Part shown: positions 1 to 34,566 of the stretch, piece after piece | Layout of the letters: each line of letters begins with the position of its first letter | Position numbering within the stretch: the stretch's first letter is position 1 | Source: Psammoneis japonica | Lineage: Eukaryota | Assembly (NCBI GenBank): GCA_008632985.1 | Contig: QPGO01000053.1 | Span: 434,001 to 468,566, forward strand | Reading direction: 5' to 3' | DNA length: 34,566 bases | Notes under the pieces: generated by a model | Databases searched by the model: none | Told to the model about the DNA's origin: nothing | What the model saw: only the letters and a program-made list of their open reading frames with translations | Made by a program: the position numbers and the translations under genes

Positions 1-94
1 CAGGAATGCGGGAGTCTGAGCACACAAAAAGGCCCATGTGCTGCATGTGCCTGGGTCAAACAGCCGATGTTGTTCCATGTGTTGCGTTGGGGCC

Positions 95-1558
95 CTCGAC
101 CCAAAGAATCAACCTGCTCCAGTGTGGTGTCATGTGATGGCATCAGGACAGCATTTGCCATTGCTGCTCTCAATGATCTGGAGGTCTTAAGCGCTGATGT
201 GCAGAGCACCCACATGAACGTGCACACTGAAGAAAAGTGTCACACTGCTGCTGGCATGGAATTTGGGAAGCACAATGAAGGAAGGCCAGCGATCAATGTC
301 TGAGCCTTGCATGGTCTCAAGTCATCAGGTGCACAATTTTGAGAACATGTGGCAGCCACTTTGCATGACACTGGTTTTGAGTCATGCAAGGCTGATCCAG
401 ATGTCTGGATGAGGGCTGCAGCCAAGCCGGATGGCTTCAAGCACTGGAAACATGCACTTGTCCATGCAGATGATTTGTTGTGCATCTCCCATGATGCCAA
501 AAGGTTGTGGATTACATGAGCTCTGGGTGCACATTGAAGGATGGAAGTGTCTGCAAACTGGAAGAGTGTCTGGGCACCCAGATCAGAAAGTGCCAGTTGT
601 CTGATGTGGATGGCAAGACACACTGGACCATGTCCTCTGACTTGCACGTTAAAAGGGCACTGGTTGATGTTGAGCTGGAGCTCAAGAGGACAGACAGGCA
701 CCTTCCAACAAAAGCATCAACACCCTTGAGCTCAGGACACACAGGCATGAACTGGATGGCTGACCAGAGTTGAGTGCCAAAGTGGCCAACTGCTGCCAAG
801 GCCTTGTTGGTGTGCTCCGATGGACAGTTGAACTTGGATGAGTTGACATCTTTGTTGCCATCTCACTCATGTCCTCCTGCCTTGCAGCACCATGAGTTGG
901 ACACCTGGATGAGGCACTCCATGTCTTTGCATGCTTGAAGGCTCACTCTGAGTCTTTGCCAGTGTTCTGCTTTTGACAAGAGTCGGTTTGCCAAGTGCAA
1001 CTGGGAAGAAGGTTGCCCTGGCATGGCTGAACCACTGCAGTCAAACATGCCAGAGACATGTGGGAATGGGTCAGCCGCTGTTTTGTCAATGCCGATCATG
1101 CCGGATGCCGTGTGATGTGCAGGTCTCACACTGGGATCTTGACATTCATCCAGCAAGTGCCCATCTTGCACTGCTCTAAACAGCAGAACACCACAGAGTC
1201 CTCTGCTTTTGGGTCTGAGTTTGTTGCAATGAAGACTTTGGTGGAGCAGATTGAAGCTTTGTGGAACAAGCTTTGGATGCTTGGAATTCCCATGAATGGG
1301 GCCACTGACATCTTTTGTGACAATGAAGCTGTCTTCAAGAACTCAACCAGGCCAGAGCCCACATTGAAGAAAAAGCATGATGCAATTGCCTGTCACAGGA
1401 CTCTTGAGGCACAAGCCGCAGGAATTTTGTGCATTGCTTGGGACGACAGATGCACAAATCTTGCGGATGTGCTGACCAAGTTGTCACCTGGACTGCAGCT
1501 CTGGGAGATCACATCACAAGTCATGTTTTGTGGTGAGTTCCAAAATGGGACAAACTGA
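95..1558 (+). mobile_element. Decayed Ty1/copia (CoDi-like) retrotransposon, reverse transcriptase and RNase H
   Basis: Motifs across frames: STCSSVVSCDGIRTAF, AGMEFG, ALHGLKSSGA (ALYGLK), LVHADD at ~457-474 (YVDD), FVNADHAG, SKQQNTTESSAFGSEF, FCDNEAV, KKKHDAIACH, NLADVLTK. Has frameshifts and TGA stops. Confidence 0.93.
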
Positions 1559-2329
1559 ACAGATTCACCACTTGGGTGTGGTTTTCCCTCCCCCAAAATT
1601 AAAACATCACCCTGGAACAGTGCAGCATCAGGTTGCATTTGTCTGTTAATCTGGCTCAAGCAGAGCCAGTGTCAGTTCGAGGAGACTGAGCAAATGCTGA
1701 CACACTGTCATGGATGTGGGCAGTTGTTTGCCACTGGCAATTGGCCCACTGTTGCTGCTCAATTGGTGGCCCCAGTTGCACAATCTCTCACAACTCTAGA
1801 ACCTGTTGATGCTGTTTCAACACTCTGTCTTGTCTGTCACCCAATTCTTGGCTGTCATGATGGCATTCATTCATGGTTTTGATGACTTTGAAATGGTGGA
1901 ACACTTGAGGGTTGCGCGCTGGAGTTTTTGACCCCCAGACCCATTTCAGTGCATGCCCACATGTCTGTGGAATGTGCCAAAATGCCAACGGTCCAAATAA
2001 AATTGTGTTGTTGGCACCTCGGGGGTGTTCTGCAGTTTTGGTTCCTCACCAATCAAAGAAATGACTCACAACATCAATTGTTTTGACATTTGCTTGTGTC
2101 ATGATGACCACACCTGAAACTCATGGTGATGCATTTTTGACTGCAGCCAAATGACTTTCTTTGTTTCTTTGGTCCAGCACTCAAATCAGCAGACTCTCAG
2201 CTTTCCATTGACACGTCACATGCTGTGGGGTCAATGTGTGCACAAAGTTTCAGTGCATCACAAGTGCTCAAATGCATGGCACCACATTGAAGTGATGCAC
2301 TTCTGTGCCCCATTCTTGTGGCTGATTGT

Positions 2330-3460
2330 CAGTCAGAGGAGCTCGTCAAGCTGGGTGAGCATTTGGTCCCTCTGGACCACTCAGATTTTGCAAAGGCACC
2401 TGATTGGCATTTGCACGACAATTCTGAGGCCAAGGTTGTTGGGCATGAGATCATGGCCCACATTTGCACAGTTGTGGCCCTGACCACAGCTGCCTTGGCC
2501 ATGTCCACAATTTCCATTTGGGGCATGTCCACCATTGCCATGTCCACAGTTTGTGTTGTTCATGCTCTGAGGGCCCACAAAACGGCCTCCACAAGGCCAT
2601 GACCAAAACCACAGCCTCGGTTTGGTGATCCTTGGCCTCCTTTCTGAAAGCAAGGGTTTGGATTGCAGTTGGGACTCTGAGGATTCTCTCCACAATCTTG
2701 CCATGGATGAGGCACAGCTGCATCTCGATGCAAGCAACAGTGAGAGTTGGGGGCAGATCTTTTCTTGTTCCCACTCAAGTCAGCATCCTTGGCCTTGTGC
2801 TTTTTGAAATCATCTTCCAACTTGTCAGAACAACCCTTCTGATCAGCAAATCCTTTCTCATTGGACACATGCTGAACAGTGTCTCCAAAAAGTCAGCCCT
2901 GATGTCCTTTTCAAGCATGCACACAACTCTGTTTTCACGACATGGGCATGCCCATGAAGGTGCTGTTCTTGACTTGCTGCTTGTCAAGCTGGGGTTCTGC
3001 GCCAGGCAATTTGTTGGCATGTTGTGACATTTGAGTCATTCTGTCTGCATGCTCACAAGGGGAATCACCAAAAGGTTTGGAAAAGTTCTTCAAAAACTCA
3101 AACATGGTGTCATGTGTTTCATGGTCACAGTGTTGTTGACAAAAATGCACAACTTCTGCCTTGGATCTGTCCACAGTCTGGTCTTCTTTGGCAGCAATGT
3201 CAGACACAATGTTGCTCTGTGTGTCTTGAGCATCATCTTCCAAAACCTCCTTAAAATGGGCAAACCTTTTGGTCCTTCATTGCAACCCAAGTGCTTGGCG
3301 CAATTCTCAAATTGCTCTGCTGTGAAAAACAACCACTCAGTGCCACACTTGCTGGCAAATTGAGGGCACATTTTTTGTCTCTTGTCACCATCATTGCAGT
3401 TTTGAATGAGTTTCACTTTGTGCAAGTTCCCATGCTTGAAGGTTGGTTTGCACACAAAGC
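2330..3460 (-). mobile_element. Decayed Ty3/gypsy-type gag remnant
   Basis: FLKNFSKPFGDSPCEHADRM...HANKLPGAEPQLDKQQVKN resembles diatom/oomycete gypsy gag. It is followed by a knuckle-like CCLH...HPWQDCGENP and a Gly-rich tail (GHGNGG...CGHGQG), probably a mutated RG/YG tract. No pol seen. Confidence 0.7.
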
Positions 3461-3949
3461 AAGGTGCTCTTGGCAATGCTCTCACCAAATGCAACATTCT
3501 CCCAAATGCAAGAGTGCTGCAGCAAGGCAAAGATGGGAAAGTGCAAGATGCAAGACATGCTGTGATCTGTGATCACAGTGAACAGTCTTTGTGACTGTCA
3601 TGAAACACTTTCTAAAAATTGCAAGAGAAGACTGCAAGTGAGGTCTCAAACCTTGTTTGGATTTCTGTCACGGAACCTTCTGTGGAGTGTTCTTTCTGAC
3701 ACCAAATGTTCCACAGAACTTTCTGCAAATGCTGCAGTCCTGGTCATTTGAATCTTCCAAATTTCCACTTGATGTTGCAAGCATGATGTGGAAGTTCACT
3801 TCAATCCCTGGTCCATGCATCCTGGCTGCATGAAACCACAACCTGGCTTTGTGCTGCTTCCAATTGACAATTGACAAAGCCGGTCATTTGACACCTGACT
3901 TGACCCAACCAGTCAAAGTGCTTTGATGACTGTGTCTGGGGGTTTCACA

Positions 3950-6900
3950 GAGTGTCAAACAACCAGAGGTGGCTTTCACAAGACAAGCAGCAAGAGGTGC
4001 ACATTTTTGGTTGTGAAAATTGCCATGTTGAGGAAAAGCACAACCTGGTTTGTGCTGGAGTTGGCACAGAATTCTGCACAGACAATGTTTTGAGTGCCAT
4101 TGTTTTAAATGTTGATGTTCATCACTGTGTCAGGCATTTGTCATGCCATTGCCAATTTTGTGTGGCGCACAATGACAAAGACACAACTGCAGTTGTGGTT
4201 GCACCTTGCAACAACATTGTGGTGAATGGCTGCAAAATGACTTTGGCCCAAACATTGAGCACTGTTGCACAAAAGCGCAGCCAGGCGCAGACCAGGGATT
4301 TGTTGTTTGGGCTTGATGCGCACAAAAACTTGGGTGCCACACCCGGATTTCCATTTGTGGCTGCTCTGTTTGTCATCACCAACACACTTTTGACATGACA
4401 TGATGACGCTGCACTGTTGTTCTGTGTCAAGTTCTGAAGAGGCATCCATGGGAAACCAATGGCAAAGCATTTCATCTAAAAGAGACACAGCTGTCACAGG
4501 CACGTGGGTGTGGCACCCAGGTTTTTCATTTTTGCATGCATCAAAGAGATTTTGATTTTCTGTCATTGGAGCAAAAGCTCTTGAATGAGAGCCAAAATGA
4601 CTGCAATTGATTGTGTTGACACTGTCATGGATTCAACATGGATGCTTGTGTCAGTTGTCAACAGCCATGTGCTCTGCATGAAAAAAACAATTTCTTGGTC
4701 AAATGCACAACTTCCTTGTTTGTAAACAAATCCCGGGTGTGGCACCTTGGCATTTTGCACCAAGACCAAATGACAACTCATCCTCATTCAATCCACACTG
4801 GATTGCCGGCAGTTGCCAGCCAGCCTCTCATTTCAAATGTGGTTGCACATCAGCTGCGGGGACTTCAAGGTTTTGTGTGCCAAATTTTGCGGGGCTCGGC
4901 TTTTTGAAATTTTGATTTTTTCCAAACACTGCAAACCGCAATGACACTCAACAATCACCATTGAAGCTGCTGTCAATGGGACAACAGAATGGACACAAGC
5001 ACAATTGGAGCCACTTCATTTTGTTCGTGAACTTGTGGCACAATGGTGCCCAGCACCAAGGCTGCAACCAACAAAAATAGAAGGCAAAGAAGGCTTGCAT
5101 TTGAAGCTGGGGCAACAAGCACAATGTGATGCATTCCACATGCATGCTTTGAATCCAACAATCACAGCATGACCCGCCTTGTGAAAAATTGTGGAAGGAG
5201 ATGAGAGTGCTCCACTGCAACGTTGCATTGAAAGTCACTTCAACCTGAGCAAAGATTGCAGGGAAGAGTGCAAAGTGTTGGCACATCACTGCCCCCCCCA
5301 AGCTTGCGCAATGCAGCTGCAACAAAGATGGCAAGGTGATGTGCAAGTTCTGGAATCACACGACTGCTCCATGGCTGAAGATTGCAACCACTCTCTGAAA
5401 AGAATTCAAACATGTTTGTGCAAGTGCTAGCCTGCCAGCACAACAGAGCCAAGTGCAATGCAACACCGTCATCGTGACATCAATTCTTTGATTGGGCAAC
5501 ATTTTCTCTTTGGAGGAAGCTTTCACAATGGTGAAGAATGGCAAAAGACAAGAATTGGAGATCCGCGAAGCACTTGAAGACATCACAGAATTCTCAGACC
5601 GCACAAGAATTTTTCACAACAAAGCAACATTGGACAACGGACGTGCTCCAGCCACACGTGTGAACCAAATTGCGTGCAAAAACAAGATCTGCACAATTTT
5701 TGCGTGGTCTCTGACTTTTGACCTAAATTTCTCCACCAAAAGCATGGATTTGTCCAAATTTCAATGTTTTGGCTGCAACACTGACAAGACTCACATCAGC
5801 GTTGCAATGTCATTGTTTTTGTGCCACCCATGTTTTTCATTGCGACAAACAAGCTGCAACACAACAGATGATTTTTGGCAAAAACATTGCCATTTGTAAG
5901 TGCACTTTGCAGTTGGAGATGTCAATGTGAAACAATTTTTTATGATGCTGTCCAGCAGGTGTTCTGCCTTCAAAGAAATCTCTGCAGCCAATGCACTGAT
6001 GCAGAATCAGCATTGAGTCCACTGAGGAAGTTTGTGATGCACATCCCATGAGGACTTGAACACAAACAAAAAAAGCATTTAAATGTGCATGTTCTGGACA
6101 CCTGTGAAAGCCCATTTGCTCAAGTGTTTTGCATGAAAATGCTCCATGCACGAGAGATGCACGTTTGTCATTTTGTGCATCACCTGGGACTGGAACATGT
6201 CAAAGATTGCATGAGCAGCTGTTGTTCACAAGGAGAACAAAGTTGAAACATGGGTGGCTTGCCTTGGTTTCTGAGCCTCATTTCACAGTTGCAAAGACAC
6301 TGCTGCATCAGATGCAGCAATGCTCTGATGCAAAAGCTTTTGAACATCGTGGCAATGATTTTCTTAACTTCTGCATGGAGAAGGTGATGGGAGACAAGGC
6401 TTTGCACTGCTCTTTCTTGAAAACAGCCCAAGAGAATGGCAGCAAATGAATGGCCATTGCATTGCTGAGGTGTGTGTGTGTGGTGGAAGAAGAATCTCAT
6501 GAAAAAGGTTGTCCACACCTGAGCCACAGCAGAGCACCAAAAATGCAGAAAGCAAACTGCAGATCGTAGAGTGAAGGGAGTGCAAAAGCAGTGTTCAGAA
6601 TGGAGCTCTCATGGCAAAATCTGAAAAAGTGACAAAAGAGCATGCATCAAAGAAGAGAGTGGCAGATCAAGCAAAAATGACAAGAAAAAGAGGAGCAAAA
6701 CAAAGCAGACATGCGCCATTTTGCAACATGCTGCATGATGCATTGGCAGTGCCAATGACTCCAACAGATGTTGATTTTGAAAGGATTCGACATTGTGCAT
6801 GGTGCTGTTTTTGGATCCGTTCATTGAAAAAGCTTCGCCCCACAAAATTTGGCATGCAATGGTTCGAAGTCTCCTCAGAGGCTGCAGGAATGTGCTAGAA

Positions 6901-7500
6901 GTGAGAGGCCGGCCAGCAACTGATCCAGCGCTGATTGAACATGGCCTGTCTGTCCTGTCATTTGATTGTGTGTTCACGGGACAAAGGAGCAATGCACATG
7001 ACAAAACACGGCGCAGCACCTCAAAATCATTTGCACATCTTTTTGTTGCATTTGGGTGGTTTCAAAAGACCCGCAGTTGTCCTTGCAAAACACAAACACC
7101 AAATTTGCCCATTTTTAAAATGCTGCAGACATTTGTTGTTAAAGACATTTCTCTCATTGAGTGCATTGCACAAAAAATGTCTGCTGCCCACAAGTGTTTT
7201 TGTCGCTGCACAAAATGCCCCCCAAGTCTGCGATTCCTGCCTCCTGGCCTTGCCAAAGTGAGACCTGGTTTTCAGTGCCTTGCAACAATTGACAGACCCA
7301 GTCATTTGGCACCTTTGGTCAACCCAAGCAGACAGAACATGCTCCCATTTCTTTGGCACGCATTTGACTGGGCAGATTCAGAGAGCTGTTTGTGCACAGC
7401 AGAAGAAACCACACACTCCAGCTCACAAGTTTGGGCAGGTCTTGTCTGTCAAGAAGTGCTTTTTTCATTCTTTGGTTTTCTTGCCCTGGTGTCATGACTT
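3950..7500 (+). pseudogene. Unclassified decayed coding remnants, probably from a repeat element
   Basis: Broken protein-like frames (5191-5430, 5492-5899, 6129-6449, 6793-7497) in TA-depleted DNA. No family recognised. Confidence 0.3.
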
Positions 7501-10249
7501 CTCTTCCATCCAATCAGCAAAGTGTTTTGGCGCTTCTTTCATGGATTGTTCTTCTTTGTCAACAAAAAACAAAAAGAGGCCGCAAAGCGGCCAGCACTTG
7601 ATTTGTGCCATGTGGCTCATCCTGTCCAAGTGATCTCAAGCATGGAGTGTGTGGTCCTTAGACTGCGCAGGTGTGCACGGGCATGAGTGCAAGCAGAAAT
7701 GTTGCAGACTCAGCATTGTTTCAGTGGAAGGAGGCTTGATTTGTACCAGCACACAATCTGCACCATGTTCTGCATGCAATCATTGATTTGTCCTGGCTTG
7801 TGTGGGTTTTGCACAACATGGGGTTTTCCAATGATTCAAATGCTCACAATGAGACAGAACACCCCAAAACAAGTCTGGAATCTGTGAAAAAAAAAGCCCT
7901 GTTTAATGGTCTGAACAGCTCTGTCATGAAGCGCTTCTCAAAATGTCTGCATGTTGCACATGGCAAAAAATCTGCTGTTGACAAAAAAGAGTCACTGTGG
8001 ACAAAACAGAGAATTCTGTGTCAATGCTGCACACTGGAGTGCTGCCAATCAACAGCTTTTCCTGCAGGGCATGGCCAGTTGCACACTTGCATTGAACCCA
8101 GGTGTGCACAATCAGCCAGCCCCACCCCGGCCAACTCACATCATTTGTGTCCCTGCCATGACCTCTTTCATCCAACATGACATCACCAGCAGTGCACCGC
8201 CCATGTGCATTTCTGTGTTTTTCCCTCCAATCAACCAAAGCCAGCATTTGAACTTCATTCTTGCCAGATGTGTTGATTCATTTTGAAATTTTGGCACTTG
8301 TCCAGACATTTTTGCACACATTTTTGCAATTCAAAGGCACCAACAACCATTGGATCCTCAACATGGCAAACTTTCGCAATGTTTGCACCACTGTGCAACT
8401 TCTTGCAGCCAGTCACTTGGTCAAGGCAGTGCCGCAGTCCTCACACATGCCCAACGACTTGTGTTGTGTGTTTGCACAGAGGAGGAAGAAGAGGTGGCAG
8501 CCTGAACAGAAGATCCTGGATCTTTGCTGTTACACTCAACCACACAGTGTTGCAACATCAAAAAATGTTGCCAAAATTTCAAAAAGGTGAAGGAAATGTT
8601 CATCATGTGATTGTGAGTGTAAATTTAATTTGTGGTTGTTTGTCACAATGACCATGCCCAAAAGAACAATTGAGACAAACACATGCCATGAAAAGGACAT
8701 CAAAAATTTAAAATGAAGAAAACCGCTCATTTGCATCATGACATGGGTTCACTGTTTCCACCTCTGATGTGTGGCTGGGAGATTTGGATGAAGACCTTGT
8801 CATGCATGCAGCACACATGGTGCAGCCATCAAGTGCTTTCTGAAAAACTCTGAAGACACTGAAGACAAGGCAAGACCACAGCTTTGTCTGTTGGTGATTG
8901 CTTTGTGGATCTGAAAGTGACCAAGATGGTGGTGCTTGACAACAAGCCTGTGATTGAGGACAAACCTTGTGGTTGGAACTGGCTCTGCTCATTCCGCGTG
9001 TTGGGCAGATCCAGATGCTCAATTTGGTCTGCCACAAGCTGCTGGAAACCTTTGTGGCATGTGGAAATGAGGACACATGGGACAGGGTGTGGAAAAGGAG
9101 GAGGAGGAGGAAGTGGAGTGTGAGGAGAGAGTCAAGCATGCGGATTTGTCAAAGGGGCAGAATTGCCCAGCTCCAACTTGGAACAAAGCTGTGATGGAGT
9201 CAGCAGTGTGCACAGAGTGGAAGACATGTGTGAATGCCAGAGCCTCCACAGAGCCCAGAAAGCACCAGCAAGAAAAAAAAAGCTGCTGCTCACAATGCAC
9301 AGCACTGTTTCTGTTGTGGTGGGCAGGAAGTGCAGTGGATGCCAGGACTGCATCCATGATGTGTTCATCACCATGCCATTGGATTGGCTGAACATGACAG
9401 TCTTCAGTCAACTCAGTGCATGCTCCAATTTTCCTTGGAAGCACTTGCAGTGCTGTGAGCCATTGGGCCTCAGAGTGGGGATGTGGCATGGTGACGTCTT
9501 TTAGAAAGCTCACACCTGTGCCCAAACTGAGTTGTGTCCACAACATCATTGCAATCTTGCTGACACATCAGTTGTTGTTCCTGTGCCTCAAAGGTGCTGA
9601 AGGAGTTGTGTCATCTGTCCAAGGCCCTGCTCGACATCCAGAGATCTGAAGACTCCACCACCTGAGGAGGCTGGCACCTTGGCATCCTGTGGCAGCAACT
9701 CTTCATTGTCCAAAACAAGTTTTGAAAGTTTGTCTGAAGGGTCCATCAAGACAGAATCATGGCAAGATGATGCCCCACTCATCTTTGGCTGTGAAAATGG
9801 GATTGATTCACTCAATTGCATCCCCAGTGTGAAGGAACTCCATCTTGTGTGACTTGAATCCTGGCATGAGGAACTCGTCCTGTTTGTCATCATCCTCTTG
9901 AGTCTCGTCCATCAGACTGCAGTGCACTTCATCACCCAGAGTTTGTTGTTGCCGCACTTCAAGCATTTCTTGCTGTTGTTCCTTTTCTTCTTCTGTGCTT
10001 TCTGCTCTTGATCTTTGGCATGTTGCAGAACCTTTTGGGGACATTCAAGTCCATCAAGACCATGATTTTGTCACTCTTCTTGACCTTGTGGTGGAGTTGT
10101 TTCTCACCAAATCTCCAGGTGCTCTGGACACCATGCCATCTCATTGTCACCCTTGTTGCAAAAGGGCAGCAGAGTCAAGTGTTTGCAGTTCACCAAGCCC
10201 AACATGATGACAATGTGTCGGGTGATGACAGGGAGTCCTGCTGCAGCCA

Positions 10250-11130
10250 ATCACTTTCTGGTGCACCCTGAGTCACCTGCAATTGCACTGCTGTGTGTTG
10301 CACCAACCGCTGCATGTCTTGCAATGACAACAAGCCACTGGAGTGCATGATTTTTGCCAGATTTGTGAGGTTGCAAATTTGTTGTCCGTTGATGTCATGC
10401 TGGGCCAACTTGTTGCACACATCAGTGAATTGGAGTCTTGTGGTGGCAAACATGCTTTCCCAGATGTGTGCTCATGACAACTGGTCAAGATTGGGATGAT
10501 TGAGTTGCAGCATGACATGACTGAGGATTGCTGGGTCCAAGACCTGTGGTCGGTTGGCCCTCAGGAAGAGAATCCCATGGCAGCAGTCGAGCAGTCTCAA
10601 GAACACACCAACAATGGCAGAGCATTCCAAATCATTGCCGCAGGCAGCCAGGAAGATCTTGCACTGTTGAAGTGCAAGACTGTGTTCCACCACATGACCC
10701 ATGCACAGATGAGACGCAGATTCTCCTCAATGCTGCTCAATTCTGTTCCAAGCTCCCCAAGTTCCAACACACAGAGCAGGCACCAGGCATGTTCTGCATG
10801 GATCTTGGCGGTCAATGTCTTCCCCACCCTGGTCTGCAACATGCCAGGATGACCATCCACCATGCTTGCCATCAATCAAGTTGCCAAGCAGGGTCTCCAC
10901 CAAGGTGTTGAACACCTGTGAGAGGATCTCCAGCATGTTGTCCAGCAAATGCAAACAGCTCATCATTGCCTGCTTGTCAAGTGCACACTCTTCCAGGTCA
11001 TCAACACCAATGCAAACAAAGTCTTTGAGGTTGAGACTGTGCACGTGCACAACTGGCAAGCAGCTTGTCTCTTTGCAATGTTGCACATGCAGGCTGAGGC
11101 AGCTGCGCTTTTTCTTGGCAACTTCCAAGT
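10250..11130 (-). pseudogene. Decayed AAA+ ATPase fragment
   Basis: GNLIDGKHGG; disrupted Walker A GHPG...VGKTLTAK; GELGTELSSIEENL; WNTVL; IFLAACGNDLECSAIVGVFLRLLDCCHGILFLRANRPQVLDPAILSHV, matching the FLRLLEYY.GILFLTTNR...D.A..SR signature with Y->C and R->H. Confidence 0.88.
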
Positions 11131-11149
11131 GTGGCTCTGGAAGACAAAT

Positions 11150-12286
11150 CAGGCCATCACATTTGACGGGTTGATGGACAGCAATTCACTGTTTCTTGCC
11201 AGTGATGCTGGCACCATCTGTTTCACAAGCTTCCTGGATTTTCTCACCAGCGATGCCGGCACCATCTGTTTGACGAGCTTCCTGCATTTGAAATGGGGTG
11301 GGCCAACCATTGTGGAGATTCCCGGTGGCACAGGACTGGGGATCATGATTTCCTTCTTGCAAAACATCATTGACATGGGCCCTCCTGGGCCTCACCGGGG
11401 ACAAGGTGGCAAGTTCCTGATCCTGCTGCCTGGCCATGAGAAAGCAGATCTGGATGGACTTGTTCCCTGGGGCGTGTGCACAATTGCCGAGTCACGCAGC
11501 TGTGCCGTGTGGGCATTGCTGCACGGGTTCCTGAAGGATGGCAAGCCGGGCTGTTCCAACCAACTGTTTGAAAACACATCAAGATCTGTCTGCTGAACAC
11601 AGCAGCTGCCAGTCCATCAAAGATGGAGTTTGTCATGGGCACAGGCAAGGCTTTCAATGCCATGCATGCTGCCAACTTTCATTTTTTGAAGAGCTGCACA
11701 CGGCAATTGACCATGAGCTGCTCAAGTTTCTTGACCCAGAATTGTGCAGTCAGTTCACATCAATTGGCACTGTTTGCTGCTGACACTCAGATGGAGAAGA
11801 TCCTGGAACAAGCTGCCAAGTTGGGCAATGTAACCACGTGCACCATCTTCTGGTAAAAATGCATCCAGGATGAATTCCTCTGCAAGGGCAGTCACTGGAA
11901 ACAAGGTGTGGTTGGCAACTTGCATGAGTGCCTCAAAGATCAAGGGCTTGGTGGGCACAACATTGACTCTGAGGCACAGTGCTTCTACAAGGCAACCTTC
12001 AATTCCCCCAACATGGCACAGAAGCTCATCTGCAGGGGGGCAGAGGATTGCAGTGCACCTGGGGGCATCTGGATGGCAAGGATGGCACCTGGATGGTGGC
12101 AAGAACTGCAAGCTCAACCTGCCCAAAGATGCCCCCATCAAGAAGTTCATGTTGATTGTGGTTCACAATTTGCTGCAGACACGTTCCATGCTGCAAACCA
12201 ACCAACCACATCACAGCAAGAAAAACAAGAGAGAGACAAATTGATCACAAACAGCAACGGGTCCATTGACCTCCACTTTGGGCCAT
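11150..12286 (+). pseudogene. Decayed DUF1254/DUF1214 family gene of bacterial type, truncated at both ends
   Basis: LMDSNSLFL, GPTIVEIP, DMGPPGPHRGQGGKFLIL, HGFLKDGKP, GKAFNAMHAANFHFFEEL, LDGGKNCKLNLPKDAPIKKF, QTRSMLQTNQP, NSNGSIDLHFGP. Several frameshifts. Confidence 0.85.
11192..11287 (+). repeat. 48-bp tandem duplication, two copies
   Basis: tttcttgccagtgatgctggcaccatctgtttcacaagcttcctggat followed by tttctcaccagcgatgccggcaccatctgtttgacgagcttcctgcat. Confidence 0.92.
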
Positions 12287-13034
12287 GTTTGTGAAGATCA
12301 ACAAGAACCATGGAAAGGCCTGTGTGCAAATGAATGGAGTTGGAAGAACATGGCTTTCCACAAGCTGTTGGCTTGTTGCTGATGTCAATTTCCTTGCACC
12401 CTCTCAAGCACCATTTCCAAGACTGTCCTTTTGTTGTCAAGCTCTCTCATTGGAAATTGAGGACTGTCATCAGCATCCCAGAGTCTCTGTTCTGTCACAT
12501 GGCAGTTCCGGCCGCAGTTCCTGGAGATGCAGTGCCTTGCTTTTTCAAGGATGGCCACACCAATTTCCAGCTCAGTGAGCCATCGTGGAAGAAGCAAATT
12601 TCCAATCTGGCCAAGATTCAGTTCAAGTGGATGCCAAGGCCCAACTTGTGAGGATTCCAGACCAGAAGACAATCTGCGTGAATCCTTTGACCCTGCTGCC
12701 AAGCCTTGGGAGTTTCGAAAAGTTGACATTGACGAGCTGCAATTCCATGGGAGAGAAGACTTGGACAGAATGGTGGACAAATGTGCAGAAGATCTGTTGT
12801 GGATTGCTGCAGTTGCAAACATTTTAGAGTTGTTGTGCCACAGCTTGAGCACAGCTTGACAACCATGAGCACAGCAGGAGATTCAATTGGAGTCTCTGGA
12901 TTTCCCCTCATTGTTGCTGTTTGGGACAAAGATGATGAGGAAGCAGTCAGGAGTTTTGGCATCAGAAAGAAACAGCCAAGTCAGAAAAAATTTCATTCAT
13001 TCATGCATTGGAAGCATTGCCGTTTTGGGAATGG
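12287..13034 (+). pseudogene. Decayed, 5'-truncated inverted copy of the 19415-20395 gene
   Basis: Aligns at nucleotide and protein level: FVVKLSHWK, WKKQISNLA, QFHGREDL, TTMSTAGDSIGVSGF, VAVWDKDDEE. The stop TAG reads TGG at 13032-13034. Confidence 0.95.
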
Positions 13035-13144
13035 CGCTTCTTGATGGCACAGCTGCAATGAATTGGGCACATTGTTGTTGCACAAACAGTGCTGCACTGT
13101 GCATTTCTGGTGTGCCACATCAAAACTGCGCCCTTGGACAACTT

Positions 13145-13344
13145 GTGACTTGGCAGCAACTTCTTGACTGATGACAAGCCACTTTTCCAACACATTGACC
13201 TTTCCACTCTGTGTGGTTTTTGCCAACTCACATCTGGCTGTTGACAAACATGACATCCCATGCCGGCATTTCAATGAATGCATTTGTGTTTGGTGTCCAT
13301 TTCTTGGCCACCCTTGAGAACTTTGTGGAACTTCTCAGTGTTCT
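13145..13344 (-). pseudogene. trpD: Decayed 3' fragment of trpD
   Basis: CELAKTTQSGKVNVLEKWLVISQEVAAKS matches the intact C-terminus CELAKTTLQSGKATEVLKKWIAVSQEIAAKS. Nucleotide match to ~19082-19306. Confidence 0.93.
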
Positions 13345-13349
13345 TTGAA

Positions 13350-14345
13350 ATCAGCAGTCATCAGCAGAATCACAGCCCCATTTCCATGTTGTTGGCAATT
13401 CCACCAGCCCTCCATGCTGTGCAGTCAGGATCCTTTTCATGGTGTCATGCAACGTGCACATTGTTCAAAGTCAAAAACTTGGGGGACAGCAGCAACTTTC
13501 TTGCTGCACATCCACCAGCTGCCTTGTGTGCTGGGCTCCATCATGCGCACATTGCCTGACACTCCATGACAGAGGTCCACTCTCACCACACCCAAGAAGT
13601 CTGCTGAGTCCTTTCAAATGCCCAGCACTGCAGCAGCTGGCAAATGGATGAGTTGGCTCTTTGGGCACAACTGTGGGAGAGCAACACCACGCTCTTTTGC
13701 AGCTCTGCACCTGAGCTGGACATTGGGCCCATGATCTCTTCACAGAAAAGGGCAAGCTGATTGTTCCAGCTCCTCTGCCCAGCACCACACATCCATCACA
13801 GTGCAGGAACAGAGCTGAAGAACGTCATTGTCAATGTGCTTCTTGGCCATGATGCTGGCTGCTTTAGTCTGTTCATCAAAGAAGCAAACAAATGTGTGAC
13901 GCCATGCAAAGAACTCACAATGTCACAAAAATCTGAGACTCCAAGTGCTCTTGAGCAAAATCTTTGTCAAAGTTCCATGAGGGGACAGCGCAGGCCAGCC
14001 AGCCACAAAGTTGAGGACCTGCGGATGATGCTCTTTCTTCAAAAGAAATCCATGTGTTTGTCGCATGCCTCCACTCACTTTGAACCCAGATGCAAAGCTG
14101 AGCATTCTTTAGATGGTCAAAAGTGTGCTGCAGCAGCATGCCTTTTCTGCTTGTCCAACCTGTTTTGGCCTCACTTCTTTTGCTGCAAGCTGTGCTTGGC
14201 AGATGAAAGAAGAAGCAGGTGTCTCACAGACACCACAGCTTCTTGTGTTTCAGGCCTCAAACTTCACATTGCGCTGATCCCAAAATCTGGCAGCAGTGGA
14301 GTGTGCAACACTGGGCTTGAGTTGAGGCTCCTTTGTCTGAACATG
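13350..14345 (-). pseudogene. Possible decayed gene of unknown function
   Basis: Protein-like broken frames and a possible gtgagt...aacag intron near 13870-13920, lying next to the unmutated patch at 14400-14750. Confidence 0.3.
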
Positions 14346-14533
14346 ATGACTTTTGTGGCACACTGGAGGTGTGCGCAATGATTTTCTTTTCATTGGTCCC
14401 CTCTGCTCTAGCCTGCCCCTGGCTAGAGCACGCGCGCGTGAGAAGTTCCCGTGCGACGTCACCTCTGTGCAAGTGCAGCGGGGAGTGGCGCGGGGCGGGG
14501 GGAGATGTTGTTGGCGGGAAAAATCGTCGCGCC

Positions 14534-14648
14534 ATGCTACAAATTGCTGAACACTTGGCAAAAACGCGCGTAAAGCACCTTCGTTCGCCTCTGAAGGGAA
14601 AATTTCCATTCGTTGAACTGTTGTACCAGTCCACGTAGAATTCTACAG
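14534..14648. repeat. Inverted repeat arm 1, partner 16148-16268, probably promoter sequence
   Basis: atgctacaaattgct...ttggcaaaaacgcgcgtaaagc.ccttcgttcgcctctgaagggaaaattt is the reverse complement of 16148-16268 with few differences. Confidence 0.92.
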
Positions 14649-15183
14649 AAACTCCCTCCGACGCGTCACTCGCGTCTCTCGCGCCTCTGGCTGAACAACA
14701 CGAGACAATGCGCGAAACGCCGTCGGTAGTTTGCGACAATGGCGCCACCCTTCACCGCACTTTCTGTCACTGCGATCATGTGGCACCGTCAATTAGACCT
14801 GCATGCATGACAGGTGATGTGGTTTTGATCGAAGCAAGCACATTGGAGTTGAGGTCCAAGTCAAAAAAGCATCGTGGGTTTCCTCTTGCCAGTGTTGCAA
14901 GGGATGCGTTGTGCTGTCGTCGCGATTCGCCAATAGAAGCTCAATTCAATTACACCATTCCCGGGACAATCGGTTCATTGGATGTAGATGCAAAAAGTTG
15001 GCAGTTGACCAGTTGAAGATTCCTCTGGGAGGCTGCTTCGTGTGTGATTGTTTCACCACCCTTTTTGCCGGCGGCGGGTTGCGAATGATTGCTGAGTTGA
15101 ACACTGTTGATGAATGAATGACACGACTGCAGTCATTTTGAACTTGAACATGTAGAGGCAAGCATGGCATCTGCTAAAGAGAA

Positions 15184-15735
15184 TCAGAGAAATGGGGTGC
15201 AAAACCAGAAGACAAAAGTCGGATGAAAGCTGGATGCAAAAAAGTTGTCTTTGATGTTTCTCTTCGGATGCTGCCAACTTTCCCTCTCCAATGAAAGAAA
15301 ACTAGAGAAATCTTTAGTTAGCTCAATGTTGGCAGCAAAAAGTTGTGAGATGCAGTGCTGCAATGCCACAAGAGGACAATGTTCAATCGGTGTCAGGTGT
15401 CGAAAATGCAACGATGCTGCATTTTTAAACTCTGTCGATGACAAGCATTCTAGTTGATCCTTTGACAATGCCACCACAGTTCTCAGATCTATTGCCTTTA
15501 AAACTGTAAGACAGAAACTTCTGCTCTCTTCTTCGATTTGCGACGTGAAGAGTTGAGAGCGAGCCACTCGCTCTGCCGACAGAAAAAAGGTCATGTTTGC
15601 ACTCCCGTGCCATGCATTCAATTTCTTCAACAAAATTGAACTCTGCCTTCTGGCGCATCTATCTGTCATGCAACGTTTCGCTTGATGGACTGCATTCCCC
15701 GGTTCAAGATCCCAGTCATGAGAAAGACGAGTCAT
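15184..15735 (-). pseudogene. Unknown ORF, partly mutated, diverging from the 16462 gene
   Basis: Open frame of 183 aa from ATG 15735 with no Tyr, in DNA of intermediate TA depletion. Confidence 0.35.
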
Positions 15736-16147
15736 GCGATCAATTGTTTTTCTTGAGCGCGAGCCATTTGTGGCCCTTTCATCACCTCGAACACCCACAC
15801 TGCAACACCATGTAATCAACATTCAAACAGCTTTCACAAGCTTTGGTTGTTGAAAGACAACTTAAGTCTCAATGCTGCTGAACAAAAGCAAACACTGCGC
15901 GAAACGCCAATTGGGATGTCAAAATGGCGCAAACAGAGAACAAATGTGAGTGAAAGCGCCAGCGGAAACAAAGCAAACACCACAGCTCTATTTTATTACC
16001 GTTAAGAGCATACTAAAGCAAGGGAGAGTGGTTAAGAGCTGCAGCATCGATGATAATAGGTGCCGCCATTGTCGGATACATTCCCGTGCTTCACCGTGTT
16101 GTGTTGTCGGGGGGAGTTTGTGAGTCTCAAAGCGGCAAGACTTTGCG

Positions 16148-16268
16148 CTGTACATTTCTACAGGGCTCTGGTACAAAATCGCAACGAAGAGAAATTTTCC
16201 CTTCAGAGGCGAACGAAGGAGCTTTACGCGCGTTTTTGCCAAGCAAGTGTTTAAGCAATTTGTAGCAT
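16148..16268. repeat. Inverted repeat arm 2, about 190 bp upstream of the 16462 gene
   Basis: Reverse complement of 14534-14648. Confidence 0.92.
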
Positions 16269-16461
16269 TGAAAGCGGGATCGCGCGCTCTAGAAGAGTTC
16301 TAACCCTCTATCGCTTTTATCCAATTCAAATTCGTATAACCTTCAACCTTCCTTCATTCCTTCAGAAGATGGTGTACCTATGCTCTAACTCTCTAACGAA
16401 GGCAACTAAGAGCTTCCCGATTCCCGACATTCATACTATCTCTCGAGAGTAGTATAGAGCC

Positions 16462-17443
16462 ATGTCTTTTTCAAACAAACGATCGCGAGTATCATGTTTC
16501 GACAATTACCTACTGGTAGCTTTGAAGCTCGTCGCCGATAGCAAATTTCTCGACAGCAAGGATCTCGGTCGCTTCTTACTGCTCACCTCCAAACGACTCT
16601 CCATGGAGATGTTTGACAATCGTCAAGGAGTTTGGAAGTGTTTGTGTGCGAACGAATGGAATTGGGATAATACAGTGGAAGTTGCGCGGTTCTCAGGAAT
16701 GACGGCGGAAAAGACGTTCCGCAAGCTACTTGCGCCGACCCTGGAGGGACCGGAAAGCAGGCCATTCTCCTTGCGACCTCTCAAGTACCGTCCCGAGGAC
16801 TATCTCTTTGTTGTCCAACTGTTTCATCAACCGAATGATAATCAAACGTATTTTCCCGGTGCTGCTGCCGACACGCCATTCTTTCACAAGGCTATTCCGG
16901 GAAAGTACCCCCTTTCATCTTTCTTTAACAGTGGATGCTCCTCTGCTCTGGTATTCGAGAAACCTATTTGGAAGGAACAAATACCCAAAGAAGCGAGAAC
17001 TGGTAGGACGCATTTCAATTTTCTGGCAAAGGTTCAAATCATGCGAATTCCAGACGAAATGATTATTCGTAAACTCTGTTCCGTAAGCTGCACGGATACC
17101 TTTATTACATCCAAAGTTGATGCAAGTGGGACATGCCCTTTGCTCGGTAGTCACGGTATACACCGAGACCGAGGACACAAAAATAGGGAGTGCCTATGGC
17201 AAGCGATTGATTGCTGAGCATGTGCCGGGATGCGCCGGTTTTGATTTTCATGTCGCTCTTGGCTATCGCCCAGGGACGACTGCAGAAGAAGGTGACTCGT
17301 TTGAAGTGTTTGCTCTACAAATTTTTGCCAATGTAAAGTTTGGTGGCAACACGCAACCATACCGTCAATATCAACAAACAATGGAGGAAAAAATACCCTT
17401 TGCGCATTTCTTGGAAGAGCTTCTTGCATGGGATGATAGCTAG
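16462..17443 (+). CDS. Hypothetical protein, paralog of 19415-20395, with an apparent frameshift near 17085-17150; F-box-like N-terminus possible
   Basis: ORF 16462-17217 matches the paralog to MRIPD; ORF 17117-17443 matches its C-terminus (EKIPFAHFLEELLAW versus EKVSFAHVLEALPSW). Both share the agagccATGtct start context. Confidence 0.8.
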
Positions 17444-18144
17444 AGACTCGTTTCGAGATTTCGTAGAGAATAAGGAAGATTACAGTTGTTGGGCTTCTTT
17501 GTCTCCTCCTTTTGATACGAATCCAATGATGGCGGGGATTGCAGGTTGACTGGCCCAGTTAGATGCGGTGGCCAGTGCCTCCAAAATTTCATTTCTGCAG
17601 ATTGAAAATCACGGGAAGCTAAAGACAGCTTTATTTCAATCATACCTTATCGTCCAAACCGTTTGTGCAACTGGGTCTATCTCAATCTTTGTTCTCGTAG
17701 AAGTTAGGAAAACCAAACTCTAGCTAGAGGGAGAAGTTACGGTAGAGATAGCTACTCTCTCTCTAGCATGCAGCGCAGAGCGCGCGCAGAGTAGCTAAAG
17801 AGCCGCTGTACAAGTACCCATTTTAGATCGGAGTTGACGGGGTCGAACGAATTGCGCAAAATCCGGGTTATATTGCGTAGAAATCTATTCATACAATCCC
17901 TGTAGTCTACCGGCCGGGCGTCGTCACACATCAAACATCAACCACACATACGGTACAAAGATCTGAAGGCGAGATCAAGATAGCTTGAGGTGAAGTCAAA
18001 CACGCTTCAGCTAAGGGTGAAGCCTCTTCAGCAAAAAGCCAACAGCACATTGGAAGCTATTGCTTTTGATTCAATCATAAATTACTTCAAGTTATTCTTG
18101 CACTTTTTCGTGTTACACATTCAGAGAAAGAATCATATTGCATC

Positions 18145-19306
18145 ATGTCGACTGCCTCTCTCAAGCCCTACATTGAAGTCCTTATTGAAGGTGAACGTCA
18201 CTTGACATCGGAAGAGACCGAGGCTGCCTTTGGTGAGATTCTGAAAGGAGCAGACCCCATTCAGGTTGGATCTCTATTGACATTGTTGAGAGCCCGCAAT
18301 GAAACCCCTGACGAAATCGCCGGTATGGTTCGAGCCATGAACCAAGCATGTAATTCTGTGGACTTGGCGCCCAGGAAACTTTTGGATATTGTCGGAACCG
18401 GAGGTGATGGTGCGGATACAATCAATATATCAACCGCATCTGTGGTGTTGGCTGCTGCCTGTGGTTGCACCGTGGCCAAGGCTGGAAATCGATCCGTGAG
18501 TTCAGCGTGTGGTAGTGCCGACGTGTTGGAGAAGCTGGGTGTCAAGGTTGACCTGAGTCCTTCTCAAGTGGTGGAATGCGTCGAACAGTGCAACATTGCA
18601 TTCATGTTTGCGCCCATTAATCATCCCGCCATGCGTCATGTGGCTCCTGTCCGTAAAAAGCTAGGAGTCCGTACGTGTTTTAACATTTTGGGACCCATGA
18701 CAAATGCGGCGGGAGCTCAGCGAGCCGTGATTGGAGTCTTTCATCCGTATCTTGTGGATCTCATGGCTGGTGCTCTTCAACAGGTCGGGCGTGTAGATCA
18801 TGCAGTTGTCATTCATGGCGTTGGATTGGATGAAATTAGCCCCTTGGGACCTGCAACTTTTGTGGAAGTAAGTGGCGACTTAAACATCACGCAGGAAGGC
18901 GTTCTAGTTTCCTGTGATCTCGTGTTCTCACGGTTTCGCTACTCTGTGCGAATTATAGATAAAAAATGTTGCTGCTCCGGGAGAAAAAAAGGAGTACGCA
19001 GTTGAAAAGAAAACTTTTGATCCGTTGGACGTTGGTATTGAACGATGCACCCTTGCCGAGCTCAAAGGAGGAGATCCGGATGAGAACGCTGAGAAATTCC
19101 GCAAAGTTCTTGAGGTTGGCCAAGAAATGGACGCAAAACGTAATGCAATCGTTTTGAATGCCGGTGTGGGGTGCTACGTTTATGGCCTTTCAGATTCGAT
19201 TGCCGCCGGATGTGAATTGGCGAAAACCACGTTGCAGAGTGGAAAGGCGACCGAGGTGCTGAAAAAGTGGATTGCCGTCAGTCAAGAAATTGCTGCCAAG
19301 TCTTAA
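18145..19306 (+). CDS. trpD: Anthranilate phosphoribosyltransferase, 356 aa; exons 18145-18867 and 18959-19306
   Basis: DIVGTGGDG..TINIST, VAKAGNRSVSSACGSADVLE, FMFAPINHPAM, RTCFNILGP..N, GLDEISP, IVLNAG. A 91-bp phase-0 intron GTAAGT...TAG (18868-18958) joins the two ORFs in frame. Confidence 0.96.
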
Positions 19307-19414
19307 GTCATCTGAGAGTCCAGTGTTGATGTAGCGTATTAGCAACCCATAGCGTAGTGCCATTCGAATGACGACAACGTGTGCAACTTATTACTATCGT
19401 ACCATCAAGAAGTA

Positions 19415-20395
19415 CTATTCCCAAGACGGCAACGCTTCCAATACATGAGCGAAGGAAACTTTTTCTGACCCGGCTGGTTCTTTATGATCGCAAAAACTCC
19501 TGACTACTTCCTCATCATCTTTGTCCCAAACAGCGACACTAAGGCGAAATCCAGAGACTCCAATCGAATCTCCCGCTGTGCTCATAGTCGTCGAGCTGTA
19601 CTCGAGCCACGGCACAACAACTCTAAAACTTTTGCACCCGCAGTGATCCATAACAGATCTTCCGTAGTCATTTGCCATTCTGTTCAAGTCCTCTCTCCCG
19701 TGGAATTGCATCTCGGTCATATCAACTTTTCGAATCTTCTCAGGTAGCGCAGCGGGGTCCACGGATTCGCGGTGGCTGTGGAAACAGAAATCGCGGATTA
19801 TCTTCCGGTCTGGAATCCTCATAAGTTGGACCTCAGCAATCCACTTTAACTGAATCCTGGCCAGATTGGAAATTTGCTTCTTCCACGGTGGATCACTAAA
19901 TTGGAAATCAACACAGCCGTCCTCGAAGAAGCAAGGTACCAGAGCTCCAGGAATCGCGATGTGGTAGATCGGGCAATCAGATTCAGGAATCATCGCAACG
20001 TGACAGAACGGAGACTCCGTGATACGACTGACAGTCCTCCTTTTCCAATGAGAGAGCTTGACAACAAAAAGATAGTCTTCGGGACGGTACTTGAGAGGGC
20101 GTAAGGAGAACGGCACTGGCGAAGCTAACAGTTTGCGGAAAGTCTCTTCAGGAGTCATACCCGTGAACTGCACGACTTGAGTCACATTCTCCCACTTCCA
20201 TTCGTTTGCACATAGACATTTCCATAGTTCTTGGCGATCGTCAAAAACCCCTTTGGCAAAACGTTTGGAGGTGAGCAACAACAAGCGACCGAGATTTTTG
20301 CTGTCGAGAAACTTGCTATCTACGACGAGCTTCAAAGCTGCCTGCACGTCATTGTCGAAATATGACACTCGCGATCGCTTGTCTAAACAAGACAT
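19415..20395 (-). CDS. Hypothetical protein, 326 aa, intronless; F-box-like N-terminus possible
   Basis: Intact ORF of normal composition with two paralogs in the window. FLDSKNLGRLLLLTSKRF...ELWKCLC resembles the end of an F-box motif (inference). Confidence 0.88.
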   Translation of the reverse strand: MSCLDKRSRVSYFDNDVQAALKLVVDSKFLDSKNLGRLLLLTSKRFAKGVFDDRQELWKCLCANEWKWENVTQVVQFTGMTPEETFRKLLASPVPFSLRPLKYRPEDYLFVVKLSHWKRRTVSRITESPFCHVAMIPESDCPIYHIAIPGALVPCFFEDGCVDFQFSDPPWKKQISNLARIQLKWIAEVQLMRIPDRKIIRDFCFHSHRESVDPAALPEKIRKVDMTEMQFHGREDLNRMANDYGRSVMDHCGCKSFRVVVPWLEYSSTTMSTAGDSIGVSGFRLSVAVWDKDDEEVVRSFCDHKEPAGSEKVSFAHVLEALPSWE

Positions 20396-20983
20396 GGCTC
20401 TAAGCTACTTCTATTCTCTCTAGAGATCGAGTGGATAGCGGGAAGCTGTTTTAGTTTCTGTTAGGACAAGATCCTCTACGGTATGTACCGGTACTTCTAC
20501 TTCTATTGGTTAGAGAGGCGCATCAAACGAACGCTCGCGCGACGCAAAATGTGCGTACACTGCTCAAGTTGCAAGTTTGAAAGTGATAAGTGATCGACTC
20601 TCTACCTACTCTATATAGAGTAGAGAGATAGCACTGCATGTGTATTATATAGCATATCATATTCTACAAAACACTTCTTTCTCCTCTTGTGTTATAATAA
20701 GTGGAAACGAAAAAGGAAAGCCCGAGAGGCTTCTGTCATATCTGTCAGCCCCACACGTTTTGAAATTCTATTTCTCCCTCCAATCTCCAACAAGAGAGTC
20801 ATGAGTCATCTATCGATTTGAATTGCTCTTTTGTGTTTCTACTTTAAATCTGGTTACAAAATAATAGCGCCAGAGCAGAGAGACGTTATTTCCATCGAAT
20901 CTTTTTCGTCTCGCTGTCATACACAAATCTCACAATATGCATCACGCATCACACACAAACAAGAACGCGACCCGTCGTTTTCT

Positions 20984-21387
20984 CTATTTCCCCGTAATGT
21001 CTCTTCTAATTTCCTTGGCAAAAGCTGATAGAAACCCCGGAATTCCTCTCATGGGTGGTTTCGGTGGACCTGCAGCAGACGAAGAAGCAGCGGCTTGCTT
21101 TCCCAATTCATCCAGCGTGTTGTTGATGTGCTGAGTACCCTCCTTTTTCATGGTTTCAATGCTTGTATGCGTTCGTAGGGCAAACCGTTGAAAGGTGCGT
21201 GACTCGGCGAGGCCTTTAATGAGAACCTCCTGTAAAGGAATACACGAATAAAGCGTTGATAGAGTCAAACGTACTCCAAGAACGAAACGAGAGGCATCGA
21301 AACATGCCGTTTTCGAACGCGACGGCTTCTCATCGCGGTACTTACGTTGGCGAGGTAATTTGCAAGTCTCTGGACAAACTGATTCAT
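20984..21387 (-). CDS. Small two-exon protein, 95 aa; exons 21387-21346 and 21229-20984
   Basis: A 116-bp phase-0 intron GTAAGT...TTTACAG gives MNQFVQRLANYLANEVLIKGLAESRTFQRFALRTHTSIE...DITGK. This resembles small eukaryotic proteins with a Y.ANE..V.GLANS..FQRFA.RT motif, possibly Mrx7/NCBP2-AS2-like. Confidence 0.85.
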
Positions 21388-22239
21388 TTTTTGTTTTGAA
21401 AATACCTTCAAATACAAGAAGACAACTTCTTGACAAACTATGCGAAGACAGAGGTAGCAAAAATACGAAGTTAGTAGAGGCTGTCAACGAACGTCGTGGT
21501 TCTTGGTTCTTGGTTCTTGGATTGCTGGTTGCTGGTCGGTTGTCGGTTGGCAAAAGTCGATCGAAAATCTGCTCGTGACGTTGGCGCCACGTCTCTTTCC
21601 GTAGAATTCTACGAGAAGTCGTGGTATACCAACGTCATCACCTCTGATCGACAGCCGGACGGCTGACATACAGAAACACCAATAGGAATCATTCGGGTCC
21701 TTAGAGTCATCACGTAGAAATTGTGTAGGAGAGTACTAAAAATAATTATTATCAGTCTGTCCATCCGTCCGTATACGAATGTCAACTTCTCGGGAAATCA
21801 ATTGAAATGCTGTCTGATTGACGGCATTTTGATTCACATAGTGAAGGCCAATGCCGTCAACCAGATGGCATTTCAATTCAGTTCCCGAAAAGTTGTTAGC
21901 TCTAATCACTCTCTCGTATGACATTGTGCACATTTCTGCACGATTTTGTGTTTTTCCTCACGCAAAATGTCAATTGTGACCTACGCGACATTTTCGAATG
22001 ACTCCCATTGACATCATGCACGATGATGCCGGCCACTTCAACCACAACAGCAGAGCGGCATCACAATGCTCTCTGTGCACCATGTGATGTGGACAGTGGG
22101 TGGAGCAAAAAGGGATCAACTGCCAGCTGCTGCCGAGAATTCATTGGACCAATTTTGTTTTCCGAGTCCGGCGCAGCGCTCCCACCTGTTTTTTTTTTTG
22201 CTGAACATCCTTTTTTTTGCTGGCGGCAAGCCACATGTG

Positions 22240-24790
22240 TGCGAGTGCATCATTCGTGCACAATGCGATCACCGACAGCACTGTCGAGACCGTCACACGA
22301 TGACTGTCCGGGAGCGCAGGCCTTGGCAGATCCGATGCCAATGCAGCATCGCAGTGGCTGCTCTGCTGCGGAGAAGCCAGTGGATTGCTTCGAGAGGCGT
22401 CATGCATGTTCACAAACTGGCCAGCCAATGAATCGCCTCCATGGGCCGCCTGCCGTGCAGTCATGGCAAAGCGACTCATCGCGCTGGACAAAAACCCGGG
22501 AGTGCACCCGGTCGGCACAGGAGAGGTGTGCCAGCGAGCCACGGCCAAAGCCATTCTCCCAGTTGCTGGAGCAGAGGCCAAAGAGACTTGTGGAACGGAT
22601 CAGCCATGTGCAGGTCTTGAAGCAGGCATCAAAGGAGCAATTCACATGATGAATCTCCTCTGGGAACAGCGCAAGTTCGAGGATGATCATGGCTTCCTCT
22701 TCGTCGACGCTTCCAACGGTTTTAACGAGGAGAACAGAGCCCCAATGTCATGCAACGTTGGACACCTCTGGCCATCCGGCGCCAGGTTTACTTTCAATGG
22801 CTGCAAGCGTTGGAGTGTCCCAATTGTCCGCGGACACTTTGGCACTGCCTTCGCACTGTTCAGCAAGGAAGGTGTCGCGCAGGGTGACTCACTTGGCAAG
22901 GCAGCCCATGGATTGGGCCTTCTCCCACCAGTCCAAAAGCTGAGCGACATCTGTCAGGATGCTTTCACGCCATGGCACGCCAACGACTCAGCTGCAGCCG
23001 GGAAATTCAACATCCTTCAGGAATTTTTCTTGACTCTTTGAGTCGAAGGACCCAAGCATGGCTGCTGCCCTGCCGCTGACGACAAGAACATCCTGGCAGT
23101 CCCAGAACGCAACCTGGAACGTGCCAGGGCGCACTTTGGAGACCTCGGCTTCACTGTCTGCTCAGGCAGCTGCCACCTTGGAGGCTTCATCAGAGAGACG
23201 GACGCACACGACCGATGGCCAGCAGAGAAAGTCAAGTCATGGACCTCGGTCGTCCAAGGACTTGCAAACATCGCGATTCATCACCCGCAGACTGACTGTG
23301 CTGGTCTTCAAAAGTCCCTGCAACACCAGTGGCAACATGTCCAATGTGCAGCAAAGGACTGCGGCAAATCCTTTGCGGAAGTGGAGAGTGCGATCCAGTG
23401 CCAATTTCTTCCAGCACTGGTTGGCGAGACCTTGGCTGATGACGACCCGAGACTGGCCCCATCTGCCCTCCCAATCAAATTTGCAGGACTGTCCATCCCT
23501 CGTCCAACGGAGTCTGCATCCCAAAACTGTGAAGTGAGTGCTCTCACGTGCTCTCACGTGATGGACTCACTCCACGGCCACTCAGATTTCTCTTCAGCAG
23601 TCCACAAGGACACCGTCCATGAAGTGAAAGAAGAAGCAGCCAATGGGAAAGCCAAGATGCATGAGGAGAAACTCAAGACAATCTTCCGGACTCTGACCAA
23701 CCTCAAAGCCAGAGCCATCAAGTGCAGCACCAGTGCTGGAGCATGGCTGTTGGTGCACCCATCAATCACAAATGGCACGGAACTCTCTTGCCTGGAATTC
23801 CATGACGTGCTCCATCTGCGACATGGCTGCACCCCCCCCCCCCCCCCCAACCTCCCGGAGCACTGCGATGGATGTGCCTGCAAATTCTCCATCACCCATG
23901 CCCTGCAGTGCAAAAAGGGCAGCCCAGTCATCTCACGACATGACGATGTGCGCGATGACCTCTTGGTGACCTAATTGGAGCGGCCTTCAAGCCCTCCTGT
24001 GCACGCGACAAACCCCTCATTAACCCCATTGGTCACATCTCAGGAAGCCCAGGCTCCTCCAACAACTCCCAAGGCAACACAAACTCCAACATGTCCAAGG
24101 ATGGCAATCGCGGAGACCTTTTGTCCAAAGGATTCTGGGACAAGAGGACAGACACCGTCATGGATGTTCGCATTCCAGATGCGGACGCAAAGTCACACCC
24201 ATCCAAGACACCGGAAGAAGTTCTGGAACAACACAAACGAGAGAAAAAGCACAAGCATCTCAAGCCCTGCCTTGAACAACGCCGCCACTTTGCTCCCTTC
24301 ATCGCATCATGCGATGGGCTGTTTGGAAAAGAAGCCAAAGCAGTGCTGCACAGAATCTAAACCAGCTGAGAAATGGCAAAAACCACACTCAGAGGTGTGT
24401 GGCCATGTCAACGCGAGAATGAGTGTCACTTTGGTGCGGGCAACTCACCGTTGCCTCAGGGGATCACATGTCCCTTTGTCCCAGACCAGCTCCAGATGTC
24501 CTCAATGGGAGGATGGTGCTGGTCTGTCCCTTTGCAAACACTGGGTGACCCCACTTGGGCCAGACCACTCATGCGGATGGATGGCCAACCTGCTGCCCAC
24601 AGAGATCACCGATGCCACAACGAGAAGACAACAAAAACTTAGCAACACACTGATTGCGGCACCAGAATCGACTTGGATCTCATGCGCACAGCCCGTGAAA
24701 ACTGCGTGCAACAACCACTCCTCATTTGCATGACTGCATTAACTGCACAACATCCACCTGTCACATGACACTCTGCACAGAACAAAATGG
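22240..24790 (+). mobile_element. 5'-truncated non-LTR retrotransposon (CRE-like) with RT, Zn knuckle and restriction-like endonuclease
   Basis: LSGSAG, RLIALDKNPGVHPVGTGEV, DQPCAGLEAG, VDASNGFNE, EGVAQGDSL, WHAND at 22973-22987 (YADD), CDGC...HALQCKKG...SRHD, GDLLSKGFW...VMDVRIPDADAKS, HFAPFIASCDG. Coding ends at ~24544; frameshifted. Confidence 0.92.
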
Positions 24791-25259
24791 AGCATGCAGA
24801 ACTTGCAAGGAATGATGTGCCTTCAGACACCCTTGTTTTGCATTTCGTGTTTTTCACGACTTGTCAAAACGGAATGACAACGGCAACCGCGAACGCAATG
24901 TGCTCCATCAACAACCACAAACTCACCATGACACCAACATGTGTCGACAGCTTGTAATTCGAATCACACGCACATGCCTTGCTGTGCTTTGAAACTGATT
25001 GATCATGTCAAAAACTGCTGAAATGTCCAACCATTTGCCCATTGCTTTTCACCGCATGAGTCAACCATGAGCCCGTTACACTCTCAATGTGCCGCACATG
25101 AGTTCATGAGATGCGACACACTGTTGATTGTTGTGGCTCTTGAAGGCAATGATGTTGAGAAAACGGTGACCGTAGAGTTAGTCACCGTCGGCGAATTTGC
25201 ACTGAATCTGAGTCGTGCTTGTCGAGCTGGCATGGCTGCCGCTTTGCGATGATTCATGT

Positions 25260-26850
25260 GCCCACCATTCTTGTTGTCGATCCCGTCTGACCGTGGCCAC
25301 CAAAAAATTTTTCATGGCGCTAAATTTTTCTTTTTTTTGTGGAACGAATCCACCATGGCGGCATCTTGAGCAGTTCCAATGGGCCATTGCGGCCTCTCCA
25401 TGAACCAATGCGGGGCAACGCTGACACCTTCTCTTCCCACATTGAGTGGTGTGTGGCAAGAGAATGTCTCCAACGTGGAGATGCACCATTGATGCTCGAC
25501 AATGCTTTGATTCACCTCTGTCACGAGTCGGAATCTCTCGATCACATGGTGGCTTTTCAATGAGTTTGGCATCTTGCTTCTGTTCCCACCAACTTGCTCC
25601 CCCAAGTTGACTCCCATTGAGAAAATGTGGCTCACACCAGTGCAGCGACTCAAGAGCTGGGACCCTCACAGCCCGCATCCAGTGCAGGGTGCAGCAGCAC
25701 ATGCACATGCCAGTGCGGCAACCATGGACTTGTTCTTGCTTGATGATTTTGCCGTGGCGCACACTCTGCATGGCTGTCTTTGCTGGGCTGGACACCACAA
25801 CCACCAACAAAAGATTCCAAATTTTGACATTGACAACTGGATTGCAAGAAAATGTCCACCTGCTGGAGCACAAACCATCGCGTCATCTGGGTTGCAGCAG
25901 CAGCAACTGAAGCATTGTGCAGTCTTTAAAAAATGTGGCAACAGGGCTCCTGACAGAATGGCATGCTGTGCTGCTGATGTTGCTCCACATCAGGGAATCA
26001 AAGTGGCATTCATCCAGTGTCACACCATCTGCCAAAGACAATTCAACGTCGTTGGAAGCTGACTCGACATCCGAAAGAGAAAGAGTGTCGGGAGCAGGCA
26101 GCCACAAGACATTGACTGCCCACACTTCAAACATTTGTGGAATTCGATTCAGTCACACATGTGACAATTTGAACAAAAGTCTTGGGATTCGAAATCTTCC
26201 AAACACCAGTTGACCACCAATTGATGGGCAGAAAGCAAAGATCACTCTGACTCACAGTTGCAACATCAAATGCGTCCTGTCATAGAAAAGAGGCAGAATT
26301 GGGAAGGCTCCAGGTCACAAACAAATCCTGTGTAGCCAAAGAAGCCCGTGATTGCTTGGTTCTCAAAAGAATGGTCCGTTTTGAGTGCTGTTTCACTCTG
26401 CCACCAATTTCAGAGACAAAACTGGCAATTGGCATGGTCACGATTAACCTTTGCATCCCATCATTTTCAAGAAGACTGGGCACACACAGTTGTTCAACAT
26501 GTCAGAAGATGTTGTCAGACAGCCAGCAATGGGGGGAGAAACCTGTTTGCAGCACAAACAAACAACTTTTGTTGATTTCACGGGAAACAAACAATGGCTT
26601 GCACTTCTTTTTGACAATTCTCTCTCTTGGAACACACCTTGCCAGCGCTTTTGCATTGCAGCTTTGTCAATCATGCAAAGATGTTCATAAAACGCCCCTG
26701 GACGTCTCTGGGCATTGCCTGCTTGCTGAGAACACACACCGAGAAGGGATCTGATGGCTGATCACTTTTGAGTTCATTCCACAAAAAAAATTCTCGTGGT
26801 GAAAAATTTTTGGTGGCCACGGTCAGACGGGATTGACAACAGTGGTGGGG
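25260..26850 (+). mobile_element. Internally deleted Tc1/IS630-like DNA transposon bounded by ~90-bp inverted repeats
   Basis: Transposase C-terminal fragment at ~25400-25750: GNADTF, LMLDNALIH, LLFPPTCSPKLTPIEKMW (LPPYSPELNPIE.W). Inverted repeats at 25260-25347 and 26774-26850 share tcccgtctgaccgtggccaccaaaaa. Confidence 0.75.
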
Positions 26851-27829
26851 CCGGCAGCAAAAAAAAAAGGTGATTTTGCAGAAAAAAACAACCCAGCACA
26901 GCGCTCCATTGCATGATGGATGAGATGAGACAAAGGCCAGCTGCAACACAGCACCCAAACAGGAAAAAAACTGCTCTCCCGATGTCTCGTGTCATTGTTG
27001 GTTTCAGCATCACATTGCATCTCCCATTGCCAAAGGGTTGGAAATGCAAAAGAAAGTGATGTGCATGGGGGCAAAGCAACTGAAGATGACAGCCAACCCT
27101 CTCTGCCAAGCTCAGAGCCTGACCTGGCTTTTGAACAAGGCCCCAAGTGCAGAAATGATTGCCGGCAGTCATCGCAGCAAGGGCGAGAAGTGGCTGCACA
27201 AAGAGTTTGAGAAAAAGCAAAGAACTTGCATCTAAATGAAACAGCACCCAGTGCCAGCCATTTCAGCACTGTGGAAAAAATGAAGCTGTCCATCAGAGGC
27301 CCGTTTCCATGAATTGTCTTGTGGTTGGACCAGTGGACAATGTTGCTGATGTCATGTGTGAGTGTCATCACATGAATTTGTTCATGACAAATCATCACTG
27401 TTTAACATGACTTGACATGATCACACCCATTTGCCACAAATTGGTGTGATTGAAAATGAACAAATGTCCATCCAAACCAACAAAAGTCCAGGGATGTCAA
27501 CAGACAGCAGTCAATCCCAGCAAGTGGGGTGCAACTCAATGAGCTCACGACTCCAAAGAAGTTGCTTGACATGATTTCAATTGCCTTGTCGTTGCCGACT
27601 GTGTGATGACCAAATGCAGCATTGGGGCTTGTTTTTAATTTTTGCTGTCAAAGTCAATCGGTTGACCAGCATGTCAACGTGTGAGTGCAAGCAATTGCTG
27701 CCAAGTCAATCTTGTCCAGCCCCAAACTGCCACCAACTCCAGTTTGTAGATCTTGGCACAGCTGACTTGTTGGTCGTCTTCATCATCTGAGCCATCCTGT
27801 GCTTCTTCCGCCACCCGCTCATCTCGCTC

Positions 27830-29150
27830 AGTTGCAACATCTCTGCAGAGAGCTGCCCCCACTTGCCAAGGCGTCCTCTTGCAACACCTTGCTTGATCTC
27901 CTTGACCATGTCAACAAAGAACTTGTCAGCCCTTGGTGACCACCCTTTGCTCTTCTTCGGTGTCTTGCACTTCCTTGGTCTCCTGTGTTTCCATCTGTGT
28001 CTTTTGGCTTTGCCGCCGTGAAATGCTTGAGTGTCCTGACAACCTTTCTCCTCTTGCTGGATGCGTCTGCATTGTTTTGGATGTCAATGAGCACTTTCGC
28101 AGCATTGGTCAGAGCTGTGACTTGTGCTGCAGTCTTTGGCTTGTCTCTGATCTTCTTGACCATTGTGCCTCATTTTTGGCTCTTGTGCCGACAAACCTCC
28201 CTCCTCCAATGGCTCTTGTGAATCCTTCTGGAGCAGCACAAATGTGCTCTGGTCCTGGTCTTCCTTCTCCTTGGCTGTTGCAAGGTCTGGCATGATGTTC
28301 TTGCACAAGTTGTTGCTTCCCTCTTGGTCTGTCATTCCTCCATCATTGGCCAACTCCATGTCGTAATCCAACATCAAAGTCCCATCCTTGTTCCAGCTCT
28401 TGCAGTCGGCATGCCACGCATTGTGGTTGTTCTTGAGGAGCATGTGGGCAAACACCTCAGCACATGCTGTGCCCATCCTCTTGTCCTTGGCAATGCTCTC
28501 TTTCCAGCATGTCTCTCTGACAATTGGACGCAGCATGCAGTCACAGAACACTGTCAGCAAAGCCGGGTTTCCCAAGTGATCTTGGAATCTTTCCATGGAC
28601 GGCAAGATGCAATTGTTGTCATTGCAGCATGTGCACAAAGAGCTTCATTTGCAGCAGACAAAGCAAGTGACGATGCTGTCAGCAGTTGCAACGGCTGCTC
28701 TCATTGCACCCTCCGTTTGCACTCACTGCAGAACTTGTCCTGCTGTGCCTGGTGCGCATTCAACCTCTTGGCTGCCAGCCACTCCTGACATGTTTTTTTT
28801 TGTTTCAGTGCAAGCCACAGGTGGTGCAGGTGTGTTTTTTGCTCTGGCTTGGGCAAATCCTGCAGCATCCCATCCATCATCTTGGGGCTGCAATTCTGTT
28901 CATAATCCCTGCAGAGCATTCCTGTTTCTTCCATTTCCTTGTTGTTGAATGTGAGTGTGACACTGAGGAACAATGTTTCCTTGACATGTTCTCTCACCTT
29001 TGCTGTGTCCTGCATGACCTTGGCATGATCCACCATCCATTCAGTTGAGCTTGTTTGCTGCTCCACAACAACCATCGTCCTCCACTGCTTTCTGGAGATT
29101 GCCGAAGCACACTGAAGCAAGGTGAAGGATGCGGTTGAATCTTGCAAATG
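27830..29150 (-). pseudogene. Decayed unknown ORF, possibly a transposon accessory gene
   Basis: Successive minus-strand protein-like frames (HVKETLF..., AEVFAHMLLKNNHNAW...) with a Lys-rich end. Family not identified. Confidence 0.4.
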
Positions 29151-30070
29151 ATGTGCATGTGACGGTTGTCTCTTTGTCCCTTCTGCACATTTTTTTGCTC
29201 ACCTTGACAGGGCGTCTTCACCACATTTTTTTGCTTGGCTGGACATCTTCTTTTTGATTTAAATGAGTCCATCTTGCAATTCAAAACCTCTCATCTTTAA
29301 TGTCTGAACATGTTTTTTGCCATGATGTCTGATGTCTCTTTGCGGCCAACTCTCCAACAGCTGTTGCCACCCTGCCAATCAACTCCCATTCAAAAATCAA
29401 CCGAGTCTTCACTCAACAATTTGATTCAAAAATCAATCCAACATGTGCATGCCAACAAATGGTTGTGAACTGCCATCCAATTGTTTTGTTCTGCTGTTTC
29501 TGCCTTCCTTTTCCCATTGGCCCATTGGCTTGGCATGCCTTCTTGCCACCGTCACTGCCAATGCCGGCAAAATGCACCCCGTTCACAGCTCACGAGAACG
29601 CCAGCAACAGAGAGGTTTTGCTGGCACAAAAAATTGGCAATGACATTCCTGGCAACCAGCAACATGTCCGAGTGTGCATGCGTGCTCATGCCATCCCTGG
29701 TCAATCATTGCTGGTGTGGAAAAGTCATTGCATCCTCAAAAGTGCTTGCGGCGCCTGTTGCTGGCACAATTGGCATTGTCGGTTGGACTCCCCCCGCAAT
29801 TGTTGCTGGTTTTCCAGGTGACATGTTTCGCTGGTTTCACACATTCCCAGAACCATCCTTTGCTGGCAATGATGCCGATGACATCACCGGCCCAAAATGC
29901 CATTTCTGGTTCAACTGGCGACAATGCACAGGGTTGCACCATGGTCCGACCATTGCTGCGCATTTCCTTTTGCAGCCACGCAATGCGCCAAGACAACAGC
30001 ACAGCTGCAACAATTGCTGATGAGCTCCACAACATTGCATGCACATGCTGGTGCTCTTGTGGTGTTTGAT

Positions 30071-30470
30071 GGAAGTCCAAAGCAACAGGAACGATGGTGC
30101 CAGAGAGAAAATCCCAGAGCTTTTTGGCCCAGTGCAGAGCAAGCCGTGGTCCTTGAGAGCATTCAACCAACTCAAGCATGCACTTGTGACAAGTGGGGAC
30201 AATTTCATGGATCATTCTCATTCTGAATTGTGCCCTTGCAGTCTTCGCTGGGGGTTCAAAGCAACAGGAGCAGGCTCAGAGAGAAAGCCTCAGAGCTTTT
30301 TGGCGCCTGGTGCAGAGCAAGCTGCGGCCCTTGAGAGCACTCAAACAACTTGAGCATGCACTTGTGACAAGCAGGTGCAATCTTGTGGATCATTCTCATT
30401 CTGAATGGTGCCCTTGCGGTCTTTTTTGCTGGGGGTCCAAAGCATCAGAGGAGCGATTGCTCAGAGCTCT
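30071..30470 (+). repeat. ~180-bp tandem repeat, two copies plus a partial third
   Basis: t(c/t)caaagca recurs at 30076, 30255 and 30436. Shared blocks include gtgcagagcaagc, agcatgcacttgtgacaag and ggatcattctcattctgaat. Confidence 0.92.
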
Positions 30471-30499
30471 AAAACATCAGAGATTTTTGGACAAATTGC

Positions 30500-33400
30500 T
30501 CATCAGTTGTTTGTTTCTGCCACTGAGAACAACAAAGCAGCAAACCCCAGCACCAACTTCAACACAGATGACCCCCACATCTCCAGTGGCAGTGCCAAAC
30601 AGCTTCCTGGTGAGTTCACAGCAGACGAGGGCTGGATCGGAACTGGGTTGCCAATGTGGAAGAACCAGTGGAAACCAGTCTGGCAAGAAGCCATGATCGC
30701 CATCTTCACAACCTTGTAGATTCCAAGTGCATCTCAGAGAAGAAAGAGAACAATGACTCCCATTGACAACCACAAATCCTGGGTGCAAGAGGTGGGGAAC
30801 TCCAACCTCTCCATGACAATTGAACCAGCCTTGTCAAGCTCCTTTGTCTTGTGTGGGCAACGATTGTTGAGAAACATGTTTGCACAATGAAGAGAGCTCC
30901 TTGTGGGCATGGTTTGTGGCTGAGACATGCTTCAGCATCACGGTCTTCAACGGCCGTAACATCAGATGCTTGTCAAAATGTTTGCCGCATGTTGGTGGCT
31001 GTTGGCAAGGAACTTGACCAAAATGATGTTCCCCAGCTTGTCTGTGATGAACACACAGAGGGCTCCGGGGGTCTTGGTGCATCCATGCCAAATGCAGTTT
31101 TGATCATTGGGATGAATCTTGACACTGTCAGGCATGATCTTGGCTTGGACAGTGCCAAGCTCAATCCTCACTGCTTTGCAACCAAGCCCAGTGCGGAGCA
31201 CAGTCGCATGCATTTTGGTGCGTGCGTTGTTGTCACAGGGGCAAGGACTGCCAAAGCACTGCATTCTCTGGCTTGTCATGGCACCTCTGCATGGAATCAC
31301 AGACATCCGCATGGACTTGATCTGATTGCAAATGCCAACGTTTTTTTCTTTCTCGAAGATTCCCAAACCGACCTGTTGTTTCAGGATGATGTTGCCATTC
31401 TCAAGCACTTCGTGCAACCAACCACAGGCTCCAAAATCAATCCTGTCCCTTTTCTCTGGTCGCTTGGAACAACCATTGTAGTTTTTCTTGTTGTGCTTGT
31501 CATTCTTGTCACAAAGGGCATTGGAACAGTCATGTTCAAACACAAAATGGGCAATCACGCCTGCATCATTGGAGATTTCCGAAATGTTTCTGCCAAAGAC
31601 ATGAGGTAGAGAGCAAAATGATGGCATCATCCTGGATGCATTGAGCTCTTGGGGGCACCACCACAAGCTCTCGATCATGACTTGCGGCAGAAGGAAGTGG
31701 TTGTGTTGTCTCAAAGGAATGAAGATGATGGCACAGATCATCCAGCAGGCAACAGTCAGCTGGAGAATGGCGCAAGTTTAACTCGTGATTGGTGCATTGC
31801 TCATCATCCTTGTCATCGTCGTCTGGATCATAAAAAACAGAAACACAAGGAGCACATCTCAAGACATCTGCAGGTGACACAAAGCTGCAGCTGCAGCCAT
31901 GGGAGGACCAAACCTTGATTGACAAGGAAGTTGTGGAGCTTGCCGATGTGCTTGGCTTCAATGGAGACAATGCAGAAGCAACTCCTGAGGATGCACCAAC
32001 AGCACCAGTGTCCACTGCATTCTGAATGGGGTCATCATTGAGTGATGAATCACCATGCAGCAACAACTCTCCATCCAAAGATGACTCGGCTGTGTGGTCA
32101 ATGGAAGGTTGCAACTGGGAGGCTGGTGTGCTGATGGAGCAGTTGGTGGCTGGTGGGGCATGAGCCGTGGTGAAGGTCAGTGGAACAACAGGGTTCTGGT
32201 TGGTGTCTTTTTTGGATGCGGTGGGAGGAGGTGCCAGAGAACCAGCCAACACAGTGGAGGACTCCTTGTTCTTCTTCCTCCTCTTGGTGGAAGAGATGAA
32301 CTTTGCCTTGGCTTCCAGGAAAGGTGTGGATGCATGAGATCATGGACGCGTGATCGTGCAATTACCAGGTTGCAGAACTTGAAGCGATTCGTGTCCTTGC
32401 AGGAACGCTTGAAGGTGGAGTGGAGCTCACATTCAACCAAATCTTGGTGTTTTTGTGCCATGCCTTTTGCCAAGGCACGGGTGTTGATGCAAGCCTTGAC
32501 ACACTCCAGATGATGGGCGAGGATCTTCTTGGCAACCTTCCCATCCTTCAACTTCTGATTTGAGCCAATCAGGGTCAACACATTGTTGCAAAACAGCACA
32601 AACTGCTTCTTCTTTTTGCAGCCGGAAAAAAGGATGGTGGGCTGGTTTTGAAAATTGCTGAACTCTTCATTGGTGTGAGGCACAAAGCAACAGTCCTTCA
32701 TGGCAGCAGCGGTGCTCAGGCATTGCACAAAAAAGCCCAACTTGGATGAGAAGCTGGTGATCTGAAGGAAGCAAGGGTCATTGCCAAGTTGATCATGCAC
32801 TGTCATCTGCCACAAATCATCAATGATTGCATGAAGATTCTTGCCAAATCAGGAAAGATTGGAAAAGGTTTCAGCCAGCTTGTGGCACTCAAGAACACAC
32901 CTTCCATCTTTGCTGCAGAAACACAACCAGCCACGACTTTTGGCAGTTGCAACAAACAAAGGGCGAGGCAATGAGATCAGTGGAGGGAGTCCATTCAGAA
33001 TTTTCAAGAAAGTGCTGATGGTGGTGCTGTGTCTTGATGATTCTTTTAAATTGAGCCTTGGTCATGCAGGCACCACCAACACCATTGGTGTGCTTCAGCT
33101 TGGTTGTCAAGCACAGAGCCATTGACTCTGCCCAAAGAATCGTCGTCATTGTCATTTTTGTTGGGAAAAGAAAGATCACCAGCATGGCCATCATCGAGAT
33201 CTCTGGATGCAGATGGCATCCCAGCTTAAGAACTGCCTTGGCTGGTTGAGTCATTGCCATTGGATTCATTGTTGGAGCTGAGATTGACGTCAGCAGGGAT
33301 GCTTGGCACCACTGTGGAGGGAGAAAAACTTCAAGCAACAAGCCGCCATTGTCAGGAGACATGACAAAGCAGAGCGCAGCACCAGCTTCACATTTGGTGT

Positions 33401-33500
33401 CATTCTTGGATGAATCAGAGTGAGAAGAGAGATGCCCCTTTTGCTTGGGCATCACTTTGTGCTGGGACATGATCACAACGGTGGGAGAGGCAAACCGCCA
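30500..33500 (-). pseudogene. Long decayed coding remnant of unknown family
   Basis: Consecutive minus-strand frames 32889-33476, 32177-32815, 31566-32252 (Pro/Ser/Asp-rich linker) and 30962-31741. Confidence 0.35.
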
Positions 33501-34566
33501 TGGGCAATCGCAGCATGAACAGTGGTGATGAAATCCTGTGGACTGCTTGTTGTGCTGCTTTTGTGGTTCTGCAGCGATGATTCACCAAAAACACAGGGGG
33601 GAGTGGATCCACAGATCAGAGGCAGAAGGGACAAATGCCCATGCACAATTGCTGAGGTAAATGGCACAAATGAAACATTGTGATTTGCCAGTGATGCACC
33701 TGCAAAAAGCTGTCAAGGAATGCAAGAGACATTTCTTTGGTGCATCCACTTCTTCACCCTCTGTTGTCCTCATTGCCACCAGTGTCCACAACAAGTGGAG
33801 TGTGCCTGAAAGCATTGATGCACGCACTTCTTGTTTTTTCCTCAACTCGGTGTGCCAAAAGGCAATCTGCACTGTTTTCATTGCTTGCACGTGCCTGATC
33901 CCAAACATGGAGCACAAATCACTGGAAACATGCAAACCAACAAGCGCTGGTGTCACATTTGTCAGGAGGCCTAAGTTCTGGGGAATGTGGCCAGTTCAAG
34001 CCAGATGCGTGTGTGTTTCCTTCTCATGAGAAAAACAGAGAGACCACGCTGGTCAAGACAGTGACAACAGAGGGAACAAACAAAGTCCATGTTCATGTTT
34101 TATTTGGGAAGTTGGTCATGGAAATTAGAGCCCAGTCAAGATTTGGGAGTGTGGGCTGATGCACTTGACACCCTGTTGCACAGGGCTGTTTCTGATGGCG
34201 GTGGTCACACAAGCCTTCTGCAAATGGTGTGCACAAGCCTGCAGCCGCACTGTGGTGAAAGGCTGATGGACAAAGCAGTGTGGTCTGCTCCATCATGAGG
34301 GCTGTTGGTTTCAGCACAAAGGACCTGTCAGATGATCACAAGCATGGGGCAGCTTTCAAGAATTTTCCAGCATGCCAAACTGATTGATTTGTCTTGAAAA
34401 AAAGCACAAAATGGGACCAGAGGTTTTGAGCATTGGTTTTGCCTCTTGTGAATTGCTGGATGACAAGCAATGAGCAAGCTGGGCTTTTGGTTGTGCAGAG
34501 GACAGAGAAAAGGGGAATCCGAGACATGCAAAAAACTGGCCAACTTTTTTGTCAACATTCCCTTTT

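Follow-up and report, generated by a model that had tools for sequence, protein, structure and literature searches.

The locus analysed here raises the question of how most of a stretch of DNA can come to be nearly devoid of the dinucleotide TpA around a group of ordinary genes. The window, i.e. the whole stretch of 34,566 nt from Psammoneis japonica, is diatom nuclear DNA in which a 6-kb normal gene group is flanked by old transposon and pseudogene domains (Table 1). An initial annotation had described about 27 kb of repeat-rich flank as nearly free of TA and the island as normal, and the counts agree with it: the flanks measure about 26.5 kb, and positions 1-13500 and 22001-34566 contain a total of 75 TpA in 26 kb vs 268 in the 6 kb of the island.

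Table 1. Domains and features of the window; the term hypermutated follows the interpretation favoured in the text.
Feature	Position	Strand	Details
Left hypermutated domain	1..13500	.	36 TA and 139 CG in 13.5 kb; TG+CA = 23.3% of dinucleotides
Weak copia-type RVT_2 remnant	112..501	+	PF07727, residues 38-167 of frame 1
DUF1254-domain remnant in the TA-free domain	10922..11593	+	PF06863, E 2.8e-5, above cut-off
Copy C, hypermutated pseudogene copy of gene B and of DNA downstream of B	12354..13345	+	73% identity
Transition zone	13501..16000	.	30 TA and 92 CG in 2.5 kb; TpA partly lost, CpG hardly lost
Repeated element, partly hypermutated	14554..16243	.	76-nt inverted repeats at the ends, 91% complementary
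Gene island, ordinary dinucleotides, intergenic DNA included	16001..22000	.	268 TA, 330 CG
Gene A, paralogue of B, unmutated	16448..17217	+	ORF 16462-17217
Anthranilate phosphoribosyltransferase (TrpD) gene	18145..19306	+	PF00591, E 1.1e-66; also PF02885
Gene B, intact TA-bearing reference for copy C	19415..20395	-	326-aa ORF
MITE-like element, high-copy, TA and CG intact	21777..22010	.	Exactly on the right border
Right hypermutated domain, made of multi-copy repeats	22001..34566	.	39 TA and 313 CG in 12.6 kb
RT frame of a non-LTR-type retroelement, hypermutated	22304..24730	+	In-frame TGA 23039-23041 and TAA 23972-23974
Nested insertion, 1.57 kb, TA-poor	25272..26841	.	40-nt terminal inverted repeats, 95% complementary

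The dinucleotide profile separates the domains clearly. Per 1-kb interval, the observed/expected ratio (o/e) of TpA amounts to 0.00-0.08 in 1-14000 and 0.02-0.09 in 22001-34566 vs 0.49-0.73 in the island, and that of CpG to 0.06-0.34 in the left flank, 0.16-0.71 in the right flank and 0.82-1.22 in the island. Both flanks show TpG and CpA raised to 1.3-2.1, and every interval of 1-14000 (14) and of 22001-34566 (13) combines a TA o/e of at most 0.09 with TG/CA o/e values averaging about 1.57-2.0. The summed YpR steps are constant (24.6% and 24.2% in the flanks vs 23.4% in the island), and the loss of TA plus CG (1171 left, 900 right) approximates the gain of TG plus CA (1337 left, 1006 right). 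The GC content is 45-51% in the flanks and 44-48% in the island, AA/TT reaches 16.9% and 15.4% in the flanks vs 16.8% in the island, and AT is unchanged as well. The right border is sharp at about position 22000, with seven TA in 21751-22000 and none in 22001-22500, and the left border is graded through the transition zone (TA o/e about 0.21, CG o/e 0.68-0.81). Between 22 and 26 kb TA is more depleted than CG (o/e of 0.02-0.09 and 0.52-0.71, respectively); the loss of TpA is thus faster than the accompanying CpG decay, as seen in the younger parts of the flanks.

The island provides the internal standard for this comparison, and even its intergenic DNA is rich in TpA (22 TA in 20501-20750). 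Its TrpD gene contains a single GT..AG intron of 91 nt (18868-18958), which is skipped by an X2 contig; the named homologues among those listed are from diatoms with 80-85% identity, and the top match, which carries no name, reaches 90%. Gene A matched no Pfam family, and 224 nt of it are 82% complementary to 20186-20409. The MITE-like element on the right border has an internal inverted repeat, a summed word depth of 5526 (bin 21341-22007) and loose contig ends at 21777 and 22010. This element and the island paralogues A and B are all unmutated, which indicates that repetition by itself is not the trigger.

The direction of change from TA to TG or CA can be read directly from three comparisons. 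The first one is the pair of gene B and copy C, which matches the reverse complement of 19083-20140 at 73% identity and whose source is a TA-normal host gene 7 kb off. The 37 TA sites of gene B correspond in copy C to TG (16), CA (14), TA (1) and other dinucleotides (6), so that the changes at TpA are nearly all A→G/T→C transitions (30/37), and among the 62 CG sites 24 have become CA and 21 TG (45/62), with seven persisting as CG. All four aligned Tyr codons of gene B are His or Cys codons in copy C (CAC, TGT, TGC, CAC). The second comparison is the RT frame: in 22304-23971 all seven columns with a Tyr conserved in 25 homologues show His (4) or Cys (3), bringing the examined Tyr codons with this replacement to 11 of 11. 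The third one is the partly hypermutated repeat at 14.5-16 kb, to which many contigs of the DNA run X1 map; at 14782, 14784, 15347, 15506 and 15820 the window reads TG or CA but other genomic copies still read TA, and the reverse case occurs at one place (16015). Double differences of the type TG↔CA number seven in four flank repeat pairs and 18 at the 142 TG/CA sites of B vs C, but zero among the 41 differences of the island pair A/B. Their restriction to the flanks is expected if newly arising TA or CG is soon resolved again in either direction. The window and its X1 contig are separated by 13 events, eight of which are CpG↔TpG/CpA and two TG↔CA.

The process is specific for TpA and does not extend to WA in general. 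Changes from A to G affect 34 of 74 TpA (46%), compared with 12/160 ApA (7.5%, equal to background), 16/164 GpA and 22/143 CpA; we ascribe the slightly higher value at CpA to cycling between TG and CA, although a weaker off-motif activity could also be its cause. Changes from C to T amount to 49/126 at CpG and to 12-23 of 110-143 in other contexts. The second A:T→G:C process postulated in the initial annotation in addition to CpG decay is thus substantiated by the unequal rates across dinucleotide contexts and by the three lines of polarity. On sequence grounds, A→G on one strand is indistinguishable from T→C on the opposite one. In runs tests, TG and CA outcomes follow each other in random order, both at the 75 sites of known polarity (z 0.4, -1.6 and 0.35) and across the flanks (z 1.8 and 0.3).

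The neighbourhood of the surviving sites reveals a further rule. TTAA holds a disproportionate share of the remaining TA (25/75 in the flanks vs 11/268 for the island; Fisher p 8e-11), whereas residual CG contexts are flat, so that CpG loss shows no flanking-base preference. A per-strand multiplicative model with hazards for the 3' base of 0.32 (A), 1.50 (G), 1.84 (C) and 3.12 (T), which presupposes that the original tetranucleotide make-up of the flanks equalled that of the island, describes the data well (deviance 6.6, 6 df, p 0.36) and improves upon a context-free model (LR 122, p 2e-26). Relative to A (1x), the TpA rate is about 5x for C and G and about 10x for T; TTAA survives best and ATAT never. 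This rule represents a biochemical fingerprint to which candidate enzymes can be matched: TAT best, TAA worst and TTAA spared.

The content of the domains is heterogeneous. The read-through translation of the RT frame retrieves 25 homologues with E values from 1.6e-160 to 3.8e-61, several of which bear PF00078; those with names are Attheya and a CCRYP-tagged EukProt record. Tyr accounts for 0% of the frame vs 1.1-3.4% of the homologues, Cys, His or Gln occupy 9 of 23 conserved Arg positions, and both strands were changed within this one frame (four His by T→C, three Cys by A→G). The RT relatives elsewhere have a TA o/e of 0.30-0.92 at 79/79 metagenome loci, and Tyr is normal in 25/25 homologues, which documents that the TA-free state is not intrinsic to the family. 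Like the unequal rates across dinucleotide contexts, this runs counter to what the initial annotation had named as refuting its proposal. The nested insertion contains six TA; X1 contigs link 25271/25272 with 26840/26841, hence it is absent from other copies. At a likeness of at least 80%, 1968 X1 contigs match 8001-28000, with the depth mostly on 21341-28000.

Our Pfam scans covered 130 ORFs of at least 100 aa, six read-through frames per flank and 150 of the 157 flank ORFs of 60-99 aa. Of the family labels given initially, the non-LTR RT and DUF1254 stand, copia is represented by a weak match (E 3.9e-4, 20.5 bits, under the Pfam cut-off of 31.6), and gypsy gag, Tc1 and AAA ATPase found no match in the window ORFs and flank read-through frames. 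The DUF1254 remnant matches VPA0735 in the PDB (3vb9/2p3y, E 1.8e-5) with Cys at one of three aligned Tyr. The loss of Tyr codons and of TAA and TAG stops allows transposons to evade profile searches, as exemplified by the RT that Pfam missed despite homologues at E 1e-160. It also generates spurious long ORFs on both strands, and the annotation of genes and repeats therefore needs a step that is aware of "de-mutation", as with RIP.

Taken together, the flanks have most probably undergone a real, domain-restricted and TpA-specific hypermutation. Two DNA-level transition processes, each of which yields TpG and CpA, would have come near completion: ordinary CpG decay, presumably by deamination of 5-methylcytosine, and a quicker A:T→G:C hypermutation that appears strictly specific for TpA. 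The comparisons above establish that the TpA process follows insertion or duplication in time, hits each strand independently without long strand-coordinated tracts, affects any sequence within the domain (retroelement, DNA-transposon insert and duplicated host gene) and ends at the domain border.

The most economical chemistry would be that a deaminase, ADAT2/TadA-like or of another type, converts the adenine of 5'-TA-3' to hypoxanthine, a proposal in which we place slightly less than even confidence. ADAT2/TadA-like deaminases have an HxE-PCxxC motif and target an A after U or T, as at tRNA positions 33-34; a T precedes the target A here as well (TpA 34/74). Such an enzyme would be brought to chromatin that is silent or foreign, and replication would fix the hypoxanthine as G. 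Its role may be the irreversible inactivation of mobile DNA by the destruction of Tyr codons and TAA/TAG stops. The terms "defence system" for the process and "silenced" for the flank domains, both used in the initial annotation, are interpretations in the same sense.

The thymine of the same base pair is the best-placed alternative target, but an unlikely one. A TET/JBP-type dioxygenase would oxidise the T of 5'-TA-3' in silent chromatin to 5hmU or 5fU, mispairing with G or mis-repair would result in T→C, and CpG decay would be separate. T→C at TpA mirrors A→G, and all sequence results fit equally, the rule then becoming one for the 5' neighbour (A > G ~ C >> T). However, 5hmU pairs normally with A, and near-complete conversion would therefore require more oxidation or faulty repair. 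Dinoflagellates, which also belong to the SAR lineage, possess TET/JBP homologues that make 5hmU, a DNA-level modification of the A:T pair from which a T→C route might start and which the authors tie to transposon silencing (PMC11572971). It is an epigenetic mark, and the available text of this work reports neither a TpA specificity nor a mutational footprint.

The initial annotation had also listed Pol eta-type repair as a candidate, according to which T:G mismatches from 5mC deamination provoke non-canonical mismatch repair with an error-prone polymerase. Pol eta causes A→G changes at WA motifs, among which TA is a hot spot, as established for somatic hypermutation, and the CpG depletion of the TA-free domains implies that T:G mismatches were once frequent there. 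This mechanism is nevertheless disfavoured relative to an adenine deaminase and very improbable: ApA is not a hot spot (12/160 vs 34/74 at TpA), AA/TT frequencies are unchanged, transversions at TA sites are nearly absent (30 TG/CA, 1 TA and 6 other at 37 sites), and the outcomes lack the clustering and strand coordination of repair patches. Moreover, TpA loss exceeds CpG loss in the younger parts, so that the trigger would be rarer than its consequence.

An artefact of sequencing or assembly is slightly less probable still. Modified bases of heterochromatin (5mC at CpG, modified T or A at TpA) would have been miscalled and the true DNA would retain TA and CG; both dinucleotides are palindromic and hence possible sites of symmetric modification. 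X1, the only DNA run found, is possibly the assembly's own data, with no platform on record, and does not represent an independent platform; its 5715-nt contig of exact 31-mers covers 8056-13765 with 15 differing letters, which speaks against miscalling. The word depth is 63.4 for this left-flank contig and 56.8 for the adjacent island contig. B. natans mutations of the same kind came from Illumina calls (bioRxiv 10.64898/2026.01.13.699255). A strand-specific miscall predicts versions with all TG or all CA, whereas both are randomly mixed, and the two assemblies disagree in two TG↔CA cases in 5.7 kb. The partly mutated zone adjoins unmutated high-copy DNA, and the Tyr→His/Cys signature is present in four unrelated public protein records. 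Finally, the idea that no mutator exists and that the flanks are foreign or avoid TA by selection (escape from a TA-cutting nuclease, odd codon usage), by analogy with the selection-driven dinucleotide avoidance of phages and viruses, deserves hardly any credence, because the TA-free state extends over unrelated kinds of sequence, includes non-coding DNA and holds for both strands, copy C descends from the TA-normal gene B 7 kb off, the RT relatives are TA-normal, and the destroyed Tyr and Arg and the stop-interrupted frames are incompatible with adaptive recoding.

How does the favoured TpA-specific hypermutation compare with known systems? The decay of methylated CpG would account for the CG→TG/CA half of the changes (45/62 sites in B/C, 8/13 events between window and X1), but it is unable to remove TpA, whose loss is quicker in the younger parts. 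The methylation of transposable elements has been described for diatoms (PMC9998398). APOBEC3/AID and ADAR of animals share with the process inferred here a dinucleotide-specific base deamination that is directed against retroelements and viruses, and ADAR prefers a 5' U (quoted in bioRxiv 10.64898/2026.01.13.699255). In contrast, APOBEC and AID cause strand-coordinated clusters of C→T, whereas A→G changes without coordination are found here. ADAR edits RNA and thus the sense strand only, and its 3' preference for G does not fit the order T > C ~ G >> A. The editing of retroelement RNA by an ADAR-type enzyme was ruled against by the changes on both strands of one RT frame and by the affected non-retro DNA, namely the duplicate of a host gene, including DNA downstream of it, and the TIR-bounded insert.

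Fungal RIP, known from Neurospora and other Ascomycota, likewise hits mobile or duplicated DNA with irreversible transitions at a favoured dinucleotide, and it also leaves compositionally aberrant gene-poor blocks beside normal genes. The direction is opposite, since RIP converts CpA to TpA and produces AT-rich DNA, while TpA is converted to CpA and TpG at a GC content of 45-51% here. RIP is triggered by duplication and mutates both duplicates; in the window only copy C of the pair B/C is mutated, single-copy domain DNA is mutated, the word depth of the left-flank contig being like that of the island contig, and the island paralogues A and B and the high-copy MITE-like element are not. Neither C→T at CpA nor the mutation of both copies is thus observed. 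If the inactivation of mobile DNA is its role, the TpA process would be the functional mirror image of RIP. A natural process that rewrites A:T to G:C at a single dinucleotide within a single chromatin domain would supply the counterpart that the C-to-T systems, RIP and APOBEC/AID, have so far lacked.

The closest known case is the chlorarachniophyte Bigelowiella natans, in which Mettrop et al. describe a TpA-targeted hypermutation of integrated viral DNA (bioRxiv 10.64898/2026.01.13.699255). The de novo mutations in two viral inserts numbered 231, and 230 of these were A→G/T→C changes, every one of them at TpA; such mutations exceeded the background rate about 1000-fold and arose intermittently among lines. 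The long-term footprint consists of clusters of 1-kb windows that are depleted in TpA, enriched in CpA and TpG, and enriched in RT and DDE domains. A deaminase-based genome defence with a list of candidate enzymes was proposed (all from the same preprint). The initial annotation knew of no description in diatoms. Our literature search found none either, and diatoms go unmentioned in the available text of the preprint, but with the B. natans work the phenomenon as such is no longer undescribed. The signature has so far been reported in just this one other alga, and the window represents a new and saturated case.

Both systems have in common A→G/T→C exclusively at TpA giving TpG/CpA, the footprint in 1-kb windows, the proposal of a deaminase-based defence, and the limitation to certain non-host nuclear regions, here RT, RVT_2, the TIR insert and pseudogenes next to a normal island. 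They differ in lineage (Rhizaria vs Stramenopila), in the targets (giant-virus and virophage inserts vs remnants of transposons plus a host gene duplicate) and in the evidence, as real-time activity was documented by mutation accumulation there, whereas here it is a conjecture with two indirect hints, the TG↔CA double differences between the window and an X1 contig (2 of 13 events) and the partly mutated repeat. The footprint of the window is far more saturated (TA o/e 0.00-0.09 vs a Rho of 0.45 in an NCLDV insert), although our o/e was computed per dinucleotide and only approximates Rho. A strong CpG decay is coupled to the process and a 3' rule (T > C ~ G >> A) was derived in the diatom; the terms "CpG", "trinucleotide", "context" and "flanking" are absent from the main text of the preprint, the supplements of which may hold context data. 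A saturated footprint in a diatom, one year past the real-time evidence from the chlorarachniophyte, suggests that the process is widespread in SAR algae, and in that case it would have shaped the repeat landscape of ecologically dominant phytoplankton. It is conceivable, though we consider it rather less than an even prospect, that one active DNA editing defence, targeted through chromatin, is common to diatoms and chlorarachniophytes. In it, a natural enzyme would convert the A (or T) of 5'-TA-3' in double-stranded genomic DNA to G (or C) under this 3' rule; transposons, inserted viruses and stray copies of genes would be permanently garbled, and the genes next to them left untouched. If true, this would amount to a "reverse RIP" that is widespread among SAR algae, and to the first natural eukaryotic editor of genomic A:T to G:C, an enzyme that would be of interest for base editing.

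The depletion of TA in large parts of the window is real and lies far beyond chance. The ratio of observed to expected (o/e) TpA in 1-kb windows ranges from 0.00 to 0.08 in positions 1-14000, from 0.02 to 0.09 from 22001 to the end, and from 0.49 to 0.73 in the gene island (about 16001-22000). The initial annotation had described flanks nearly free of TA around an island with normal TA, and the counts bear this out, with 75 TA left in the flanks (36 in 1-13500, 39 in 22001-34566) versus 268 in the 6-kb island. The CpG o/e amounts to 0.06-0.34 on the left, 0.16-0.71 on the right and 0.82-1.22 in the island, and TpG and CpA are almost doubled in the flanks. Taken together, the four pyrimidine-purine steps make up a constant share of the dinucleotides (24.6% and 24.2% in the flanks versus 23.4% in the island), the combined loss of TA and CG (1171 and 900 in the two flanks) is close to the gain of TG and CA (1337 and 1006), and the frequencies of AA, TT and AT are the same in flanks and island. 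Because TAA and TAG are almost gone (42 and 16 on both strands of 1-14000, 44 and 16 in 22000-34566; TGA 685 and 585, respectively), long open frames are abundant on both flank strands, which makes such DNA a trap for gene callers; the whole window contains 130 stop-to-stop frames of at least 100 aa. All results are based on the 34.6-kb window, its public relatives and one DNA run (X1, with contigs built from exact 31-mers).

Features of the window discussed in the text
Feature	Position	Strand	Location	Description
Copy C, pseudogene	12354-13345		TA-free left flank	73% identity to gene B and its downstream DNA
DUF1254 remnant			TA-free left flank	Pfam match
Partly mutated repeat	14554-16243
Gene A	16462-17217	+	island	ORF, no known family
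Anthranilate phosphoribosyltransferase (TrpD) gene			island	Pfam PF00591, E 1.1e-66
Gene B	19415-20395	-	island	ORF, paralogue of A, no known family
MITE-like element	21777-22010			about 230 nt, internal inverted repeat; TA and CG normal
Reverse transcriptase (RT) frame	22304-23971, same frame on to 24730		right flank	longest coding remnant of this flank; one TGA and one TAA in frame
Nested insertion	25272-26841		right flank	1.57 kb, 40-nt inverted repeats 95% complementary; 6 TA

The named homologues listed for TrpD are diatom proteins with 80-85% identity (Cylindrotheca closterium with 85%, Pseudo-nitzschia, Nitzschia), and the top match is a metagenome protein with 90% identity. Its 91-nt intron (GT..AG, 18868-18958) is skipped in the contigs of a further run, X2, which also skip 21229-21344 (GT..AG, minus strand); because of these two stretches X2, labelled "DNA?", behaves like transcript-derived data. 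The flanks have little or no cover in X2 and none in a third run, X3, and this missing cover is no evidence of silent flanks. The island holds one further ORF besides TrpD, A and B. Genes A and B form an inverted pair on either side of TrpD (16448-16671 versus 20186-20409, 224 nt, 82% complementary) and, with pseudogene C in the left flank, belong to a small family of local genes.

The comparison of gene B with its mutated copy C documents the direction of change. At the 37 TA of B, C exhibits TG 16 times, CA 14 times and TA once, and at the 62 CG of B it has CA 24 times, TG 21 times and CG seven times; each of the four Tyr codons of B that align with C is altered there (CAC, TGT, TGC and CAC). 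A->G changes in C relative to B, scored on either strand, affect 34 of 74 adenines of TpA steps, where half is the ceiling because a single hit removes the site, compared with 12/160 ApA, 16/164 GpA and 22/143 CpA. The rates are thus unequal across contexts and identify TpA, not WA, as the target. C->T changes are found at 49 of 126 CpG, and at 12-23 of 110-143 sites in the other contexts. This polarity and specificity support the core proposal of the initial annotation, a second A:T->G:C process at TpA. Judged from the sequence, the window most likely records a domain-restricted, DNA-level and TpA-specific A:T->G:C hypermutation on top of CpG decay.

The RT frame, a non-LTR-type remnant, has 25 homologues with E-values from 1.6e-160 to 3.8e-61, several of them with PF00078; those with names comprise Attheya and a CCRYP-tagged EukProt record. 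Tyr accounts for 1.1-3.4% of the residues in all 25 homologues and is absent from the frame in the window, which has His at four and Cys at three of the seven conserved-Tyr columns. Nine of 23 conserved Arg have been replaced by Cys, His or Gln, the footprint of CpG decay. The RT family is not inherently free of TA, because the loci around 79 metagenome relatives have a TA o/e of 0.30-0.92, and the relatives elsewhere are accordingly not equally depleted. None of these 79 loci is a TA-poor copy, in a scan biased against such copies since one of its two patterns demanded Tyr, and a shorter protein search for further mutated copies gave no match above 58% identity. Hypermutated RT copies may nevertheless be present in other public assemblies, because four ENA metagenome proteins (35-51% identical to the window RT, 0-0.4% Tyr) have, at the protein level, His or Cys at conserved-Tyr columns (P0214 6/6, P0277 3/3, P0156 1/1, P0208 1/1). 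P0214 retains most of the conserved Arg, and all four may originate from the same species as the window.

Among the family labels given initially, DUF1254 and the RT were recovered; gypsy gag, Tc1 and AAA ATPase had no Pfam match in the ORFs of the window, with 150 of 157 short flank ORFs scanned. The RT frame itself was unrecognised by Pfam at E<=0.01 despite its homologues at E 1e-160. Sub-threshold matches to CoV_NSP2_N, PH_FT_N, Toxin_19 (23.1 bits versus a cut-off of 23.2), DUF4620 and LRRC37AB_C are apparently composition noise of Cys/His-rich translations. An alignment of the DUF1254 remnant with the PDB, in which three aligned Tyr correspond to Cys, Phe and Ala in the window, says little on Tyr. 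This remnant includes a 48-nt tandem duplication with 85% identity (11192-11287), and the right flank contains a tandem repeat of about 178 nt with 78-79% identity (30051-30423); the differences between the copies of both are partly TG<->CA double changes. The nested insertion is absent from other genomic copies, as X1 contigs join 25271/25272 to 26840/26841, and it has so few TA that it must have been hypermutated as well. The process touches whatever the domain holds, namely a retroelement, a nested insert with terminal inverted repeats, a DUF1254 remnant and a duplicated host gene.

The right border of the TA-poor domain is sharp (about 22000) and coincides exactly with the end of the MITE-like element. 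This element is very high-copy in X1, with a summed word depth of 5526 for its bin and a loose end at either edge, and it is either a young insertion or exempt from the TpA process. Repetition alone is not the trigger, because gene B, the A/B pair and the MITE-like element are untouched and the contig depth of the left flank resembles that of the island. On the left, a transition zone of 2.5 kb (13501-16000) has a TA o/e of about 0.21 and a CpG o/e of about 0.7-0.8; two thirds of its TA are gone, with little loss of CpG. In the multi-copy RT region (22-26 kb), the TA o/e is down to 0.02-0.09 and the CpG o/e still amounts to 0.52-0.71. TpA loss is ahead of CpG loss. Among 40 listed of 1105 differences, five are positions at which other genomic copies of the partly mutated repeat in X1 have TA and the window reads TG or CA, and one position shows the opposite. 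TGTG at 14910-14913 of this repeat faces CACA in an X1 contig, i.e. two adjacent TG<->CA double differences.

The remaining TA reveal a neighbour rule. Of the 75 flank TA, 25 lie in TTAA, compared with 11 of the 268 island TA (Fisher p 8e-11), and the survival of TTAA relative to the island-scaled expectation is the highest of all classes (0.52), followed by 0.13-0.15 for CTAA/TTAG and GTAA/TTAC, 0.04 for ATAA/TTAT and CTAC/GTAG, and 0.00-0.01 for ATAG, GTAC, ATAC and ATAT. A model of the ten tetranucleotide classes in which the A on each strand is hit independently, at a rate depending on its 3' neighbour alone, fits these data (deviance 6.6, 6 df, p 0.36), and a model that ignores context is rejected (LR 122). 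The hazards are 0.32 for A, 1.50 for G, 1.84 for C and 3.12 for T (1 : 4.7 : 5.8 : 9.8); the remaining CpG have no comparable flanking-base preference. TG and CA follow each other in random order along the 75 polarised sites (runs z 0.4, -1.6 and 0.35), with z values of 1.8 and 0.3 over all flank sites, and no long strand-coordinated tracts of the kataegis or single-round RIP type were found along the flanks and polarised sites. TG lies opposite CA, reflecting two adjacent transitions, at 18 of the 142 TG/CA sites in the comparison of B with C, and seven such double differences occur in four flank repeat pairs versus none among the 41 differences of the island pair A/B. They are common in the flanks and lacking in the island, as would be expected if a TA or CG newly formed in the domain by ordinary mutation were soon turned back into TG or CA, which hints that both processes may have been active recently.

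The strict transitions, the one-base targeting and the neighbour rule point to an enzymatic base conversion, and the simplest chemistry would be adenine deamination at 5'-TA-3'. The targeting signal would be guided by chromatin or RNA. Oxidation of the T of TpA by a TET/JBP enzyme, for which the accessible text of PMC11572971 provides a precedent in dinoflagellates, is the mirror image of adenine deamination and inseparable from it by sequence. The Pol eta-type repair put forward in the initial annotation as a source of the TpA changes is disfavoured, because ApA is not hot, AA and TT are intact, clustering is missing and the loss of TpA is more complete than the CpG loss supposed to trigger it. 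Nor do we think that the depletion is an artefact of modified-base miscalling, since a palindromic step miscalled per strand would give all-TG and all-CA versions instead of the random mixture seen, and hundreds of discordant sites between two assemblies instead of two. An X1 contig of 5715 nt spans 8056-13765 at a word depth of 63.4 (island contig 56.8) with 15 differing letters; these correspond to 13 events (two TG<->CA, eight CpG<->TpG/CpA, three others), in a comparison with a run whose platform is not on record and which is possibly the assembly's own data. With adenine deamination as the simplest candidate, the mechanism is narrowed, not solved.

The initial annotation knew of no description in diatoms, and literature searches on TpA, RIP-like or deaminase hypermutation likewise yielded no report of diatom TpA hypermutation. 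The single relevant paper among their results concerns Bigelowiella natans (Mettrop et al., bioRxiv 2026, 10.64898/2026.01.13.699255). According to the accessible text of this preprint, two viral regions integrated in the genome of mutation-accumulation lines acquired 231 mutations, of which 230 were A->G/T->C, all of these at TpA and at about 1000x the background rate, and adenine deamination was also proposed there, with an ADAT2-like candidate. Fungal RIP is functionally mirrored by the process in the window, which differs from it in the direction of change, the lack of AT enrichment and the mutation of only one of the duplicates. Diatoms carry RID-related DNMT4 genes according to the accessible part of PMC9998398, which are not linked here to the TpA process. 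The sequence hallmarks of the B. natans case are all present in the window, in a lineage from another branch of the supergroup. However, the window is far more saturated, its targets are transposon and pseudogene DNA, and its TpA loss is coupled to CpG decay, whereas the accessible text of the preprint mentions neither CpG nor diatoms. The window moreover yields a neighbour rule; the preprint's main text as accessible contains none of the terms "trinucleotide", "context" or "flanking". The diatom case is a new example of a type of process whose first description dates from 2026, not a categorically new one, and its footprint in the window is the cleanest available.

Follow-up and report, generated by a model that had tools for sequence, protein, structure and literature searches.

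The window, a 34,566-nt stretch of eukaryotic nuclear DNA, contains the same gene neighborhood twice, in inverted orientation. In the decayed copy (D, 12287..13344, forward strand), about 97% of the TA and 89% of the CG dinucleotides have disappeared, while the functional copy 6 kb away (I, 19083..20248, reverse strand) has kept both. It is probable that this reflects conversion of TpA to TpG or CpA, together with CpG decay, localized to silent domains that flank expressed genes, D being a dead duplicate that was hit in such a domain. The changes, which have a distinct spectrum and polarity, occur in only one copy and only in the flanking domains; non-coding DNA is affected, as are a pseudogene of cellular type and a retroelement.

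The decayed duplicate and its intact counterpart

D is a pseudogene fragment of positions 20248-19083, made up of a part resembling a gene for 326 amino acids (~12287-13034, forward strand), a spacer (~13035-13142), and a 3' fragment of a trpD-like gene (~13143-13344, reverse strand). Its intact, source-like counterpart I comprises the end of trpD exon 2, the spacer, and most of the 326-aa gene. Self-BLASTN matches 12354-13344 (+) to 20142-19083 (-) at 73.3% identity over 1067 columns, and 12287-12348 to 20248-20187 at 80.6%. In a global MAFFT alignment of D and I, 820 of 1054 aligned columns are identical (77.8%), with 133 gap columns. The preliminary description had taken the segment for an inverted and decayed duplicate that spans two genes with the spacer between them. 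The alignment bears this out, extending over the trpD 3' end, the spacer and the 326-aa gene, and it contains all five of the string pairs quoted there. In the trpD part of D, 16 nt are deleted, which shifts the frame, and there is an in-frame TGA; the other deletions relative to I measure 39, 27, 22, 3, 3, 1, and 1 nt. These indels, together with differences of 14–18% at non-target sites, identify D as a true paralog of I.

The 40 TA dinucleotides of I correspond in D to TG (17), CA (15) or another dinucleotide (5); two are deleted and one is kept (TTTTAGAG at 12825). Among the 38 that are aligned, 32 have become TG or CA and a single one survives, which sets a lower bound on the loss of at least 3.6 per TA (-ln(1/38)), against 14% change at other A/T sites. 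The earlier statement that every inspected TA was lost is therefore right as to a near-total loss, but one of the 38 remains. As a whole, D contains one TA and 10 CG in 1058 nt (TA O/E 0.013, with CA/TG in excess), and I contains 40 TA and 69-70 CG in 1166 nt (TA O/E 0.51, CG O/E 1.03). Changes are found at 40 of 76 TA sites versus 68 of 471 other A/T sites (Fisher p = 2e-12), as had been predicted, and 36 of the 40 changes at TA sites are A>G or T>C. The loss extends to non-coding DNA, again as claimed before: the 108-nt spacer of I alone holds 10 TA, and D holds one in all.

CG dinucleotides behave similarly. From about 70 in I, 25 have become CA and 22 TG, seven are kept, six are fully and one partly deleted, and the remainder have changed otherwise; counted over the 64 that are aligned, 47 are now TG or CA and seven survive. 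Change affects 57 of 126 CG sites versus 69 of 379 other C/G sites (p = 6e-9). Swaps between TG and CA also occur between I and D (18 cases). The CpG loss had been missed earlier, although it is as striking as the TA loss and accounts for more substitutions (47 vs. 32); it is present inside several of the strings quoted at the time.

The direction of change was determined with a third sequence (P, 16448..16827, forward strand), a paralog of the 5' third of the 326-aa gene (ORF 16462-17217; 75.5% identity over 383 columns in the self-comparison), the region of which is spanned by record 12 of the X2 contigs (16371-17568). P served both as the outgroup for D and I and as one member of a control pair. 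In the 176 columns that could be polarized, 31 changes are unique to D, eight to I, and 28 to P, and in this sample the I-unique changes show no TA or CG bias. I and P share seven of nine CG and two of six TA of I. For the trpD part, ten TrpD outgroups support I at 18 of 21 amino-acid differences and D at one, with two ties. The analysis that had been proposed, consisting of alignment, polarization with the 16462 paralog and tabulation per dinucleotide, thus upholds the excess at TA and places the changes on the decayed lineage. The further claim that the island copy is untouched stands only in part. Eight unique changes against 31 favor it, but two of six TA of I are TG in both D and P, so that in this small sample a few TA may be new on the island lineage or may have been lost twice, and one change on the I lineage (codon 53, Val vs. 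Gly) is contradicted by the outgroups. The island copy is, accordingly, not literally untouched. The control pair lies wholly within the island (20409-20048 vs. 16448-16827; 78.7% identity over 362 columns) and has a divergence like that of D and I; it keeps five of 13 TA and 17 of 22 CG, with balanced totals.

Could the depletion be an artifact, with modified bases miscalled as TG or CA, or with two organisms joined in a chimeric assembly? The window and the contigs of DNA run X1 do differ by several TG/CA double swaps and 1-nt indels, and the records of the runs do not state library types. However, the TA-free sequence was recovered over 5.7 kb when X1 was assembled independently from k-mers: X1 record 1 (5715 nt, 8056-13765) agrees with the TA-free copy but for 15 letter differences and five gaps. 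Both junctions between depleted and normal DNA are bridged, the left by X1 record 2 (13876-14562) and the right by X1 record 5 (21931-22325), and X1 word depth, which by the tool's own warning is not a copy number, is similar in the left flank (63.4, single Logan contig) and in the island (56.8). Miscalling would also have to contend with the indels and non-target differences between D and I, and with coherent replacement of Tyr by Cys or His in two other genes (a DUF1254/DUF1214 pseudogene and a reverse transcriptase, below). An artifact is, in light of this, scarcely credible. Between window and X1 contigs, eight of 14 difference events in the left flank fall at CpG, and three more are TG/CA swaps; this pattern suggests that decay is still under way.

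Genes and transcripts of the island

Positions 14401..22000, referred to here as the island, hold expressed host genes and have normal TA and CG contents. The trpD-like gene (anthranilate phosphoribosyltransferase; 18145..19306, forward strand) consists of exon 1 (18145-18867) and exon 2 (18959-19306), separated by an intron (18868-18958) with canonical GTAAGT..TATAG ends. Its product matches both TrpD domains above the Pfam cut-offs (Glycos_transf_3, 9.2e-67, 225.8 bits, cut-off 27; Glycos_trans_3N, 9.2e-18, 64.2 bits, cut-off 26) and aligns over its full length with TrpD proteins. Exon 2 contributes profile positions 179-252 and aligns with TrpD C-termini. Convergent with trpD is the ORF of the 326-aa gene (19415..20395, reverse strand), for which no family can be assigned: no Pfam match was found up to E 10, and a search for homologs of near-equal length gave none at E <= 0.001. 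Atlas feature matches of 0.93-0.95 to F-box clusters, with a recognition value below the benchmark, offer a lead towards an F-box-like protein and nothing firmer. Rfam at gathering thresholds gave zero matches, and a tRNA scan zero genes.

Two joints in X2 contigs, 18867>18959 (GT..AG) and 21228>21345 (CT..AC), mark spliced introns, and spliced X2 record 13 covers I and the 326-aa gene. Among the pieces listed, X2 contigs with GT..AG joints are confined to the island; stretches of flank without X2 cover were not counted as evidence of silence. Non-coding DNA of the island (1.9 kb of introns and spacers) has a TA O/E of 0.78 and a CG O/E of 1.13, so the pattern does not stem from coding selection. 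The framing of an untouched island probably has things the wrong way round: expression and spliceosomal introns mark the island as ordinary host DNA, and it is the flanks that are special, targeted DNA. An inverted repeat pair within the island (14534-14648 and 16268-16148) keeps TA and CG in both copies and is uninformative on decay.

The depleted flanks and their origin

The left domain (1..14400) has a TA O/E of 0.038, a CG O/E of 0.18, and a TG/CA O/E of 1.87. The right domain (22001..34566) is likewise depleted of TA, with a CG O/E of 0.63 at 22001-25500 and 0.30 beyond. Over the two flanks (14.4 kb and 12.6 kb), TA O/E is 0.04-0.06 and TG/CA O/E 1.62-1.87. The left border is sharp, at ~14409-14431 for TA and CG alike, and a CG-dense stretch with 20 CG per 200 nt begins exactly there; the final TA of the island is at 21982. 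Loss of TA and of CG can be separated, both at 22001-25500 (TA O/E 0.06, CG O/E 0.63) and in an intermediate zone just inside the island (14401-16000; 0.26 and 0.90), and for this reason two processes are likely. The flanks retain 77 TA, compared with 28 in the intermediate zone and 268 in the island core. The TA that survive are biased to TTAA, and TA followed by T or C has been lost most completely. For the strand edited in the D/I pair (n = 32, too small a sample to interpret), C at +1 is found in 13 edited and six unedited strands. TG versus CA strand asymmetry, taken per kb, shows no consistent skew at the scale of the domains.

Sharp island borders could also be a matter of timing rather than of targeting, the whole genome having passed through a burst of TA and CG loss and the island being younger, having arrived or been restored by conversion afterwards. 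Two elements near the island edges, one a conserved 115-bp sequence in inverted copies (14534-14648 and 16148-16268), the other palindromic and of very high word depth (21783-21895), would suit such an arrival. Against this, the island genes are expressed and contain spliceosomal introns, and the island is old, given that I and P are 21% diverged yet balanced in TA and CG. In addition, the polarized changes in D postdate its duplication from island-type sequence, and the predominance of CpG (8/14) among differences between window and X1 suggests continuing rather than past decay. This explanation is thus very improbable.

Two further sequences in the flanks record the same process. A DUF1254/DUF1214-family pseudogene (10988..12285, forward strand; DUF1254 Pfam score 24.8 bits; homologs of ~515 aa at E 3e-49) ends 2 nt before D. 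Tblastn reveals frame changes and an in-frame stop, and there is a 48-nt tandem duplication. At 16 conserved Tyr columns the pseudogene has Cys in seven, His in six, and Tyr, a stop and Asp in one each; eight of 14 conserved Arg are replaced by Gln, His, Cys, or Trp, three are kept, and three have become Glu or Met. In the right flank, a retroelement remnant (22253..24541, forward strand) was located by tblastn with P0182 (908 aa, PF00078), which aligns at 43% identity over 772 aa in one frame; the homolog search gave E 2e-73, and homology to PF00078 proteins establishes it as a reverse-transcriptase element. Its ORF piece at 23042-23971 has no Tyr in 310 residues, conserved Tyr having become Cys or His at five of six positions, and its word depth in DNA run X1, again not a copy number, is 400-1262. 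Pfam gave no match to the ORF pieces of this element; among all 135 ORFs of at least 90 aa in both flanks, DUF1254 alone exceeded its cut-off.

These neighbors bear on what marks a sequence for mutation. D and the DUF1254/DUF1214 fragment may have been cargo of a transposon or integrated virus that was hypermutated as a whole, with targeting guided by foreignness or by RNA. The left flank is an end-to-end mosaic of truncated gene pieces, in which the DUF pseudogene stops at 12285 and D, starting at 12287, picks up the 326-aa gene partway through; a retroelement with reverse transcriptase makes up the right flank; and homologs of the DUF1254/DUF1214 pseudogene include a protein from a bacterial MAG at 64% identity. 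A comparable process acts on integrated NCLDV and virophage DNA, with reverse-transcriptase and DDE Pfams enriched, according to the main text of a preprint (10.64898/2026.01.13.699255). The 135 flank ORFs, however, revealed no transposase, integrase, capsid, or other viral or transposon domain in the left flank, which was covered by a single contig at a word depth of 63.4 in the DNA run, and self-comparison showed no terminal repeats around the left domain, inside which the window begins. We consider an element-based origin unlikely, if deserving of attention.

Targeting by position or chromatin, the preferred reading, fits the sharp left border shared by TA and CG loss and the derivation of spliced transcripts from the island only. 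An expressed cluster of intron-containing genes (14.4-22.0 kb) would lie between two silent domains, and these would have undergone localized, dinucleotide-specific hypermutation. The A of TpA, on either strand, would change from A:T to G:C and leave TpG or CpA; in what is probably a second and slower process, CpG would likewise become TpG or CpA. D would have lost TA and CG because it sits in a targeted domain. The putative chemistry at TA is deamination of adenine on DNA at 5'-TA, yielding inosine that is read as G, and that at CG is deamination of 5-methylcytosine. The mark recognized would be silent, methylated chromatin rather than the origin of the sequence.

The damaged base at TA, A or T, is not decidable from the sequence, as TA>CA and TA>TG are about equally frequent (15 and 17). 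This equality would also suit a TET/JBP-type dioxygenase that oxidizes the thymine of TpA to 5-hydroxymethyl- or 5-formyluracil, which mispairs with G and gives T>C, with CpG lost from the same silent, modified chromatin; the common left border of TA and CG loss agrees with it too. 5-Formyluracil is mutagenic towards A:T>G:C, and hydroxylation of thymine in a TpA context has been reported for dinoflagellate DNA. No observation here points to a dinoflagellate as the source of the window. No sign of such an enzyme or base was found here, however, and for the related phenomenon the main text of the preprint favors an ADAT2-like adenosine deaminase (candidate Bn78255, a prediction only) (10.64898/2026.01.13.699255). 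Thymine oxidation is an improbable route on this evidence, and adenine deamination is retained as the working chemistry.

A more general proposal can be advanced only tentatively, with the balance somewhat against it: domain-wide editing of DNA, likely by adenine deamination, may erase TpA from silent chromatin of any origin, acting first on TA followed by a pyrimidine and largely sparing TTAA, beside methylation-driven CpG decay with borders shared to within ~25 bp, and may do so in more than one lineage. Next to a TrpD gene with 85% amino-acid identity, an environmental contig, whose first 13 kb represent a relative, has a patch devoid of TA at 2001-3500. None of 80 environmental TrpD loci contains a 1-kb window with a TA O/E below 0.18, from which it follows that the signature is not general around trpD in relatives; among prokaryote TrpD, identity does not exceed 53%, one chimeric MAG contig excepted. 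If the proposal is true, dead copies of the host's own genes are shredded like transposons, and the process is a general, heritable genome defense or heterochromatin mutator rather than the antiviral response of one alga.

The locus itself represents a saturated, polarized end-state for which the same contig supplies the unmutated original at a distance of 6 kb, and it adds borders sharp to ~25 bp and a partly mutated transition zone (14.4-16.0 kb). It shows, or at the least suggests, that the process strikes a copy of the host's own genes and not viruses alone, that it is not repeat-induced, and that CpG decay accompanies TA loss but is separable from it. As the same sequence occurs in two chromatin contexts, guidance by chromatin and by foreignness can be distinguished here, and the bases flanking surviving TA constitute a testable enzyme specificity, making the locus a compact test bed for candidate deaminases or dioxygenases. 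There is also a warning for annotation. In such domains, every Tyr codon of a gene turns into one for Cys or His, and TAA and TAG stops disappear, with the result that long spurious ORFs arise and homology is obscured; in the present case the reverse transcriptase escaped Pfam.

Comparison with known systems

Repeat-induced point mutation (RIP), a fungal process, converts CpA to TpA, so that TA rises; it needs duplication and mutates both copies. Both processes riddle silent or duplicated DNA with dinucleotide-specific transitions and leave a compositional footprint. However, RIP makes TA, whereas here TA is destroyed (O/E 0.013 in D, with CA/TG in excess); RIP hits both copies, whereas here one is hit (eight I-unique vs. 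31 D-unique changes); and DNA covered by a single contig of ordinary word depth is also affected. The preliminary description was correct to set the process apart from RIP, which it did on the ground that only one copy is mutated; the opposite direction of change sets it apart as well.

In silent DNA methylated in the vertebrate manner, deamination of 5-methylcytosine depletes CpG, and unmethylated CpG islands are spared. The CpG component resembles this closely: the change is to TG in 22 cases and to CA in 25, on both strands, CG sites change more often than other C/G sites, and the CpG-normal island coincides with the expressed genes. Such decay cannot by itself remove TA, the loss of which is more complete and partly uncoupled.

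The adenosine deaminases ADAR and TadA/ADAT2, which prefer a 5' U or T, and enzymes of the APOBEC type have RNA as their main substrate, or else C in DNA. Resemblance to ADAR and TadA/ADAT2 lies in a net A>G change beside a 5' T, and in editing directed against invading or repeated nucleic acid. The analogy to ADAR, TadA/ADAT2, and APOBEC-type antiviral editing has been drawn in the preprint (10.64898/2026.01.13.699255).

TpA-directed hypermutation of DNA in a eukaryote has been reported once before, in that 2026 preprint, which was the sole relevant match in a literature search for other descriptions. Its main text describes how, in Bigelowiella natans, viral DNA integrated in the genome undergoes localized TpA>TpG/CpA hypermutation (Mettrop et al., bioRxiv 10.64898/2026.01.13.699255), with 124 clusters and 324 low-TpA CDS counted. 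The hypermutable regions of mutation-accumulation lines acquired 231 mutations, of which 230 were A>G or T>C changes, each of them at a TpA, and the de novo rate in these regions was ~1000-fold above background; reverse-transcriptase and DDE Pfams were enriched among TpA-depleted CDS (10.64898/2026.01.13.699255). The TA process in the window is probably of the same kind. As far as the preprint's main text allows comparison, both systems show strand-symmetric A:T>G:C change at TpA, multi-kb clusters with TpA depletion and an excess of CpA and TpG, single-copy DNA as a possible target, reverse-transcriptase elements among the depleted sequences, and depleted sequences that are mostly unannotatable. 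TpA frequencies are alike as well, at 0.0018 in low-TpA CDS and 0.041 in all CDS of B. natans (10.64898/2026.01.13.699255) compared with 0.0026-0.0034 in the flanks and 0.045 in the island core here. The O/E values given above were computed per window, and the exact formula of the preprint may differ.

The two systems also differ. CpG is co-depleted here (O/E 0.18-0.63), while the main text of the preprint does not use the term CpG and describes no CpG-directed excess, which places the CpG component outside the B. natans phenomenon as described there. A spectrum almost confined to AT>GC does not extend to this locus, where 47 CG>TG/CA losses exceed the losses of TA. As to the origin of targets, the right flank holds a reverse-transcriptase retroelement and D copies the host's own expressed genes; unlike in B. 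natans, dead gene copies of cellular type are included, and the live original 6 kb from the dead copy allows a polarized spectrum to be obtained site by site. Borders are mapped to ~25 bp here, unlike in B. natans, and the surviving TA are biased to TTAA, while the preprint's main text contains none of the terms context, flanking, trinucleotide, or TTAA. Beyond that preprint, the present locus adds CpG decay in the same domains, pseudogene targets of cellular type, sharp borders, and the TTAA bias.

Composition of the window and its borders

Two kinds of DNA make up the 34,566-nt window. In the left flank (1–14400), observed/expected ratios (O/E) are 0.038 for TA (38 TA), 0.18 for CG, and 1.87 for TG/CA; in the right flank they are 0.064, 0.63, and 1.62 (22001–25500) and 0.045, 0.30, and 1.76 (25501–34566). 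The core of the intervening island (16001–22000) holds 268 TA, with O/E values of 0.62, 1.03, and 1.08, respectively, and G+C is near-constant over all regions (0.46–0.53). In the 1.9 kb of island sequence that does not code for protein (two introns, the spacer, and stretches between genes), O/E is 0.78 for TA and 1.13 for CG, showing that retention in the island does not stem from codon selection.

The left border (approximately 14409–14431) is sharp for TA and CG alike, and the CG count per 200 nt climbs there from 2 to 20; at the right-hand end, position 21982 holds the final TA of the island. A 9-nt perfect palindrome sits exactly at the left border (14405–14429; GCTCTAGCC, 7 nt, GGCTAGAGC), after which come CGCGCGCG and CG-dense DNA; it could be a boundary or promoter element. 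The adjoining 14401–16000 segment is a transition zone, with TA O/E 0.26, near-normal CG (O/E 0.90), and TG/CA O/E 1.39. Word depth in X1, a public DNA run assembled as Logan contigs, is 4–6 times that of neighboring bins at 14003–16670, which overlaps this zone, and transcript-like contigs over the zone carry 9–16 differences. The zone is either a small gene family in which TA loss is still incomplete or several paralogs mixed together. Inside the island, a 115-nt element occurs twice in inverted orientation (14534–14648 and 16148–16268, 84% conserved), retains TA and CG in both copies, and may be a promoter or regulatory element shared by divergent genes. The right edge of the island contains a 113-nt self-complementary element (21783–21895), perhaps MITE-like; the word depth of 4492 in the bin that holds it (21340–22006) marks it as a very abundant short repeat. 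The depleted right flank includes a tandem repeat at 30075–30448 (period 178 nt, 2.1 copies, 82% matches).

The depleted sequence is real. A 5715-nt X1 contig reproduces 8056–13765 with 15 letter differences and five gaps, and further X1 contigs bridge the left border (13876–14562) and the right TA border (21931–22325); as X1 is possibly the source sample of the window, this is an independent assembly rather than an independent sample. X1 word depth is 63.4 in the left flank and 56.8 in the island core, values that are not copy numbers and serve here only to indicate that no further contigs at least 90% alike have piled up. The 14 events separating window and X1 in the left flank comprise eight CpG/TpG or CpG/CpA alternatives, three TG/CA double swaps, and three others, as continuing decay at hypermutable sites among alleles or sub-lines would give. 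Adjacent TG↔CA double changes are found at 9828–9829, 11851–11852, 14231–14232, and 14910–14913, and look as if a former TA or CG had been resolved differently in two alleles or sub-lines.

The island genes and their inverted duplicate

The island encodes an anthranilate phosphoribosyltransferase (trpD, 18145–19306; Pfam Glycos_trans_3N and Glycos_transf_3), interrupted by a 91-nt intron (GTAAGT..TATAG), and, convergent with it on the minus strand, a 326-residue protein (19415–20395). The latter matched no Pfam family and no homolog in a near-length search; an Atlas match is a lead toward an F-box-like protein. Public run X2 is labeled "DNA?", and its contigs skip GT..AG introns (18110–21527), making it in effect a transcript assembly. 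They join exactly over the trpD intron (18867>18959) and at a second joint (21228>21345; CT..AC, that is, GT..AG on the minus strand), and among the listed pieces X2 contigs fall only on island genes. A single X2 contig spans both convergent genes, the 3′ ends of which therefore probably overlap or abut in RNA.

Self-BLASTN and global alignment confirmed that, as the preliminary description had it, 12287–13344 (+; copy D) is an inverted duplicate of island DNA (20248–19083; copy I), and all the strings quoted there are present in the alignment, which has 1054 aligned columns, 77.8% identity, and 133 gap columns. Copy D covers the end of trpD exon 2, the 108-nt spacer, and most of the 326-residue gene, and is thus a DNA-level duplicate rather than a retrocopy. 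Of the 40 TA in I, D has TG at 17, CA at 15, and other dinucleotides at five, with two deleted and one kept. TA positions were proposed to mutate more often than other A/T positions, and they do (40/76 versus 68/471 changed; Fisher p = 2e-12). The spectrum as first described holds for TA, but was incomplete in that loss of CpG was missed: the 70 CG of I became CA (25) or TG (22), were kept (7), fully deleted (6), or partly deleted (1), the remainder being other changes, and CG positions changed in 57/126 cases versus 69/379 for other C/G (p = 6e-9). Non-target sites differ by 14–18% (90 transitions, 47 transversions), indicating that the duplication is old. The lower bound of the excess is 3.6 events per TA (−ln(1/38)) and 2.2 per CG (−ln(7/64)), against 0.14–0.18 differences per non-target site. 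The observation is confirmed, far beyond chance. Eighteen TG/CA swaps between D and I are expected if new TA or CG in D were quickly resolved either way or, alternatively, if ancestral TA or CG were resolved differently in the two copies.

A control pair lying wholly within the island, 20409–20048 and P (16448–16827, a paralog of the 5′ third of the 326-residue gene), shows 78.7% identity across 362 columns and has thus diverged to the same extent as the D/I pair. It keeps 5/13 TA and 17/22 CG, and its totals are balanced (13 versus 14 TA, 22 versus 26 CG). When P is added to the comparison, the 176 columns common to all three sequences contain 31 changes unique to D, eight to I, and 28 to P. 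P shares seven of nine CG with I; of six TA in I, a small and not fully clean sample, two are shared, two are TG in both P and D, and two are TT in P. Ten full-length TrpD outgroups (alignment A1) polarized the trpD part, where 21 amino-acid differences favor I at 18 sites and D at one, with two ties; the exception is codon 53, which is Val in I and Gly in D and 10/10 outgroups. D also carries a 16-nt deletion and an in-frame TGA. Together these mark D as a pseudogene fragment, with changes overwhelmingly on its lineage, bearing out the earlier assignment of the changes to the decayed copy.

Mutational processes in the flanks

Upstream of D, and ending 2 nt from it, lies a DUF1254/DUF1214 pseudogene (10988–12285, +; homologs of approximately 515 residues, E 3e-49, 55–68% identity); the left flank is therefore a mosaic of gene pieces. 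The frame of the pseudogene changes and is interrupted by an in-frame TGA stop, and 48 nt (11192–11289) are duplicated in tandem. Tyr is present in at least 70% of 22 homologs at 16 alignment columns, of which seven read Cys in the pseudogene, six His, and one each Tyr, stop, and Asp; 14 conserved Arg columns read Gln (3), Arg (3), His (2), Cys (2), Glu (2), Trp (1), and Met (1). At the protein level, TA>TG/CA turns Tyr (TAY) into Cys (TGY) or His (CAY), and CG>CA/TG turns Arg (CGN) into Gln, His, Cys, or Trp. In the right flank, a reverse-transcriptase retroelement remnant (22253–24541, +) aligns in one frame with a 908-residue PF00078 protein (43% identity over 772 residues). Tyr is absent from a 310-residue ORF piece, which contains 17 Cys and 21 His; in seven homologs, 1.8–3.4% of residues are Tyr. 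Six Tyr columns common to at least four of the seven homologs show Cys (3), His (2), and Trp (1). X1 word depths of 400–1262 identify the stretch as a repeated element; its TA are gone and its CG only partly depleted (O/E 0.63). Pfam found nothing on the ORF pieces despite the 43%-identical homolog, so hypermutation hides homology.

Two dinucleotide-specific, strand-symmetric transition processes are thus shown, confined to the flanking domains. Both act on coding and non-coding DNA, their targets include single-contig DNA at ordinary depth as well as repeated DNA, and neither the duplicate of host genes nor a retroelement is exempt. TA is lost and two thirds of CG kept at 22001–25500, and three quarters of TA are lost and CG kept at 14401–16000; the two losses are therefore separable, and that of TA is the faster or earlier process.

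TTAA accounts for 25 of 77 surviving TA in the flanks (1–14400 and 22001–34566), compared with 11/268 in the island core (Fisher p = 1e-10) and 404/6040 among TA creatable by single transitions of flank TG/CA (p = 3e-11). None of the survivors is ATAT or ATAC/GTAT, and one is GTAC. Per strand, the A of 5′-TA is most spared when A follows and least spared when T or C follows. The same pattern can be put in terms of position −2, where T protects and A leaves the site exposed; because TA is palindromic, survivors cannot separate the two readings. The 32 polarized D/I events point in that direction as well (C at +1 on 13 edited versus 6 unedited strands), in numbers too small to call. The TTAA bias suggests that the preference of the mutator extends to the bases around TA.

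The TpA process is probably A>G change through adenine deamination on DNA, as hypothesized by Mettrop et al. (10.64898/2026.01.13.699255); thymine oxidation with T>C mispairing would leave the same sequence outcome. CpG decay probably proceeds by 5-methylcytosine deamination. Both processes would be confined to silent chromatin, with the expressed island exempt, as under the positional or chromatin-based targeting that the preliminary description put forward as a possibility.

Related loci and comparison with known systems

Environmental assemblies commonly contain TrpD relatives with 73–88% amino-acid identity (80 loci); at none of these loci does TA O/E fall below 0.18 in any 1-kb window. 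One contig of 102 kb, assigned to a Myxococcales MAG (G001:C64, L135–L140), is chimeric: its first ~13 kb are eukaryote-like (G+C 0.41–0.62; 0.73 in the remainder) and encode a TrpD with 85% amino-acid and 73% nucleotide identity to that of the window. A TA-poor patch at 2001–3500 of this contig (O/E 0.06–0.11 for TA, 1.56–1.65 for TG/CA, 0.45–0.57 for CG), with no Pfam family above cut-off, hints, as a single short patch, that a related organism may carry the same footprint.

RIP is ruled out by the opposite direction of change, by the effect on one copy only, and by the lack of need for a repeat, upholding the contrast drawn in the preliminary description. In mutation-accumulation lines of Bigelowiella natans, 231/302 nuclear single-nucleotide mutations fell in an integrated NCLDV and a virophage region, and 230 of these 231 were transitions at TpA (A>G or T>C), with a rate of approximately 6e-7 per site per generation (10.64898/2026.01.13.699255). 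That genome has 124 clusters depleted in TpA and enriched in CpA/TpG, and 324 CDS of low TpA content, among which reverse-transcriptase and DDE domains are over-represented; an ADAT2-like deaminase was proposed (10.64898/2026.01.13.699255). The present locus fits this footprint, as set out in the main text of the preprint, quantitatively, and a full-text literature search found no other description. The phenomenon is of a kind described once, very recently, which the locus joins as a new member that is unusually informative. To that main text it adds the loss of CpG, a target duplicated from genes of the host itself whose intact original lies nearby, base-level borders, and the TTAA bias.

Follow-up and report, generated by a model that had tools for sequence, protein, structure and literature searches.

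Loss of TpA in two domains of the diatom Psammoneis japonica, one of which contains a dead R2-like retroelement

The degenerate retroelement copy found at positions 22233–24890 (+ strand) of a 34,566-nt window of Psammoneis japonica (i.e., the whole stretch of DNA that was analysed) raises the question of how a sequence can be left with hardly any TpA while keeping many of its CpGs, and of whether this deficit belongs to the element or to the DNA in which it lies. The scope of our analysis is this one window, of which ca. 77% (1–14000 plus 22011–34566) proved to be TA-depleted.

A retroelement copy nearly free of TpA

The 2551 nt between 22240 and 24790, in which the first-pass annotation had seen by eye only a few TA, contain exactly seven, at 22723, 22789, 23972, 24021, 24358, 24640 and 24740, all within 1 nt of where they had been placed. 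Base composition predicts 126.4 (O/E 0.06), and at the O/E of 0.6 typical of the family ca. 76 would be expected (Poisson P(≤7) = 4e-24). All seven have a T on the 5′ side or an A on the 3′ side (P = 6e-4). CG had been described as plentiful and there are indeed 112 in the same stretch, yet this dinucleotide is moderately depleted as well (O/E 0.59).

Searches by tblastn with full-length relatives identified the sequence, previously called a LINE, as a dead, 5′-truncated copy of an R2-like non-LTR retroelement. It spans residues ca. 446–1202 of ca. 1205 at 44% identity, the protein similarity running from 22253 to 24540 in a single frame except at about 23965–24360, and it carries in-frame stops at 22301, 23039 and 23972. 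The bounds of the element were taken from the contig joints 22232→24891 and 22241→24850, whose short sides are 22 and 31 nt, and its ends are approximate. Pfam recognised no family in the ORFs of the element and none in four full-length relatives at E ≤ 0.01, while at E ≤ 1 RVT_1 was found in 6 of 12 full-length relatives (best E 2.8e-7). A profile of the relatives matched the R2 proteins 9nl3, 9dou and 9nl2 over the RT (E 4e-5 to 5e-4), and no direct repeats (LTRs) were found around the element within the window. Judged by the RT domain, the lack of LTRs and the 5′ truncation, all of which fit, the element is non-LTR and R2-like. The alignment of the relatives (A2) also contains a conserved C..C...H...C plus an RHN / GDL / D.R.TD pattern, which by eye may correspond to a CCHC motif and an R2-type restriction-like endonuclease; profile and structure searches over this C-terminal part gave no matches. 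Searches of public proteins found no close paralogues, the best matches being ca. 50% identical (15 matches) or 43% (3167 matches at E ≤ 1e-3).

The changes were polarised with 20 relatives that have ORFs of at least 800 aa and are loci elsewhere, not copies from the same genome. At all 13 columns with a conserved Tyr the window copy has His (8 CAY) or Cys (5 TGY), while the proteins of the relatives have Tyr. The loss of motif Tyr noticed earlier is borne out by this count, the YADD motif included, since WYADD has become WHAND. The reported change of YSEVCGY to HSEVCGH stood in part: PYS.V now has CAC for its conserved Tyr, but the final Y lies outside the conserved-Tyr set that we used, this residue being F in the related locus L005 and Y in the majority consensus of A2. 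Over all conserved columns 331 of 494 were retained, against 0 of the 13 Tyr (Fisher 4e-7). The survival of CGN Arg codons could also be quantified. At 39 conserved Arg columns the copy has 15 CGN, 6 AGR, 12 TGN/CAN and 6 other codons, i.e., 15 of 27 CGN-type codons were kept. Set against no TAY kept out of 13 (Fisher 5e-4), this agrees with the first-pass claim that TpA loss has run ahead of CpG decay, with an implied rate ratio of at least 4.5. To judge from these codons, TpA loss is saturated in the element and CpG decay is about half done.

A family that was TA-free from the beginning does not account for the deficit, as 45 of 45 related loci have a TA O/E of 0.30–0.95 (CG ca. 0.9) and keep their Tyr. 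Neither do the CG appear to have been newly made from TA, given the 15 CGN at conserved Arg columns. In the internal duplicate described below, the 10 CG of the depleted copy align with CG seven times and with TA once.

Two depleted domains and a gene island

The TA deficit is real in the retroelement but not confined to it, extending over two whole domains, 1–14000 and 22011–34566, that together hold 76 TA in 26,556 nt. TA O/E was 0.043 ± 0.034 in 52 500-bp windows of both domains vs. 0.5–1.0 in the gene island between them, and CA/TG O/E was ca. 1.9 vs. ca. 1.0. CG O/E was 0.28 ± 0.18 (segments 0.04–0.80) vs. ca. 1.0, with TA at the floor throughout. On the other hand, AA, AT and TT were not depleted (O/E 0.9–1.2) and GC content was alike in both compartments (0.45–0.51 vs. 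0.44–0.48). The description of the two losses as uncoupled holds for their kinetics but not for their location, as TA loss and CpG decay share the same domains.

The left domain (1–14000; per kb TA O/E 0.00–0.08, CG 0.06–0.34, CA/TG ca. 1.7–2.1) includes a relic of a DUF1254-family gene at 10922–11593 (+ strand; Pfam PF06863, E 2.8e-5, 24.8 bits with a cut-off of 22.2), i.e., TA-free DNA other than a transposon. It also includes, at 12354–13344 (+), a degenerate inverted duplicate, D, of the island segment 19083–20142 (73% identity over 1067 nt). At 14251–16000 there is a transition zone of partial TA loss (TA O/E 0.11–0.44, CG 0.46–1.48), in which repeat comparison revealed a unit bounded by the inverted repeats 14534–14648 and 16148–16268.

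The gene island (16001–21982) has a normal composition, with TA O/E 0.5–1.0, and CG and CA/TG ca. 1.0. It contains a TrpD-like gene in at least two coding blocks (18145–19303, +; Pfam PF00591/PF02885, E 1e-66), with 85–90% identity to diatom anthranilate phosphoribosyltransferases, and a host ORF (19418–20404, −) for which the Protein Atlas lead, F-box-like at 0.92–0.94 with low recognition, is too weak to give it a name. A paralogue of the latter lies at 16453–17214 (+). A dinoflagellate origin, considered in view of the 5-hydroxymethyluracil at TpA in that group, was dropped, as the spliced-leader motif had no match in the sequence and TrpD points to a diatom. The segment from which D derives comprises the host gene and the 3′ end of TrpD. 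TA is also abundant in parts of the island that do not code (O/E 1.02 at 20501–20750 and 0.72 at 21501–21750). On the right the island ends sharply, the last TA being at 21982 and the next one at 22723. At this boundary ends a very high-copy repeat (21783–22010, with a palindrome at 21783–21895) that has kept its TA, with a summed contig depth of ca. 8,000–10,700 vs. ca. 48 in the next bin and loose ends at 22005 and 22010.

In the right domain (22011–34566) TA O/E was 0.02–0.09 per kb, and CG O/E was 0.52–0.71 in 22–26 kb and 0.24–0.45 further on. Its low-depth flank at 22028–22141 is likewise TA-free. Besides the retroelement, the host-gene duplicate and the DUF1254 relic, little in the depleted DNA could be recognised, and viral genes were not encountered; among 107 ORFs of at least 100 aa from the depleted and transition zones DUF1254 was the sole Pfam family above the cut-off. 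By their content, the depleted domains are gene-poor repeats and pseudogenes of the diatom nuclear genome.

Direction, strand symmetry and context of the changes

The duplicate D gives the direction of change in DNA that is not a retroelement. Aligned with its island copy, the 35 TA of the latter correspond in D to 1 TA, 16 TG, 14 CA and 4 other dinucleotides, and its 54 CG to 7 CG, 22 CA and 20 TG, while TG (79%) and CA (84%) were conserved. Outside these dinucleotides the background mismatch was 48 in 503. A control pair in which both copies lie in the island had a higher background mismatch (27 in 172, 15.7%) and nevertheless kept 5 TA, with 9 changed in either direction; CA/TG discordances numbered 0 in this pair vs. 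14 in the pair of D and its island counterpart. A third copy in the island (16448–16827) is unmutated like 19083–20142. Changes at TpA led nearly always to TG or CA, in 30 of 34 cases in D and in all 13 Tyr codons of the element (CAY or TGY), and the two strands were affected about equally (16 TG vs. 14 CA in D, 8 CAY vs. 5 TGY in the element). No clustering of TG vs. CA outcomes was detected along D (16 vs. 14; runs z 0.4 for TA and −1.24 for CG). Because DNA other than the retroelement was affected, and both strands equally, the process acts on DNA. The ratio (CA+TG)/TA of 78 in the depleted DNA corresponds to a per-site loss/gain ratio of ca. 39 if it is at equilibrium. When the window criterion for TpA hypermutation of the Bigelowiella natans type was applied, 103 of 137 500-bp windows passed, in two contiguous blocks, as compared with 3 of 518 windows in the 45 related loci.

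The TA that survive have a biased context. TTAA makes up 25 of the 76 TA left in the depleted domains vs. 11 of 263 in the island (Fisher 1.5e-10), and RTAY 1 of the 76 where 29% was expected, although the “ancestral” spectrum was drawn from just 5.8 kb of island DNA. In the transition zone RTAY was also found once, among 28 TA (29% expected, P 9e-4). As read from the survivors, RTAY goes first and TTAA is the most resistant, and the excess of TTAA could be partly due to new TA arising from C>T at TCA and TGA. A per-strand model based on the 3′ neighbour fitted survival well (R2 0.91), but the favoured outcome was found in 13 of 21 cases and its log-likelihood was −20.5 vs. −20.1 for the null, so that we read it as no more than an influence of the flanks on the TA site as a whole.

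Origin of the TpA loss and relation to known systems

The first-pass annotation had argued for an active process and not slow drift, and the domain boundary, the polarised duplicate, the control duplicate and the sequence context of the survivors all back this view. We consider it likely that a DNA-level mutation process confined to domains has acted on TpA, and this would be the equivalent in a diatom of the TpA hypermutation measured in B. natans. Essentially every TpA in the two domains would have become CpA or TpG by an A-to-G transition on either strand of the palindromic TA step, and the retroelement copy would have been mutated in place inside its domain, along with its flanks. The same domains would also undergo decay of CpG to TpG/CpA, presumably stemming from cytosine methylation, which would be slower and vary between segments with their age; the slower pace would explain why the element is TA-saturated and still has ca. 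55–65% of its CpG. We infer that the TpA process is enzymatic, targeted and akin to a genome defence, with a DNA-directed adenine deaminase of the sort put forward for B. natans (Mettrop et al., 2026, bioRxiv 10.64898/2026.01.13.699255), or a thymine-modifying activity as candidates. Given the shared domains, a single agent may be behind both CpG decay and TA loss.

The element could instead have inherited its state from a source copy already TA-poor through ADAR-like RNA editing, or from an earlier mutated master, with little lost in place. Many copies of it exist (1217 contig pieces with a likeness of at least 80%), and at just two of the best-supported 40 of 528 differences do most other copies have TA; since these copies seem TA-poor too, part of the loss could be older than the window copy. 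The preference of ADAR for a 5′ U beside the edited A (Mettrop et al., 2026, bioRxiv 10.64898/2026.01.13.699255) points the same way. However, TA is missing to the same extent from the flanks and from ca. 24 kb of unrelated DNA, among it the host-gene duplicate and the DUF1254 relic, both strands are affected, TA is normal in the 45 relatives, and a copy with HAND for YADD cannot serve as an autonomous master. Moreover, had each copy lost TA independently, some would have CA and others TG at a given place, and such differences would rank below the best-supported 40. We regard inheritance as the main cause as very unlikely. A-to-I editing at the RNA level that became fixed through reverse transcription does not itself fit, since DNA that is not retro-derived is affected and the strands are balanced.

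Two further explanations concern the targeting. A genome-wide context-dependent bias, or GC-biased gene conversion, might strip TA from any unconstrained DNA while selection spares the island, and the scarcity of recognisable genes in the depleted DNA (DUF1254 alone in the 107 ORFs) would suit it. It seems unlikely to us in view of the TA-rich non-coding DNA of the island, the retention of TA by the island duplicate pair at 15.7% background divergence and the abrupt right boundary. Gene conversion in particular is at odds with the normal AA, AT and TT and the similar GC content across zones, and there was no general W>S enrichment. The mutation-accumulation lines of P. tricornutum also speak against such a bias, with CG as the most mutable dinucleotide, a GC>AT bias and no mention of TpA in the available text of that study. 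A RIP-like burst, in which repeats would be recognised through their homology and hit all at once as in fungi, but with TpA as target, is on our assessment highly improbable. The mutated DNA does include multi-copy elements and a duplicated segment, and the saturated TA loss of an element whose CpG has decayed only modestly would suit a burst, but one member of the duplicate family alone was mutated, the copies at 19083–20142 and 16448–16827 remaining untouched. Besides, the very high-copy repeat next to the boundary retains TA, the low-depth flank at 22028–22141 is TA-free, and partial states exist in the graded zone 14251–16000.

A domain-confined process on TpA, as we favour, has its closest parallel in B. 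natans. Mutation of this specificity was first reported in 2026, in that single chlorarachniophyte; according to the available text of the report, two viral insertions acquired new mutations at ca. 1000 times the background rate in mutation-accumulation lines, nearly all of them A>G or T>C and every one on TpA, and clusters poor in TpA and rich in CpA+TpG were enriched in RT and DDE domains (Mettrop et al., 2026, bioRxiv 10.64898/2026.01.13.699255). As far as that text goes, both cases share changes of TpA to TpG/CpA only, on both strands and by region, in clustered TpA-depleted, CpA+TpG-rich windows with RT-type sequence. They differ in that B. natans is a rhizarian and P. japonica a stramenopile, and in depth, with a TA O/E of ca. 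0.04 here vs. a rho of 0.45 given for the NCLDV region of B. natans. Integrated viral DNA is the target in B. natans, whereas no viral insertion could be recognised here and it was a retroelement, pseudogenes and anonymous repeats that were mutated. CpG decay, too, co-localises with the TA loss here. Flanking context is not reported in the text available for B. natans, whereas here RTAY goes first and TTAA last; conversely, the de novo rate is known there, and what we describe is the footprint.

The likeness to RIP of ascomycetes lies in the restriction to transitions, the dinucleotide specificity, the sparing of nearby genes, the compositional domains and the destruction of transposon ORFs. 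RIP turns CpA into TpA by C>T and so enriches TA. The polarity here is the opposite, with TA O/E at 0.04, CA/TG at ca. 1.9 and stops removed; furthermore, RIP mutates sufficiently similar duplicates and here duplication alone was no trigger. Methylation-driven CpG decay of transposons affects the same domains and has the same products, TpG and CpA, but it cannot remove TpA, and here it was slower than TA loss and varied between segments. ADAR/APOBEC editing in animals is similar as a hypermutation by deamination that serves defence, but it acts on RNA or single-stranded cDNA in a strand-biased, clustered way and on retro-copied targets, whereas here both strands were affected, without clustering, and in non-retro-copied DNA too.

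Our literature search found no report of TpA>CpA/TpG hypermutation in diatoms or stramenopiles. To our knowledge, RIP was for long alone among systems that mutate repeats in DNA, and is regarded as specific to fungi. If the process does operate in a diatom, it would be a widespread feature of algae that are dominant ecologically, its targets would include retrotransposons and pseudogenes besides viral insertions, and it would be linked in space to CpG-decayed, presumably methylated chromatin, with the preference for RTAY before TTAA as a testable handle in the search for the enzyme. More tentatively, diatoms might possess a targeted DNA-editing defence mirroring RIP, in which TpA (best RTAY) is edited in silenced, CpG-methylated domains, and which, given that a rhizarian alga has the same signature in activity at present, would either date far back in the SAR supergroup or have spread inside it. 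Transposons, viral insertions and trapped pseudogenes would then lose every Tyr codon and every TAA/TAG stop, and this would be a second, independent eukaryotic immunity of the “mutate the invader” type, with adenine or thymine, rather than cytosine, as its substrate.

Transposons in such DNA would escape profile searches, as illustrated by the RT of the window and its lack of a Pfam match. Spurious long ORFs are many because TAA/TAG stops are almost absent. The 34.6 kb contain 130 ORFs of at least 100 aa.

TpA and CpG loss in the R2-like element

The dead retroelement copy (~22233–24890, forward strand) contains exactly seven TA in the 2551 nt of 22240–24790, at the places where the first-pass annotation had seen them, compared to 126 predicted from base composition (O/E 0.06). 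At the O/E of ~0.6 typical of its relatives ~76 would be expected (Poisson P = 4e-24). The same segment contains 112 CG (O/E 0.59).

Pfam gave no match for the six ORFs of 22240–24790; the translation is clearly that of a reverse transcriptase (RT), with WHANDSAAAG in the position of WYADDAGAGG in the relatives. Aligned relatives came from diatoms (Attheya) and marine metagenomes, at ~50% identity, and a scan of metagenome contigs gave 45 related loci, of which 20 have an ORF of at least 800 aa. By tblastn the window copy spans residues ~446–1202 of the ~1205 found in full-length relatives, and is therefore 5'-truncated, in a single reading frame except at ~23965–24360. In the RT region, a profile of 12 full-length relatives matched R2 retrotransposon proteins of solved structure (E 4e-5 to 5e-4), and RVT_1 was found in 6 of the 12. 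No direct repeats were found flanking the element, and public-run contigs joining 22232 to 24891 and 22241 to 24850, with short sides, bound the insertion approximately. Given these R2 and RVT_1 matches, the lack of flanking direct repeats and the 5' truncation, LINE is a fair name for this non-LTR element, whose RT is R2-like and whose endonuclease type was judged by eye only. A run of ~20 C at ~23826–23848 interrupts the coding region at a point where the relatives have just a few residues, and nine of its bases are missing from one public-run contig.

At 494 conserved columns (at least 60% agreement among 20 relatives) the window copy keeps the consensus residue in 331. None of the 13 conserved Tyr is kept, eight having become His (CAY) and five Cys (TGY). 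The 39 conserved Arg columns hold 15 CGN, 6 AGR, 12 TGN or CAN and 6 other codons, the 12 being products of CpG decay, one of them a TGA stop. Retention is thus 0/13 for TAY against 15/27 for CGN (Fisher P = 5e-4), an implied exposure ratio of at least 4.5 between TA loss and CpG decay. The earlier claims that the Tyr codons were gone, that many CGN Arg codons survived and that TA loss ran ahead of CpG decay in the element are all borne out.

Depleted domains, island and duplicates

Per-kb statistics and finer windows divide the window into compositional domains. The left depleted domain (1–14000) has TA O/E of 0.00–0.09, CG of 0.06–0.34 and CA/TG of 1.6–2.1. The right one (22011–34566) has the same TA and CA/TG values, with CG of 0.52–0.71 in its near part (22011–26000) and 0.24–0.45 in its far part (26001–34566). 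Between them lie a transition zone (14251–16000; TA 0.11–0.44, CG 0.46–1.48, CA/TG intermediate), across which the left boundary is graded, and an island (16001–21982; TA 0.5–1.0, CG and CA/TG ~1.0). The right boundary is abrupt (last TA at 21982, next at 22723) and coincides with the end of a very high-copy, TA-retaining repeat (21783–22010). The island carries an anthranilate phosphoribosyltransferase (TrpD) gene (Pfam E 1e-66) with 85–90% identity to diatom proteins, e.g., of Cylindrotheca, Pseudo-nitzschia and Nitzschia, which marks the source as a diatom, and the non-coding DNA of the island is TA-rich, e.g., O/E 1.02 at 20501–20750. The thresholds published for B. natans (Mettrop et al., bioRxiv 10.64898/2026.01.13.699255, 2026) are passed by 103 of the 137 500-bp windows. 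DNA outside the retroelement is also TA-free, namely the DUF1254 gene relic and the low-depth flank 22028–22141. TA depletion is not a LINE property and affects whole chromosomal domains; the first-pass inference that a fast and specific process runs ahead of CpG decay finds support, but must be extended from the LINE to such domains.

CG O/E is 0.28 ± 0.18 in the depleted domains against ~1 in the island. Across 52 depleted windows it spans 0.04–0.80 with TA at the floor (0.043 ± 0.034), and the two are weakly correlated by rank (rho 0.27, P 0.053). TpA loss and CpG decay, the latter presumably due to cytosine methylation, are co-localised and kinetically distinct, TpA loss being faster.

The island segment 19083–20142 has an inverted duplicate in the left depleted domain (12354–13344; 73% identity over 1067 nt). 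The island copy, which includes a host-type ORF as well as the 3' end of TrpD, is therefore not a retroelement. Its 35 aligned TA appear in the depleted copy as 1 TA, 16 TG and 14 CA, and of its 54 CG 7 are kept, 22 are CA and 20 TG; TG and CA are conserved at 79% and 84%, and mismatches outside the four dinucleotides amount to 48/503. A control duplicate with both copies in the island (16448–16827 and 20048–20409) has a higher background mismatch (27/172), with 5 TA kept and 9 changed in either direction, and CG kept at 17 of 24. CA/TG discordances number 0 in the control, 14 in the internal duplicate and 5 in a tandem pair of the depleted domain. The contrast between internal and control duplicates indicates that the process is directional, acts on DNA and depends on the location of the sequence, not on duplication or retro-copying.

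The scarcity of TA in the element might reflect a family consensus that is itself TA-free. At the family level this is refuted by the related loci, where TA O/E is 0.30–0.95 and CG ~0.9 in 45/45, with just three of the 518 500-bp windows in these loci passing the B. natans thresholds. Neither are the CG newly made from TA, as the surviving CGN lie at conserved Arg columns and, in the duplicate, 7 of 10 CG are ancestral and one is aligned with TA. Part of the TA loss could go back to a source copy that had itself been mutated. The element is multi-copy (1217 public-run contig pieces of at least 80% likeness), and its copies differ at 443 transition and 85 transversion places. Among the 40 best-supported of these 528 differences, 8 are CpG lost in the window copy alone, 9 are CG in the window copy and TG or CA in most others, 2 are TA in most other copies, 1 is a CA-versus-TG discordance and 20 fall in other contexts. 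As the flanks are equally depleted, mutation in place is sufficient to account for the element's TA loss.

Site preference and known systems

Both strands were hit equally (16 TG against 14 CA in the duplicate, 8 CAY against 5 TGY in the element), with no clustering of the outcomes along the internal duplicate (runs z 0.4). The depleted DNA (26,556 nt) retains 76 TA, which form a non-random set. TTAA makes up 25/76 of them against 11/263 in the island (Fisher 1.5e-10), and RTAY (the classes ATAT, ATAC/GTAT and GTAC) 1/76 where 29% would be expected. Already in the half-mutated zone RTAY accounts for just 1/28 of TA (P 9e-4), and all seven TA left in the element are flanked by T on the 5' side or by A on the 3' side (P 6e-4). 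An additive flank model fitted TA survival with an R2 of 0.91; its favoured product (TG or CA) was found at 13/21 sites of the duplicate, with no likelihood gain, and context bias is therefore reported only as a whole-site preference. Some TTAA could also be new TA, created where TCA or TGA underwent C>T. The ratio (CA+TG)/TA of 78 in depleted DNA implies, if this DNA is at equilibrium, a per-site TpA transition ~39 times the reverse change.

According to the B. natans preprint (bioRxiv 10.64898/2026.01.13.699255), two integrated viral regions received 231 of the 302 de novo mutations, nearly all A>G or T>C and every such one on TpA, at a rate of ~6e-7 per site per generation. It describes 124 clusters of TpA-poor, CpA+TpG-rich windows, with TpA-poor genes enriched in RT and DDE domains, and proposes an ADAT2-like deaminase; its text mentions neither diatoms nor flanking context. 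Passages of a P. tricornutum mutation-accumulation paper describe a GC>AT bias, rank CG first among dinucleotides in mutability and do not mention TpA. Our literature search on diatoms and stramenopiles returned no report of this TpA signature, the B. natans preprint being the sole description found; the other matches concerned fungal RIP, whose polarity is opposite. The signature fits best as a diatom case, at saturation, of the very recently described TpA hypermutation, and brings evidence that this loss shares its domains with CpG decay and prefers RTAY over TTAA sites.

Other features of the window

The repeat at 21783–22010, with an internal palindrome (21783–21895), retains TA and reaches a summed contig depth of ~8,000–10,700, whereas the bin that follows has ~48; a young MITE-like element, still unmutated, may be present here. 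In the transition zone, inverted repeats of 115–121 nt (14534–14648 and 16148–16268, 84% identity) bracket a 1.7-kb unit that may be a DNA transposon caught mid-mutation, its arms keeping 5/6 aligned TA and its interior being partly TA-depleted. A ~179-nt tandem repeat in the right depleted domain (30051–30490; 2–3 units, ~78% identity) shows five CA/TG discordances between units, as expected if these mutated independently.

A host ORF family of ~329 aa has two island copies in inverted orientation (19418–20404, reverse; 16453–17214, forward) and a third, degraded, in the depleted domain (12354–13344, forward). Pfam gave no match for this ORF, and the Protein Atlas lead, F-box-like, was weak. 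The DUF1254 (PF06863) ORF at 10922–11593, in a TA-free domain, matches barely over the Pfam cut-off and is probably a pseudogene relic; a 48-nt tandem duplication (11192–11287) was reported beside it. Depleted DNA is almost devoid of TAA and TAG, so that long stop-free frames abound there on both strands. The 34.6 kb contain 130 ORFs of at least 100 aa, nearly all of them lacking a family match, and gene finders would over-call genes in depleted DNA.
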